From Deltaproteobacteria bacterium (GTDB lineage Bacteria; SAR324; NAC60-12), in the NCBI GenBank assembly GCA_038150265.1, contig JAYOTF010000007.1, positions 1-64,000 on the forward strand: a stretch of 64,000 nt of DNA, read 5' to 3'. How positions within the stretch are numbered: the stretch's first letter is position 1; each line of letters opens with the position of its first letter. A model generated the notes under the pieces. That model did not search any database, was not told the DNA's origin, and saw nothing but the letters and a program-made list of their open reading frames with translations. A program made the position numbers and the translations under genes. Below are positions 1 through 64,000 of the stretch, in pieces.

Positions 1-210
1 TCTCAGGATGGGGCCAAACGGTTGCTGGCAGTTTCCAATTCCGGGTGCCTTGGGTTCACCGGTGGGGATTGCGGAGTTTGGCTGCGGCGTAGACGGCCTT
101 GTGCTTGCTCCTTGAACGCCTCCCTCTGGGCAGGATGGCTCGTGCGGTCCAGGTTTCTGAAAGCTGGCTTCATCAGTGATGTCAACAAAATATGCCGAGG
201 CACCTACAGC

Positions 211-396
211 GTGTTTTTGAAATGGATTCTGGCCGCTGCGGTTGTTCTTACCGTCGCTCTGGTCGCAGTGCCTCTGTTTTTCGTCTGGATCGAGAAGAGT
301 CAGGCCAGAGAGAACACCCTGCGCCTAAAAGAGCCGCTACGGGAGCAGCAAGCGTCTGCTAAAGTGGCTGTTACTGTGTTTTCCCGCTCAGGTTAA
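211..396 (+). CDS. possible small membrane protein (hypothetical)
   Basis: 3' part of ORF 22..396 from GTG at 211 encodes a hydrophobic helix (WILAAAVVLTVALVAVPLFFVW) and a charged tail; start uncertain. Confidence 0.35.
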   Translation: MFLKWILAAAVVLTVALVAVPLFFVWIEKSQARENTLRLKEPLREQQASAKVAVTVFSRSG

Positions 397-512
397 AAGG
401 GAACCACCACAAAAAATTGACATTTTCAAGGAATTGCGAGAGAAGAGCGCGTGTTTGCCCTCCCCTGAGGGTTCAGAGGAGGCTGCTCTTGGAAACTCAA
501 CTTGGAGGTGTC

Positions 513-995
513 ATGGAAGCATTGAGCACAGATCGTCCACGGGAGTCAGAGAATTCCGCAGCATCCGGAACCCTTGCCTCCCTCCTGGAGCGCAAAGGCT
601 CCTACGTGGTGTCGGTGGATCCGGAATGCACTGTCAGTGAGGCAGTGAAGATCATGTGTCGGACCAAGGTTGGGGCCGTCATTGTGTTTGAACACCAGGC
701 GCCAGTGGGGCTCTTCACGGAGCGTGACGTGATGCACCGCGTGGTCGCGCTTGACTCGGATCCTGCACGGGTCCGGGTGAAGGAGGTGATGACGTCTCCG
801 TTTGCGTCTGGAACTCCGGAGCTGGACATCCTGGAGGCAGCGGAGATGATGAGCCAGAACCGCATCCGGCACCTGCCCGTTCTGCAGGGAGGTCAGCTGC
901 TGGGAATGATCTCTTCCGGAGACATCCTGGCGTGGAAGCTCCACAGCAACGAATCCATGATGCGGCACATGGAAGACTACTTCTTCCGGCACTAA
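513..995 (+). CDS. CBS-domain (tandem CBS pair) protein
   Basis: GGAGGT Shine-Dalgarno before ATG 513; motifs VGLFTERDV, VKEVMT, IRHLPV, GMISSGD. Confidence 0.9.
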   Translation: MEALSTDRPRESENSAASGTLASLLERKGSYVVSVDPECTVSEAVKIMCRTKVGAVIVFEHQAPVGLFTERDVMHRVVALDSDPARVRVKEVMTSPFASGTPELDILEAAEMMSQNRIRHLPVLQGGQLLGMISSGDILAWKLHSNESMMRHMEDYFFRH

Positions 996-1056
996 CCCCA
1001 CCCTCAGGTGCAGCCAGGCTGCACCCTTCCCCTCTTCTCTTATCCTTCCTTTAATT

Positions 1057-2214
1057 CTAGGCCAGGCGGCGCTGGAGAGAGGCCTTGAGGGCCTGATTGA
1101 ACTGTTCCGGAGGCCAGGCTTCCTGAAGCGCACGGAGCACCAGCGCCTGCTGGGTTTCCGGAGCCGATCCGTGCAGCGGTGGGTCCGAGTCGAGGTTGGT
1201 GGGGAAGGAGTAGCCGTCAGCCACTGAGCCTCCGAGCCAGCGGAGGGCTCCGGAGGGGAGCTGCTGGTGGGTGTGCTTCTGAAGCAGGTAGGGGTAGCTC
1301 TGCGTGATCAGCGTTTCCCAGTTGATCGTCTCCATCGTCTTGCCAAACGCGACGGAGACCTGAAGGAGGTTGGCAATGCGGTCGTGGCCCTCCCGGTTGG
1401 TCCCCGCGGCATGAAAGAGGGCAGGGCTGAAGAAGACGGCGTCACCTTTGCGCAGAGGGAGCTGCACCGCGTGTTCCTCAAAGAAGGCGGCAAACTCAGG
1501 CTGTCGCCACGCCAGGTAACCCAGTGGATACTGCTGAGAGAAGGGCAGGAGCAGGGTGGGGCCAGAAGCAACGGTCATGTCGGTGTGAGCCACGGCCCCC
1601 TGGAGCGTCAGGAACTGAGAGGCCACCTGCACCGAGACCGGGAACTGCTCGACAATGGCGTCCTCCTGAAAGCCGAGGTGGTAGTCTCGGTGCGGCTTCT
1701 GCGCCTGCCCGCCGGGTTTGACGATGTTGACCTGAGAGGTCATCTGAAAGAAGGGGCCCAGCCACGCTTCGGAAACGAGCCCCAGGGCCGAGTTGGTGTA
1801 GTAGTCGATGAAGGTGGCCGGGTCGGCTTCTCCAAACTTCTGGAGCGCGTTCCAGATCCGTTCGTTGTCTCCGGGTTTGGCAAAGTGATCCCCGCGGTGC
1901 TGGGACTGTTGCTTCTCCTGGGCGATGATGTGCTGGAACACCTCAGTGGCGCGATCAATGACAGCGAGGTCGGTGAGGGCTTCCTGGATGACGAGCACGC
2001 CCGGACCGTCCTTGAGCGCCCGGTGCAGCTCGGCTTTCAGCGCAACTTCCTGGTCCGGAGTGACCGCATGGCGGAAGGTGGTTCCGGAGTAGATCAGAAT
2101 CTTCTTCTGGACGTCTGAGGCGAGCGGGTACTCCGCAAGCGTCACTTCCTGAGAGCAGAGGGCGGCGAAGTCTGGAAGGTGGATGTCAGTGGCGCGGGCA
2201 AATTCCTGGGGCAT
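1057..2214 (-). CDS. phytanoyl-CoA dioxygenase (PhyH) family Fe(II)/2-oxoglutarate dioxygenase
   Basis: HxD motif PHRDYH, distal His in LFHAAG, conserved Arg in DRIANL; last gene of the ABC operon. Confidence 0.85.
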   Translation of the reverse strand: MPQEFARATDIHLPDFAALCSQEVTLAEYPLASDVQKKILIYSGTTFRHAVTPDQEVALKAELHRALKDGPGVLVIQEALTDLAVIDRATEVFQHIIAQEKQQSQHRGDHFAKPGDNERIWNALQKFGEADPATFIDYYTNSALGLVSEAWLGPFFQMTSQVNIVKPGGQAQKPHRDYHLGFQEDAIVEQFPVSVQVASQFLTLQGAVAHTDMTVASGPTLLLPFSQQYPLGYLAWRQPEFAAFFEEHAVQLPLRKGDAVFFSPALFHAAGTNREGHDRIANLLQVSVAFGKTMETINWETLITQSYPYLLQKHTHQQLPSGALRWLGGSVADGYSFPTNLDSDPPLHGSAPETQQALVLRALQEAWPPEQFNQALKASLQRRLA

Positions 2215-2223
2215 TGAGGCTCC

Positions 2224-3021
2224 TCACGAGGGGGGTGCAGCGGTCCGTTCAAATTCCTGGAGCTCGTACTCCAGCTCCTGAAGTTCCTTGCCGCCGGCCA
2301 TCATCTGCAGCACGTCCTCACGGCTCACTTCGCTCTTGCGGAAGGTGCCCATGCTCTGGCCCCGGTTCAGGAGCGTGAACTTGTCAGCGATGGGGTAGGC
2401 GTGGTGGACGTTGTGAGTGATGAGGATGACGGCGAGGCCCTGTGCCTTGGCCCGGGCAACGAAGCGCAGGACGATGGAGGACTGCTTGACCCCCAGCGCG
2501 GCCGTGGGCTCATCAAGGATCAGCACCTTGGCGCCAAAGTGAATGGCGCGGGCAATGGCCAGGCACTGGCGCTCCCCTCCGGACATGGTGCCCACCGCCT
2601 GATTGGGATCGCGGACCTTGATGCCGATCTCGTCCATTTTCTGCTTGGCCACCCGGTCGGCGGTCTCATGGTCAAAGCGCTTGAACGGCCCCCAGCCCAC
2701 CTCGGGTTCACGGCCCATGAAGAAGTTGCGGGTGACGCTCATCAGGGGCACCAGCGCGAGGTCCTGGTAAACCGTGGCAATGCCCTTGTCCAGCGCGTCT
2801 CGGGGCGAGCTGAAGAGCATGGGGGTGCCATCGAGCAGCAGCTCGCCTTCATCAGGTCGGTGGACCCCCGCCAGGGTCTTGATGAGGGTGGACTTTCCGG
2901 CGCCGTTGTCCCCCAGCAGGCAAAGGATCTCTCCTGCATTGACGGAGGTGGAGATGCCCTTGAGCGCAATGACGGAGCCAAAGTACTTGCTAACGTTTCG
3001 TAGCTCAATCGTCTCACTCAT
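2224..3021 (-). CDS. sugar (inositol-type) ABC transporter ATP-binding protein
   Basis: Walker A GDNGAGKS, signature MSGGERQ, Walker [11 protein letters not shown] at 3021 overlaps the permease stop. Confidence 0.92.
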
Positions 3022-4160
3022 CAGCGCGCCTCCGTGACTTTTTTGCGGATGAAGTTGTTGAAGATGACGGCAATCAGCAGCATGCCTCCGAGGAAGACCC
3101 GGAACCACGAGGAGTCGATGCCCATGAAGAAGATCCCCATCTGGACCACGCCGAAAATCAAGGCCCCGAAGCAGGCTCCCACCACCGAACCGTAGCCTCC
3201 GGTGAGCAGGGCTCCTCCGATGACGGCTGCAATGATCGCCTCAAACTCCTTGAGCAGGCCCCGGTCCGCCGCCGCTGACCCAAATTCGATGACCTGACAG
3301 GTGGCATAGATCGTGGCACAGAAGGCGGTGAACATGAACAGCAGGATCTTGACGCGGTCGGCCGGCACACCCACGTTCCGGGCGGCAAGGGCATCTCCTC
3401 CGGAGGCGAAGATCCAGTTGCCAAAGCGCGTCCGCTGCAGCACCCACTGGCAGATGAAGACCAGCGCAATGAACCAGAGGATGACAGCAGGAATGCCCTG
3501 CACCAGTGGCGTCCCATCGGCAAAGGTCTCCATCCACCCGTTCTCGCCCAACCACTGAAAGAACCCCTGGAACGCCTTGCCTCCAAAGAGTGGGGCCAGC
3601 CAGTCTCCTTGTTCCTCAGCAACATCCCGGACGCCTCCGATGATGGTGCGGTTCGTAAAGTACTGCGAGAGCCCAATGGTGAGCCCCCGGAGGATGAAGA
3701 GAAACGCGAGGGAGACAATGAAGGAAGGCAGCCCCGTCTTGACGACAATGTAGCCGTTGAGGAAGCCAATCGCCATGGCCCCCACAAAGGCAAAGAGGAT
3801 GGCAAGCCACACCGGCCACCCCCAGAAAACCGAGGGAATGGCGACCATCATGCCGGCAAAGCCGATCATGGAGCCAATGGAGAGGTCGAACTCTCCGGCG
3901 ATCATCAGCAGGCAGGCGCCAATGGCAATCAGGCCCAGCTGAGCGGAAACGGTGCTCCAGTTGAGGATGCCGTCAGGGGCAAACATGCCGGTGTCGCCTG
4001 CTGTGATGCCAAAGAAGACAAACACCAGCAGGGCTCCAGAGATGGCCCCGAGTTCAGGTTTGTTGAGTTGCTTGCTGAGAAAGGAAACCTCACGGAGCCG
4101 CTCATCGCTTCCGGAGGGAGCGGCTGCCGCCGAAGCAGAAGGGGTCGGGTCGGACGGCAT
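3021..4160 (-). CDS. sugar (inositol-type) ABC transporter permease
   Basis: multiple TM helices; [36 protein letters not shown] (RbsC/BPD_transp_2 motifs). Confidence 0.92.
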
Positions 4161-4191
4161 GAATCGGGATGACGTTGGAGGTCGCAGGACG

Positions 4192-4211
4192 AGGGACCCC
4201 GGAGGGTCCCT
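4192..4211 (-). other. intercistronic stem-loop after the binding-protein gene
   Basis: minus strand AGGGACCC-TCCG-GGGTCCCT: 8-bp stem with a C(UCCG)G tetraloop; such hairpins often stabilise SBP mRNA. Confidence 0.55.
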
Positions 4212-4223
4212 GAGGAGGCCAGT

Positions 4224-5183
4224 TTAGCGGTACTCGCCAGCCAGCTTTTCAACGAGAGCCACGTTATCCTTGGTGACAAAGCCGGGGCCGGAGTTGACGT
4301 TGTTGCCCGGCAGCACCCCATAGCGGTTGTAGAGGGTGAGGACGGTGACCGGGATGTAGCCCTGCAGGAACGGCTGCTGGTCGATGCCGAAGGCAATCAC
4401 GCCCTCCTTGATGCCCTGGGCGATTTCTCCGCTCAGGTCAAAGGTGCCGAAGAAGATCTTCCCGGATTGCCCCATCTTGCTCAGCGCCCGCAGAGTCGGA
4501 TGCGCCGAGGTCGGCCCCAGGGTGAGGATGCCGTTGGTGTCGGGGTTCGTGCGCAGATACGCCTGTACTTTATTCTCAATTCCAGTAGGATCCTGCCCCG
4601 AGTCAATCATCTGATCGCCTAGCTCGACGCCCAGTGCATCAGCGAACCCCTTGCAGCGCTCGACAGAAGCGGGGTTGGTGATGTAGTGGTTGACGCAGAG
4701 GAATCGGGTGACGCCGGCATCCTTCGCCTTCAGACCGGCGCCGTATCCGGCGTCATACTCCGGTTGCCCCACGTACATGAGCGCCCCCAGTTCCCGAGCC
4801 TGGTCCGGCGTTCCGGAGTTGATGGCAATCACCGGAATGCCGCGCTTGACGGCGTTCTGGATCGGCCCCTTGAGGACGTCGTAATCGGCAATGGTGGTGA
4901 TGATGCCATTGGGGCGCGAAGCCGTGGCCTGCTCAATGATCCGGGCCATGTCGGCAAGGTCACCCGTGGGCGGGTTGCGGTACTCCACTGTCACGTCCAG
5001 CTGCTGACCCGCTTCCCTGATCGCATTCTTGATCGTATTCCACCACGAGTCTGAATCCGGAGCATGGCTGACCAGAACAAACCGCTCTCCAGCGGCCTGC
5101 GCCACTCCCGTTGCACCCAAAACCATCAGGCCGGCAGCGGCCACAGCGAACAGCTTGGTGAGCTTATTCTTCAAAAATTTCAT
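4224..5183 (-). CDS. sugar ABC transporter substrate-binding protein (inositol-binding-like)
   Basis: signal peptide (AQA|A); periplasmic binding protein type I motifs GIPVIAINSG, YVGQPEY, IDQQPFLQGY; GGAGAG SD. Confidence 0.9.
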   Translation of the reverse strand: MKFLKNKLTKLFAVAAAGLMVLGATGVAQAAGERFVLVSHAPDSDSWWNTIKNAIREAGQQLDVTVEYRNPPTGDLADMARIIEQATASRPNGIITTIADYDVLKGPIQNAVKRGIPVIAINSGTPDQARELGALMYVGQPEYDAGYGAGLKAKDAGVTRFLCVNHYITNPASVERCKGFADALGVELGDQMIDSGQDPTGIENKVQAYLRTNPDTNGILTLGPTSAHPTLRALSKMGQSGKIFFGTFDLSGEIAQGIKEGVIAFGIDQQPFLQGYIPVTVLTLYNRYGVLPGNNVNSGPGFVTKDNVALVEKLAGEYR

Positions 5184-5234
5184 CTTTCTCTCCTAAGCAA
5201 TTGTTGAGGGGGAAGGCCAGACCTTCCGTTTTTC

Positions 5235-5274
5235 AGAAAAAAAATTCCCAAAAAACCTGTAATGGAATATATTC
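5235..5274. promoter_or_regulatory. candidate RpiR/IolR operator(s) in the divergent promoter region
   Basis: AGAA-N6-TTCC at 5235-5248 and perfect palindrome GAATATATTC at 5265-5274 resemble the GGAA-N-TTCC IolR motif of alphaproteobacteria. Confidence 0.35.
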
Positions 5275-5330
5275 ACCAAATTAAGGGCTGTCAAGAGTTT
5301 TTGAACTAAAAAATTTCAAGTTGAGGAGAA

Positions 5331-6170
5331 ATGGAAAAAAGCATTGAAATGGAGCCGCAAACCTATCCGGAACTGCGGTCTCGTCTGCTTGAGCACCAGC
5401 GCCTGAGCCCCCGCCTGCGGCAGATCGGGAGCTACGCGATGGCGAACCCGAACGTGATGGCGCTGGAGACGATCAGTCAGATTGCCGAACGGGCAGAGGT
5501 GGCCCCTTCGAGCCTGATTCGCTTTGCGCAGGCGCTGGGGTACCCGGGGTTTTCTCAGATGCAGAAGGTGTTTCGGGAAGGGCTGCTGGAGAGCATTCCA
5601 GACTACCAGGCTCGCCTTCAGGCAGGAAAGCAGCGGGAGCAGGTTCCGGGAGACACCCGGCTGGCGCACTTTACTCAGGGAGCCGAGGTGTCGCTGCGGC
5701 AGTTGGAAGAGAGCGTTTCAGATGAACAACTGCACGCTGCGGTTGCGTTACTGGCTGAGGCGAACCGAATTCATGTGCTGGCTCACCGGCGCTCCTTTCC
5801 CGTTGCCAGCTACCTCGCTTATGCGCTCAACCACCTCAATCAGCCCACCCACCTGCTCGATGGCATTGGCGGGCTGCTGCAGGAACAGGTGAAGACGGTG
5901 CTGGAAGGAGACCTGTTGCTGGCGATCAGCTTCAAGCCCTATGCTCCGGAAGTCCGGGAAGTGGTGGAGAAGGTGGCTCGGCAAGGCGCCAGGGTTTTGG
6001 TGATCACGGACTCGCCGCTGAGCCCGCTGGTGCCGCATGCCGCGCTTCACTTGGAGGTCCGGGAGAGCGAGGTCTCCGGGTTCCGGACCCTCTCCTCAAC
6101 GTTGTGCCTGGCGCTGGCACTGGTGGTGGGGCTGGGGAATCACCTGGAGCAGGAGGCTGCCTCCGTGTGA
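5331..6170 (+). CDS. RpiR/MurR family transcriptional regulator (IolR-like)
   Basis: N-terminal HTH (IAERAEVAPSSLIRFAQALGYPGF) plus SIS domain (ISFKPY, ITDSPLSPL); divergent from the ABC operon. Confidence 0.9.
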   Translation: MEKSIEMEPQTYPELRSRLLEHQRLSPRLRQIGSYAMANPNVMALETISQIAERAEVAPSSLIRFAQALGYPGFSQMQKVFREGLLESIPDYQARLQAGKQREQVPGDTRLAHFTQGAEVSLRQLEESVSDEQLHAAVALLAEANRIHVLAHRRSFPVASYLAYALNHLNQPTHLLDGIGGLLQEQVKTVLEGDLLLAISFKPYAPEVREVVEKVARQGARVLVITDSPLSPLVPHAALHLEVRESEVSGFRTLSSTLCLALALVVGLGNHLEQEAASV

Positions 6171-6210
6171 GAAGGCAGCGGCTGGAGAGGACAGGGAAGC
6201 GGAGGGCGGC

Positions 6211-8706
<2,496 letters not shown>

Positions 8707-8768
8707 GGGGAAGCTGAATGCAAAAGAAACAGAAGGAAACCGGACCCGCAGGTCCGGAGACAGGGCAA

Positions 8769-9245
8769 TTACAGAGTCTTCACCACGTACTCGTGGTCAC
8801 GCTTCTGCAGCACTTCGAACGTTTCCATCACGTCGCCCTGCTGGATGGCATTCACGACGTCCAGACCCTCAATGACCTTGCCAAAGACGGTGTGGCGTCC
8901 GTCCAGGTGGGGCTGGGGACCATGGGTGATGAAGAACTGGCTGCCGTTGGTGCTGGGGCCGGCGTTGGCCATGGAGAGGATGCCTGCGGCGTCGTGGCGT
9001 CGGTGCGAGACAAACTCGTCTCCAAAGCGGTAGCCAGGGCCTCCGGTGCCAGTGCCCTTGGGGCAGCCCCCCTGAATCATGAAGTTCGCAATGACCCGGT
9101 GAAAGGTCAACCCGTTGTAGAAGCCTTGTTCCGCCAGAGCGATCATGTTGGCAACGGTGTTCGGGGCGTCGTCTTCAAACAGCTCCAGGGTGATGTCACC
9201 GCGGTTGGTCTGAATCCGGATTTGGGGGAGGGCTTCTTCAGTCAT
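8769..9245 (-). CDS. cyclophilin-type peptidyl-prolyl cis-trans isomerase
   Basis: [41 protein letters not shown]. Confidence 0.96.
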
Positions 9246-9284
9246 GTCGGTTTGGTTTGGGAAAAGGGGGTGGTGAAGGGGGAC

Positions 9285-9599
9285 CTACTGTCCCTGAAGC
9301 AAACTGCTGAGGTCAAAGTCCGAAAGGGCCGCCGAGGTTTCAGAGTCCACCCAGGCGCCTTCTTCAAAGACGATGAGCTTCTCAATGCCCCGGAAGGGGC
9401 TCAGCACCTTGACGTAGGAGGAGTCTTCCTCTCCCTTGAGGACGACCTCGGTTTCCGTCTCCTTGGTGACCGTTCCGGAGTAGAGGATGCGGTCCGACTT
9501 GGGGACGGTGATCTTGGCTCCGTCGATCTTGATGGAGGGCGGACGGGTAGGGTCAGGCCGCTTGAGGGCCTTATCCAGCATTCCCTTGATGGCAGACAT
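9285..9599 (-). CDS. hypothetical protein (104 aa)
   Basis: ATG-started ORF filling the gap between bolA and the cyclophilin gene, same strand, typical codon usage. Confidence 0.7.
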   Translation of the reverse strand: MSAIKGMLDKALKRPDPTRPPSIKIDGAKITVPKSDRILYSGTVTKETETEVVLKGEEDSSYVKVLSPFRGIEKLIVFEEGAWVDSETSAALSDFDLSSLLQGQ

Positions 9600-9628
9600 A
9601 GGAAGATCGAGAGGTGCAGGCGGTTGGG

Positions 9629-9874
9629 TTACGGAGCAACGGTTTCCAGCTGGTCGACCGCATGGACGGGGGCATTGCTCCCTGCCATGAAGGGCTGAAT
9701 GGCCCCATAGACCATGCGTTGCTTCTCCAGGGTTCGCTTTCCTGAAAACTCGGGAGAGACGACGCGGATGCTGAAGTGACCGCCATTGCCAGTCACCTGG
9801 GCCTGGGAGTTGGGGATGGCGGCTTCAATGGCCGTCTTCATTTGTGCTTCCAGGGAATCCCACGGTTGGGTCAT
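9629..9874 (-). CDS. BolA/IbaG family protein
   Basis: GGHFSIRVVSPEFSGKRTLEKQRMVY...VHA; ATG at 9874 just after the iscA stop. Confidence 0.9.
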   Translation of the reverse strand: MTQPWDSLEAQMKTAIEAAIPNSQAQVTGNGGHFSIRVVSPEFSGKRTLEKQRMVYGAIQPFMAGSNAPVHAVDQLETVAP

Positions 9875-9876
9875 GA

Positions 9877-10245
9877 TTACATCCAGCTGGGGGTGAAGGT
9901 TTCCTGAGCCGCCGGGGTGTCGTACATGAACGACGTCTTGCACCCGCAGGAGCTTTTGGCCGATGGGTTGTTGAACTTGAGCCCTCGGTCCATGAGGCTG
10001 TAGCTCCAGTCCACTTCGGTGCCGTCAATGTAAAGGTGGCTTTTCTTGTCGACGAGGACCCGGAGGCCGTGGGACTCGAACTCGAGGTCAAACCGGGTCT
10101 TCCGGGAGTCGAAGTCGAGGGTGTAGGTGAAGCCGGAGCATCCGCCTGCCTTCACGCCCACCCGCACGGCGATGTCATCGCCCACGCCTTGATCGGCCAT
10201 GATGTTGCGGATCTCCTTTGCCGCATTTTCGGTAAGAGTGACCAT
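9877..10245 (-). CDS. iscA: iron-sulfur cluster assembly accessory protein (IscA/ErpA/HesB family)
   Basis: GGCSG and CGCKTSF motifs; ATG at 10245. Confidence 0.92.
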   Translation of the reverse strand: MVTLTENAAKEIRNIMADQGVGDDIAVRVGVKAGGCSGFTYTLDFDSRKTRFDLEFESHGLRVLVDKKSHLYIDGTEVDWSYSLMDRGLKFNNPSAKSSCGCKTSFMYDTPAAQETFTPSWM

Positions 10246-10250
10246 GGTGC

Positions 10251-10658
10251 TTAGTGTCCTTCGCTGACCAGGTTGCGATTCCACGATGGAATTTCCACGA
10301 CCAGATCCGTGCTGCCGTCAGGCACACACTGGCACGCCAGCCGCGACTGCGGTGTCAGGCCCGGGGCCAGGTCCAGCATGTCTTCCTCGTCCTCGGTAGC
10401 CTCGTTGCAACTGGGTTCTCCTTCGCGGACGATCACATGACAGGTGGAGCAGGCGCAGACCCCTCCGCAGGAGTGGTCCAGATCGAGTCCAGCATCCAGG
10501 GCAATCCGCAACAGTGAACCCGGAAGCCCGTCTCCGTCCATCCGCAGCTCACCGGGGTGGACTTCCACCACCTTGCCTTCTGGCAGGAAGGTCACGCGGT
10601 AGGGTTTTTGAGGGAGGGTGTATTCGGCTTGTTCGATGTAAGGATTCAGCCCAGACAT
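10251..10658 (-). CDS. fdx: [2Fe-2S] ferredoxin, ISC/adrenodoxin type
   Basis: HSCGGVCACSTCH and SRLACQ; likely start MSGLNPY at 10658. Confidence 0.9.
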   Translation of the reverse strand: MSGLNPYIEQAEYTLPQKPYRVTFLPEGKVVEVHPGELRMDGDGLPGSLLRIALDAGLDLDHSCGGVCACSTCHVIVREGEPSCNEATEDEEDMLDLAPGLTPQSRLACQCVPDGSTDLVVEIPSWNRNLVSEGH

Positions 10659-10789
10659 GGTTCCATCACTTTGAGAATGATTTGAGGAAAGATGTTTCTG
10701 ATAATGATAACGAAAAGCCTCCTTGATGTCCATCGGAAAGCCACCCGGAACCCGCCAGGCGGGCAGAACATCACACTGCTGGGAAAAAC

Positions 10790-10818
10790 TTGCAACTTTG
10801 TTGATAAATCCGTAATTT
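10790..10818 (+). promoter_or_regulatory. putative sigma70 promoter for the atp F0 cluster
   Basis: TTGCAA-17 bp-TAATTT upstream of 10840. Confidence 0.4.
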
Positions 10819-10839
10819 AAGTGGTTTTTCTGGAGACGC

Positions 10840-11076
10840 ATGAAATTTCCGCAGCTTGATCCCAAATTTATGGCCTTCAGCTCCATGGGGTTGGAGTTGG
10901 GACTGTCGGTGATTGTCGGCTTCCTGGTGGGCAGCTGGCTGGATCGTTTCTGGGGAACGGAGCCCTGGCTCTTCCTCGTCTTTGGCATCTCCGGGATCAT
11001 TGCTGGCTACCGCAGCGTGTTTCGCCTGCTGAAGAAGCTGCGTCAGGAACACGACGCCTCGGAATCCTCCTCATGA
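10840..11076 (+). CDS. AtpZ/AtpI family ATP synthase accessory protein
   Basis: GLELGLSVIVG...GSWLDRFWGTEPW; first gene of the F0 cluster. Confidence 0.88.
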   Translation: MKFPQLDPKFMAFSSMGLELGLSVIVGFLVGSWLDRFWGTEPWLFLVFGISGIIAGYRSVFRLLKKLRQEHDASESSS

Positions 11077-11522
11077 CTGAACCTCCTGCTTCGGCTGCCG
11101 ACCCGACGCCTCCGGAAGGACCCCCCACCGAGGGACCCGGATCGTCTGAGCTGGCTGCGGCCCAAGACATCCAGCGGCTGCTGGTGATCTGCAGCGGACT
11201 CCTGGCCCTGGTGGCCGCCTTCCTGGACCTTGACTATTTGCCCGGATCTGTGCTAGGTTCTGCGGTTGTCGGATTCAACTTGCACTGGACCATCGGCTTT
11301 GTGCGGTCCCTTCTGGAAACGGGACGGGTCGCTGCTGGACAGGTGCTGGTGCATCTCCTGAAGTTTGGAGCGTCCGTTCTGGTGCTGTACCTGGCGCTCA
11401 TTCCCCTGGGCGTTCCTCCAATCGGACTCCTGCTCGGACTTTCAAACATTGTCTTTGCCGTCGCCTGGCACTCGGTTCAACGGCAGAAAGCCGCGTCCCG
11501 CGACTCTGAACCTTCACGCTAA
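11073..11522 (+). CDS. atpI: ATP synthase subunit I-like membrane protein
   Basis: four hydrophobic segments, located between atpZ and atpB, ATGA overlap. Confidence 0.75.
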   Translation: MTEPPASAADPTPPEGPPTEGPGSSELAAAQDIQRLLVICSGLLALVAAFLDLDYLPGSVLGSAVVGFNLHWTIGFVRSLLETGRVAAGQVLVHLLKFGASVLVLYLALIPLGVPPIGLLLGLSNIVFAVAWHSVQRQKAASRDSEPSR

Positions 11523-11534
11523 GAAACCTCAAGA

Positions 11535-12308
11535 ATGAAACGCGTTCCCTTACTTCTGGCTGCTCTGGCCTCCGGAACCTCAGCGTTTGCTGCTGAAGGT
11601 GGATTTACCTGGTCCCACGCCCTGCTGGGGAGCTTTGAAGAGCCCCTCGCCCACATGGGCATTGATCCCGTCCCGGTGCTGGACATGCTGCTGCTGGCCG
11701 TCATCCTGATCGCGTTTGCCTACGTGGCCGGAAAGCCCTTCCGCAACGGAGTCCGGGAAGCAACAGGGAAAGCGGATCTGGCGAACTTCACGGAGGTCAT
11801 GGTTCAGAGCATCCTCAACTTCCTCAGTGGCATCATTCGCCATGGAGTCGGCGCCCGGCCGATCCTGCCGCTCCTGGGAACGTACCTGCTCTTCATCTTT
11901 GTCCTCAACTTCTCTGGTCTGATTCCCGGGTTCAACCCCCCGACGGACCAGTTCAACGTGACCATCGCCTTTGCGATCATCATCTTCCTGGTCACGCACT
12001 ACCTGGGCATCCGCCAGCACGGCGGCCACTACATTCAGCAGTTCCTGGGGCCGATGCCGGTTCTGGCACCTCTGATGCTGCCGATCGAACTGATCAGCCA
12101 TCTGGTGCGGCCTCTTTCGCTTTCCATCCGCTTATTCGGCAACATGACGGGAGACCACAAAGTCCTGGTGATCTTTTCGTCAATCCTGGCGGTTGGCCTG
12201 CCGATCCCCTTCCTGGGGCTTGGCATCCTGGTGTCAGTGCTGCAAGCCTTTGTGTTTGTGCTGCTGTCTGCCATTTATTTTGAACAGGCCATGAGCGAAG
12301 CTCACTGA
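11535..12308 (+). CDS. atpB: F0F1 ATP synthase subunit a
   Basis: PIELISHLVRPLSLSIRLFGNM (essential Arg), LQAFVFVLLSAIY. Confidence 0.97.
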   Translation: MKRVPLLLAALASGTSAFAAEGGFTWSHALLGSFEEPLAHMGIDPVPVLDMLLLAVILIAFAYVAGKPFRNGVREATGKADLANFTEVMVQSILNFLSGIIRHGVGARPILPLLGTYLLFIFVLNFSGLIPGFNPPTDQFNVTIAFAIIIFLVTHYLGIRQHGGHYIQQFLGPMPVLAPLMLPIELISHLVRPLSLSIRLFGNMTGDHKVLVIFSSILAVGLPIPFLGLGILVSVLQAFVFVLLSAIYFEQAMSEAH

Positions 12309-12344
12309 GCCTCTTCCCCAACTTTTCACCATCAAGGAAACTCC

Positions 12345-12641
12345 ATGAAGAAGCTCCTTCTTCTGATCGTGCTGCTTGCAGCCGCTGCTCCTCTGTACGC
12401 CGCTGAAGGCGAACTCGCCACCTTCGGAATCGCCCTGGGTGCTGGTCTGGCCATCTCCGTGGCTGCCCTCGGTGGCGCCCTGGGTCAGGGAGCCGCTGTT
12501 CGTGCCGCTCTCGAAGGCATTGCTCGCAACCCGAATGCTTCCGACAAGATCTTCACCCCGATGATCATCGGTCTGGCGCTCATCGAGTCCCTCGTGATTT
12601 ACGCGCTCGTGATTGCCTTCATTCTGCAAGGCAAGATCTAA
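12345..12641 (+). CDS. atpE: F0F1 ATP synthase subunit c
   Basis: [11 protein letters not shown] loop, ALIESLVIY with the ion-binding Glu. Confidence 0.97.
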
Positions 12642-12655
12642 GAGCTTCCGGCTCT

Positions 12656-12683
12656 GGCGGTCCGAGCCTTCGGGCCGCCTTTT
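12656..12683 (+). terminator. rho-independent terminator after atpE
   Basis: GGCGGTCCGA-GCCT-TCGGGCCGCC followed by TTTT. Confidence 0.7.
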
Positions 12684-12756
12684 CCCCTCCTTTTCCCTTT
12701 TCTCCCATTCAGTGCTAGAGTAACGGTTCAGCGGCCCTGTCTCTTACAGTTACTCC

Positions 12757-14130
12757 ATGGAACGACTCGATCTCTTTCAGCATGAACAGGTGGAGCGTCA
12801 GCGTCGTGAAGCGCCGTTGGCCGACCGCATGCGCCCCCAGACCCTGGACGAATTCATTGGCCAGGAACACATCCTGGCACCCGGACGCCTGCTCCGTCGC
12901 GCGATTCAGGCGGATCAGCTCTCCAGCCTGATCTTTGCCGGTCCTCCAGGGACAGGAAAGACGACCCTCGCCCGGATCATTGCCAACACGACCAGGGCCG
13001 AGTTCCTGGCCCTCAATGCCGTCCTCTCCGGAGTGGCCGACATCCGGAAGGCCATTGAGACCGCCCAGCGCCTGAGCCAGGAACAGCAGCGCAAGACGAT
13101 CCTCTTTGTAGACGAGGTCCACCGCTTCAACAAGTCTCAGCAAGACGCCCTCTTGCCGCATGTGGAAAACGGGACGATCCTTTTCATTGGAGCCACGACC
13201 GAGAACCCGTACTTTGAGGTCAACAAGGCGCTGGTGAGCCGCTCGCGCATCTTCCTGCTGCGCTCCCTGGAAGCGGAGCATCTGGAGCGCATTCTCGAGC
13301 AGGCCCTGCAGGTTCCGGAACGAGGCTATGGAGGACGGCGCATCGACCTGCTCCCCGAGGCTCAGGAGCACCTGGCTCGCGTCGCGTCCGGAGATGCCCG
13401 TGCCGCCCTCAACGCGCTGGAGCTGGCGGTCCAGACCAGTGAGCCTGAACCAGACGGCACCCTCCGGATCACGTTGGCAATTGCCGAGGAGTCCATTCAG
13501 CAGCGTGCGGTGCTGTACGACCGTGACGGAGATGCCCACTTTGATACCGCCTCCGCCTTCATCAAGTCCTTGCGCGGCTCCGATCCTGATGCCGCCCTGT
13601 ACTGGATGGCGAAGATGGTCCAGGGCGGAGAGGATCCCCGGTTCCTGTTCAGGCGGATGCTCATCTTTGCCTGCGAAGACGTTGGCATGGCTGACCCGAA
13701 CGCCCTGGTGGTCACCAATGCCGCTGCCCAGGCGTACGATCAGGTGGGAATGCCTGAGGGCCGCTTTCACCTCGCTCATGCCTGCCTCTACCTGAGCACG
13801 GCGCCCAAGAGCAACACGGCCTTCGCGTTCTTTGATGCCCTCAAGCAGGTGGAGCAAGAGGCTCAGGACGAGGTTCCGGACCCCCTCAAGGACCCCAACC
13901 GCGACGCAAAGGGCCTGGGGCACGGACAGGGCTACCTGTACCCGCACGCGTACCGAGACCATTGGGTTGCTCAGCAGTACCTGCCTCAGGCGCTGCAGGG
14001 ACGCCTCTTCTATCAACCCAGCGACCAGGGGTATGAGGCACAGATCCGGGAGCAAGTGGAGCAACGCCGGCAACAGCAGATCAATGCCTTCCTTGCTCAG
14101 GAAGCCCTCGAACCGCCTTCTTCTTCCTGA
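12757..14130 (+). CDS. rarA: replication-associated recombination protein A (RarA/MgsA AAA+ ATPase)
   Basis: PLADRMRP, GPPGTGKTT, DEVHRFNKSQQD, GATTENP, SAFIKSLRGSD. Confidence 0.95.
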   Translation: MERLDLFQHEQVERQRREAPLADRMRPQTLDEFIGQEHILAPGRLLRRAIQADQLSSLIFAGPPGTGKTTLARIIANTTRAEFLALNAVLSGVADIRKAIETAQRLSQEQQRKTILFVDEVHRFNKSQQDALLPHVENGTILFIGATTENPYFEVNKALVSRSRIFLLRSLEAEHLERILEQALQVPERGYGGRRIDLLPEAQEHLARVASGDARAALNALELAVQTSEPEPDGTLRITLAIAEESIQQRAVLYDRDGDAHFDTASAFIKSLRGSDPDAALYWMAKMVQGGEDPRFLFRRMLIFACEDVGMADPNALVVTNAAAQAYDQVGMPEGRFHLAHACLYLSTAPKSNTAFAFFDALKQVEQEAQDEVPDPLKDPNRDAKGLGHGQGYLYPHAYRDHWVAQQYLPQALQGRLFYQPSDQGYEAQIREQVEQRRQQQINAFLAQEALEPPSSS

Positions 14131-14140
14131 AACCAACCGT

Positions 14141-14344
14141 ATGCCGCAAAAATTGTTTTTCTGGCTGGTGCTGACCGCCCTGTTCGCGTCAAGCTGTTCT
14201 CAAAAGCCCGTTATCTTCTACAAGCACGGAGACACCAACCAGTTTCGGGTCAAGGCGGTTGATGCCTGCTTTGGCGATTTCGACGTGGTCGAAAAGCAGC
14301 GCTTCGGTCCCTACGAGCGGGTGAAGCTGGACTGCCTCCGCTAA
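14141..14344 (+). CDS. small lipoprotein (67 aa, hypothetical)
   Basis: MPQKLFFWLVLTALFASSC lipobox-like signal; two further Cys. Confidence 0.65.
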   Translation: MPQKLFFWLVLTALFASSCSQKPVIFYKHGDTNQFRVKAVDACFGDFDVVEKQRFGPYERVKLDCLR

Positions 14345-14359
14345 CCCTGATGCATCCCT

Positions 14360-14527
14360 ATGGAACCCACGACCCCCTACAGCAAAGAATACCGCGATTA
14401 CATGGAATACGCCCTCCAGCGCTTCCTCATTGAGCACCACCAGTACAGCGAGTACGACGCCCGGATCAAGGTCATGCAGGACTTTGACGAGGTCGAGCAG
14501 CAGGCTCAAAATGAGGGCTACCTCTGA
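14360..14527 (+). CDS. small hypothetical protein (55 aa), not in the ORF track
   Basis: ATG..TGA reads MEPTTPYSKEYRDYMEYALQRFLIEHHQYSEYDARIKVMQDFDEVEQQAQNEGYL; strongly G/C-ending codons. Confidence 0.65.
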   Translation: MEPTTPYSKEYRDYMEYALQRFLIEHHQYSEYDARIKVMQDFDEVEQQAQNEGYL

Positions 14528-14530
14528 GTG

Positions 14531-14557
14531 TTAGCACTCCTTCCACCAAAGTGCTAT
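14531..14557. promoter_or_regulatory. CIRCE element 1 (HrcA operator)
   Basis: TTAGCACTC-N9-AAGTGCTAT versus consensus TTAGCACTC-N9-GAGTGCTAA. Confidence 0.85.
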
Positions 14558-14565
14558 TTTTCCTC

Positions 14566-14594
14566 TTGATTTCCCACACCGGTTTCGCTAGTTT
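14566..14594 (+). promoter_or_regulatory. putative sigma70 promoter of groESL
   Basis: TTGATT-17 bp-TAGTTT, between the two CIRCE elements. Confidence 0.6.
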
Positions 14595-14596
14595 GG

Positions 14597-14623
14597 TTAG
14601 CACTCATCCATGAGGAATGCTAT
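14597..14623. promoter_or_regulatory. CIRCE element 2 (HrcA operator)
   Basis: TTAGCACTC-N9-GAATGCTAT. Confidence 0.85.
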
Positions 14624-14701
14624 TAGCATTCTGGGTATGTTGCCTGCCCCGTTGGGGAGGGCGTGTTTTTCAATAACCGGTTGATCCTGAACAGGAGGAT
14701 T

Positions 14702-14986
14702 ATGCTCAAACCGTTGCAAGATCGTGTGCTCGTCAAGCGCATTGAGGCTGAAGAGAAAACTGCTGGTGGAATCATCATTCCCGATACGGCCAAAGAGAAG
14801 CCGCAAGAAGGGGAAGTGGTCGCCGTCGGCCCGGGCAAGCGCCTGGACAACGGCAGTGTCCAGGAAATGGGACTCAAGGCCGGAGACCGCATTTTGTTCA
14901 GCAAGTATGGTGGCACGGAAGTGAAGATGGACGGCCAGGAGTACCTCATCATGCGCGAGGATGACATCCTCGGCGTGGTCTCCTGA
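14702..14986 (+). CDS. groES: co-chaperonin GroES
   Basis: [34 protein letters not shown] before ATG 14702. Confidence 0.98.
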
Positions 14987-16669
<1,683 letters not shown>

Positions 16670-16698
16670 TTCCGCTCAGTCCCAACTGAGGTTTTTGG

Positions 16699-16734
16699 AA
16701 AGGCGGGCTCGCTTCGGCGGGTCCGCCTTTTTTT
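16699..16734 (+). terminator. rho-independent terminator after groEL
   Basis: AAAGGCGGGCTCGC-TTCG-GCGGGTCCGCC followed by T7. Confidence 0.9.
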
Positions 16735-16787
16735 GTTTGAGGAACGTGAAGACGAGAAGGCGGGGCGGCCTGCTCCCGGAGGCGGGA

Positions 16788-17288
16788 TCAGCTGTGGTCC
16801 GCGATGAACTTGCGCTCCATGATGTTGAGAGGAAGGTTGTGGGCCTGTTTCGATTTCAGGAACTCGAGCTTCTCCTGCACCGCGTCAAACGGATGCGCCT
16901 CTGCCCAGGCCAACGGGTGGGTGGCAAAGGTCCGGAGGGCGTCCAGCGCTTCAGCATCGGGCTCGGCTTCCTGAGAAAACGCCATTCGGGTCAGGGGCTG
17001 AAATCGCCCGTCTGAAAATTCCTTCCCAAAGTAGAGGGTGATCTTCCCGGAGTGCGGGCTGACCATCGCATGCGTCCGGGCAAAGGGGACGAAGCGCACA
17101 TCAAACCGGTGCCCCTCGGTCACCGCTGAGCGCAGACCCAGCACCATGTTTCCCTGAATTTCCATCTCGAACTCGGAGGCCGCCGCCTCAAACAGGGCTC
17201 CCAGAACAGCAGCAAAGGCAGGCCGAACGGCTTCCGGAAAGTGATTCTGAAACTCTCGGTTGCTGAGAAAGGTGTGCAGGTCCATCAC
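16788..17288 (-). CDS. hypothetical protein (166 aa)
   Basis: start overlaps the ClC stop codon (translational coupling); no recognisable motif. Confidence 0.7.
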   Translation of the reverse strand: MMDLHTFLSNREFQNHFPEAVRPAFAAVLGALFEAAASEFEMEIQGNMVLGLRSAVTEGHRFDVRFVPFARTHAMVSPHSGKITLYFGKEFSDGRFQPLTRMAFSQEAEPDAEALDALRTFATHPLAWAEAHPFDAVQEKLEFLKSKQAHNLPLNIMERKFIADHS

Positions 17289-19126
17289 GAAGACTGAATT
17301 TGAAGTTCACGCCGATAGTGATCAAACAGCGTCGACTTTGAGAGCATCCCCAGGAAGCGCTCTTGATCGGCTACAGGAAGGGACCAGGCCTTGGACGACT
17401 CGAACTTGTCCAGTGCCTTGCCAATGGGCTCGGAGAGGTCAATCACCGGGAGGCTCCGCATGATGGACCCCATGGTGACCAGGTCGTAAAGCGTGGTATC
17501 GAAGAGGTACGAACGGACGTCATCAAGGAACACGACCCCGACGCAGGTGTCCTTGCCCTCTTCCAGAACCGGGAAGTAGTTGCGGTGCGCCGTCTTGAAG
17601 ACCCCAACAAACTCCCCCAGCAACATGGTGTCTCGGATCGGAATGAAGTCCTGGTCGAGGATGTCCTTGATGTTCAGGTTGTAGAGCAGGTGCTGGTCGG
17701 AGCCCCTCCGGATCAGGTGCCCCTGTGCAATCAGCTCCCGGGTGTAGACCGACCCGGTTTCAAAGTAGGAGCTGACGACCATGGCGCTGCCGGCGGTGAG
17801 CATCAGCGGCAAGATGAGGGAGTAGCCTCGTGTGGCCTCCATCACCAGGAAGATTCCTGTGAGGGGACCGTGCATCACCGCGGTGACCATGCCCGCCATG
17901 CCTGCTAGCGAGAAGGCGGCTTCGTGTTCCACCAGGCCCAGCGAGAGGCTCTGCATCACCATCCCGAAAGCCAGGCCGACGCCGCTGCCGATGACCAGGC
18001 TCGGTGCAAAGACGCCCCCAATGCCCCCACTGCCAAGCGTCACCCCGCAGGCGACAAACTTCAGGATGATGAACAGGAGCACGAACTCCAGCGTCATCAG
18101 TTCAGACTGGTTGAGGAAGGTCTTGGTCATGTCGTAGCCCTCCGCCAGCACTTCCGGGAAGTAGAACCCCATCAGGCCAATGACGAGTCCGCCGTAAGTG
18201 GCCCGGACCCAGCCCTTGGGCGAGAGGCGGTGGAAGATCTGTTCCCAAAACGGCATGCTGCGGATGAAGGCGATGGAGACCAGACCGGTGATCGCGCCAA
18301 GGCCAATGCAGGCGACGAGTTCCACCGGAGTGAAGCCCGCCAGCTCATGCTGGAAGGTGATCTTGTTCCCGACCATCAGCCGGGAGAGTTCGGTGGCGCT
18401 GACCGAGGCAATGATGGTCGGCAGCACCGTCAGGTAGGTCCACTCGCCAACGATGATTTCGAGGGTGAAGATCAGGCCCGTCAGCGGCGCATTGAAGATT
18501 CCGGAGACAGCCGCTGCCACACCGTAGCCGATGAGGAGCTTCTTGCGACGCTCATTGAGGTCCAGCCAGCGTCCAATCACAGCGCCCCACGCCCCGCCGA
18601 TGCAGACGATGGGGCCTTCCAGTCCCGTTGATCCACCGCTGCCGACAGTGAGCAGGCTTCCGAAGAAGCGCGAGAAGATCATCCGCCGTCGCAAGACACT
18701 GGAGCCAAGAGCCATCCCCTTGATCACATCAGACACCCCATGCCCGGAAAAGTCCCGGATGCCTCGGCGGATGAGGAAGACTGCAGCGCCCATTCCCACA
18801 GCCGGGATGAAGATGCCCCACCACTGGGTGTCCTGCCCATGCAGCAGGTGCCGGAGGGTGTGGACGCTCCAGTTGAGCCCCACCGCCAGGGCGCCCCCGC
18901 CGAGTCCCAGCACCAGCGCGCTGAGCATCATCACCAGGGTTTCGCGGGCAGAGACGCTCTGGAGCTGAGCAAAGCCGTTGCTGTCGTCGCTGGTTCCCAG
19001 TTTGGTGGGGAGGTAGTCAGCGAGCTTTTTCTGCCAGGATTGATTGGAAGTGGTCAAGGAGCTGCTCGGAGGAGTAAGGCTGGCGTAAGGAAGAAGCGAG
19101 GTTGTCGTCTCGGACGAGGTGTGCAA
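17285..19126 (-). CDS. ClC family chloride channel/transporter with C-terminal CBS pair
   Basis: GHGVS, GGSTGLEGP, FNAPLTG, GGVFAP, SVY motifs plus two CBS domains; start uncertain (TTG 19126 overlaps the upstream gene, alternative ATG at 18931). Confidence 0.9.
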   Translation of the reverse strand: MHTSSETTTSLLPYASLTPPSSSLTTSNQSWQKKLADYLPTKLGTSDDSNGFAQLQSVSARETLVMMLSALVLGLGGGALAVGLNWSVHTLRHLLHGQDTQWWGIFIPAVGMGAAVFLIRRGIRDFSGHGVSDVIKGMALGSSVLRRRMIFSRFFGSLLTVGSGGSTGLEGPIVCIGGAWGAVIGRWLDLNERRKKLLIGYGVAAAVSGIFNAPLTGLIFTLEIIVGEWTYLTVLPTIIASVSATELSRLMVGNKITFQHELAGFTPVELVACIGLGAITGLVSIAFIRSMPFWEQIFHRLSPKGWVRATYGGLVIGLMGFYFPEVLAEGYDMTKTFLNQSELMTLEFVLLFIILKFVACGVTLGSGGIGGVFAPSLVIGSGVGLAFGMVMQSLSLGLVEHEAAFSLAGMAGMVTAVMHGPLTGIFLVMEATRGYSLILPLMLTAGSAMVVSSYFETGSVYTRELIAQGHLIRRGSDQHLLYNLNIKDILDQDFIPIRDTMLLGEFVGVFKTAHRNYFPVLEEGKDTCVGVVFLDDVRSYLFDTTLYDLVTMGSIMRSLPVIDLSEPIGKALDKFESSKAWSLPVADQERFLGMLSKSTLFDHYRRELQIQSS

Positions 19127-19697
19127 CTTGAGAGAGGAGGCGCAGGTGATGAGTGGCTTCGGCGCTCAGCAGCACAAAAGCCACAAAGACGGGCTCCCCA
19201 TCAGGGGCCTGGAAGTCCACCGGTTGCTCCGGGTAGCAGGTGGCCACCAGGGAATCCTTCAGGTTCAGGAGCCCCGGAAAGCGCGGATGCGGCACCGCCA
19301 CACCACTGCCGATGCCGGTGGTGGAGAGGGCCTCCCGCTCCAGCAGGTCGTGTGCAAGGTGATCCGGAAGCTTCAGCTCCTGCGTCAGGCGCTTGCCAAT
19401 GTCTTCGAGAAAGGCCTCTTTGCTCGCGGAGGCAAGGTGGGTGTGAACCCCACCCAGGCGCAACGCCCGGATGAGGTCGGTCTCCGTCCGCTGAATCTGC
19501 GCCGACTCTTCAATGTAGAGGTGCTTGGACTTGGCCCAGGCGATCAGGGTTTCCTTGCGGAAGAGGTATTCCCCGTTCCGCAGGGTGCAGGGGATTTCGC
19601 CGAGGCGAATCCATCGTTGGAGGGTCGGTTCCGGAATCCGGAGGAGTTGCACTACATCGGCAACCTTGAGCTGCTGAACCGTGCTCTGAAATGCCAC
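19017..19697 (-). CDS. PTS EIIA (Ntr/fructose-type) protein with N-terminal excisionase-like HTH
   Basis: VADVVQLLRIPEPTLQRW HTH; REALSTTGIGSGVAVPHPR phospho-His motif; HLRLLS. Confidence 0.88.
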   Translation of the reverse strand: MAFQSTVQQLKVADVVQLLRIPEPTLQRWIRLGEIPCTLRNGEYLFRKETLIAWAKSKHLYIEESAQIQRTETDLIRALRLGGVHTHLASASKEAFLEDIGKRLTQELKLPDHLAHDLLEREALSTTGIGSGVAVPHPRFPGLLNLKDSLVATCYPEQPVDFQAPDGEPVFVAFVLLSAEATHHLRLLSQVAHLVRDDNLASSLRQPYSSEQLLDHFQSILAEKAR

Positions 19698-19782
19698 TTA
19701 ACTGTTCCTGAGTAAAGGGCCTGGAAGTCAGGTAGTCAATCTTTCTATCCTAGCACCGTTAGTCGGGTTTGTGAAGATCCTG

Positions 19783-21126
19783 TTAACCGGAGAGGGCAAA
19801 TCCTTCGACAAGCAGGGCCGGAATGTACAGGTGCGAGAGGTTGGGCTGGTACTGGTTTCCGGTGCCCTGGATCTGCTTGAGGACGTCAAAGAAGTTCCCG
19901 GCAATGGTGATGCTGTCCACAGGTTGAACCCGCTGGCCGTTGCGCATCAGAAAGCCCTGCACGCCAATGGAGATGTCGCCACTGACGGGGTTGCAGCCTG
20001 CCGCCCCTTCCAGCTGGGTCACGAGCAGGCACTCCTCGGGGACGGCACAGAGGTCTTCCAGCGAGGCCGCGCCTGTGGGCCAGACGAGGTTGTGCATCTT
20101 GGTGGAGATGCCTCCGGAGTAACTGCGGCCGGCATGCCCGGTCGAGCTGCGTTGGTCGCGGAGTCCGGATTCGACGTGGTAGAGGAAGTTTTGGAAGATG
20201 CCGTTTTCAATGAGTGGCATCGGCTGCGTGAGGACGCCTTCGGCATCCACGAAGCGCGAGCGTGAGCCTCCGGGACGATGGGGGTCGTCCAGGAGCGTGA
20301 GCGACGAGTCGGCAATCGCGTCTCCCAGGCGTCCCTTGAGGCGAGACATCCCCCGCTGAGCCGATTCAGCCGAGAAGGCGCCAAAGTACATTCCGAGCAG
20401 CCGAGGCGCGGTGTACTCGTCCAGCACCACCGGGAGCTTTCCGCTGGGAAGGGGCTTGGCGTCAATCAGCTCCACTGCTTTTGCAACCGCCGTTTCAGCC
20501 GTCTGCCGGGCGGCTTCCGGCTTCCAGACGCGGTCGCTCCAGAAGTGCATTCCGGACTTGCGCCGGTCGTCTTCCTGCAGCAGGGCGCCGCAGTAGGCGC
20601 TGACGCTGTTGCCCCGCTGGTGGTAGTGCAGGCCCCGGGTGTTGACCAGCACCACCTCCCCGCTGCCTCGGGAGGCTCCCAGGTACGGGAGGCTGGTGAC
20701 GCGGGCGTCTTTCGCTTGGGCAGCGGCTTCCATTTCGAGCCCGAACTCCGTCAGCTCCTTGGCGGTCAGGGCCTCCAGCTCCGGAGCGTACAGGCCCAGC
20801 GCCTCGGCGTCCGGAAGCGTCTTGGGGGCGTCCGGAAGAAAGACCCCGGTTTCGTCCTGCAGCAGGGCATTCTCGCAGGCGTTCTCAAAGGCACGGGTGA
20901 TGGCGGCTTCATCCAGCCGTTCGGTGGAAGCGGTTCCGGAGCGTCCGTCCCGGATGACGCGGATGCCGAGTCCCAGGTTGGTGGACTGCTCAATCTTCTC
21001 GGCACGTCCGTTGCGGATTTCCACATCAAGGGACTCTTCGCGTTCAACGAGGGCATCGACCTCCCGGAAGCCTCCTTGTTCGGCAAGGCGTAAAACGTAG
21101 GCTGCCGCCTGTTCCGGAGTGAGCAT
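19783..21126 (-). CDS. pmbA: TldE/PmbA family protein
   Basis: SRFVDAEGV, STGHAGR, NPVSGDIS, ITIAGN; coupled to tldD. Confidence 0.9.
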   Translation of the reverse strand: MLTPEQAAAYVLRLAEQGGFREVDALVEREESLDVEIRNGRAEKIEQSTNLGLGIRVIRDGRSGTASTERLDEAAITRAFENACENALLQDETGVFLPDAPKTLPDAEALGLYAPELEALTAKELTEFGLEMEAAAQAKDARVTSLPYLGASRGSGEVVLVNTRGLHYHQRGNSVSAYCGALLQEDDRRKSGMHFWSDRVWKPEAARQTAETAVAKAVELIDAKPLPSGKLPVVLDEYTAPRLLGMYFGAFSAESAQRGMSRLKGRLGDAIADSSLTLLDDPHRPGGSRSRFVDAEGVLTQPMPLIENGIFQNFLYHVESGLRDQRSSTGHAGRSYSGGISTKMHNLVWPTGAASLEDLCAVPEECLLVTQLEGAAGCNPVSGDISIGVQGFLMRNGQRVQPVDSITIAGNFFDVLKQIQGTGNQYQPNLSHLYIPALLVEGFALSG

Positions 21127-22514
21127 CAGCGACCTCCCACAAGAATGGAGTCAATCTTCAGGGTCGGCTGGCCCACGGTGGTGGGCACCCACCCGCTGGC
21201 GGCTCCGCACATCCCGGCCGCAAGCTCCAGATCGTTGGCAATCATGGAAATTTTCGGAAGCACCTCATGACCCTTGCCAATGAGCGTGGCGCCCCGGACG
21301 GGCTCCGCGATGCGTCCGTTGCGGATGATGTAGCCCTCCTGGACGGCAAAGTTGAACTCGCCGGTGGCCGGGTTGACCGAGCCGCCGCCCATCTTCTTGG
21401 CATAAAGGCCAAAGTCAATGGACCCGAGCATCTCCTCAAGGCTGTGGGGTCCGGGCGCAATGAAGGTGTTGCGCATGCGGGACACCGGAGCAAATTTGTA
21501 CGACTCCCGTCGGGCAGAACCGGTCCGGGCGACCCCGACCTGGTGCGACCCGATGCGGTCGGAGAGGTAGCCCTTGAGGATGCCCTTTTCAATCAGCACC
21601 GTCCGCTGGGTGGGCTGGCCTTCGTCGTCCACGTTCAGGGAGCCCCAGGTGTTGGGGATCGTGCCGTCGTCCACGGCTGTCAGAACGGAGCTGGCGACCT
21701 GCTGCCCCACCTTCCCACAGAAGGGCGAGGCGTTCTTGCGGATCGCTTCCGTCTCAAGCGGGTGGCCGCAGGCTTCATGGAAGATCACGCCGCCAAAGCC
21801 GTTGCCGAGGACCACGGGAATGGTGCCGCCGTTGATGTAGCCAGCATCTGCCATCAGCAGGGCCGACTGTGCTGCACCAGAGGCGAGGGCTTCGAGGTCG
21901 AGGGTTTCAAAGAATTCGTAGCCGCCGAGCACGCCCGGGCTTTCGGAGCCGGTTTGTGGGCCGTCTCCTTTTTCAGCAACTGCCGCCAGCCGCATCCGGG
22001 AGTAGCGGCGCGAGTCTTCCACCCAGAGGCCGTCGCTGTTGGCAATGAGGACGGAGCGGTGCTTTTCGACCATGCCGGCGCTCACCTGCACAATCGCCTC
22101 GCCTTGCTCGCGGGTCAGGGAGTCGAGCTTGCGGAGCAGGTCCACGCGCTGCTTCTTGTCGATGGTTTCCGGATGGACCGCGACGTGGTGGATGTCTTCC
22201 ACCGCGCGGTGCTGGAGGGGCGCTTGCCCTCCGGGCTGTCCGTCTGCTTGCGCCTGCCCGAGGTTCCGGGTCAGGGCCAGGAGGTTGTCCTCTGCAGGGT
22301 CACTGCTGTAACCGTAGTACACGTCATCGCCATAGAGCAGGCGGATGCCCACCCCAAAGGAGTTGGAGGAGCTGATCTCGTCGATCTTGCGGTCGAGCAA
22401 TCCGAGGTTGGAAGACACCGAATCTTCCACAAAGACTTCCACAAAGTCGGCGCCTCGGCTGCGGCCGAGCTCCAGAATGTGGGAAACAGTGGTTTCAGCA
22501 AGCATGGGTTCCAC
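21126..22514 (-). CDS. tldD: TldD metalloprotease
   Basis: FHEACGHPLE zinc motif, DDEG, SRMRNTF, GMCG, VGQPT. Confidence 0.93.
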   Translation of the reverse strand: MEPMLAETTVSHILELGRSRGADFVEVFVEDSVSSNLGLLDRKIDEISSSNSFGVGIRLLYGDDVYYGYSSDPAEDNLLALTRNLGQAQADGQPGGQAPLQHRAVEDIHHVAVHPETIDKKQRVDLLRKLDSLTREQGEAIVQVSAGMVEKHRSVLIANSDGLWVEDSRRYSRMRLAAVAEKGDGPQTGSESPGVLGGYEFFETLDLEALASGAAQSALLMADAGYINGGTIPVVLGNGFGGVIFHEACGHPLETEAIRKNASPFCGKVGQQVASSVLTAVDDGTIPNTWGSLNVDDEGQPTQRTVLIEKGILKGYLSDRIGSHQVGVARTGSARRESYKFAPVSRMRNTFIAPGPHSLEEMLGSIDFGLYAKKMGGGSVNPATGEFNFAVQEGYIIRNGRIAEPVRGATLIGKGHEVLPKISMIANDLELAAGMCGAASGWVPTTVGQPTLKIDSILVGGR

Positions 22515-22747
22515 AGAGTAAGAGTGTCCATTTTCAAGAAGTGCGATAACTGCAAGCAGTGTAAGGGCTCAGGGGAGCCATGGCAAGAAGGCTTCCCCTC
22601 AAAAAGAAGGAAGGCCGGGTCTTTTCTTGAGTATTGAGGACGAGATGATAGCTTCGGGGGACCAAACTGGAGAAGGCCGTTTCTTGCGGCGCCTCCTCAG
22701 ACTCGGGGAGGCGTAGAACGGCGCCCCGGAATTCACTGGAGAATGCG

Positions 22748-23758
22748 ATGAAGAAGAAGGTTCGTTGGGGGGTACTGAGTACCGCAAAAATTGGACGTGA
22801 GAAGGTCATTCCGGCGATGCAGCAGAGCCCTACCGGAAAGATTCAGGCGCTCGCGAGCCGCGACCTGTCGAAGGCTCGGGCGGTGGCGGAGTCCCTGGAA
22901 ATTCCCAAGGCGTACGGATCTTATGAAGAGCTGCTGGCCGATCCGGAGATTGATGCGATCTACAACCCGCTGCCCAATCACCTGCATGTGCCGCTGACGA
23001 TCCAGGCGGCGCGCGCCGGCAAGCATGTGCTGTGCGAGAAGCCCATTGCCCTGAACGCCGAAGAAGCCAAGGAGCTGATGGTGGTGCAGCAGGAGACGTC
23101 TGTCCTCATCGTTGAAGCCTTCATGGTCCGCTCTCATCCGCAGTGGAAGTGGGTCCGGGACCGCGTGGAAGCGCGCGACATCGGGGACCTCCGGGCGATC
23201 CAGGGGGTGTTTTCCTACTTCAACGATGACCCGGAGAATGTCCGGAACCAGGCCGACATCGGGGGCGGAGGCATCTATGACATTGGCTGCTACCCGGTGG
23301 TGATCAGCCGCTACCTGTTCAACGAGGAGCCCGACTCCGTGGCCGCCATCGTTCAGCGCGACCCGCAGTTCGGCACCGACCGCCTGGCCTCCGCGCTGCT
23401 CCGGTTTCCTTCCGGTGGCCAGGCGAGTTTCCTCTGCAGCACCCAGCTGGTGCCTTATCAGCGGATTCAGGTTTATGGCTCGAAGCGCCGCATTGAGGTC
23501 GAGATCCCCTTCAATGCCCCCGGAGATCACCCCAGCCGCGTGTTCATGGACGAGGGACGGTTTCCGCATGACCGCTTCCGGACCATTACCGACTTTCCGG
23601 CGGTCAACCAGTACACCGAGCAGGCCATTGCCTTTGAGGAGCGGGTGCTCAAGAGCCACATCGATTCCGGACCCGTGCGGGACGCCATTGCGAACATGAA
23701 GGTCATTGATGCCCTCTACCGCGCTGGTGAGTCCGGAGCCTGGGAAGCCGTAGGCTGA
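22748..23758 (+). CDS. Gfo/Idh/MocA family NAD(P)-dependent oxidoreductase
   Basis: WGVLSTAKIG, GKHVLCEKP, GGGGIYDIGCY. Confidence 0.92.
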   Translation: MKKKVRWGVLSTAKIGREKVIPAMQQSPTGKIQALASRDLSKARAVAESLEIPKAYGSYEELLADPEIDAIYNPLPNHLHVPLTIQAARAGKHVLCEKPIALNAEEAKELMVVQQETSVLIVEAFMVRSHPQWKWVRDRVEARDIGDLRAIQGVFSYFNDDPENVRNQADIGGGGIYDIGCYPVVISRYLFNEEPDSVAAIVQRDPQFGTDRLASALLRFPSGGQASFLCSTQLVPYQRIQVYGSKRRIEVEIPFNAPGDHPSRVFMDEGRFPHDRFRTITDFPAVNQYTEQAIAFEERVLKSHIDSGPVRDAIANMKVIDALYRAGESGAWEAVG

Positions 23759-23765
23759 GCCCGCA

Positions 23766-24311
23766 ATGCCTGCTCTGCTGACCTTTGTCACCTCCAACGA
23801 AAACAAGCGCCGCGAGCTGGAAGCCCTGCTGGAGCAGCCGCTTGGCAAGGTGGCGCTTGACCTGGAGGAAATTCAGACGTCGGTGCTGGAGGACATCACC
23901 CGGCACAAGCTCGTAGCGGCCTTTCGGCAGGTTCAGGGGCCGGTGGTGGTGGAAGACACGTCTCTGTACTTTGAGGCGTGGAACGAGCTTCCGGGGCCGC
24001 TCATCAAGTGGTTTTTGCAGAACCTTGGGGTGGAGGGGCTGGTGCAGGCGCTCGCCCCGTTTGAGAACTTCCGGGCCACCGCCGTGTGCTGCATGGGCTA
24101 CACGGAAGACGGAGAGGCGCTGCACCTCTTCCGGGGAACCGTCGCCGGAACCATTGTGCCGCCCCGAGGGTCGCGGGCATTTGGGTGGGACCCTCTGTTT
24201 CAGCCGGAAGGCGAAACGCGCACTTTCGGAGAAATGACGCCCGCTGAAAAGGGAGCGTGGTCCATGCGGGCCCGGGCGGCCCAGCAGCTCAGGCAGTTCC
24301 TCCAGCCGTAG
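23766..24311 (+). CDS. non-canonical purine NTP pyrophosphatase (Ham1/ITPase family)
   Basis: FVTSNENK, VEDTSL, PGPLIKWFL, FGWDPLFQP, SMR. Confidence 0.92.
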   Translation: MPALLTFVTSNENKRRELEALLEQPLGKVALDLEEIQTSVLEDITRHKLVAAFRQVQGPVVVEDTSLYFEAWNELPGPLIKWFLQNLGVEGLVQALAPFENFRATAVCCMGYTEDGEALHLFRGTVAGTIVPPRGSRAFGWDPLFQPEGETRTFGEMTPAEKGAWSMRARAAQQLRQFLQP

Positions 24312-25926
24312 CCGGGGGCTCCGGAAGCTCCCGTCCAAAGGCGGCCCGGAACAGCTCCTGCGTGTAAGGCTGTTGCGGGTGATGCAGCAGCTCTTCCGTG
24401 GGACCGGCCTCCACCACCACGCCTTCCTTCATGACCAAAATCTCATGACACAGCGCCCGCACGACCTTGAGGTCGTGACTGATGAAGAGGTAGGTCAGCT
24501 GCCGGCGGCGCTGCAGCTCCCGGAGCAGGTCCAGCACCTGAGACTGGACGGAGCGGTCCAGCGAAGAGGTGGGCTCGTCGAGCAGCAGAAACTCCGGCTC
24601 CAGCACCAGCGCCCGGGCGATGGCCACCCGCTGCCGCTGTCCACCCGAAAACTCGTGAGGGTAGCGGTGCCGTGCCTCCGGGTCCAGCCCCACCTCTTCG
24701 AGTGCCTGAATCACCTGCTGCTCCCGGGTTTCCGGGGTGCCCCAACCGTGTACCTCCAGCCCTTCTGCAACAATCTGTCCCACTGACATCCGTGGGCTCA
24801 GGCTGCCATACGGATCCTGAAACACCACCTGCATTTCCCGGCGAAGGGGCTTCATCTGCTTCTGGGTCAGCGAAGCCAGGTCGGTTCCGGAAAAGCTCAG
24901 GCGCCCGGTGCTGGAGACGAGCTTCAGCAGCGCCAGCCCCAGGGTGGACTTTCCGGAGCCGCTTTCGCCGACGACCCCCAGGCTGTGGCCGCGCTTGAGG
25001 GTGAAGGAAAGGCCGTCCACCGCTTTGACGTGGCCCACGGTCCGTTTGAGCAGTCCTCGCTGAATGGGAAACCACACCCGGAGGTCTTCGGCTTCCACCA
25101 GCGTGGGGGCCTCCGGAGGGGCTGGAGTGGGAGTGCCTGAGGGTTCAGCGTCAAGAAGCCGCTGGGTGTAGGGGTGCTGAGGGGTGGTGAAGAGGGGCTC
25201 GGTGGCTGCTTGCTCAACGAGCTGTCCCTGCGTCATCACGGCGACGCGCTCGGCGTACTGACGAACAATCCCGAGGTCGTGCGTGATCAGCAGCAGCGCC
25301 ATGCCCAGTTGCTGCTGCAGACGCTGGATGAGCTGCAGCACCTGCTCCTGCACGGTCACATCGAGGGCGGTGGTGGGCTCGTCAGCAATGAGCAGCCTGG
25401 GCTCATTGGCCAGGGCCATGGCGATCATCACCCGTTGCCGCTGCCCGCCAGAAAGCTGGTGCGGGTAGGCGCTCAGGCGCTGTTCCGGCTGCGGGATCTC
25501 CACTTGCTCCAGCAACTCCAGCACTCGGTTCCGGGTCTGGGTGCGGCTCAGGCCCTGGTGGAGGAGCAGCATCTCGCCGAGCTGCTTCTCAATCGTGTGC
25601 AGCGGATTGAGGCTGGTCATGGGCTCCTGAAAGATCATCCCGATCTCGCTTCCCCGGATCTGCCGGATGCGTCGGTCGGAGGCCTGGAGGAGGTCCTCTC
25701 CGTGGAAGTGGATGCTCCCGGAAGGGTGGTGGGCAGAGGAGGGCAGCAGGCGCATGATGGAGTGCGCCGTCACAGACTTTCCGGATCCGCTTTCACCGAC
25801 GAGCGCCAGCGTCTCTCCGGCGTGCAGCGTCAGGGAGACGCCTCGGACAGCCTGCGTTTCCTGGGCGCCCTGGCGGAAGGAGACCGCGAGGTTGTGGAGG
25901 TCCAGCAAGGGGCGGGCGTTTGACAT
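24289..25926 (-). CDS. yejF: peptide ABC transporter ATP-binding protein with duplicated ATPase domains (YejF-like)
   Basis: two GESGSGKS and two SGGQRQR motifs; FQEPMTSLNPLHTIEKQ. Confidence 0.88.
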   Translation of the reverse strand: MSNARPLLDLHNLAVSFRQGAQETQAVRGVSLTLHAGETLALVGESGSGKSVTAHSIMRLLPSSAHHPSGSIHFHGEDLLQASDRRIRQIRGSEIGMIFQEPMTSLNPLHTIEKQLGEMLLLHQGLSRTQTRNRVLELLEQVEIPQPEQRLSAYPHQLSGGQRQRVMIAMALANEPRLLIADEPTTALDVTVQEQVLQLIQRLQQQLGMALLLITHDLGIVRQYAERVAVMTQGQLVEQAATEPLFTTPQHPYTQRLLDAEPSGTPTPAPPEAPTLVEAEDLRVWFPIQRGLLKRTVGHVKAVDGLSFTLKRGHSLGVVGESGSGKSTLGLALLKLVSSTGRLSFSGTDLASLTQKQMKPLRREMQVVFQDPYGSLSPRMSVGQIVAEGLEVHGWGTPETREQQVIQALEEVGLDPEARHRYPHEFSGGQRQRVAIARALVLEPEFLLLDEPTSSLDRSVQSQVLDLLRELQRRRQLTYLFISHDLKVVRALCHEILVMKEGVVVEAGPTEELLHHPQQPYTQELFRAAFGRELPEPPATAGGTA

Positions 25927-25927
25927 G

Positions 25928-26962
25928 TCAGGATCCAGGCTGGTGACGGGGGTCCAGGGCGTCTCGGACGCCTTCCCCGATGAAGATCAGCAGGCTCAGC
26001 TGCAGAGCCAGCACCACGAAAGCGGTGATGCCCAGCCACGGCGCCTGCAGGTTGGCCTTGCCCTGTGCCAGCAATTCTCCGAGCGACGGCGACCCCGGAG
26101 GCAGTCCGAAGCCCAGGAAGTCCAATGCCGTGAGGGTGGTGATGGACCCTGCGAGGATGAAGGGCATGAAGGTCAGGGTGGCGACCATGGCATTGGGGAG
26201 GATGTGCCGGACCATCACCCGGGCGTCCCCCATTCCCAGCGCTTGAGCTGCACGGACGTACTCGAAGTTCCGGCCCCGGAGGTACTCGGCCCGGACGACC
26301 CCAACGAGCCCCATCCAGCTGAAGAGGAGCATCAGCCCCAGCAGCCACCCGAAGCTGGGCTGGACGAAGTTTGCCAGGATGATGAGCATGAACAGCTGCG
26401 GAAGTCCGGACCAGATTTCAATGAAGCGCTGCCCCGCGAGGTCGATGGCCCCGCCGTAAAAACCCTGAACGGCTCCGACGGCGATGCCAATGAGGGAGCT
26501 GAAGACCGTCAGCAGCAGTCCAAACAGCACCGAGATGCGGAACCCGTAGATCAGCCGCGCCAGCACGTCGCGCCCCTGGTCATCGGTGCCCAGCCAGTTG
26601 GTGGCGGTCGGAGGCGAGGGAGCGGGTGAAGGGAGGTCGTAGCTGACGGTGTCGTAGCTGAAGCGGATCGGTGGCCAGAGCATCCAGCCACCTTGTTCGG
26701 TGATCAACTCGGTGACGTAGGGGTCCCGGTAGTCGGCTTCAGTGGCAAACTCGCCTCCGAAGGTCGTTTCGGCGTACTCCACAAAGGTCGGAAAGTACCA
26801 CTCGCCCTGAAGGGCAATGAAGACCGGCTTGTCGTTCGCCAGCACTTCGGCCATCAGCGTTCCGATGAACAGCACCAGGAAGATCCAGAGGGACCAGACG
26901 CTGCGGCGGTTTTTGCGAAACACCTCCAGGCGGCGTTGAGCCAGCGGGTTGAGTCGAAGCAT
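25928..26962 (-). CDS. yejE: peptide ABC transporter permease (YejE-like)
   Basis: WLGTDDQGRDVLARLIYGFRIS, LDFLGFGLPPGSPSLGELL; ATG at 26962. Confidence 0.88.
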   Translation of the reverse strand: MLRLNPLAQRRLEVFRKNRRSVWSLWIFLVLFIGTLMAEVLANDKPVFIALQGEWYFPTFVEYAETTFGGEFATEADYRDPYVTELITEQGGWMLWPPIRFSYDTVSYDLPSPAPSPPTATNWLGTDDQGRDVLARLIYGFRISVLFGLLLTVFSSLIGIAVGAVQGFYGGAIDLAGQRFIEIWSGLPQLFMLIILANFVQPSFGWLLGLMLLFSWMGLVGVVRAEYLRGRNFEYVRAAQALGMGDARVMVRHILPNAMVATLTFMPFILAGSITTLTALDFLGFGLPPGSPSLGELLAQGKANLQAPWLGITAFVVLALQLSLLIFIGEGVRDALDPRHQPGS

Positions 26963-27149
26963 GGGGGCCAGAACCTGAAATCCGGAGTCGGGTGCCAAGT
27001 CACTCAGGAGGACGCCTCCTGCAGAATGGGGAAGTTGTTATCTTTAAGCATCCCGTCCATCTCGTCAAGGGACGTGCTGCTTTTGGTTTGAGCTTCCGGA
27101 GGGAATTTGCGAAGCTCTGGACCAGAGTGCCTGGTGAATTTTTGACTTT

Positions 27150-27602
27150 ATGAACGTGTTTGGTATGCAGAAGCTCCACATCCCTAAAGACGCCCGCGCC
27201 ACCTTCACCCTGCTCACCGAATCAGGACACCACCGCTTTGCGTGGCTGCTGGCCTGCGACCTGGTGCAGGAAGAGGCACGCAACCTGCTGTTCCACAAGC
27301 GAGCGCAGGAAGGCTGGCTGACGGACCATGAGGCGCAGACGCGTCGGGTGGAGTTCCGATGCTGCTACACCGCCTCGTATGTGAACCGCCTGGACCTCTG
27401 GCCGGAGACGATCCGGGAGCTGGAGCAAGCGGGCATCCTCACCAAAGAGCAGGTCTCGCCGCTGCTGGCACTCGAAGGCACGCGAGCCCAGCTCCTGCGT
27501 CGGGACCACTGGGAGGCCCAGCAGGTAGACGCCGCTGCCGCGCAGGCGGTGTGGCAACTGCTGGAAGACCTGACCCACTCTGAAGAACAACTCGAAGCCT
27601 GA
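27150..27602 (+). CDS. hypothetical protein
   Basis: ORF divergent from yejE with typical codon usage; start 27150 or 27165. Confidence 0.65.
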   Translation: MNVFGMQKLHIPKDARATFTLLTESGHHRFAWLLACDLVQEEARNLLFHKRAQEGWLTDHEAQTRRVEFRCCYTASYVNRLDLWPETIRELEQAGILTKEQVSPLLALEGTRAQLLRRDHWEAQQVDAAAAQAVWQLLEDLTHSEEQLEA

Positions 27603-27610
27603 AGAAGCCC

Positions 27611-28258
27611 ATGCGTTGGACCCCCCTGGTGTCCCTGATCCTCCTCCACAGCATGTGGACCCCGGTGCACGCCGTGGACCCTCGTGAGGTGCAGGAAGCG
27701 GTGCGCCAGACCACGCTCCGGGCCCCCGTGGAAAATTCCTACTACCAGCCACCACCCGCCTTCAGTGGCGGAACGACCACCCGAGAAGCCGATACCATGG
27801 CCCGGCAGTCGCACCTCTGGAAGCGGCTTCAGGGCGAAGAAAAAGCGGTGGAAGGCCGGGTGGCCGGCAACCTGAGGCGCTACACCATCCGCCTGGGCAA
27901 AGCTGCCGAGAAAGAAAACACCGATCCCATCTTCGTCAAGCCCCGGAACCCCCGGGAAGACGCCCTGCAGGCCAACCGGGGCAAGGTTGATGTGGACGCC
28001 CGAGACCGGCGTCCGGATCCGAGCATGTTCATCCGGGTCCCGATCCAACCCAAAACCCGCCGCTTTTCTCCAGAGTACGAGCAGTCCGGACGCGACGCCC
28101 AGAAGATGGCTGGCTCCCGGCCCGGGCAGCTTCCGGGAGAGACGCTGGAGGAGTACCAGAAGCGCATTGGCCGTGCGGTGAAGCGCGAAGCCCGCAAGCC
28201 CACGCCGTTTTATGAAGACCGCTTCGACCTGAACAACTTCAGCAACAACGCCAACTGA
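27611..28258 (+). CDS. hypothetical secreted protein
   Basis: signal peptide ending VHA; highly charged mature region. Confidence 0.65.
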   Translation: MRWTPLVSLILLHSMWTPVHAVDPREVQEAVRQTTLRAPVENSYYQPPPAFSGGTTTREADTMARQSHLWKRLQGEEKAVEGRVAGNLRRYTIRLGKAAEKENTDPIFVKPRNPREDALQANRGKVDVDARDRRPDPSMFIRVPIQPKTRRFSPEYEQSGRDAQKMAGSRPGQLPGETLEEYQKRIGRAVKREARKPTPFYEDRFDLNNFSNNAN

Positions 28259-28291
28259 CAGCCCCCGGGCTGTCTCCGCCCCACTCCTTCC

Positions 28292-29839
28292 ATGCCCACC
28301 ACCCTCCGAGGCAAGCTCCTGCTGGTCTTTTACGTGGGGGTGCTGTTGACGGTCTCCGGCTTCGGAGCCATCTACCTGCTGGTTCGTGATCACCAGACCC
28401 TGACCGAACAAAGCCTGGAGCTTCCGGAAGCCACGGCGCTCTGGGGGCAGCTGGATGCTGCAGTGGAACGCTCGCAGGTGCTCCTCCGAGACGTCGTGCA
28501 GCAGCAGCAGCCCCCGGACGTGCTGGCCCAGCAGTGGAACACGGAGGTGGAGTCAACGCTGGAGCGCATTCAGCAGCTCTATCGACGAGATCGTGTCTGG
28601 CAGGAGGAGCGAGCGGTCGAGACCCGGACCCTCTATGACACGCGCCTCCTCCTCCGGAGCCTGCAGGGCTTGCAGGAGGAAGTCGGCCGGGCCGCTCCGG
28701 AGGCCGCCTCCGTCCGCCTCCGAGACGAAGTGGAGCCCCTGGTCCGCGAAGTCCGGGGCTCCATGGCCAGCTTGATTCGGCAGCAGCTCGACCTCTCACG
28801 CAGCAACCTCCGGGACCTGCAGCGCAACCTGCTGGAGCTGAATGCCCGCATGGGGGCCGCGGCCCTGCTGATGCTCCTTGGGCTGTCGCTGCTGGCGTGG
28901 GTGCTGGCGAAGCAGGTGGTGAATCCGCTCCGGACCCTTCAGCAGGCGATCCGGCAGTTCAAGGAGGACCGGCTTCAGGGTCAGCTCAACCTCAAGCGGC
29001 AGAACGATGAGATCGGTGACCTGGCCGAGGAGTTTGAGCAGATGGCTGCGGCCATTCAAGACCGGACCCGGCAGCTGGAGCGCTCGCACGAGGAGCTCTC
29101 TCAGGCGTACCGCGACCTCAACGGCGCCACGCAGGCCCGGAGCGAGTTCTTTGCCGGCATGTCCCACGACCTCCGGACCCCCCTCAATGCCATCATCGGT
29201 TTTGCCGATGCCCTGCTTCAGGAAAGTCCGGACGACCCCCTCACACCGTATCAGGCCGATCGCCTCGGACGCATCCTCAAGAGTGGTCGGCAGCTGCTGG
29301 AGATGCTCAACGCCCTCCTGGACCTTTCCAAGATCGAGGCCGGCCGCATGCCCCTGCATCCGGAGCGCTTCAACCTGACGCAGTGCCTGCGGGAGACGGT
29401 TCAGCTGCTGGAGCCGCTGATGCACCAGAAGCAACTCAGCTGTGACCTCACGGCGGCAGCCGACCCCTGGTGGTGCCACACCGATGAAGGGAAGGTGCGG
29501 CAGATTGTGCAAAACCTGCTGGGCAACGCCATCAAGTTTACGCCCAATGGGGGAGCCCTGCAGGTGCTCGCTGTCGCCGAAGGAGAGTGGGTCCGCCTGC
29601 AGGTGGTCGACTCGGGCATCGGCATTCCGGATTCCGAGCAGGAGCGGGTGTTTGACCTCTTCCGTCAGGTGGAAGACCGGAGCCGTTCGCACCAGGGCAG
29701 CGGACTCGGCCTGGCGCTGGTCCGGAGCATGACCGACCTGCTGGAAGGGACGGTGTCGCTGAAGAGCGACGAGGGCGTGGGGTCCACCTTCACCGTCCGC
29801 TTCCCTGCGGTTCACCCCCAAACCCTGAGCACACGCTGA
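28292..29839 (+). CDS. membrane sensor histidine kinase (2 TM, HAMP, HisKA, HATPase)
   Basis: H-box MSHDLRTPLNAIIGF, N-box NLLGNAIKFT, DSGIGI, GSGLGL; no adjacent response regulator. Confidence 0.93.
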   Translation: MPTTLRGKLLLVFYVGVLLTVSGFGAIYLLVRDHQTLTEQSLELPEATALWGQLDAAVERSQVLLRDVVQQQQPPDVLAQQWNTEVESTLERIQQLYRRDRVWQEERAVETRTLYDTRLLLRSLQGLQEEVGRAAPEAASVRLRDEVEPLVREVRGSMASLIRQQLDLSRSNLRDLQRNLLELNARMGAAALLMLLGLSLLAWVLAKQVVNPLRTLQQAIRQFKEDRLQGQLNLKRQNDEIGDLAEEFEQMAAAIQDRTRQLERSHEELSQAYRDLNGATQARSEFFAGMSHDLRTPLNAIIGFADALLQESPDDPLTPYQADRLGRILKSGRQLLEMLNALLDLSKIEAGRMPLHPERFNLTQCLRETVQLLEPLMHQKQLSCDLTAAADPWWCHTDEGKVRQIVQNLLGNAIKFTPNGGALQVLAVAEGEWVRLQVVDSGIGIPDSEQERVFDLFRQVEDRSRSHQGSGLGLALVRSMTDLLEGTVSLKSDEGVGSTFTVRFPAVHPQTLSTR

Positions 29840-29959
29840 GCGCCAGTTTCGGTTGGACTGTTTCCGGGTTTATCCGATAATGTCCGTTTTTCACCACCAG
29901 GCGGCGGCGACCGTCCCTTGACCTCTGGCCTCTTTGCAGAGGCCCATCGACTGAACCCC

Positions 29960-32098
29960 ATGAGTCACGCTACCTTTACCACGTCCGGAGGCATCCGGGT
30001 TGAGAAGTCCACCACTCCGCTGGATGAGCAGCACGCCCTGGATCAGGTCTATCAGTACATTGACACCCACAAGGGCGCTCTCTTTGTCAGCAACTACGAG
30101 GTGCCCGATCGGTACTCCCGGTGGGACCTGGGCTTCATTCATCCGGCACTGGAGCTGGTGGGCCGGCAGCGGCGCTTTGAAATCAATGCCCTCAACCCCA
30201 ATGGCCAGAAGCTCCTGCTCCTGATTGTCCCGGTGCTTCGGGACAACCCGCACCTGTATGAGCTGAAGGTGACGGATCAGCAGATTCTGGGCGAGGTGCG
30301 GCCGATGCCGGATTTCTTCCCAGAGGAGGAACGGAGCCGGCAGCCCAGCGTCTTTTCGGTGATCCGGAGCATCTATGAGCTGTTTCAGAGCGAGGATTCC
30401 TACCTGGGACTCTACGGAGCCTTTGGCTATGACCTGGTGTTTCAGTTTGAGCAGATTCAGCAGCGGCATGCCCGGGACCCCGAGCAGGTGGACTGCCACC
30501 TCTTTCTCCCGGTGGAACTGGTGGCCGTGGACCGTCAGCGCGAAGAAGCCTTTCTGCTGCAGTACCGCATCCACACCCCAGATGGGCTGACCGAAAGCTG
30601 GTGGAACACCGGAGAGCCGATTGCGCGTGTGCTGGGGGTGGCCGATGGGGAAATCCGCAGCGACCATGAGCCCGGGACGTTTCAGGGGAAGGTGGAGCAG
30701 GTGCGGCAGGGGTGCCAGCGTGGGGACTTCTTTGAGGTGGTGCTCTCGCAGGCGTTTTCCACCGGCTTCGACCGAGCGCCCTCTGAGCTGTTCCGGCGCA
30801 TCTGCGAACGCAATCCCAGCCCCTACAGCTTCCTCATCAACCTCGGAGACGAACAGCTGGTGGGCGCTTCGCCTGAAATGTACGTCCGGGTGAAGGGAAA
30901 CCGCTTTGAGACGAGCCCGATCTCCGGAACCGTTGCGGTGGGGAAGGACCCGATGGAAACGGCTGAGCGCATCAAGGAGCTGATTTCGTCGGAGAAGGAT
31001 GAGTCGGAGCTGACGATGTGCACCGATGTGGACCGCAACGACATGGCTCGGGTCTGCAAGCCCGGGACGGTGAAGCTGATTGGGCGCCGCATGCTCGAGC
31101 AGTACTCCCGCCTCATTCACACCGTGGATCACGTTGAAGGCGAACTGCGGGAGGATCGGGACGCGCTGGATGCCATTTTGACGCACATGTGGGCCTGCAC
31201 CCTCACGGGCTCACCGAAGCCGATTGCGATGCAGACCATTGAGAACCTCGAAAACTCCCCCCGGCGCTGGTATGGCGGCTGTGTCGGGTTCCTGTGGTTC
31301 AACGGCTACGTCAGCACCGGGATGACCCTCCGGACCGTCCACCTGCAAAGCGGACAGGCGACCGTGCGGGCAGGGGCCACGCTGCTGTATGAATCCGATC
31401 CGGAAGCCGAGGAGCAGGAAACCCGCATCAAGGCTTCAGCATTTCTGGAAGCCACCCTCGGGAAGGCGAATGCGGCACTGGAGGTGAACGAAGGGCTGCC
31501 CAAGACGGGGGAAGGCAAGCGGGTGCTGTTTGTGGACTTTCAGGACAGCTTTGTCCACACGCTCGCCAGCTACGTCCGGCAGACTGGCGCCGAAGTGATC
31601 ACGCTCCGGGCCGGGTTCCCGGTGGAGCAGCTGGATGCCCTCCAGCCCAACCTGGTCTTTCTGTCTCCCGGACCCCTGACCCCAGCCGACCAGAAGGTTC
31701 CGGAGCTGGTGGGCGAGTGTGTGCAGCGCGAGCTTCCGCTGTTTGGCGTGTGTCTCGGGCATCAGGGCATTTCCGAGTACTTTGGTGCCAAGCTCGATAC
31801 CTTTCCGGTGCCGTTCCATGGGAAGTCGGCGGAGATCCGGCACCACCGGCAGGGCATCTTCACGGGGCTTCCGGACCCCTTTGCGGCTGCGCGTTACCAC
31901 AGCCTCTACGTCCGGCGAGAGACGCTTCCGGCAAAGCTGACCATCACTGCGACCACTGAAGACGGGGTGATCATGGGAATTCGGCACAGCGTCCTGCCGA
32001 TTGCGTCCGTGCAGTTCCATCCGGAATCAATCCTCACCCTCAAGGAGCAGTCCGGACTGCGCCTCATCCACAACGTGCTGCACGAGCTCTGTTCATAG
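29960..32098 (+). CDS. trpE: fused anthranilate synthase component I/II (TrpE-TrpG)
   Basis: NPSPY, GASPE, SPISGT, GSPK in the synthase domain; LSPGP, GVCLGHQ, QFHPES in the glutamine amidotransferase domain. Confidence 0.92.
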   Translation: MSHATFTTSGGIRVEKSTTPLDEQHALDQVYQYIDTHKGALFVSNYEVPDRYSRWDLGFIHPALELVGRQRRFEINALNPNGQKLLLLIVPVLRDNPHLYELKVTDQQILGEVRPMPDFFPEEERSRQPSVFSVIRSIYELFQSEDSYLGLYGAFGYDLVFQFEQIQQRHARDPEQVDCHLFLPVELVAVDRQREEAFLLQYRIHTPDGLTESWWNTGEPIARVLGVADGEIRSDHEPGTFQGKVEQVRQGCQRGDFFEVVLSQAFSTGFDRAPSELFRRICERNPSPYSFLINLGDEQLVGASPEMYVRVKGNRFETSPISGTVAVGKDPMETAERIKELISSEKDESELTMCTDVDRNDMARVCKPGTVKLIGRRMLEQYSRLIHTVDHVEGELREDRDALDAILTHMWACTLTGSPKPIAMQTIENLENSPRRWYGGCVGFLWFNGYVSTGMTLRTVHLQSGQATVRAGATLLYESDPEAEEQETRIKASAFLEATLGKANAALEVNEGLPKTGEGKRVLFVDFQDSFVHTLASYVRQTGAEVITLRAGFPVEQLDALQPNLVFLSPGPLTPADQKVPELVGECVQRELPLFGVCLGHQGISEYFGAKLDTFPVPFHGKSAEIRHHRQGIFTGLPDPFAAARYHSLYVRRETLPAKLTITATTEDGVIMGIRHSVLPIASVQFHPESILTLKEQSGLRLIHNVLHELCS

Positions 32099-32119
32099 GC
32101 GCCGTGAGCCGCTGAAGTC

Positions 32120-34093
32120 CTACGCCTCCAGCTGCTTGCGCAGGTCCTGGAGGCGGTCCCGGAGCTTTGCGGCCAGCTCGAATTGGAGCTGTTCGGCGGC
32201 TTCCATCATCTCTCCTTCCAGCTGAACCATCTCTGCCTCAAGCTTCTCCCGAGTCTGGTAAGGTGCCTCGGCTTCGGCGGCAATGGGCTCTTCATCGAGG
32301 TCAACGGGAGCCAGGGACGGAGCAATTTCCCGGATGACTGAACGCGGGGTGATCCCGTGTTGGGCGTTGTGAGCCAGTTGCCGAGCCCGTCGCTCTTCCG
32401 TGATGTCGAGGGCTGCGCGCATGGAGCCGGTGATGACATCAGCGTACATGATGACCCGGCCCCCGACGTTTCGGGCCGCACGGCCACAGGTCTGAATCAA
32501 GGACCGGACGGAACGCAGGTAGCCTTCCTTGTCGGCATCAAAAATCCCCACGAGGGACACCTCCGGGAGGTCCAGCCCTTCCCGCAGGAGGTTGATCCCC
32601 ACCAGCACGTCAAACTCGCCCTTCCGCAAATCGTGCAGAATCTTGGTACGCTCCACGGCGTCAATGTCGGAGTGCATGTAGCGCACACGGACGCCCAGTT
32701 CCTTGTAGTAGTCCGTCAGGTCCTCTGCCATGCGTTTGGTGAGGGTGGTGATGAGGACTCGCTCGTTGCGCTGCTCGCGCTCCCGGATTTCATGAAGCAT
32801 GTCATCGACCTGCCCCAGCACGGGCCGGATCTCAATGGGCGGGTCGACGAGTCCGGTCGGCCGGATCACCAGCTCCACGGCCTGGCCCTGGGTTTTCTCC
32901 AGCTCATAGTCTCCGGGGGTGGCCGAGACATAGATGATTTGCTGACCAATCTGCTCAAACTCCTCAAACTTGAGGGGCCGGTTGTCCAGCGCTGAAGGGA
33001 GGCGGAAGCCATGCTCCACAAGGGTTTCCTTGCGGGCCTTGTCTCCGCGGTACATGGCCCGGACCTGCGGGACGCTGACGTGGCTTTCATCAATGACGAT
33101 GAGGGCATCGTCTGGAAGGTAGTCGAGCAGGGTGGTGGGCGCACTTCCGGGTTTGCGACGCTGGAGGATGCGGCTGTAGTTTTCGATGCCTGAACAGAAG
33201 CCCGTTTGCTCAATCATCTCAATGTCGTACTCGGTCCGTTGCTTGAGTCGGTGGTACTCGAGCAGCTTGTCCTGCAGCTTCAACTCGATCAGACGGTCCT
33301 TGAGTTCCTCCCGGATGAGCCGCACGGTTTCCGGAACATGGCTGGACGGAGTCGCGTAGTGGGAGGCCGGGTAGATGGCAAAGTGCCGGTAGCCCTTGTG
33401 CTTCTTGCCCGTCAGGGGGTCGTACTGCGTGATCGCTTCAATCTCGTCGCCCCACAACTCGACCCGGAGGGCCGATTCGGACTCGGCGAGGTAGATGTCG
33501 ATGACGTCCCCCCGGACCCGGAAGGTGCCGCGATGGAAGTCGAGGTCGTTGCGCTGGTACTGCATTTCGACCAGGCGAGCGAGCATCTCGGCCCGCTTGA
33601 GCTTCTCTCCGACCTTGAGGAAGAGGAGCATCTTGCCATACTCCTCCGGAGAGCCGATGCCGTAGATGCAGGAAACGGAGGCGACGATGATGACGTCTCG
33701 ACGCTCCAGCAGCGATCGGGTTGCCGAGAGGCGGAGGCGATCCAGCTCATCATTGAGGGCCGTGGTCTTCTCAATGAAGAGGTCCTTGTGCGGAACGTAG
33801 GCTTCCGGCTGATAGTAGTCGTAGAAGCTGACAAAGTACTCCACCGCGTTGTCAGGAAAGAAGGCCTGGAACTCGTTGTAGAGCTGGGCGGCCAGCACCT
33901 TGTTGTGGGCGAGGACGAGGGTGGGACGCTGGGTGTGCTCAATGACGTTGGCCACCGTGTACGTCTTGCCAGACCCGGTGATGCCCAGCAGCACCTGATG
34001 CCGTTGCTGCTGCTCAATGCCCGCCACCAACTCGGTGATGGCCTGCGGTTGATCGCCAGCGGGCTGGTACTCGGATTTGAGGTGAAAGCTCAT
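32120..34093 (-). CDS. uvrB: excinuclease ABC subunit B
   Basis: [33 protein letters not shown]-terminal UVR domain. Confidence 0.98.
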
Positions 34094-34152
34094 GTGGGCT
34101 CAGTTGGGGGTTCTTGAAGCAGACCCCAGTATACCGGAAACCACGTTCAGGT

Positions 34153-36552
34153 TCACGGAAGCGTGAGCGTCTTCAGGAGGCCGCTGCCGGGAGCGCGCAC
34201 CTCCAGGACGTCACCGGAGCGAGCCGTGAATTCGAGAGGCGCGGTGCCGGCATCGTTGCCCACAAATAGCCGCTCGGAGCCACGGACCCGGACGACGAGG
34301 CGCGGACCATGAGGCCAGGGACTCAGTTCCCAGCGGTCGGATCCGAGCGGTTGTACGTCCAGCTCGGACGCCTGAGCAGGAGCCATCCGAGCGGCTGTGC
34401 TGAGGCGTTGGTCAAAGACGGGGGTGCCTGTTTCATCCTGAAGGACGACCCGGCTCACGGAAGCAGCTCCGGGGACCCAGATGCTGAAAGGCTGAGCAGG
34501 GCTGTGATCCAGGGTCTTCAGTTGAACGGGAAGCACGTCCACGCTTCCGTCTGTGCGCGTCACCACGGCCTGGAAGCGCGCGCGCGCCTCTCCGGAGCGG
34601 CTGCCTCCGAGAGAGAGGACACGGTCAAGGGACCACTCGCCGTCCTCATTCCGGGTTCCAGAGAGGAGCCAGCCACCATCAGACGTGCTTCGTGCCTGAG
34701 CGACCAGGGCACTGGGGGTGGGCAGGCGGTTTTGGAAGGACCGCAGGTTGCGGTAGTTGTAATCCGAGATCCAGGTCCGGTTGCAGTAACTCATGATGTC
34801 GTAGTAGCTCGACGGCGCGAGCAGCCGGTTCTTGAAGTAATCGTACCCGGCCTGGTCCAGGTGAGCGGTTTGGTTCGGGTAGTTGGGATCGACTCCACTG
34901 ATGGCAGAACACTCGCTGTTGGTGCCATGGTCCACATGATGGCGTCCGTGGTTGTGACCCAGCTCATGGGCGGCAATTTTGCCCACGAGGTGCTTCTGCA
35001 CCAAGCCGATGCCCGTCAGGTCCAAATTGCAACCGCTTGTGTCCGATCCGGAAACATACGCAAGCCCGCCATATGTTTCACCACTGGCCAGCAGCCCGTA
35101 GTAGAAACGGTTGCAGTTCTGGTTACCCAACTCCACAGTCCGGTAAGAGCTGAGCCCGGAAAGAATGGACTCCCAGTCGTTCCCAGTCTGAGCCGTCCCG
35201 AGGAACTGAAACGGGGTGCCGGCAACATCAATCAGAATCGAGTGGTTGGGGTACATGGCATTGAGCGTCTGTCCAATCTCGACCTTGGCTACCTGCATCT
35301 GGGAGGGGCTGGGGACTCCACTCAGCGTGGAGATGGGCACCAGCTTCACGTAGAGCGGTACCTGCTCCTCGAAGGTGAAGGATTCGGTGTGGCTTCGCAG
35401 CGTCCCCGTGTTGTTGTCGATAATGGTGCCACTGTTCATGTAAACCGTGAACTCCTGGGTTCCCGCTTGAAACCAGCTGGTTGCATCGTCCCGGAGGTCA
35501 AAGGTCGCAACACAAGCGGCATCCACCGAGGAGCTGTAGGGCGTATGGAGGAGTGGCCCATGGAGTGTGTAAAAATCATCTCCATGCTTCAGCTCCACAG
35601 TACCGGTCTGCCCGGCTCCGGAGGTGACGTTGAAGTAGGCTCGGACGATTCCGGGTTTGCCGGCAATCAGGGTGGTGTTGCTCGTGCTGCTCACTTCGAC
35701 GGCCTGCGCGACCGTCAGTTTTTCAACGCTGAAGGTGAGGGTGCCACTTGTAATCGAGAGGGCGTTGGAGTAAGCGCTTCGGGCGCCGGCATTGGTCACG
35801 GCTCGGACCAGGAAGGTATCACCAGAACTGGCACCGGATAAAGTCGTGCTGGTGCCGGTGACCGTACTCACGACGCTCAGCGCTCCGGAGCTCAGTTGGG
35901 CGACCTCGTAGGAGCTGGCGCCGATGACAGCATTCCAGGAAAGCTGGGCATCACTGCCACTGAGAACACCGCTCAGGGCCGGTGGCGCCGGTGGTGCGCT
36001 TCCAATGGTCACAGGAACGACACTGGTCGCGCCACTTTTTCCCTCAGCTTGCGTTTGGGTTCCTGCCGAAAGCGTCAGGGTCAGGGCCTGCCCTTGTGAA
36101 AACCAATTTCCATAAAAATCACACCCGTTGGATGACCCTAGGGAATCGACCAGGCCAGGATCGTAATTGAGGGTCATGCTCTGGCACTTGGAGACATTGA
36201 GCGAGAAGCCGGAGCGCCCCTTCTGGATAAACAGGTAGTGCGTGCTGGCTCCGCTCAGCGGCTTCCAGGAAACCCTTAAGCCTGTGACCACGTCCGGTTC
36301 CGATTGAACCTTCAGGTCAGCAACGTTCAGGTCGAGGTAGCTGACCTCGGCATCAGCCGATGCCTGCAGGCGGGGCTCGCAGGTGACCTGGTTGACCGAG
36401 GAAATTTCCGGAAGCTTGCCCTCGGCAAACGGATCGTTGCTGCTGAGGTCGGTAAAGGAGGTGGGCCCTTCGGTCTCGTCCTGAGTGCTGCACCCGACCA
36501 GGGTCAGAATCAGGAATCCGCTGAGGACCGCAAGAACGCGAAGAGGCTTCAT
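34153..36552 (-). CDS. surface lipoprotein with FN3-like domains and a metzincin (M66/reprolysin-like) metallopeptidase domain
   Basis: lipobox LVGC after ATG 36552; LSWNAVIGASSYEV FN3-like motif; HELGHNHGRHH (HExxHxxGxxH) and Met-turn DIMSY. Confidence 0.75.
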   Translation of the reverse strand: MKPLRVLAVLSGFLILTLVGCSTQDETEGPTSFTDLSSNDPFAEGKLPEISSVNQVTCEPRLQASADAEVSYLDLNVADLKVQSEPDVVTGLRVSWKPLSGASTHYLFIQKGRSGFSLNVSKCQSMTLNYDPGLVDSLGSSNGCDFYGNWFSQGQALTLTLSAGTQTQAEGKSGATSVVPVTIGSAPPAPPALSGVLSGSDAQLSWNAVIGASSYEVAQLSSGALSVVSTVTGTSTTLSGASSGDTFLVRAVTNAGARSAYSNALSITSGTLTFSVEKLTVAQAVEVSSTSNTTLIAGKPGIVRAYFNVTSGAGQTGTVELKHGDDFYTLHGPLLHTPYSSSVDAACVATFDLRDDATSWFQAGTQEFTVYMNSGTIIDNNTGTLRSHTESFTFEEQVPLYVKLVPISTLSGVPSPSQMQVAKVEIGQTLNAMYPNHSILIDVAGTPFQFLGTAQTGNDWESILSGLSSYRTVELGNQNCNRFYYGLLASGETYGGLAYVSGSDTSGCNLDLTGIGLVQKHLVGKIAAHELGHNHGRHHVDHGTNSECSAISGVDPNYPNQTAHLDQAGYDYFKNRLLAPSSYYDIMSYCNRTWISDYNYRNLRSFQNRLPTPSALVAQARSTSDGGWLLSGTRNEDGEWSLDRVLSLGGSRSGEARARFQAVVTRTDGSVDVLPVQLKTLDHSPAQPFSIWVPGAASVSRVVLQDETGTPVFDQRLSTAARMAPAQASELDVQPLGSDRWELSPWPHGPRLVVRVRGSERLFVGNDAGTAPLEFTARSGDVLEVRAPGSGLLKTLTLP

Positions 36553-36610
36553 GCTGCAAGGACGAGAGGCAAGCCGCCGCGTGCTGGCCGGAGCCAGGCT
36601 GCGGGCGGGC

Positions 36611-36982
36611 TCAGAGGTAATCGGCGAGCGTTTTTCCGGCAGGCGCTGCTGGTGCCGGTTCCGGAGCAGGCGCCGCGTGCGCATCGGCCCCGTGGCTGTC
36701 GTGTCCATGATCCTCGCCATGGGCATGCGGAAGCAACAGCCCGAGTGCGGCTTGTCCCCGGCGGAAGTACACCATCAGGTTGAAGCCCAGCAGGCCGCTG
36801 ATGAAGAGCATTCCCGCCAGAGCCAGCTTCGATTCAGCTGGCAGGAAGACCACCAGCACGAGGGGCAGGATTCCGCCAACGGGGTAGTCCCGCGAGTTTT
36901 GGGAGCCAATCAGGAACATGGACAGGACGGCAAAGAACATTCCGGTGCCGATCCCCAGCAACAAAACGTAAGGAAACTCCAT
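36611..36982 (-). CDS. hypothetical membrane protein with His/Pro-rich tail
   Basis: three hydrophobic segments followed by HAHGEDHGHDSHG. Confidence 0.65.
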   Translation of the reverse strand: MEFPYVLLLGIGTGMFFAVLSMFLIGSQNSRDYPVGGILPLVLVVFLPAESKLALAGMLFISGLLGFNLMVYFRRGQAALGLLLPHAHGEDHGHDSHGADAHAAPAPEPAPAAPAGKTLADYL

Positions 36983-37065
36983 GGGACGAATCTGGGTTCA
37001 GGTTAACGAGTAGCCGGCAAGGCAAACGAGTGAGAGCATAGCACGCTTTTCCGGGAAGCAGAAGC

Positions 37066-39039
37066 TCAGAACGCTGAGGAGGCGGCCTCTTTCAGCAGGG
37101 TGTCATAGGCTTGTGGTGTCAGGGCTTCCCAGCTTTCTGCAACCACCTGGAAGCGGCTCTCGGCACGGCGGAGGATCAGGGTCTTGATCCCGAGGTCAGA
37201 GAGGCGTTCTGATTGATAATCCTGAAGGAGCCGGACCCGAATGTCTTCTCCCGAAAACTCGATCTGGAGTGGGGTCAGCTGAATCTGACGAGCGCCATTT
37301 TGCTCGGCCACCCGTTGCTTCAGGTCGGCCCAGGCGGCCAGGTCGTATGACTCGCTCTGGAAGTCAGAGGCATACACCTGCAAGTAGGCCTGCAGGTTGT
37401 CTCCTTCCCAGAGGTCTCGCCAGTGACTCACAAAGGCCAGGACGGACTGCAGGGGGTCGCCGGAAGTGATCACCGGGGCCGGTGTGGGCTCCGTCGTGGC
37501 CACGGCGGGAGCAACCGGTGCTGCTGGTGCCAGGGCTGGAGCTTCCGGAGCCGTGACGTGGTTCACTTCCGGAGCTTCCGGAGCCGGGGTCGCTTCGCTG
37601 GTGTCGAGCCAGGCGATGGCCTCCGGAGGGGTGCGGTCCTGATCAACAGCGGCAATGAGTTCCGTATTCGGGGCCGCCGGGTCGGCATCGGCTTCGGTGA
37701 CCCAGGCGACGGCCTCGGTTTCAGAGCCATCCAGGTCCACTGGGCGGGCCGCTGGGGGAACGGGTTCTGCGTCGGTTGCAACCAGCCAGGCTGCTCCGGT
37801 TGCTGAAGGCGCGTCCAGCTCCACGGGTTCCGGAGCGCTAATGAGGGTTTGGCGCAACTCGTCCAGCCCTTCCGGGTTTTGTAACGTCAGGGGCTCTTCG
37901 GCAGAAGTTTCCGGCTCTTCCGGAAGCGTGGGCTCTGAAGACGAGTTCGGCTCTTCCGGAAGGTTTGGCGAGAAGGACAAGGCGGCCAGAAGGGGGTCGT
38001 TTTCCGGAGTCGCCTTCACGATGCTGCCGGCGACCGGAGTGCCATTGAGGACAATGGGGAAGCTCTGCTGCTCCATTGCCAGGCGGTCGGAGGCGTTGAG
38101 CTTGCCCCACTGCTCGCTGATGATTTCATACCCCCGGGCTCCCTTGCGGAGGTACAGGGTTTTCAATCCGGAAGTCTGCAGGTGCGGGGCATCGTAGTCC
38201 TGGAAGAGTCGAACCTCCGTGACCTCTCCGGAGCGGAGGATGCTGAGAACCTGGATGCTGATGCGCTTTTCCCGGTAGAGGTCGTTGACGTTCTGCTTGT
38301 ACTGCTTCCAGCGGGACGCGTTGAATTTTTGAGTCCGGAAGTCTGTGGCATAAAGCGACAGGTAGACCGGGTTGTCGCTGGTTTCCCAAGACGTGATCCA
38401 GGTTTGCAGAAACTCCAGAACCTGCTGGCGCTCCTGGAGCACCTTCCAGGGGCTTTCCAGCTGCAGCTTTTTGCTGATGATCATGGGCGTGTTGCGGAGC
38501 GACACCAGCTGCTTGACCTCAAGCAATTCGTCATTGCGGAGCGAGATGCACCCCCGGGTGGCCACGGGTTCCACCGATTCGGTGCCGTGCAGCCAGATCC
38601 CGGAACCCGTCTTGCGGTGATAGTAGCGGTCCAGGAAGTTCGGGTAGTTCGTCACCAGCGCTCCGGAGCCATAAACGGAGGCAATCTCCTCTCCATAGCG
38701 CTGGTCCAGCAGGGAGCTGCTCAGCTTCTGCCGGAAGCGGTAGATGCCCTCTGGCGTCTTCTGGTCTCCTTCGACCTGTTTGTCACCGTCAACCTTCCCA
38801 GACTCACACGAGTGGAGGGAGTTGAGGCGCCAGTGGCCGTTCAGTTGGTAGACGTAGAGGGTGCATCCGGATTTGTCCACCGCGATCACGGTGTCTCCCT
38901 CGACGCCATAGTAGAGGAGGCCTGCAGGGATTTTTTCAGCAGCCGCTACTGGAAGAGCCAGAAGTCCCCAGTATCCAGTGAGGAGCAATCCGAGAGCGAC
39001 CAGCAGGCGAGAAAGGGAGGTCGTCAGTGGGGGCGTCAC
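37066..39039 (-). CDS. L,D-transpeptidase/carboxypeptidase (YkuD) with two NTF2-like domains (Csd6-like)
   Basis: signal/TM segment; GDQKTPEGIY, GIWLHG...TRGCI catalytic motif; two W..SWE..YL..Y..DF...F/LQDY...G.KTL repeats; GTG 39039 overlaps the csoR stop. Confidence 0.8.
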   Translation of the reverse strand: MTPPLTTSLSRLLVALGLLLTGYWGLLALPVAAAEKIPAGLLYYGVEGDTVIAVDKSGCTLYVYQLNGHWRLNSLHSCESGKVDGDKQVEGDQKTPEGIYRFRQKLSSSLLDQRYGEEIASVYGSGALVTNYPNFLDRYYHRKTGSGIWLHGTESVEPVATRGCISLRNDELLEVKQLVSLRNTPMIISKKLQLESPWKVLQERQQVLEFLQTWITSWETSDNPVYLSLYATDFRTQKFNASRWKQYKQNVNDLYREKRISIQVLSILRSGEVTEVRLFQDYDAPHLQTSGLKTLYLRKGARGYEIISEQWGKLNASDRLAMEQQSFPIVLNGTPVAGSIVKATPENDPLLAALSFSPNLPEEPNSSSEPTLPEEPETSAEEPLTLQNPEGLDELRQTLISAPEPVELDAPSATGAAWLVATDAEPVPPAARPVDLDGSETEAVAWVTEADADPAAPNTELIAAVDQDRTPPEAIAWLDTSEATPAPEAPEVNHVTAPEAPALAPAAPVAPAVATTEPTPAPVITSGDPLQSVLAFVSHWRDLWEGDNLQAYLQVYASDFQSESYDLAAWADLKQRVAEQNGARQIQLTPLQIEFSGEDIRVRLLQDYQSERLSDLGIKTLILRRAESRFQVVAESWEALTPQAYDTLLKEAASSAF

Positions 39040-39392
39040 GAGGCTTTGTCGAGAAGTTGAATGATTTCTTGGATCTTGGCTTCCGCGACTTCCGGCTGCG
39101 AGGAGCCGAGGGCGTCCCGGACGCAGTGGTTCAGGTGCGCCTGGAGGATGCCGAGCTCCACCTGGCGCAGGGCGCCGGAAGCGGCACGGATTTGAGCAAT
39201 GATGTCCATGCAGTAGCGGCGCTCCTCGACCATCTTCTGAATCCCCCGGAGCTGTCCCTCCACCCGACGGAGTCGGTTGAGCTGAGGGTGGTGGTCCGGG
39301 TGAGCCGAAGCGTCCAGGTCGTGACATCCGGGCACGTCGTTCCCGGACGGGGAAAGCGTGTCAGGGGCGGCATTCGCATTGCAGGTTGTCAC
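39036..39392 (-). CDS. CsoR/RcnR family metal-sensing transcriptional repressor
   Basis: RLRRVEGQLRGIQKMVEERRYCMDI...HLNHCV (C-H-C ligand set); start uncertain. Confidence 0.9.
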   Translation of the reverse strand: MTTCNANAAPDTLSPSGNDVPGCHDLDASAHPDHHPQLNRLRRVEGQLRGIQKMVEERRYCMDIIAQIRAASGALRQVELGILQAHLNHCVRDALGSSQPEVAEAKIQEIIQLLDKAS

Positions 39393-39599
39393 AGGCTACC
39401 GTTAGACTGGGTTCGGTTTCCACGAGTACAAAGGTCCTGGCTGCTGCCAAGGGTTCAGGGGTCCTGCAAGAAACGGGACATCTCGTGGCTAAAGAGCCAA
39501 GTATAAAGAGGGCATGCCACAGACACAACCTGAACTTGCAACGGACGGCTTCTGAAGCTGTTCCTTCTTGCGCAGACCTGACCTTCCAAACGCCTCATC

Positions 39600-40724
39600 A
39601 TGTTGGATTCACCTTCCTCAGATACCCCCCGTTCCGGAGACGTCGCCCTGGTGCTGGCGGCCCTCATGCTGGTTTCGTATGGCCTGATCATGATCTACAG
39701 CACCGGAGTGGCGGTGGCAGAGCGGACCTATGGTGACAGCTTCTACTTTGTCAAACGGCACCTGCTGAACCTGCTGGTGGCCGGGTTGGCGTTTTATGTG
39801 GGCTACCGTATTGACTACCGCCGCTGGCGGGCCTGGATCCCCTGGATGATGGTGGGCATGCTGCTGCTGCTGCTGGCGGTGATGGTGACGCATTACGGGG
39901 CATCCGTGAAGGGCGGGCGGCGCTGGCTGCGTGTGGCGGGATTCGGGTTTCAGCCGGCAGAGTTCCTCAAGGTGGTGCTGGTGTTCTACGTGGCCTCTTA
40001 CCTGGAACGCAAGCAGGCCCTGCTGGGCTCGTTCACCAAGGGCCTGATTCCGACCTTCCTCATTACGGGGCTTTATCTCTTTCTGGTGCTGCTGCAGCCC
40101 GACTTCGGAACCGTGGTGCTGGTAGCGATGACGGTGCTGGTGATGCTCTTCTTGGGAGGGGGGCGCCTGACCCACATCACGGCCAGCATCCTCAGCGTGG
40201 GCATGGTCGGAGGCCTGCTCGTTGCCTCCGAGGAGTACCGCATGAAGCGGGTGCTTGCGTTTCTGGACCCGTGGAGCGACCCATGGAATTCCGGATACCA
40301 GATCATCCAGGCGTTCATTGCCATCGGCAGCGGTGGCTGGACGGGCCGGGGGCTGGGCATGAGCCGGCAGAAGCTGTTCTTCCTTCCGGAGGCGCATACC
40401 GACTTCATCTTTGCGATTGTGGGAGAAGAGCTCGGCTTCATTGGGGTCCTGCTGCTGCTGGCGCTGTTTACCGTGTTCCTCTGGCGTGGGTTCTGGGTGG
40501 CCTGGAACGTTCAGGATACCTTTGCGCGCCACGTGGCCTCGGGCTTTACCACCTTGATCAGCCTGCAGGTCCTGTTTAACCTGTGTGTGGTCACCGGCCT
40601 CATGCCCACCAAAGGCATTTCTCTGCCCTTCATCAGCTACGGAGGGTCCTCGTTGATGACCACCATGCTGATCACCGGCATCCTCGTGAACATCAGTCGT
40701 AATGTTTCGGCACAACGTGGCTGA
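39600..40724 (+). CDS. ftsW: SEDS peptidoglycan glycosyltransferase FtsW
   Basis: GGRRWL, FQPAEFLK, QPDFG, LPEAHTDFIFAIVGEELG, LPFISYGGSS. Confidence 0.93.
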   Translation: MLDSPSSDTPRSGDVALVLAALMLVSYGLIMIYSTGVAVAERTYGDSFYFVKRHLLNLLVAGLAFYVGYRIDYRRWRAWIPWMMVGMLLLLLAVMVTHYGASVKGGRRWLRVAGFGFQPAEFLKVVLVFYVASYLERKQALLGSFTKGLIPTFLITGLYLFLVLLQPDFGTVVLVAMTVLVMLFLGGGRLTHITASILSVGMVGGLLVASEEYRMKRVLAFLDPWSDPWNSGYQIIQAFIAIGSGGWTGRGLGMSRQKLFFLPEAHTDFIFAIVGEELGFIGVLLLLALFTVFLWRGFWVAWNVQDTFARHVASGFTTLISLQVLFNLCVVTGLMPTKGISLPFISYGGSSLMTTMLITGILVNISRNVSAQRG

Positions 40725-43700
40725 ACGCCTCCTGCTTGGCCTCCTTTTGGGAGGCTTCCTCTACCTGACGCTTCCTCCGATCCCTGCTTTTGCGCAAACG
40801 GGCTCCGAGCCTGAACTGGAAGACCCCGAACCGCCTTCAGATGCCGAAGAGGTGGGCGCAGAAGAGGCGCCTTCCGGTCGCATTGACCACCGTCTGAAGA
40901 ACTTCCTCGAGACCACTCAGGGGCTGGATGACTGGAACCGCATCATGCTGGCCATCCTGGAAAGTCCGGAAGCGGTCGAAGAGGTCCTCAACCAGGGAAT
41001 GCGGGTCAACGTCCGCGGGCATGGACAGTTCCGGGGGTCAACGCCCCTGATCTTTGCGGCCAAGACCGGAAAGCTGGAGATTGTGCGGTTGCTGGTGGAA
41101 CGCAGGGCCCGGATCAACGACACCGATGACAACGGGATGACAGCCCTGGCGCATGCGGCTCAGGAGGGAGAGCTGGAGATTGTGCGGTTCCTGCTGAAGC
41201 GTGGCGCCAACCCGGATACCATTTCAGACAACCATTGGACGCCTCTGATTTTGGCGACCCGACGTGGGCACGATGGCGTCGTCCGGATCCTGCTGAGTGT
41301 GGGGGTCCGGGTGGATTATGCCGATCACCTGGGCCTGACGGCCCTGGCGTATGCAGCGCAGGAAGGAGAGCTGACCATTGCCGAGATGCTGCTGGAGTAT
41401 GGTGCCGATCCGCGGGTTGCCTCTCGGAACGAATCGACCCCGCTGCTTTGGGCTGTGAAGAGCGATCAGCTGTCACTGGTCGCTGAGCTTCACCGCAGTG
41501 GCGGTTCCATTCGGGTGCGAGAGAAGGAATTTGGCCGGACGCCGCTGCACCTGGCAGCGCTCAATGGCAGCACGTCCATGGCGCGTTTCCTCCTGCGCCT
41601 GGGAGCCCGGATTGATGCCGTTGACTTCCAGGGCCGCACGCCCCTGATCACGGCCCTCCTCTCGCAGAGTGAAGAGACCGCCGTTGCGCTCATTCAGGAG
41701 GGCGCTTCCCTTGAATTGCCCGATGAGCAGGGCAACACGGCGCTGATCCTGGCGGCGCAGAACGGCATGCTGGAGACCGTGCAGGAACTCCTCAACCGTC
41801 CAGTTGATCTCGACATCCAAAATGAGCTGGGGCAGACCCCGTTGATGCTGGCGGCTGCCTCCGGAAGGCTGGAAGTGGTGGAGCTGTTGCTGCGTCGAAG
41901 TGCCGACCTGAGTCGGACGGACCGTTACGGCAAGACCGCCTGGATGTATGCCGCAGATTATGAGCAGGATGAGGTGGTCCGGTTCCTGGACCAGAACGGG
42001 GGGGCCACTTCGGGCAATCTGATTTATGCCGCCACCCGAGGGTACGTGCCGATCCTTCAGGACCTGCTGGAACGTGAAGTGCCCCTAACGGCTCAGGATG
42101 AACTGGGGTGGACGGCGCTGATGTGGGCCGCCAACAATGGAAACCTCGAGAGCCTCAAGCTGCTGCTGGAACACAACACCCCCGTCAACGACCAGGGCGC
42201 CAACGGCTGGACCGCGCTGATGCTGGCAGCCGGGCGCGGACACGCGGAGGCCATTGAACTGCTGGTCCAGAATGGTGCCGACTTCACGATTCGGGATCAG
42301 GACGAGTGGACGGCGCTGACATGGGCGGCACACAAGGGCCAGACGCTTTCGGTCAAAAAGCTCATCAGCCTCGGTGCTCAGGTCAATGAGCAGGGCGCCA
42401 ATGGCGTGACCCCCTTGGCCTGGGCGGCGGCTTCCGGAAACACCGAGACCGTGCTGGCCCTGCTTGAGCTGGAGGCCGACCTGCACCTCGCAGATGCGTA
42501 TGGCAGAAGCCCTCTGACGCTGGCTCTGCTGAAGGAACACTATGATACGGCGGGAACCCTGATTCGCCTGGGGGCCAATGCCAACGCCAGCCTCCTCTAT
42601 GCCTCCAGCCGCGGGTACGTTGGGATTGTGCAGTTTCTGCTGGAGCATCAGGCGAGCCTCCAGCACCGCTCGGAAGAAGGCATGACGCCCCTGTTGCTGG
42701 CCAGCATGGGCGGACACGAGGCGGTGATTCAACTGCTGCTGCAACAGGGAGCCGACCCCCTCTTCCGGGACCCGCGAAACCGCACGGCTCTGCACTATGC
42801 GATCATTGCCGACTCGTTGCCCAGCAGCGAGCTGCTTCTGCGTTCCGGAGACCTGGTCAACCTGAAGGATGCCGACGGCAACACGGCGCTGATGCTGGCG
42901 GCTGATCAGGGGTACCGTGATCTGGTGGAGCTGCTCCTGCGTTACGGAGCACGCCTGAACGAGGTCAATGGCGGACAGCAAACAGCGCTGATGCTGGCGG
43001 CGGCCAAGGGCTATCGCGAGATCTGCCGCCTGCTCATCCAGTCAGGCGCCAATCCGGAGCTGCAAACCGAGTCGGAGCAAAATGCGCTCATGGTGGCTGC
43101 CCAAAATGGACACCGCCTGGTGGTGGAGTTGCTGCTGGAACAGGGGGTGCCCGTGGATACCAAGATGTTCCAGTTGCAGGGACGGGGTGGAACGGCCCTG
43201 ACCCTTGCGGCTCGGAGCGGGCATTCCGATGTGGTGCAGGTGCTGCTCAACTACGGGGCCAAGCTGGGCGCGATTGAGCTCATGTACCGCCGCAATGCCC
43301 TCATGGAGGCTGCCCGAAGCGGTTACCTGGGAACCGTGAAGGTGCTGCTGCTCGCAGGCGCCGTCGCTTCGGAAACGGACCTGTCGGGGAAAACCGCCCT
43401 CATGCTGGCGGCCGAGGCCGGGCATACGCCTGTTGTTCAGTACCTGCTCGATCAGGCACCTGATTCCGCTTTTGAGGTCGATGACGAGGGAAAGTCGGCG
43501 TTGCACCTGGCCGCCGAAATGGGACAGGCCGAGGTGGTGCGCTTGCTGCTCGACCAGGGCTTTGATCCGGACCAGAGGGATCAACAGGGCGAGACGCCCC
43601 TGCACCTGGCGGCTGAAGCGGAAAGCGTGTTGGTGCTCAAGCTGCTGCTGGAAGCCGGGGCGGATCCGCAACTGAAGGACCGCTCGGGAAGAAGCCCCCG

Positions 43701-43746
43701 GGACTGGGTCAGCACGAATCCGGAGCTGGCGTCGCTGTTTGAGTGA
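40717..43746 (+). CDS. large exported ankyrin-repeat protein (~27 repeats)
   Basis: N-terminal hydrophobic signal (..PAFA|Q), acidic linker, then about 27 G-x-T-[AP]-L-x-x-A-A repeats; GTG 40717 overlaps the ftsW 3' end. Confidence 0.92.
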   Translation: MAERLLLGLLLGGFLYLTLPPIPAFAQTGSEPELEDPEPPSDAEEVGAEEAPSGRIDHRLKNFLETTQGLDDWNRIMLAILESPEAVEEVLNQGMRVNVRGHGQFRGSTPLIFAAKTGKLEIVRLLVERRARINDTDDNGMTALAHAAQEGELEIVRFLLKRGANPDTISDNHWTPLILATRRGHDGVVRILLSVGVRVDYADHLGLTALAYAAQEGELTIAEMLLEYGADPRVASRNESTPLLWAVKSDQLSLVAELHRSGGSIRVREKEFGRTPLHLAALNGSTSMARFLLRLGARIDAVDFQGRTPLITALLSQSEETAVALIQEGASLELPDEQGNTALILAAQNGMLETVQELLNRPVDLDIQNELGQTPLMLAAASGRLEVVELLLRRSADLSRTDRYGKTAWMYAADYEQDEVVRFLDQNGGATSGNLIYAATRGYVPILQDLLEREVPLTAQDELGWTALMWAANNGNLESLKLLLEHNTPVNDQGANGWTALMLAAGRGHAEAIELLVQNGADFTIRDQDEWTALTWAAHKGQTLSVKKLISLGAQVNEQGANGVTPLAWAAASGNTETVLALLELEADLHLADAYGRSPLTLALLKEHYDTAGTLIRLGANANASLLYASSRGYVGIVQFLLEHQASLQHRSEEGMTPLLLASMGGHEAVIQLLLQQGADPLFRDPRNRTALHYAIIADSLPSSELLLRSGDLVNLKDADGNTALMLAADQGYRDLVELLLRYGARLNEVNGGQQTALMLAAAKGYREICRLLIQSGANPELQTESEQNALMVAAQNGHRLVVELLLEQGVPVDTKMFQLQGRGGTALTLAARSGHSDVVQVLLNYGAKLGAIELMYRRNALMEAARSGYLGTVKVLLLAGAVASETDLSGKTALMLAAEAGHTPVVQYLLDQAPDSAFEVDDEGKSALHLAAEMGQAEVVRLLLDQGFDPDQRDQQGETPLHLAAEAESVLVLKLLLEAGADPQLKDRSGRSPRDWVSTNPELASLFE

Positions 43747-43749
43747 CGG

Positions 43750-43995
43750 TCAGCTCCCCTTGTTCCACCAGGCGATCACGAGCTGCTGCTCCCGCTCCCG
43801 AAACCCTGCCTCATCAATCTTTCCCTGCCTGAACCCCTCCCGGAGGTAGTGGAGCTTGGCCAGCCACTCTTCGGTGCTGCTGCACTGGCTCCACCCTCCT
43901 TCCGTTTGACGGACCAGTTGCTCATAGGCCTCTGTGTCCAGGTCGATGGGGTGGTCCAGAGCGTGAGGGGTGACCCGGATGGTCGACATGGCCAC
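43750..43995 (-). CDS. hypothetical protein (81 aa)
   Basis: ORF 5 bp downstream of tal on the same strand. Confidence 0.65.
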   Translation of the reverse strand: MAMSTIRVTPHALDHPIDLDTEAYEQLVRQTEGGWSQCSSTEEWLAKLHYLREGFRQGKIDEAGFREREQQLVIAWWNKGS

Positions 43996-44000
43996 CGACC

Positions 44001-44663
44001 TCAGTCAGCCTGACCGAGGGTCTGACCAGTCTGCTCCCAGTCCTTCAGGAAGGCGGCCAGGCCCTTGTCGGTGAGGGGGTGGTGGAACATCTGCTGAAAG
44101 ACCTTTGGTGGCGCTGTGATGACATCGGCGCCCATCTTGGCACAGTGGAGGGCGTGTTGTGGACCCCGGATGGAGGCGGCCAGGACCTCAGTCTCAAAGC
44201 CATAGTTGTTGTAGATTTCAACAATGTCGGCGATCAGATCGAGCCCGTCCAGGCTGATGTCGTCCAGACGTCCCACAAACGGACTGATGAAGGTGGCGCC
44301 GGCCTTGGCCGCAATCAGGGCCTGGTTGGCGCTGAAGCACAGGGTCACATTGACTGGGTGCCCCTCTTTGCTGAGCTGGTTGCAGGCCTGAATGCCTTCC
44401 GGTGTCAGGGGAACCTTCACCACAATGTTGTCGGCAATCTGCCGGAGCCAGCGTCCCTCGCGGATCATGCTCTCGGCATCAGTGGAGACCGTTTCTCCGG
44501 AGATGGGGCCATCCACGAGCTTGCAGATCTCGGCCAGCACTTCACGGATGTCTCGTCCGGACTGCGCAATGAGGCTGGGGTTGGTGGTGACGCCATCAAC
44601 AATGCCGTAGGCGGTGAGGGCTTGAATCTGTTCCGTATCGGCAGTATCAACAAAAAATTTCAT
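44001..44663 (-). CDS. tal: transaldolase (short TalC/FSA-fold type)
   Basis: DGVTTNPSL, Schiff-base [20 protein letters not shown] (Phe and Glu typical of transaldolase rather than FSA). Confidence 0.92.
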
Positions 44664-44894
44664 GGAAGGGACTTTCGTTGAGAAGGTTGGACCGTGACTG
44701 GAGGTGCGGGAGCGCCACAGAGGTATTCAACAGGTTGAAAGCCCCTGAGTTTAGCGAACCTCTTGCGGGAGTGCAATCGGGCAACTGGAAAAACCCACTC
44801 AATTTTTTGGGATGTCTTGACCGGGGCCTGTCCCCCCTTTACCGAGGCCAGGGCGCTGAGTTCCGACGCCTCTTTCTTTCTGATGGAGACTTGT

Positions 44895-45323
44895 ATGACG
44901 ACGGCTTCTTCCAAAGCCCTTGAGGTGGCACAGACCATGTTTGCTGACGACCGGACCTCCCAGTTTCTGGGCATGGAACTGATTGAGGTGACGCCAGGAG
45001 CAGCAACGCTGCGCCTGCCACTGGCGGAGTGGATGTTCAACGGACATGGCACCTGCCACGGCGGGATCATCTTTACGTTTGCTGACTCCGCCTTCGCCTT
45101 TGCGTGCAACTCGCACAACCAGCGGACCGTTGCGCAGCACTGCACCATTACCTTCCTGAAGCCGGGGAAGCCTGGAGACATTCTGATTGCAGACGCCCGA
45201 GAAGTCGCTCGTGAGGGACGAAATGGGATCTATGACATTGAGATCCGGACGGAAGCCGGAGAGGTGCTGGCGCAGTTCCGGGGAAACTCGCGCAGCATCT
45301 CCGGGACCATTTTGCCGGAGTGA
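44895..45323 (+). CDS. paaI: hydroxyphenylacetyl-CoA thioesterase PaaI (hotdog fold)
   Basis: NGHGTCHGGIIFTFADSAFAFACNS, AQFRGNSR. Confidence 0.88.
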   Translation: MTTASSKALEVAQTMFADDRTSQFLGMELIEVTPGAATLRLPLAEWMFNGHGTCHGGIIFTFADSAFAFACNSHNQRTVAQHCTITFLKPGKPGDILIADAREVAREGRNGIYDIEIRTEAGEVLAQFRGNSRSISGTILPE

Positions 45324-45324
45324 C

Positions 45325-45777
45325 TCAGGAGGCGTCTGTTGGCTGAGGCGCGTCCAGAAGCTTGTACACCATCTTGGTAAACAGCGCGCGCTCCTCCGGA
45401 TCCAGACGCTCAAGAAACTGCGCTTCGTATTCCAGCGCCAGGGGTTTGATGTCCTCAAAAAGTGCCCGTCCGGAATCCGTGAGTCGCATCTCGACCAAGC
45501 GGCGGTCGTTGGTGCTGGGACGTTTTTCCATCAGACCTCGTGCCTCCAGACGTGCAGAGGCTCGGCTAATCTTGGCCTTGTCCATGTCCACATGCTGGAA
45601 GACCTCCCGGACCGAGATGCGGTCGGATTCGGCCAGGTGGGCCATCAGCCGCCACTCTGGAATGGACAGGTCAAACTGGGCCTCATAGACCTGGGCCAGG
45701 TTCCGGCTCACCTGATGGGCCAGAACGTTGAGGAGGTAGGGGAGGTAGTGGTCGAGTTGAAGGGCTGAGTGGCTCAT
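45325..45777 (-). CDS. MarR family transcriptional regulator
   Basis: YLPYLL, LSIPEWR, MDKAKISRA, DRRLV..LTDSG. Confidence 0.92.
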   Translation of the reverse strand: MSHSALQLDHYLPYLLNVLAHQVSRNLAQVYEAQFDLSIPEWRLMAHLAESDRISVREVFQHVDMDKAKISRASARLEARGLMEKRPSTNDRRLVEMRLTDSGRALFEDIKPLALEYEAQFLERLDPEERALFTKMVYKLLDAPQPTDAS

Positions 45778-45973
45778 TGGAATGCATGAGGTTAAGGGCC
45801 GAGGGCATCAGCTCTCTTGAAGTTCCTTCCGACAGGAAGGAGCTGCTGATCATTGGGCATTCCTCATTTTCCGAAATTGCGAGCGAAGAAGCAACCATTC
45901 TCCAGAAGGGTTCCGGAGAACTGGCACGCTTCTTTCACACCAGAAGGGATCAACCCGAACCCGCGGAATCATC

Positions 45974-46465
45974 ATGGACCTCACCCCCCTCACTTCTGAA
46001 AAAGAAACCCTGCGTCAGCTGCAGCAGGACCTTGTTGATTATGGCTGGAGCCTGCTTTCCACGCAGTACAAGGGGCATCAGTTCTGTCACACCATTGGCC
46101 TCCACTGGAGCTTTCAGCACGCTGATCTGGAGCTGGTGGGCCTCAATGAGGAGCTGGGCACCCTGTTCCTCAATGAGCTGGCCGGACGGGTGAAGCTGGG
46201 GCAGCGCTACCACCACCTCAGTGTGATTGATGACATGGTGGAGGACATTGAGCTGCTGCTGGTTCACAACCCCCTGGATCCGGAGGGGGAACCCATCCTG
46301 AATGGTCGGCTCCGTTTGGTGTATCCCGATTCCCAGGGCCGTTACCCCTGGGAGAGCGGTTGTGACGATGATTGCCTGGTGCAGCTCCTGTTTCCCGACT
46401 CCACTCTGCCCCGCCGAGAGGTGTTTGAGGCAGAAGGCCTGCTCCTGCACACCGACCCGGTCTGA
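45974..46465 (+). CDS. DUF4262-like protein
   Basis: YGW...FCHTIGL...HADLELVGL, LVYPDSQGRYPWE. Confidence 0.7.
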   Translation: MDLTPLTSEKETLRQLQQDLVDYGWSLLSTQYKGHQFCHTIGLHWSFQHADLELVGLNEELGTLFLNELAGRVKLGQRYHHLSVIDDMVEDIELLLVHNPLDPEGEPILNGRLRLVYPDSQGRYPWESGCDDDCLVQLLFPDSTLPRREVFEAEGLLLHTDPV

Positions 46466-46562
46466 CCGGCCCACGACGGCCCTCCCTTCCCCTGCCCCGT
46501 CCGGCTTCCGGACCCGAAGCGTCGATCAGGAGTTGCGACTTTTCCCCAAGTCGCGAAACTGA

Positions 46563-47795
<1,233 letters not shown>

Positions 47796-47816
47796 GCTTC
47801 TCCGGAGGATCGCGCA

Positions 47817-47846
47817 TTGACAAACACGGTAAAACTGCCCTATAAA
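47817..47846 (+). promoter_or_regulatory. putative sigma70 promoter
   Basis: TTGACA-18 bp-TATAAA upstream of 47901. Confidence 0.6.
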
Positions 47847-47900
47847 CAGGCGAAGCCAATGCGGTGCTTCTTCAGCACCGGATCTTTTTCCGACTCTTGA

Positions 47901-48689
47901 ATGGACTACACCACCCTTAGCCTCAATCAGCGTCCGCACGGCGTGTGGGAGGTCACCCTCAGCCGCCCGGAGGCCCACAATGCCATGAGCATCCGGATGA
48001 TCCGGGAACTCCGGAACCTCTGGGACCAACTGAGGGCCGATCCGGAGGTCCGGGTGGTGGTGCTGGCTGGCGCAGGAAAGAGCTTCTGTGCGGGGGCTGA
48101 CCTGCGGTGGATGCAGGAGATTGCTCAGCAGCCCCGGGAGCAACGCCTGGCAGAGGCCCGGGAGCTGGCGGAGATGCTCCAGGCGCTTGATACCCTTCCG
48201 GCCCTGACGGTGGCCCGAGTGCACGGAGCCGCGTATGGAGGAGCGGTGGGCCTGATCGCTTGCTGCGACCTGGCTTTGGCCTCTGAAGCCGCAGGATTCG
48301 CGTTGACCGAAGTGAAGCTGGGGCTGTTGCCTGCGACGATTTCACCGTTTGTGATCAGACGTCTGGGCGGCTCCCAGGCACGGCGGGTGATGCTGCACGC
48401 CAAGCGCTTTGATGCCGCGGAAGCCCGGCACCTGGGCCTGATCAGCCGGGTGACCTCGGTGGAGGAGCTGGACTTGGCCGTGGAGGAAGAGCTGCGCTGG
48501 GCGCTGGCCTGCTCGCCACACGCGGTGCAAACGACCAAGGCGCTCATCCGCGAAGTCGAGGGACAGCGTCCGGAAGCTGCCCGCGAGCTGACCATTGGGC
48601 AACTCGCAGAGGTCTGGGAGCATCCAGATGCACAAGAAGGAATGACGGCTTTTTTTGAGAAGCGGTCTCCCACCTGGAAACCGGCATGA
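47901..48689 (+). CDS. enoyl-CoA hydratase/isomerase (methylglutaconyl-CoA hydratase-like)
   Basis: SFCAGADL, AYGGAVGL, LTEVKLGLLPATISPFV. Confidence 0.88.
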   Translation: MDYTTLSLNQRPHGVWEVTLSRPEAHNAMSIRMIRELRNLWDQLRADPEVRVVVLAGAGKSFCAGADLRWMQEIAQQPREQRLAEARELAEMLQALDTLPALTVARVHGAAYGGAVGLIACCDLALASEAAGFALTEVKLGLLPATISPFVIRRLGGSQARRVMLHAKRFDAAEARHLGLISRVTSVEELDLAVEEELRWALACSPHAVQTTKALIREVEGQRPEAARELTIGQLAEVWEHPDAQEGMTAFFEKRSPTWKPA

Positions 48690-49303
48690 ATTTCCGGCAC
48701 CTTTGCTGCATGTTGCCCCAATTTGTCCGACGATTGGGTCTGATTGGAGGGCTGTTTCTGATGCTGCCCTCGTTGGGGCAGGCGCAGACGCTTTCCGAGA
48801 TGGTGGAAGACGTCCTCCCGCAATGGGGACGGCAGCACCAGGAGTTTTATGCGGGGGCTGCGTGGCTGGTGGTCAGCACTCCGCACTTCAATGCCTTCCG
48901 GGAAGCGGGGCAGTCGAACCTCATGGCCTTTGCCGAGTGGTGGCCGGACGAAACGTGGGGGCTCCGGGGGTTTGGGGCTCAGCAACGGTACCGCCGCTTT
49001 GGAGAAGCCGGGGAAGACGTGACCCTTCGGCACCTTGGAGTGATTGGAAAGGGCTGGGTGGTGCTGTCGGACAACTGGCAGGCTTCTGCCGGAGCCGGTT
49101 TTGCCAACACCCGCCTGGAAGCACCGAGCGGCGACAAACGAGCGCTGACTCTGGTCACCGAGTTTCTGCTGACGGTTCAGGTCGCAGAGGCTCTCACTTT
49201 GGAACTGGGAACGTTGACCATGGATGGAGCCAGTGGAGAAGGCTCAACGGATCAACGCCTGGGTTCCACCAACTATGTAGCTGGGCTCAGTGTAGGGTTT
49301 TAG
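48686..49303 (+). CDS. putative 8-stranded outer-membrane beta-barrel protein
   Basis: signal peptide (GQA|Q), alternating beta strands, C-terminal Phe (YVAGLSVGF). Confidence 0.6.
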   Translation: MNFRHLCCMLPQFVRRLGLIGGLFLMLPSLGQAQTLSEMVEDVLPQWGRQHQEFYAGAAWLVVSTPHFNAFREAGQSNLMAFAEWWPDETWGLRGFGAQQRYRRFGEAGEDVTLRHLGVIGKGWVVLSDNWQASAGAGFANTRLEAPSGDKRALTLVTEFLLTVQVAEALTLELGTLTMDGASGEGSTDQRLGSTNYVAGLSVGF

Positions 49304-49342
49304 GTCCCTGGCCCGAGAACGAATTTTGATGCAGCGAGGATA

Positions 49343-50869
49343 ATGCAACTGCCCAACGTAGAACTTCTGACCAACGAGGACAAGATCTGGTTCGCCCGCT
49401 CCATCGCGGGAATGGTGGTCGCAGACGGCCATGTGGATGACAGTGAACTGGAGTCCTTGAAAGAGGCGATCAGCTTCCTGGATGACCGAGAGGAAGTGAA
49501 CCGGTTGATGGCCATTGTGAAGTCGGGCAAGCCCCCCAAGCTGGAGGCGGCACACATTGAGTCGAAGCAGGCCTTCATCATCCTCAAGTACCTTGCTGAA
49601 GTGATGGTGGCAGATGCCGTCCTTTCGCCGTCGGAGGTCGATTACTTCCTCACGGTTGGAAAGCTCCTTGGCTTCACCCCCAACATCCTGAACAAGCTGT
49701 GGCGCACCGCTCGGAGTTCCCTGGAAGCGGCGAAGCCGAAGGGAATGATTGACGCGGGCAAGAGCGGAAAAATTGAGGTGGCACTCCTGACGCTCAATGA
49801 GGAGCAGTGCGCGTTCCGGTTCCCCCGTCCGCTGATGCCCAACTCCCGGCTGATTTTGCAGGTCACCAAGAGCGATGGCAACCTGTACAACCCGGTGCAG
49901 ATGCGGCTGGAGAAGCAGTCTGCAGACCGGCATGACGAAGGGTCGTATCAGGTGGTGGCCAAGATTGAGCAGCGCGTTGCCGAGGGCAACGGCATCCTGG
50001 AGCACCTCTATCCCGACCGCTTCATGCCGGCGGAAGACACGCGCCTCTCTCCAAGCAAGTCGTCTCTGACGGGGCGTCTGGTGCGCTGTCCGGTGTGCCT
50101 GACCAACAAGATCCCGTTCTACATCCTCCGCTCCCGGAGCATGATCACCAAGCAGAACATCTTTGGCATTGGCAAGTACGTCAAGCCTGCCGGCCAGCTC
50201 GACTTCTGCAACTTCCACCTGCTGGAGGTCAGCTCCTGCCCAACCTGCGCCTTTTCCTCCAACACCATTGAGCACTTCCAGCGGACCACGCACGAGGAGC
50301 CCGTGTTTGATGTGGAAGCCTTCAAGGAAGGGTGGGACGAGGCGGCGGCGGACCTGCTCAAGAAGCTTCAGGCGCAAACGGAGAACTACGCGACTGAAGA
50401 GCGAAACGTGCAAGAGGCGCTGCTTTCGTATGACCTTGGCATGAAAACCTTCCGGCACCTTGCCTCCAAGGCGAAGGATGAGCGCGACGGCCTCGTGTAC
50501 CTGCGAAAGGTGGTGTCGTACCTGATGATTCAGGCGGAACTCCTCATGGAGGAAGGGCAGAAGGAAAAAGCGGTGGCCAACCTCAAGGAGGTGATCAGCA
50601 CCCTGGAGCCCCTCTTTGAGCAGATGGAAGCAGAGGTGATCCTGCGCTCCGCGACACTCTTGTTCCAAATCATGGTCTACCTGAAGGATTACCAAAAGGC
50701 AGGCATGTACATGAAGTTCATCGACAACTACAACACGGAAGGCAAGCTGGATCCTGCCGGAGACGAGTACAAGACCCTTCAGATCTGTGCCGCCACAATC
50801 AAGCGGACCTATGATGATCGGGAGATGCTCGCCTTTGACCAGCTGGCTTCTTTCCACGTGGAAGGCTAA
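49343..50869 (+). CDS. TerB-like / PilZ-like / DUF2225 zinc-ribbon multidomain protein
   Basis: two TerB-type motifs (VADGHVDDSE, VADAVLSPSE), a beta-rich middle domain, CPVC...CPTC, helical TPR-like C-terminus. Confidence 0.7.
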   Translation: MQLPNVELLTNEDKIWFARSIAGMVVADGHVDDSELESLKEAISFLDDREEVNRLMAIVKSGKPPKLEAAHIESKQAFIILKYLAEVMVADAVLSPSEVDYFLTVGKLLGFTPNILNKLWRTARSSLEAAKPKGMIDAGKSGKIEVALLTLNEEQCAFRFPRPLMPNSRLILQVTKSDGNLYNPVQMRLEKQSADRHDEGSYQVVAKIEQRVAEGNGILEHLYPDRFMPAEDTRLSPSKSSLTGRLVRCPVCLTNKIPFYILRSRSMITKQNIFGIGKYVKPAGQLDFCNFHLLEVSSCPTCAFSSNTIEHFQRTTHEEPVFDVEAFKEGWDEAAADLLKKLQAQTENYATEERNVQEALLSYDLGMKTFRHLASKAKDERDGLVYLRKVVSYLMIQAELLMEEGQKEKAVANLKEVISTLEPLFEQMEAEVILRSATLLFQIMVYLKDYQKAGMYMKFIDNYNTEGKLDPAGDEYKTLQICAATIKRTYDDREMLAFDQLASFHVEG

Positions 50870-50878
50870 CGAGGAATC

Positions 50879-52450
50879 ATGGCTGAAGCTCCTGCAGAGG
50901 GAACCAAGGAAGAACGTCCCCGAAACGGCAAAATCTTTGTCATGCTTCCGGAACTGCTGATGAAGCGGTTGATGGGGCCCTTGCGCCAGAGCCTGCTGGC
51001 CCTCAATGTTGCCTTTGAGATTGGCAACGAGGAGACTCCTGCAGAGAAGCTTGCCAACTTTCAGTGGATCATCCGGTTTCCATGGACGATTCCTCCAGGC
51101 AAGCTGCAGGACGACAAAGCCGGGCTGTTCCTGTACCGGGCTGCCGGGATGGTCAAGATTCAGGAAAACAAGCTTCCACCGCAACGCAACGAACACCTGA
51201 CCCAGATTCTGGAACGCTTCAAGGTGGTGCAGGAGGGGGTGCAGACGCGAGAGGAGCGTCCGGAGTTCCTCAAGCTGTCAGTGGCAGACTTCAACCTGCG
51301 AGACCGCCAGCAGGAGTCCCGGCAGCTCCGGGCCCGCGTCACAGACCTCAACCGGGTGGTCGAGGAGGTGGAGAGCGCCTACTACTATGGGATCAGCTAC
51401 CTCTTCAATACGGCCATTGCACAGGTGACCGGAGTCGCGGTGCTGCAGGGCATCATGAAGGGGCTGGTCCGCCTGATGATCATTGACAACCTGGGCAACC
51501 GGACCATTGATGGCCTCGTCAAGCTGGGCTTCAGCAAGAAGTTCCTGACGACCATGTCCACGGCCCAACTTGCGGAAAAGTACCAGGAGTTCAAGAAGAC
51601 CGACGAGGGTCAGAAGTACAATGCCCAGGAATTCCTCTTCCAGAGCGAGGAGTTCAAGAATGTGGACATCGTCTTCTTCAACAACTGGGACTTCAGCGAA
51701 GACAACTTCACGGTCCGGGTGGGGTTGCGGAAGAAAACTGTCCTCAGCAAAAAAGAGGAGCAGAAGAAGCGGCAGGAGAAGTTTCTGGAAGACCGCATGA
51801 GCGAGGCCAAGGGACAGCTTGCCGAGCAGCAGGCGAAGCTCAAGCCCCTCATGGAAGAGATTGAGGTCATTGAGGTCAACAACATGCAGGAGAAGGAGAA
51901 GCGGTACCAGATCCTGCTCAAGCAACGCAAGCGCCTACTGGGGCAGATTCACCGCAGTGAGGCCCGCCTCAAGGAGCTGGAGCGTCCGGTGAATGCCTCT
52001 GACCAGCAACTGCTGCTGACCTTTGACCTGTTTGAGAGCTTCCGGAGCCGCCAGAGCTTCCGCGACAAGCTGGGAGATGCCTTTACCGGACTCGGATTTG
52101 GAGACCTCTGGCAGAAAAGCGTGGGAGTGGATGCCGCCAAGAGCTTTCACAACCTGTTCAAGATGGCCCAGTGTGCCAAGGACTTGATCCAGGTGGAGCA
52201 GCGGGTACAGAAGCTTGAAACCTCGTGGAAGCAACTGGAGGAGCAACTGGCTCGGTTCTCCATGCACCATGGCCTGGTGAAGAAGCGCAAAGGCGCTCGT
52301 CCGGGAGAGCCCGAGAGCTATCAGCCCCTGCTGGAGGAGCACATTCTGGAAAAGCTGGAAATGGCGATTTTGAGCTGCGAGGTCGTCAATAGCTTCCAGC
52401 GCCTCCGAGAAGAGGCCAAGGCCCAGAATGACACCCTGGAGCTGGAGTGA
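50879..52450 (+). CDS. hypothetical coiled-coil protein (523 aa)
   Basis: GAGG SD, 9 bp after the upstream stop; long K/E/Q-rich heptad stretches. Confidence 0.75.
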   Translation: MAEAPAEGTKEERPRNGKIFVMLPELLMKRLMGPLRQSLLALNVAFEIGNEETPAEKLANFQWIIRFPWTIPPGKLQDDKAGLFLYRAAGMVKIQENKLPPQRNEHLTQILERFKVVQEGVQTREERPEFLKLSVADFNLRDRQQESRQLRARVTDLNRVVEEVESAYYYGISYLFNTAIAQVTGVAVLQGIMKGLVRLMIIDNLGNRTIDGLVKLGFSKKFLTTMSTAQLAEKYQEFKKTDEGQKYNAQEFLFQSEEFKNVDIVFFNNWDFSEDNFTVRVGLRKKTVLSKKEEQKKRQEKFLEDRMSEAKGQLAEQQAKLKPLMEEIEVIEVNNMQEKEKRYQILLKQRKRLLGQIHRSEARLKELERPVNASDQQLLLTFDLFESFRSRQSFRDKLGDAFTGLGFGDLWQKSVGVDAAKSFHNLFKMAQCAKDLIQVEQRVQKLETSWKQLEEQLARFSMHHGLVKKRKGARPGEPESYQPLLEEHILEKLEMAILSCEVVNSFQRLREEAKAQNDTLELE

Positions 52451-52641
52451 GCCGACACTGTCCAGCGTGCGGAGCCTGGATTTCCTGGCTCAGCCAGCGC
52501 TGTGCACACTGTGGTCAGGCGACCGGCCTTCCCCTCACCGTTGTCCTGAAGGCGGTGTTCTACTTCCTCATCGCCTTCCTCCTCACACGCCTGTCCGTCG
52601 GGCTTTTCCTTTCCCAATCCTAGCGTCCAACCGTTACCTCC

Positions 52642-53085
52642 ATGAATTTAAGTGATCTTCAGGAAGCCCTGCGGCTCCAGGAACAGTCTGCCTCATCCAA
52701 TCTTTCCCAACTGCTGGAGTGCCGTCGCCTGCTGGACCTGTCCCGGAATCGCTGCCAGCTGCTGGAACAGACGTCACAAGAAGCCGAGTCCGGAGAGGAT
52801 CAGGAGGTCATTCTGGCCGCGTTGGAAGAGGAGCGGCAACGGCTGGAGGTGCTTTCGTTTGACTACTTGATGCTGCTGGAAGATGAGCGGCAGTGGTCCC
52901 TGATGCACGTCAAGTGCTTTCACGAGATGACGTTTCCGAAGGAAGGCATCTGGCGAACGTTCTTCAGTGAAGAGCTGGAGGAGGAGGACCTGACCTTCCG
53001 GAAGCGGATTCAGGAACAGCGTGATCGCGCCGAGGCGGTGCGACAGATGATGCTGGAAGAGGAAGCAGGAGGAGAGGAGGAGTAG
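52642..53085 (+). CDS. hypothetical acidic helical protein (147 aa)
   Basis: E/L/Q-rich ORF with typical codon usage. Confidence 0.65.
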   Translation: MNLSDLQEALRLQEQSASSNLSQLLECRRLLDLSRNRCQLLEQTSQEAESGEDQEVILAALEEERQRLEVLSFDYLMLLEDERQWSLMHVKCFHEMTFPKEGIWRTFFSEELEEEDLTFRKRIQEQRDRAEAVRQMMLEEEAGGEEE

Positions 53086-53147
53086 GAGCCTCAACCGGAG
53101 TGACAGGGGGGGAACACTACCAGAAGAAGCTCCTCAAAGGGGGTGCC

Positions 53148-53465
53148 TTACAGGCTCATCGCAGGCATCATGGCCTCGACGTTCGCCATCCACTGCATGG
53201 ACTGCTTGCGCATCTCCTGGGTGGTCTTGCGAACCATGCCGTAGGTCTCGTTGACTGCATTCATCTGCATGCTCTTCAAGGTGGCCACGGAATCATTCAT
53301 CTTCAGCATCTCCATGGCAGGAGCCTTCTCCATCATGCCGTAAGCAGATTCCAAAGACTTCTTCTGCATGGCTTCCACTTCGTTCAGTCCCTTCTCGTAC
53401 TGATCGTACCAGGTGGTGTACATTTGCATGACGGGCTCGAACACTGATTTTTTTGCTTGGCTCAT
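53148..53465 (-). CDS. phasin-like small amphipathic helical protein (Met-rich)
   Basis: 105 aa, all-helical pattern, 18 Met; AT-rich upstream region; phasin call is inference. Confidence 0.55.
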   Translation of the reverse strand: MSQAKKSVFEPVMQMYTTWYDQYEKGLNEVEAMQKKSLESAYGMMEKAPAMEMLKMNDSVATLKSMQMNAVNETYGMVRKTTQEMRKQSMQWMANVEAMMPAMSL

Positions 53466-53578
53466 GGTGCTTGACCTTGAATGGGGGTGAAAAACAAATA
53501 ACGTCCCTTACGTTAGAGGAATTCCCCACGAATTGCAACTTTAATTTTTATTTTTATTGATTCACCTTAAAAATAACT

Positions 53579-54055
53579 ATGAGTACGGATCATCTCAGTT
53601 CACAGGAAGTGATGGAATTGCTCCGTTCCACCAGCGGTCTGGCCTTTCTGCGTTCGATTGCCGAGGGGCAGCACCCGCAACCCCAGATTGCTCGGTTGTT
53701 GGGATTTCAGTTGGTGGAGGTGGAAGCCGGGCGGGTGGTCTTTGCCGGAACTCCGCAGCGCCAGCACTACAATCCGATTGGCACCGTTCACGGAGGCTAT
53801 GCCTGCACTCTGCTGGATTCCTGCATGGCGTGCTCGGTGCAGTCGATGCTGGAGGCAGGACAGGGGTACACGACCCTTGAGCTCAAGGTGAACCTGGTCC
53901 GCCCCATCACGGAGGCAACCGGACCGGTGCAGGCAATTGGGCAGGTCATCCACGTCGGACGCCGGACCGGCACCGCCGAGGGCAAGCTGGTGGATGCGGC
54001 CGGCAAGCTCCTCGCCCACGGAACCACGACCTGCATGATCATGGACCTGAGCTGA
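53579..54055 (+). CDS. PaaI family thioesterase
   Basis: HYNPIGTVHGGYACTLLDSCM, YTTLELKVN. Confidence 0.92.
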   Translation: MSTDHLSSQEVMELLRSTSGLAFLRSIAEGQHPQPQIARLLGFQLVEVEAGRVVFAGTPQRQHYNPIGTVHGGYACTLLDSCMACSVQSMLEAGQGYTTLELKVNLVRPITEATGPVQAIGQVIHVGRRTGTAEGKLVDAAGKLLAHGTTTCMIMDLS

Positions 54056-54064
54056 GGCAAGCCG

Positions 54065-55429
54065 ATGCTGAACAGCTTTCCCCACACCCTGCGGCGTTAT
54101 GGCCTGCACGCTGACGCCCGGTTGCTGCTGGAAGTCTTTGCCCTCGCTGAGCGTGGAGTGATCACCAACCTGGGCTCCCTGCACGATGCGGCCCAGCACC
54201 TGGTCTGTAAGTCTCGACGCGACTTTGGTCCCTACAGCCTCGCCTTCTGGGAGCACTTCCTTGGCATTGAGGTGATGGAGCACCGGACCCTCGATGACGC
54301 GGTCCGGCACTCCCCAGCCTTTGAACACTGGTTGAGCCAGCAAATGGACACCGCGATGGCCGACCAGGTCATTGACTGGCGCTCGCTGGTGGACCGCTTC
54401 CTCAATGAGGTGATGACCTCGAACCTGGCGGCCGACCTCCGCAAGGAACTGGACGCGCGTGAGCACCTGAACCGCGACAATCCGGACCTGATTGATCAGC
54501 TCACCTCCGGACCCCAGCGCCCTCCCGTGCCGTCGGACACGATGGTGGACTACTCTCAGGTTCCCATGGAAGAACTGCTGGAGCGGATGCGTCGCGTGGC
54601 TGACCAGCAGCAGGCTCCGCACAGTGGAGGCGGGCACTGGATCGGTAGCCACGGTCACTCGCCTTACGGTCACTCCGGGTCCGGACTGCACGGCATCCGC
54701 GTGGGAGGCGCAGGGAACGCGGGAAGCGCCCGCAAGGTCTTGGGCGACCCTGCCTTCTTTCCTGTCAACCTCGATGCTCCGCTTAATGACGACACGCTGG
54801 ATGCAGCGCTCCAGGCGCTGAAGGATCTTCAGGACTCCACTTCCGACCGCTTGCTGGACGTTCCCCGGACGGTGGAGGTCGCAGGCAGCCATGCCGGGAT
54901 CGTGGTTCCGCACTTCCTCCGGGAGCAAGAGGACCGCATCAAGGTCATGCTCATTCTGGACAACGGGGGCAGTTCCATGTGGGCCCACGTTCACACGGTT
55001 CAGCGGCTGTTTGCGAAGATGAAGCGTCGGTTTCCCCAGGACTTGCGCTGCTACTACTTTCACAATGCCGTTTACGCGCAGGTCTATGAAGACGAGGCGC
55101 GTCGCAAGCCCACCCCCCTGCGGAAGCTGCTGGAGCAGAGTCCGGACTACCGGGTCTTCATGGTGGGAGACGCCTACATGGCCGCTCACGAGCTGCTGGC
55201 GCCCTTCGGAGCCATTGAGTACCGCGAGGAAAGCCCGGTGCCCAGTGTTGCTCAACTGCAGTCGCTGCAGGAACACTTCCCCTACCTGTGCTGGCTCAAC
55301 CCCACGCCTCAGCCCTTTTGGGCCCGGACGGTGGCGCCGTTCATTCAGAAGATCATGCCGATGTACCCGCTGACCGTCCGGGGGCTGACCGAAGCGATTC
55401 GGGTCTTCAATCAGACCAGGCACTTCTGA
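54065..55429 (+). CDS. VWA-domain (CoxE-like) protein
   Basis: HSGGGHWIGSHGHSPYGHSG, MIDAS-like LDNGGSSM, YYFHN, VGDAYMA, WLNP. Confidence 0.8.
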   Translation: MLNSFPHTLRRYGLHADARLLLEVFALAERGVITNLGSLHDAAQHLVCKSRRDFGPYSLAFWEHFLGIEVMEHRTLDDAVRHSPAFEHWLSQQMDTAMADQVIDWRSLVDRFLNEVMTSNLAADLRKELDAREHLNRDNPDLIDQLTSGPQRPPVPSDTMVDYSQVPMEELLERMRRVADQQQAPHSGGGHWIGSHGHSPYGHSGSGLHGIRVGGAGNAGSARKVLGDPAFFPVNLDAPLNDDTLDAALQALKDLQDSTSDRLLDVPRTVEVAGSHAGIVVPHFLREQEDRIKVMLILDNGGSSMWAHVHTVQRLFAKMKRRFPQDLRCYYFHNAVYAQVYEDEARRKPTPLRKLLEQSPDYRVFMVGDAYMAAHELLAPFGAIEYREESPVPSVAQLQSLQEHFPYLCWLNPTPQPFWARTVAPFIQKIMPMYPLTVRGLTEAIRVFNQTRHF

Positions 55430-55543
55430 AAACCGGGGGCCGGGGCATGGGTTGGAAGCGGGAAAAAGCTTGCGCTCCCGGAGGGCCTGAGGGATAACAC
55501 TGCCTAATCCGCTGATGAATGACGACTGCCACCTCGGGAGGCT

Positions 55544-55993
55544 TTGATGAACTGGAAAACAGGAATGGTGCTACTGGCCCTGACCGGAATGACGGGCCTG
55601 GCGTGGGGAGAGACCCGTGACGACCAGATCTCCCTGATGGCCAAACGGCTGGCCAAGAGCCTGGCAATGAAGGACCCGGCGGCACGTTGGGAGGCGCACT
55701 CGGCGTTACCCAACACCGGGGCCAGTGCAGCTCCGCAGCTGGAGCCCCTGCCTCCTCCCGGAAGCGGCCAAACGGTCAATCCGGCATTTGGCGGAGCACC
55801 GCCTTACAGAAGTGTGCCCATGGCAGAAGATGAGCGGGGACGGTTGGCCCGGAACCTGGCCAAGGAACTCACGTGGGGGGGCCGTGCCCCTCGTGCTGAT
55901 GTGAAGTATGCGCCCCCGAAGACTCCGGCAGGCAGCAAGATCTATCCGGAAGACCGGATGCCCAAGTCCAGCGTTGAGCCGTCGTTTCAGTAA
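55544..55993 (+). CDS. hypothetical secreted protein
   Basis: GGAGG SD; signal peptide ending AWG; internal repeat RLAKSLA/RLARNLA. Confidence 0.6.
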   Translation: MMNWKTGMVLLALTGMTGLAWGETRDDQISLMAKRLAKSLAMKDPAARWEAHSALPNTGASAAPQLEPLPPPGSGQTVNPAFGGAPPYRSVPMAEDERGRLARNLAKELTWGGRAPRADVKYAPPKTPAGSKIYPEDRMPKSSVEPSFQ

Positions 55994-55997
55994 GGGC

Positions 55998-56690
55998 CTA
56001 CGCCGCCTCGGCTTCCACCAGCTTGCCGGCTTCCACTCGTAGAATGGTCTCTGCCAGCGACAGGATCTCGGTGCTGTGGGTGGCAATGAGCATTGTGGTC
56101 CCGAATTCCTCTGCCAGCTCCCTCAGCAACTCCAGCACTTCCTCTCCCGTTCGGCCATCCAGGTTTCCCGTGGGCTCATCGGCCAGCAGCAAGGCCGGCT
56201 GATGAATCAGCGCCCGGGCAATCGCCACCCGTTGCTGCTCTCCGCCGGAAAGCCGATCCGGAAAGCTCTGGCCCCGTGTGCCCAAACCGAGCCGCTTGAG
56301 CAGGTCCTGAGCCTGGTGGCCCTTGCGGATGCCGTTTAGCTCCAGAGGCAGCTCCAGGTTTTCTGCCACCGTCAGGGTGGGAATCAGGTTGAAGGACTGG
56401 AAGACGAAACCGAGGCGCTTGCGCCGGAACAGCGTCCGCTCCCGTTCGCTGAGGTGATTCAGGCAGAGGTCGTCCACCCACACCTCTCCGGAGTCCGGAA
56501 GGTCGATGCCGGCAATGAGGTTGAGGAGGGTGGACTTTCCGGAGCCGCTCTTTCCCAACAGGGCGCAGGTGCTGCCTCGGCGCAGGCTGAGGTCGACCCC
56601 ATCGAGCACCTGGTGCATGACGGAGCCTTCGTGGTAGGCCTTGCGGAGCTGACGGAGTTGAAGAAACGCAGAGGGCGCAGGAGCGTTCAT
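55998..56690 (-). CDS. ABC transporter ATP-binding protein (LolD/MacB-type)
   Basis: [34 protein letters not shown]; no permease adjacent. Confidence 0.92.
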
Positions 56691-56834
56691 GGCGGTTGCA
56701 GAGCAGCGGGAGGTGCACAATTCAGGGTCGGTTGCCTGAAAAGCATTGTGCGGGAGGGACCGGGGAATGCAACCGGAAAATGGTCAACGGGGGGAGGAAC
56801 CTCCGGAGGCTCAGGGAACCTCCGGAGACGGAGG

Positions 56835-57023
56835 TCAATAGAGATCGGCTTCCTGGGTGTCAGTCATCTCCAGAATCTCATCGGGAATCAGAAAATCCAT
56901 CCCCATGACCGGCTCTCCGGCCACACGGTCGATTCGCTGAATCTGGCCACCTTGCTCCAGGTACCGGTTCATGGCTTCGCTGATGTAGTCCTGGGTGATC
57001 TCTGTATTCATAGCGCGATTCAT
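56835..57023 (-). CDS. small acidic protein with SutA-like RNA-polymerase-binding motif
   Basis: ISEAMNRYLEQGGQIQRI resembles the SutA core AMEEFLARGGKVQEI; AGGAG before ATG 57023/57011. Confidence 0.55.
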   Translation of the reverse strand: MNRAMNTEITQDYISEAMNRYLEQGGQIQRIDRVAGEPVMGMDFLIPDEILEMTDTQEADLY

Positions 57024-57267
57024 CTCCTGAGGGTTAGCGGAATCAAGGGGGACCAGCAGGTCCCTCTCCCTTGCCCACAGCAAATGGTGGGCCACGGCAA
57101 ACGGGTAATCTCCTTGATCTTTGAGGGCAGGGTCGGTATCTGTGACCACCTGGAGGTGCCCGCTCCCGGAGCGTCTGGAAGCCTCCTCAGGAGCCCGGCT
57201 CCTGTTTGGTTGGGCATCCCGAAGGCGTTTGAGGCATTTCCGGAACAAACGCCTGCCGGGCTTGAGG

Positions 57268-57309
57268 AACGAGCAACGCAGTAGTAACGAGCAACGCAGT
57301 AGTAACGAG
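57268..57309 (+). repeat. 18-bp tandem repeat, 2.3 copies
   Basis: AACGAGCAACGCAGTAGT x2 plus AACGAG, ending 7 bp before the fliG ATG. Confidence 0.95.
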
Positions 57310-57316
57310 TACCCCC

Positions 57317-58327
57317 ATGAGTGTCGGGAAGTTAACAGGACCCAAAAAAGCCGCTATTTTGCTCCTTGCCCTCGGAGAAGAGGGCGCCTCGGAGGTGATG
57401 AAGAACCTGGACGAGTCTGAAATTCAGCAGGTGGGCTACTACATGACCCGCTTTTCTGACATCGAGCCCGAGGAGCTGGACATCGTTCTGGAGGAGTTCT
57501 ACCGCAACTCCGTCTTGCAGGAGGAGGGCGTCAACGTCAATGCGAACCCGGACTTTGTCCGGAACGCCCTGGTGCAGGCGTTGGGGGCTGACAAGGCCAA
57601 GGAACTGGAAGGCAACCTGCGGTCTGGAAACGAAGAGGGGGGACTGGACGCGCTGCGTTACGTTGACCCGGTCATGATCTCCAACTACGTCCGGGGCGAA
57701 CACCCGCAGACGATTGCCCTGATCATCTCGTACCTCACCAATGTGGATCAGGCCGCCACGGTGCTGCGGTCCCTTCCGGAAAACGTTCAGGCAGATGTGA
57801 TGTACCGCATGGCCGTCATCGACACCATTCCCCCCGGGGTGGTGTCGGAAATGAATGAAGTCCTTTATGAAGAAATGAAAGCGGTAGGCAGCATGGTAAC
57901 CAAGGTTGGAGGCGTGGCCCCAGTGGCTGAAATCCTCAACGCAGTGGACAAGGCGACCGAAACCCGGATCCTGGCGACCATTGAAGAGTCCAACCCGGAG
58001 CTGGCAGAATCGATCCGGGAGCTGATGTTCACATTCGAAGACCTCAGCTTGATTGATTCGAAGCAGATGCAGACGGTGCTCAAGGATGTCGATCAGGCCG
58101 ACATGGTGCTGGCCCTCAAGACGGCAAGCGATTCCGTCCGGGAGTTGATCTTCAGCTCCATGTCCTCGCGTGCGGCCGAGATGGTCCGGGATGACCTGGA
58201 AAACCTGGGGCCGGTCAAGGTCTCAGACGTGGAGGCCGCCCAGCAGAAGATCATCAAGGTCGTCAAGAAGCTTGAGGAGGAAGGCAAAATTGTCATCGCT
58301 GGTGGCGGTGGCTCTGAAGTCGTCTGA
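57317..58327 (+). CDS. fliG: flagellar motor switch protein FliG
   Basis: KKAAILLLALG, EHPQTIALI, GGV, MFTFEDL, MSSRAA, DVEAAQQKII. Confidence 0.96.
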   Translation: MSVGKLTGPKKAAILLLALGEEGASEVMKNLDESEIQQVGYYMTRFSDIEPEELDIVLEEFYRNSVLQEEGVNVNANPDFVRNALVQALGADKAKELEGNLRSGNEEGGLDALRYVDPVMISNYVRGEHPQTIALIISYLTNVDQAATVLRSLPENVQADVMYRMAVIDTIPPGVVSEMNEVLYEEMKAVGSMVTKVGGVAPVAEILNAVDKATETRILATIEESNPELAESIRELMFTFEDLSLIDSKQMQTVLKDVDQADMVLALKTASDSVRELIFSSMSSRAAEMVRDDLENLGPVKVSDVEAAQQKIIKVVKKLEEEGKIVIAGGGGSEVV

Positions 58328-58384
58328 TCCTTCCTTTCCACCCCAGGGACCTGGGTCCCTCCCTTTGCTCGCTCCAAGCCCCAC

Positions 58385-59248
58385 ATGCTCATGCGAACCT
58401 TTCTGGACAAAATGCGCGACCTCAAGTTGGAAGAGGTTGCAGCCCGCAGTCAAACGCTTCCGGAGTCTGAGCTCCGGGCTCGGCTTGCGGATCTTCCGCC
58501 TCGGGCCCCCTTTGCCCCGGCCCTGCAGCGGGGTCCGGGACAGCGCATCTCCTTGATCACCGAGGTCAAGGCCAGGGCGCCGGGACGAGAAAATGTTGCC
58601 TCTCTCGATTTGGGAGCCGTCCTCCGCGATTATGAAGCCGGAGGCGCGCAGGCGGTTTCGGTTCTGACCGATGGGCACTACTTTGGCGGAGCACTGGAGA
58701 CGCTCGAACAGGCGGCGCAAGAGACGGCCCTGCCGCTTTTGCACAAGGAGTTCATTGTTCACCCCTACCAGTTGCTGGAAGGACGGGTCCGGGGCGCCAG
58801 TGCTGCTCTGATTCTGGCGTACTACTTCAGTGCTTCCGAGCTTCAGGAGATCGTGGCTCAGGCAGAAGCGTGGGGCCTGGACGCGGTGGTGGAGTGCTCG
58901 CTGGAAGAAGAACTCCCCCGGACGCTGGAAGCGAACCCCCGGATCCTGATGATCAACAACCGTCCCATCGCATCGCTTCCGGAAAATCCCAAACAGACCT
59001 ACCACCTTGGCTCGGTGGAGGTGACTCCTACCTGGTGGAAGCAGTTTCCCGAGCTTCGGGCATGGAAGTCGCAACCCTCTGTCACTTTGGTTAGTGCCAG
59101 TTGCATTGGGGCTGCGGCAGACCTTCAACTGCTGGAGTCCATCCCCTGTGACGCGGCTCTCATTGGCAATTCGGTGATGAGCGCTCCCAACCGGGTTCAG
59201 TTCCTTCAGGCCCTCCGCAACGGGGCACCAACCACCCGTGCTTCCTGA
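58385..59248 (+). CDS. trpC: indole-3-glycerol phosphate synthase (divergent)
   Basis: ITEVK, AVSVLTDGHYFGG, LHKEFI..PYQ, VVE, INNR; atypical C-terminal half. Confidence 0.8.
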   Translation: MLMRTFLDKMRDLKLEEVAARSQTLPESELRARLADLPPRAPFAPALQRGPGQRISLITEVKARAPGRENVASLDLGAVLRDYEAGGAQAVSVLTDGHYFGGALETLEQAAQETALPLLHKEFIVHPYQLLEGRVRGASAALILAYYFSASELQEIVAQAEAWGLDAVVECSLEEELPRTLEANPRILMINNRPIASLPENPKQTYHLGSVEVTPTWWKQFPELRAWKSQPSVTLVSASCIGAAADLQLLESIPCDAALIGNSVMSAPNRVQFLQALRNGAPTTRAS

Positions 59249-59284
59249 TCCTTTTGTTCTTTTCTTTCAAGCGGTTGGTCCTTC

Positions 59285-59737
59285 ATGAGCCTCAATTCTC
59301 CTTCCACGTTGAACATCCTGGTGGTCGATGATGATGAAAACATTCGAATGGTCCTGCAGCGGGCCTTGACGAAACTCGGATACCACGTCAGCACGGCCCG
59401 GAGTGCCGAAGAAGCCCTGAATACCCTCCAGCGCAGCTTTTTCCATGTGGTGATTACTGACCTGATGATGGAGGAAATGACCGGGGTGGAGCTGATGCAG
59501 CAGATCAAGGAGATGAACTCGTTGATGCAGATCTACGTCATGACCGCACATTCCACGCTTCCCAGCGTCATCCAGTGCATGCGCGGAGGAGCGTATGACT
59601 ACTTCGAAAAGCCGCTGCAGATTGAAGATGTGGCGAAGTCGTTGGGAGAGGCCGCCCGCCGGGCAGAGCGCTGGAGCTCGCTCTACAAGCGGTATGCGTC
59701 GAAGCTGCCGACCGCTGAGGCTGATTCCGAGGGGTAA
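59285..59737 (+). CDS. single-domain response regulator (receiver)
   Basis: ILVVDDD, phosphoacceptor ITDL, MTAH, FEKP. Confidence 0.92.
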   Translation: MSLNSPSTLNILVVDDDENIRMVLQRALTKLGYHVSTARSAEEALNTLQRSFFHVVITDLMMEEMTGVELMQQIKEMNSLMQIYVMTAHSTLPSVIQCMRGGAYDYFEKPLQIEDVAKSLGEAARRAERWSSLYKRYASKLPTAEADSEG

Positions 59738-60787
59738 CTAGTAGGTGCGGCGGACCACGTAGTCCGCAAGGTTGGCCAGGGTCTGCCGGGTTCCGGAGTC
59801 GGGAAGGTGGGAAAGCTGCTCCTGCGCCTCCTGAACATACTGGCGTGCGGCTTCCAGCGTGTGCCGGATGGAGCCCAGGTCCCGCATCATCGCAGCGACC
59901 TCTGCAATTTCCTCCGGACCAATCTGTTCCAGCGCCAGGATGGCTTCCACCCGCTGCTGTTGCTGAGGGGCGCTGTGTTCCAGCAGGTGACTGAGGGGCA
60001 GGGTGATCTTGCGCTCCTGGAGGTCGGTGCCAATGGCCTTGCCGATGTTCAGCTCCTCCGAATAATCCAACGCGTCATCGACCATCTGAAAGGCCATCCC
60101 CAGCTTGATTCCGTACTCGTGCAGAGCAGCGGCCTGTGGGGCAGAGGCGCCATTGAGCAAGGCGCCCATGCGGGTGGCAGCGCCAAACAGGCTCGCCGTC
60201 TTGTAGTGGATGATCTGCAGGTACTGGTTCAGGTCCCGTTGCTGGTAATCGCGGGTAAGCTGCAGAAGCTCGCCTCGGGCCATCAGCGTGGTGGTTTCCG
60301 ACATCAGCTGCAGGACTTCGGTGTTGCGCAGGCGGGTGAGCATCCGAAACGCCAGGGCCAGCAGGTAGTCTCCCACCAGCACACTCGCTTCATTTCCCCA
60401 AATCGTCCGGGCAGCCTGCCGAGAGCGACGGGTGTCTGCGCCATCCACCACGTCATCGTGCAGCAGGGTGGCCGTGTGCAGAAATTCCACGACCTGTGCC
60501 GCCTGGCGGATCCGCTCATCAACTTCCCCAAAACCTCGTGCGCCCAGCAGCACCAACGCGGGCCGAAGCCGCTTGCCTCCGGACTGCAAGATGTGCTCGG
60601 CGACCTTCGTCAGGAGCGGCAGGTCCGTCTGGGCATTTTCCAGAATGAGGGCCTCAAGGTTCTTCAGCTCTGCTTCCACGGTGCCAAAAAGCGCCTCTGC
60701 TGAAGGGGCAGGAGGAGGGGGAGTCGCTTGAGTTCGAGAGGACACCGTAGGCGACTCAGCAGAGGACGGAGATGGAGGAGAAAGCAA
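59738..60787 (-). CDS. ispB: polyprenyl (octaprenyl) diphosphate synthase
   Basis: GGKRLRP, LLHDDVVD, KTA, FQMVDDALD; start uncertain. Confidence 0.9.
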   Translation of the reverse strand: MLSPPSPSSAESPTVSSRTQATPPPPAPSAEALFGTVEAELKNLEALILENAQTDLPLLTKVAEHILQSGGKRLRPALVLLGARGFGEVDERIRQAAQVVEFLHTATLLHDDVVDGADTRRSRQAARTIWGNEASVLVGDYLLALAFRMLTRLRNTEVLQLMSETTTLMARGELLQLTRDYQQRDLNQYLQIIHYKTASLFGAATRMGALLNGASAPQAAALHEYGIKLGMAFQMVDDALDYSEELNIGKAIGTDLQERKITLPLSHLLEHSAPQQQQRVEAILALEQIGPEEIAEVAAMMRDLGSIRHTLEAARQYVQEAQEQLSHLPDSGTRQTLANLADYVVRRTY

Positions 60788-60913
60788 TCGAATGCCTGCA
60801 ACAAGTGGGATCAGTCTTGAATAACACCTGGTAACACTGGCAGAATCCTAACAGATCAACTGGGTAGCGCCAAGCTTTTCATCGGAACCGAACAGGTCCG
60901 AAAACTCCTTATC

Positions 60914-62671
60914 ATGACGGGGCGGTTCATGACTTCCTATCACCCTGCAGTTGAGCACCTTCAGGAATCCGGACACATCTCGGTGGCCCAGTTGAAGCCA
61001 CTGCACGAGCAACTGGTCGCCTACCGGCAGCGTCCGGATGCCCTCAAGGAGGTGCTGCTCAAGCACAAGGTCGTCTCGGAAGAAGACTTCCAGCAGGCGC
61101 TGGCCTCCTACTACAACCTCGAATTCCGGGCCTCGCTGGAAGACGTGCCCATTGACCCGGAGCTCTCCCGGCGCATCCCCATCCGCTACGCCAAGCGATT
61201 CAACTGCATGCCCATGCGTCAGCAGAACGAGGTGCTTGAGGTGGTGACCGATGATCCGCGACGCCTGGAGGCCCTGGAGGAGCTTTCCCGAGAGTTCGGG
61301 TGTGCCGTTCAGCCGGTGCTGGCCGCTCGGCAGGTGGTGCTGGACTTCATCAACCGCTCCTATGATCAGGCGACGGGATTCAGCGAAGAGGCCGTGGGGG
61401 ACCTGGATGCCGAGGAGCGCATTGAAGGCATCTCCGGACTGGAGGAGCCGGAAGACCTGCTGGATGCAACGGATGAGGAGCCCGTCAAGCGCCTCGTCAA
61501 CTCGCTCCTCTGGCAGGCCGTCCGAGATGGTGTCAGTGACGTCCACGTGGACCCGACCCCGAAGGAAACCCAGATCCGCTACCGCATTGATGGGGTCTTG
61601 CACGCTGTGACGGTGGTGCCTCGCGCGGCACACATCACCGTGGTGAACCGGATCAAGGTCATGTCCCGGCTCGATATTGCGCAAAAGGGCATTCCTCAAG
61701 ACGGGCAGACGATGATCGTCATTGCCGGAAAGAAGATCGACATCCGGGTTTCCACCGTGCCAACGGTGTATGGCGAGAAGGTGGTGATGCGTCTGCTGCA
61801 ACGCAGTGAGAAGCTCCTGAGCCTTCCGGAACTCGGCATGTCGAAGCGTCTGCTGGAGCCCTACCGGAAGATGGTCCACGCCAGCGGCGGCATTGTCCTG
61901 GTCACGGGGCCCACCGGAAGCGGTAAGACGACCACGCTCTACGCGTCCCTTTCGGAAATCGACCACACTGCCCGCAACGTCATTACCATTGAGGAGCCGG
62001 TGGAGTACAAGATGCCGGGGTACAGCCAGATTGAGGTCAACCCCCGGATCGGCCTCTCCTTTGCGAGTGCGCTCCGCTCCGTACTCCGGCAGGATCCGGA
62101 TGTGGTGATGGTTGGCGAGATGCGCGACACGGAAACCGCGCAGATTGCCATTCAGGCCGCCCTGACGGGGCACCTGGTCTTCAGCACGGTTCACACCAAT
62201 AACGCGCCAGCGACGATCACCCGACTCATTGACATGGGCATTGAGCCCTTCCTCGTCTCGTCCACCATCATCGGTGTGCTCGCTCAGCGCCTGGTCCGGC
62301 GCATCTGTCCCGATTGCAAGGAGGCCTACGAGCCGCATCCGGAGCAACTGCGCGAGTTGCGCATTCCCCCCAAGGTGCTGGAGAAGTCCGGAGGCGTCCT
62401 CTACCGTGGCAAGGGCTGTGACGCCTGCCGCCAGACGGGGTACCGGGGCCGCATCGGCATCCATGAGCTGCTGCCGATGACTGAGACGGTCAAGCAGGTC
62501 ATCCTCAACACCAACGACTCCAACAGCATCCGGCGCCAGGCCATCAAGGAAAACATGATCACCCTCCGACGCGACGGCATCTACAAGGTCCTCCTGGGGG
62601 TCACCACCGCAGAAGAAGTGCTCGCCATCACCACTGAAGAGGCAGCGGTTTCGCTCCCTGAACCTTCCTGA
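60914..62671 (+). CDS. gspE: type II secretion/type IV pilus assembly ATPase (GspE/PilB)
   Basis: GPTGSGKTT, LRQDPDVVMVGEMRD, TGHLVFSTVHTN, CPDC...CDAC zinc motif. Confidence 0.92.
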   Translation: MTGRFMTSYHPAVEHLQESGHISVAQLKPLHEQLVAYRQRPDALKEVLLKHKVVSEEDFQQALASYYNLEFRASLEDVPIDPELSRRIPIRYAKRFNCMPMRQQNEVLEVVTDDPRRLEALEELSREFGCAVQPVLAARQVVLDFINRSYDQATGFSEEAVGDLDAEERIEGISGLEEPEDLLDATDEEPVKRLVNSLLWQAVRDGVSDVHVDPTPKETQIRYRIDGVLHAVTVVPRAAHITVVNRIKVMSRLDIAQKGIPQDGQTMIVIAGKKIDIRVSTVPTVYGEKVVMRLLQRSEKLLSLPELGMSKRLLEPYRKMVHASGGIVLVTGPTGSGKTTTLYASLSEIDHTARNVITIEEPVEYKMPGYSQIEVNPRIGLSFASALRSVLRQDPDVVMVGEMRDTETAQIAIQAALTGHLVFSTVHTNNAPATITRLIDMGIEPFLVSSTIIGVLAQRLVRRICPDCKEAYEPHPEQLRELRIPPKVLEKSGGVLYRGKGCDACRQTGYRGRIGIHELLPMTETVKQVILNTNDSNSIRRQAIKENMITLRRDGIYKVLLGVTTAEEVLAITTEEAAVSLPEPS

Positions 62672-62684
62672 TTACTCGCCCGAC

Positions 62685-64000
62685 GTGCCCCATCACCTTG
62701 TCATTGGAACCAGTGGTCACATCGACCATGGCAAAACCACCCTCGTCAAAGCCCTCACCGGGGTGGATGCCGACCGCTTTGAAGAAGAGAAACGCCGGGG
62801 CATCACCATCGACCTGGGTTTTGCGCACACCACCGATGCCCACGGCAACACGCTGGCGCTGGTGGACGTGCCCGGACACGAGCGGTTTGTCCACAACATG
62901 CTGGCGGGAGTGTCGGGACTCGATGCCGTGATGCTGGTGGTGGCTGCCGATGAAGGCGTGATGCCGCAAACCCGCGAACACCTGGCCATTTGTGACCTCC
63001 TTGGCGTGAAGCAGGGGGTGATCGTCCTCACCCGGATGGACCGCCTGGATGACCCGGAACTGGCAGAGCTGTGTGCCGAAGAAGTTCGGGAGCTGGCGCA
63101 GGGGACCTTTCTGGAGGAAGCCCCGGTGCTGTCGGTGTCTTCCGTGACAGGTGAGGGCATTCCCGAGCTGCGGGAAGCCTTGCTGCAGCTGAACCCCCGG
63201 GCCCTGGCCGAAGCGCAGGAGCGTCCGTTCCGGCTCGCGGTGGACCGCTCCTTTTCCGTGAAGGGATTTGGCACCGTGGTGACCGGCACCGTCTGGTCCG
63301 GACAGGCTCGGCTGGAAGAAACGCTGGTGCAGTACCCGCAGGGAAATCGGGTCCGGATCCGAGGGCTGCAGTCGCATGGCGCTCAGCAGCAGCAGGTCGT
63401 GGCTGGGCAGCGGGCGGCGATCAATCTGGGAGGCGTGCACCACGAGGCCATTCACCGAGGAGACCAGCTGGCGCCTCCGGAATCGCTGCTGACGAGCTTC
63501 ATGCTGAACGTTGAGCTGCGGTTGCTTGCCGAGGCTCCGGCGGCCTTGGAGCAGCGCCAGCGGGTTCGGGTGCACCTGGGCACTCAGGAATTGCTGGGTC
63601 GGCTCATTTTGCTGGAAGGCGACACGCTGCTTCCGGGGGCCACTCGCCTGTGCCAGCTCCGTTTGGAGCAGCCCACCAGCACACGGTTTGGAGACCGCTT
63701 CATCATCCGGAGCTACTCCCCCAGCTACACCCTGGGTGGGGGACAGGTGCTGGATCCGGCGCCCGTGAAGTCCCGGCGGGTGATGCACGAGCTGGCGCAG
63801 CGCCTGCGCGTGCTGCAGGGTCCGGATGAAGCTGGGCGTGTGGAAGAAACAGTGTACCTGCAGGCCCTCCGGGGCGTCCGTCAGGAAGAGCTGGCAGTGC
63901 GATCCGGACTCTCGGGGAAGCGGGCCGAGAAGGTGCTGCAGACCCTGCAGAGCAAGCAACGGGTCCTCTGTCTGGATGCCCATGAACGCCGGTGGTGGCA
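62685..64000 (+). CDS. selB: selenocysteine-specific elongation factor SelB (runs off the window end; not in the ORF track)
   Basis: GTG 62685 reads [62 protein letters not shown]. Confidence 0.95.

Follow-up and report, generated by a model that had tools for sequence, protein, structure and literature searches.

The hexamer TCCGGA is hugely over-represented in this genome, and our data support its being a palindrome signature of the HIP type, genome-wide and specific to its lineage, in a noncyanobacterial host, with copies that lie in register with the DNA helix. Highly iterated palindromes (HIPs) have puzzled researchers for thirty years, nearly all work having been done on cyanobacteria; TCCGGA adds another case, independent of the first, from an uncultured but abundant marine phylum. 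We give a probability of roughly 0.45 to the reading that a putative dimeric DNA-binding protein reads YCCGGR sites in helical register.

TCCGGA abundance in the window and the genome

In the window (the whole stretch of 64,000 nucleotides analyzed here), we found 168 TCCGGA sites (2.6/kb), compared to 24.68 ± 4.76 expected from dinucleotide-preserving shuffles (maximum, 38; 168 reached in 0 of 100 shuffles). The first-pass annotation had counted sites by hand and had estimated about 1 site per 3 kb from composition. All 18 of its sites in the first 6.3 kb, all 11 in 37544 to 38339 and its single groEL site were recovered in our match list, and its estimate agrees with the GC content of the window (0.59 to 0.64). 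The features of the window are as follows.

1 to 64000, no strand: 168 dispersed TCCGGA sites, a subset of those genome-wide
564 to 6223, no strand: the 18 TCCGGA sites counted by hand, all start positions being in the match list
13881 to 16602: longest TCCGGA-free gap in the window, covering groES-groEL
15026 to 16669, plus strand: groEL (Cpn60_TCP1 match, 1.2e-74), with one TCCGGA (16603 to 16608)
19630 to 19642, no strand: TCCGGA pair 7 bp apart, the closest spacing in the window, from the match list
37544 to 38339, minus strand: cluster of 11 TCCGGA sites within a 753-amino-acid gene (37066 to 39327, minus strand)
48575 to 50946, no strand: TCCGGA-free gap of 2,378 bp, second longest in the window, over open reading frames without a Pfam match
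56487 to 56499: second TCCGGA pair with 7-bp spacing, from the match list

Across the whole genome (G000; 87 contigs, the largest 214 kb; 97.8% complete), we counted 9,711 sites (2.86/kb). The genome-wide comparison proposed in the first-pass annotation ranked TCCGGA first among all hexamers (observed/expected ratio [O/E] of 8.69 by composition); the runner-up was TTCCGG (O/E 4.88). Sites were spread uniformly and in near-Poisson fashion (14.45 per 5 kb; variance, 16.4; at least 3 in every interval). Correction for 5-mer content, which that annotation had named as a possible source of a spurious excess, did lower the O/E to 1.22 under a maximal-order Markov model. However, this model already contains TCCGG and CCGGA, the most enriched 5-mers (3.12×), so that the value of 1.22 describes half-sites that combine nearly multiplicatively rather than an artifactual excess.

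Enrichment acts at the DNA level

By crude gene calls, coding sites genome-wide were divided 2041, 2377 and 4240 among the three frames, and 1053 sites were noncoding (2.43/kb, compared to 2.92/kb in coding DNA), confirming that sites fall in different frames and in intergenic DNA. Given this distribution and its top genome-wide rank, the label "HIP1-like" fits. About half of the coding sites lie in frame 2 (xxT CCG GAx), which, together with the maximal-order O/E of only 1.22, could suggest that the abundance of TCCGGA simply follows from codon usage, the amino-acid makeup of the proteins or the amount of CCGG. However, the excess persisted in each frame under synonymous-codon shuffles (O/E 3.9, 3.2 and 5.2; total, 4.16) and was thus not confined to one. 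It also persisted under codon-order shuffles (O/E 6.8); 16 comparator hexamers in the same codon-preserving analysis had O/E values of 0.36 to 2.22. Intergenic gaps of every class, including those of 30 to 200 bp, showed the same excess (O/E 7.1 to 9.9), and the CCGG core alone reached only 1.37×. These results, and the phasing described below, which runs across different frames and through noncoding DNA, refute the by-product explanation, to which we accord practically no chance. TCCGGA enrichment is shown to act at the DNA level, independent of coding.

Codon choice was strongly affected. Sites filled 8,616 of 20,958 amino-acid-compatible places (41%), in line with the earlier proposal that TCCGGA arises wherever protein constraint permits. 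The proline codon CCG made up 78% in full-site contexts and 37% elsewhere, the arginine codon CGG 69% and 33%, and the glycine codon GGA 69% after TCC versus 24%. Site-poor groEL illustrates the constraint, since its protein permits just 3 places (1 used). The gene at 37066 to 39327, encoding an L,D-transpeptidase (YkuD) with Cds6_C domains, uses 13 of 27 potential places, 8 of its sites being xxT-CCG-GAx in a PE-rich linker (LPEEP, APEAPEAPE). The proposed feedback on PE and SG dipeptides was likewise borne out, PE showing the greatest excess of any dipeptide in the proteome. TCCGGA is therefore a case of a DNA-level word that measurably reshapes protein sequence through PE and SG excess.

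Sites are phased with the DNA helix

The pair-distance spectrum of TCCGGA peaked at 10.5 bp (power 25.4), compared to at most 5.7 for 18 control words. Preferred spacings were whole helical turns, and spacings of 11 to 17 bp were avoided (38 pairs observed versus 131.5 ± 9.6 in within-gene shuffles of places). Amino-acid-compatible places were themselves barely periodic (power 2.4), and the used/expected pair ratio was periodic at 10.5 bp (power 25.5) without a 3-bp component. Shuffling the used places within genes gave a power of 3.99 ± 1.53 (maximum, 9.87), compared to 20.0 observed, a value reached in 0 of 300 shuffles. Helical phasing demonstrably stems from codon choice, not from protein sequence.

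Phasing of similar amplitude was detected for noncoding/noncoding pairs (0.100; z = 3.1), for pairs that differ in frame (0.100; z = 7.5) and for pairs that span two genes (0.113; z = 2.2). It was clear to ∼320 bp and possibly extended to ∼530 bp. Within the window alone, 87 pairs at 6 to 210 bp gave a mean cosine of 0.146 (z = 1.9), compared to 0.112 (z = 12.1) for the genome. No general 10.5-bp AT/GC or AA/TT pattern was found around the sites (amplitude 0.0015), indicating that the register is a property of the sites relative to one another. Neither of the two mechanisms put forward in the first-pass annotation, methylation/repair and DNA uptake, accounts for this phasing. A register set by codon choice narrows the mechanism to a reader of double-stranded DNA from one face.

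Motif tolerance and flanks

Flanking sequence contributed little. The annotated Y-TCCGGA-R bias is real but weak, with T at 0.32 and C at 0.30 at position −1 (KL 0.076 bits), C at 0.39 at −2 and G at 0.41 at −3. Information around the sites was at most 0.08 bits per position, and 7-mers and 8-mers had maximal-order O/E values of 0.89 to 1.14; a dispersed repeat element (REP/MITE) was rejected on these grounds. Among words with a CCGG core, the one with T..A flanks had 19,422 counts, ahead of the next XCCGGY word (8,006) and ACCGGT (1,490). Among nine one-off variants, only CCCGGA/TCCGGG was co-phased with TCCGGA (power 14.9; others, at most 2.5). Outer-position variants were the commonest deviants (CCCGGA O/E, 2.26). 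Individual bases matter for recognition, and the two half-sites contribute almost additively (m4 O/E 1.22).

These data bear on intrinsic DNA mechanics, in which TCCGGA would be a flexible or A-philic hinge whose phased placement gives supercoiled DNA its shape, without any protein that reads the word. A register coherent over hundreds of base pairs and information held in a compact core between weak flanks are both compatible with such a hinge. Nevertheless, words of near-equal mechanics differ extremely genome-wide (TCCGGA 8.7×, ACCGGT 0.67×, GCCGGC 0.68×), no AA/TT or W/S periodicity was found around the sites, and the trait is missing from the sister genus G014. We consider the hinge very improbable.

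Distribution among relatives and site turnover

The trait is common to many genera of the phylum and absent or reversed in others. TCCGGA is likewise the rank 1 hexamer in the congener G002 and in another genus, G013, 400 kb of which gave an O/E of 8.0 and a period of 10.4 (power 8.5). In non-enriched G014, the O/E was 0.85, and G087 of the same phylum had 0 sites versus 22.7 expected; avoidance was seen only in other lineages of the phylum. Since related enriched and non-enriched genomes occur within one family, the gene responsible could feasibly be sought by phylogenetic profiling.

The first-pass annotation had also suggested comparing sites between relatives. Retention in G002 (0.47, 0.66 and 0.53) exceeded that predicted by codon-level retention (0.30, 0.38 and 0.24) by 1.6 to 2.2 times, although only 427 of 914 sites were conserved. 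A directional repair bias would be compatible with this modest surplus too. Lineage-specific sites kept the same phase as conserved sites (0.12, z = 2.7; 0.11, z = 2.2), and in-phase sites were not found to be better retained than out-of-phase sites (0.429 versus 0.399).

TCCGGA was also the top hexamer in three viral records, and in the large record G089 no phasing was detectable with 264 pairs (z = 0.29; low power). For the viral excess, a host process that affects whatever DNA is resident is as easy an explanation as a reader, or an easier one. The signature may aid binning and phage-host assignment.

Biased repair and DNA uptake

The first-pass annotation had envisaged a cognate methyltransferase with a Vsr-like repair engine. 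In HIP1-style biased repair, an orphan methyltransferase would mark TCCGGA and repair would convert near-sites, without selection on function. The HIP1-like picture of a palindrome in all frames and noncoding DNA agrees with this, as do the predominance of outer-position variants, a bias that HIP1 shares (Elhai, PMC4390886), the top hexamer shared by unrelated phage genomes, as expected of a host process on resident DNA, and the presence of one conserved SPPY-motif methylase (C51) without an assigned target. However, profile searches of the 97.8%-complete G000 returned no match to PF00145 (C5 methylase), PF03852 (Vsr), PF02384 (type I/IIG) or PF07669 (Eco57I-type), and control genomes did give matches in the PF00145 and Vsr searches. 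Among 26 same-family genomes with at least a 3-fold TCCGGA excess, 19 had no PF00145 match and 4 had fragments only. Neither of two PF01555-type (N4/N6-type) methylases in G000 tracked the trait: C45 has an ortholog in one congener only (G001), and C51 is conserved whether or not a genome is enriched, its motif IV being degenerate in some enriched genomes (APPA, RPPL, HPPL and NPPM). The proposed repair engine thus found no counterpart among the recognized C5 methylase and Vsr families. Moreover, the deamination products TCTGGA and TTCGGA were not depleted (m1 O/E of 1.51 and 1.00), and G000 and G002 differ at all six site positions, transversions included, so that a single T:G to C:G correction cannot account for the differences. 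Biased repair also predicts neither 10.5-bp phasing nor exclusion at 11 to 17 bp, and we regard it as unlikely.

A further alternative is an uptake-like molecular drive, in which the competence machinery prefers fragments bearing TCCGGA and self-transformation spreads the word. To our knowledge, there is no receptor candidate. The uniform, near-Poisson distribution of sites suits such a drive; ComEC was found in G000 and throughout the phylum (35 of 35 high-quality genomes) but does not discriminate enriched from non-enriched genomes. A 6-bp palindrome is also a poor marker of self, since foreign DNA carries ∼1 site per 3 kb, and drive predicts neither out-of-phase exclusion nor helical register. 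Although the same role was recently proposed for HIP1 (PMC13756078), we judge uptake improbable here.

A putative dimeric reader

The reading that we prefer, a putative reader protein, may be set out as follows. TCCGGA and, more weakly, CCCGGA/TCCGGG (together YCCGGR) would be the recognition word of an abundant, hypothetical DNA-binding protein of this SAR324-type lineage with two-fold symmetry, each subunit reading one TCC/GGA half-site. Bound copies would favor each other on the same helix face, at center-to-center distances of n × 10.5 bp, and would hinder each other on opposite faces at short range (11 to 17 bp). Weak genome-wide selection for sites could then act on every synonymous and noncoding opportunity, filling ∼4 in 10 permitted places and holding the register over a few hundred base pairs. 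Such weak selection would let single sites turn over fast and would lift PE and SG content. We infer that the reader is a protein, that it is dimeric and that selection, not biased repair, places the sites.

More tentatively, this may amount to a new bacterial chromatin code, a chromosome-wide protein lattice that reads TCCGGA in register approximately every 350 bp without a methyltransferase. If so, the code would be common to many SAR324-type genera, with some phage genomes showing the same excess, and would bias codons at 41% of permitted places and make PE the top dipeptide.

Comparison with known systems

Kpn2I/BspEI-type restriction-modification systems recognize TCCGGA, and restriction targets are normally avoided. 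Avoidance was seen in G087, whereas TCCGGA is maximized in G000 (8.7-fold over-represented), and restriction-site avoidance was rejected as an explanation. PF07832 and PF09015, CCGG-family restriction enzymes related to Kpn2I but not Kpn2I itself, had no match, and control genomes were silent too.

Dcm/Vsr very-short-patch repair, with its CCWGG excess in Escherichia coli, is a known route by which biased repair enriches a short palindromic word along with its half-sites. Such repair depends on a C5 methylase and Vsr, and searches of G000 returned neither; it also predicts depleted T-containing precursor words, which were not seen for TCCGGA. Enrichment driven by repair of this type is thus not supported. 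The DUS of Neisseria and the USS of Pasteurellaceae occur ∼1 or more times per kb, evenly spread and in tolerant gene frames, and may accumulate by drive rather than function. They are nonpalindromic words of 9 to 12 bp, unlike the 6-bp palindrome TCCGGA, and we know of no phasing between their copies.

Among proteins, SeqA and EbfC/YbaB are abundant readers of very short palindromes, and SeqA needs its GATC pairs on the same helical face. We know of no 8-fold genomic excess, or reshaping of codon or dipeptide usage, for the words of SeqA or the nucleoid protein EbfC/YbaB. The latter reads the short palindrome GTnAC (PMC2665219).

HIP1 (GCGATCGC) of cyanobacteria resembles TCCGGA in being a short GC-rich palindrome, hyper-abundant in all frames and in noncoding DNA (PMC4390886, PMC5861425). 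Both are lineage-specific, have disappeared from some sublineages and are conserved somewhat more than neutrality would predict, the last as described for HIP1 by Xu et al. (2018, PMC5861425). HIP1 is an octamer with an O/E of 15 to 300, whereas TCCGGA, in a different phylum, is a hexamer with an O/E of about 9. High HIP frequency, including that of each alternate HIP, co-occurs with a palindrome- or core-specific methyltransferase (Elhai 2015, PMC4390886), whereas none of the recognized families tracks TCCGGA. The alternate HIP rCCGGy of Oscillatoria PCC 10802 is also a CCGG-core palindrome and the dominant over-represented 6-mer (PMC4390886), but with R..Y flanks instead of T..A or Y..R. In the available parts of the text of PMC4390886, helical phasing is not mentioned for HIPs (the word "periodic" occurs 0 times), and neither these nor the corresponding parts of PMC5861425 report for HIP1 a 10.5-bp register set by codon choice. 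The periodicity of HIP1 site density is 10 to 90 kb (PMC5861425), whereas the register of TCCGGA measured here is 10.5 bp.

Abundance of TCCGGA in the window and the genome

The window contains 168 copies of TCCGGA, compared with 24.68 ± 4.76 in dinucleotide-preserving shuffles (168 or more in 0/100 shuffles). All the coordinates named by the first-pass annotation (18 sites up to 6218, 11 in 37544-38339, and one in groEL at 16603) were present in the match list. The window is positions 1-64000 of contig C7 of the source genome (G000). Across the assembly of this SAR324-type bacterium (3.39 Mb in 87 contigs; completeness 97.8%; GC 61.2%), we counted 9,711 sites, or 2.86/kb. TCCGGA was the most over-represented of all hexamers (observed/expected ratio [O/E] of 8.69 by composition), followed by TTCCGG/CCGGAA (O/E 4.88). 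Sites were spread in a near-Poisson manner (632 windows of 5 kb; mean 14.45, variance 16.4, minimum 3, maximum 33). Flanking positions carried at most 0.08 bits each, so TCCGGA is not part of a longer repeat element, and an Rfam search of the window gave 0 matches. The genome also very strongly avoids CTAG- and TA-containing palindromes (O/E 0.03-0.06 in 3.4 Mb; for example, ACTAGT 12, CATATG 15, CCTAGG 38, and TCTAGA 27 occurrences).

The excess is independent of coding

Under Markov models of orders 1, 2, 3, and 4, the TCCGGA O/E was 7.57, 3.95, 2.39, and 1.22, respectively. The first-pass annotation had raised 5-mer content as a possible source of the enrichment, and formally the order-4 correction does remove nearly all of the excess; however, that model already takes in TCCGG and CCGGA, the most enriched of the 5-mers (3.12-fold; CCGG just 1.37-fold), so the correct reading of the order-4 result is a near-multiplicative contribution of two half-sites. 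In the table of XCCGGY words, the T..A entry stood at 19,422, the next word at 8,006, and ACCGGT at 1,490.

Codon usage and amino acid demand in a single reading frame had been raised as further sources of the excess, and neither accounts for it. With genes called by our own crude heuristic (2,697 genes, 87% of the genome), coding sites in frames 0/1/2 numbered 2041/2377/4240, and 1,053 sites lay outside genes (2.43/kb versus 2.92/kb inside), a "non-coding" class that includes some missed genes. Synonymous-codon shuffles within genes left an O/E of 3.9, 3.2, and 5.2 by frame (total 4.16) and codon-order shuffles one of 6.8, while 16 comparator hexamers ranged from 0.36 to 2.22 in codon shuffles. 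Intergenic gaps of every class, including those of 30-100 and 100-200 bp, gave O/E values of 7.1-9.9; given the heuristic gene calls, this short-gap excess is the robust non-coding result. Site density dropped solely at the start codon.

Amino acid opportunity sets local site density

We counted as places all positions where the encoded amino acids permit TCCGGA: S-G, [FLIV]-R-[A-initial codon], and [NNT-capable]-P-[D/E]. TCCGGA was used at 8,616/20,958 such places (41.1%), with a marked shift in codon choice.

Codon use in full-site contexts and elsewhere
Codon; full-site context; elsewhere
Pro = CCG; 78%; 37%
Arg = CGG; 69%; 33%
Gly = GGA (after TCC); 69%; 24%

Three regions of the window bear on site density:
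15026-16669: groEL (Cpn60 family), 3 places on offer, one site
19783-22514, minus strand: adjoining PmbA-like and TldD-like metallopeptidase genes
48575-50946: a 2.4-kb stretch free of TCCGGA, with ORFs of 205 and 508 aa that have no Pfam match

groEL is poor in sites because only 3 places are offered. Compared with contigs of other genomes, this gene had relatives at no more than 73% identity, and these did not fix the taxon. The metallopeptidase genes differed sharply in site load, one having 8 sites in 13 places and the other 1 site in 6 places, which shows that local site density is governed by amino acid opportunity. A 753-aa YkuD/Cds6_C gene used 13/27 places, with eight of the 13 falling in a linker rich in PE. 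Separately, the 508-aa ORF in the TCCGGA-free stretch used 0/6 places; this stretch may be recently acquired DNA, or the ORF may have been called on the wrong strand.

The pressure for TCCGGA extends to protein sequence. The first-pass annotation had linked the sites to many PE and SG dipeptides, and the proteome bears this out: PE was the most over-represented dipeptide (O/E 1.65, rank 1/400), with SG at 1.41 (rank 6), PD at 1.35, and the reversed EP at 0.81. In samples from enriched relatives, PE reached 1.68 (G002, a congener) and 1.75 (G013, another genus), compared with 0.85-1.25 in four non-enriched or depleted genomes (small samples of 26-28 thousand residues each).

Sites are phased with the DNA helix

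The histogram of site-to-site distances had maxima at 9, 18-20, 30-31, 41-42, 51-52, 61-63, 72, and 93 bp, and distances of 11-17 bp were depleted (3-12 pairs per distance versus ~28 expected). Spectral power at 10.5 bp was 25.4, similar to that of the 3-bp codon peak (29.0), while 18 control words reached at most 5.7 at 10.5 bp. Pairs of amino-acid-compatible places were scarcely periodic (power 2.4); the ratio of used to expected pairs had a power of 25.5, with no 3-bp component. When the choice of which same-frame places are used was reshuffled within each gene (n = 300), power fell to 3.99 ± 1.53 (maximum 9.87) versus 20.0 observed, a value matched in 0/300 permutations, and pairs at 11-17 bp numbered 131.5 ± 9.6 versus 38 observed. 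The amplitude of phasing is equal across pair classes.

Phasing by class of site pair
Pair class; mean cosine; z
Non-coding/non-coding; 0.100; 3.1
Coding/non-coding; 0.119; 2.8
Same gene, same frame; 0.133; 8.4
Same gene, different frame; 0.100; 7.5
Different genes; 0.113; 2.2

In successive 105-bp distance bins, power was 20.5, 7.1, 5.0, 3.5, and 7.9 (to 530 bp); longer distances gave mostly noise. Around the sites we found no 10.5-bp pattern of AT/GC or AA/TT (amplitude 0.0015, within the range of control words); the register is therefore between the sites themselves and not a general curvature code. Hairpin avoidance was rejected as the cause of the spacing, since it predicts monotonic recovery with distance, whereas oscillation was seen past 300 bp.

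Among nine one-off variants, CCCGGA/TCCGGG alone was co-phased with TCCGGA (power 14.9; relative amplitude 0.075 versus 0.178 for TCCGGA with itself), the others having a power of at most 2.5, including the frequent decay products TCCAGA/TCTGGA. CCCGGA was also the most enriched one-off word (2.26-fold). This co-phasing seems too large for decay alone, because ~40% of CCCGGA/TCCGGG would have to be former sites, versus the ~8% of sites that appear as CCCGGA or TCCGGG in G002. From the co-phasing, the enrichment, and the shortfall of decay, we infer that the functional motif is YCCGGR, with T/A strongly preferred.

Sites turn over rapidly between congeners

G002 is collinear with the source genome over 348 kb; the alignment comprised these two genomes alone (amino acid identity 89%; identity at four-fold degenerate sites 0.528). 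Of 914 coding sites in the source genome, 427 (46.7%) were still TCCGGA in G002. Site conservation in relatives, a check put forward by the first-pass annotation, was above codon-level expectation in every frame (retention 0.47, 0.66, and 0.53 versus 0.30, 0.38, and 0.24), the expectation being the retention of the same codons outside TCCGGA contexts. Differences hit all six positions and included transversions. Species-unique sites lay in phase with conserved sites (0.12, z 2.7; 0.11, z 2.2). Retention was no better in phase (0.429) than out of phase (0.399), and isolated sites were retained somewhat better (0.496). The sites behave as a large set of weakly favoured positions that can stand in for one another, and not as fixed operators.

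Distribution in the phylum and in phage genomes

In 88 genomes of the phylum, we set TCCGGA against AGGCCT, the same word reversed; these genomes are mutually related, so that counts are not independent. An excess of at least 3-fold was found in 26/45 genomes of the window's family (including genera g1, g11 [15/18], g12, g6, g4 [2/3], and g3), in 9/19 genomes of family f7 (by AGGCCT ratio alone), and in 0/19 genomes of the sister family f2; nine genomes of genus g2 stood at ~1. Composition-based checks agree with the survey: TCCGGA O/E was 8.0 in G013 (400 kb, GC 57%; rank 1; period 10.4, power 8.5), 7.3 in G002 (period 10.6, power 6.9), and 0.85 in the non-enriched genus G014.

AGGCCT is an imperfect control word: the apparent enrichment in G066 was an artefact of AGGCCT absence, the real top hexamer there being GCCGGC (10.8-fold). 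This genome (1.6 Mb, 35% GC, another family of the class) had 33 GCCGGC sites in 100 kb versus 3 expected, which may represent an "alternate" iterated palindrome with a CCGG core. In G083 and G084, a TCCGGA-specific depletion was discounted as general CCGG loss (CCGG O/E 0.07-0.15, with GGCC in excess). G087 had 0 TCCGGA versus 22.7 expected, among many avoided palindromes (CTCGAG, GTCGAC, GTATAC, and CTGCAG were also absent). A full-length C5 methylase was present in 5/6 depleted genomes; in the C5 methylase neighbourhoods of G081 and G085-G087, inspection revealed no recognisable Kpn2I-like partner.

Scanning viral contigs for two TTCCGGAA words close together yielded three records with TCCGGA as top hexamer.

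Viral records with TCCGGA as top hexamer
Record; length; GC; sites; O/E
G089; 110 kb, complete; 66.8%; 364, evenly spread; 9.6
G091; 38 kb; 42.8%; 60; 9.1
G090; 13 kb; 45.7%; 55; 20.8

In a fourth record (G088, 249 kb), sites crowd into a locally repetitive stretch at ~74-76 kb. G089 had no protein in common with G090 or G091, and none was convincingly linked to the source genome, so no phage-derived reader candidate emerged. The sole blastn match in the named-phage collection was 240 bp to a Gordonia phage. Phasing was not detectable in G089 (264 pairs, z 0.29), which is weak evidence, since z ~2.5 is expected at the host amplitude.

Candidate methylation, repair, and uptake genes

The first-pass annotation had proposed an engine like that of HIP1, the highly iterated palindrome of cyanobacteria, based on methylation and repair or on DNA uptake. 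The source genome (97.8% complete) had no match to PF00145 (C5 methylase), PF03852 (Vsr), PF02384, or PF07669. PF00145 in the 26 enriched family genomes was absent from 19, fragmentary in 4, and full-length in 3. PF01555 matched two genes of the source genome, on contigs C45 and C51, and PF02086 the C51 protein alone. Both loci lie outside the window:
G000:C45:1404-5096: reverse transcriptase, then methylase (stop/start overlap), then a 311-aa ORF without Pfam match
G000:C51:248-1384: SAM methyltransferase conserved across the order

The C45 methylase (258 aa, SPPY motif, N4/N6-type) immediately follows a retron-type reverse transcriptase (RVT_1, 1.1e-19). Because an ortholog was found only in the congener G001 (71% identity), this methylase was discarded as the driver. 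In the C51 protein, motif I precedes motif IV (DPFMGGGT ... SPPYPG), and the N terminus bears an Arg/Asp/Glu-rich extension whose length varies; the protein's best PDB matches were short segments of N4-cytosine methyltransferases, and no curated family scored above cut-off. Its presence in 22/31 relatives, enriched or not, led us to dismiss it as a marker for TCCGGA enrichment. An alignment of the 22 orthologs had no segment linked to enrichment; motif IV was intact in 12/12 non-enriched orthologs, and several orthologs from enriched genomes (genera g3, g4, and g6) had a degenerate form. Words expected from deamination of methylated TCCGGA were not depleted. These gene searches lend no support to a methyltransferase plus Vsr engine, as the genome has no C5 methylase or Vsr match and neither C45 nor C51 tracks the trait. 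ComEC was universal in the phylum genomes examined and so neither favours nor weakens the uptake idea. PF07832 and PF09015 (CCGG-family restriction enzymes) had no match, but control genomes were equally silent, which makes this result uninformative.

A candidate reader and comparison with known palindromes

These data fit a two-fold-symmetric protein that would contact duplex DNA on one face and associate with adjacent copies of itself. A compact palindrome with near-additive half-sites, in which one pyrimidine can replace the other at the outer position, is expected of such a protein, and the same-face preference over hundreds of base pairs, with exclusion at the half-turn, is expected of a one-face reader that contacts its neighbours. 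A signal that is as strong outside coding DNA as inside it and fast turnover with modest extra conservation are likewise expected. Repair bias, uptake bias, and translation predict none of these features. Nevertheless, we place the one-face reader a little short of even odds (roughly 0.45), because the protein itself is only inferred and phage genomes carry the same enrichment.

Our search of full-text literature, a scope that leaves most subscription journals outside, found neither a report of TCCGGA hyper-abundance nor one of a helically phased dispersed palindrome. Among the matches listed, none was relevant to a TCCGGA methyltransferase or a SAR324 palindrome, and work on highly iterated palindromes was cyanobacterial throughout by title or abstract. 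The HIP paper of Elhai (2015; PMC4390886) contains neither TCCGGA nor the word "periodic"; it describes rCCGGy as the alternate HIP of one Oscillatoria and reports that every HIP has a methyltransferase to match. HIP1 itself is reported to be conserved and periodic at 10-90 kb (Xu et al. 2018; PMC5861425), and a role in DNA uptake has been proposed for it (Rodriguez-Cruz et al. 2026; PMC13756078).
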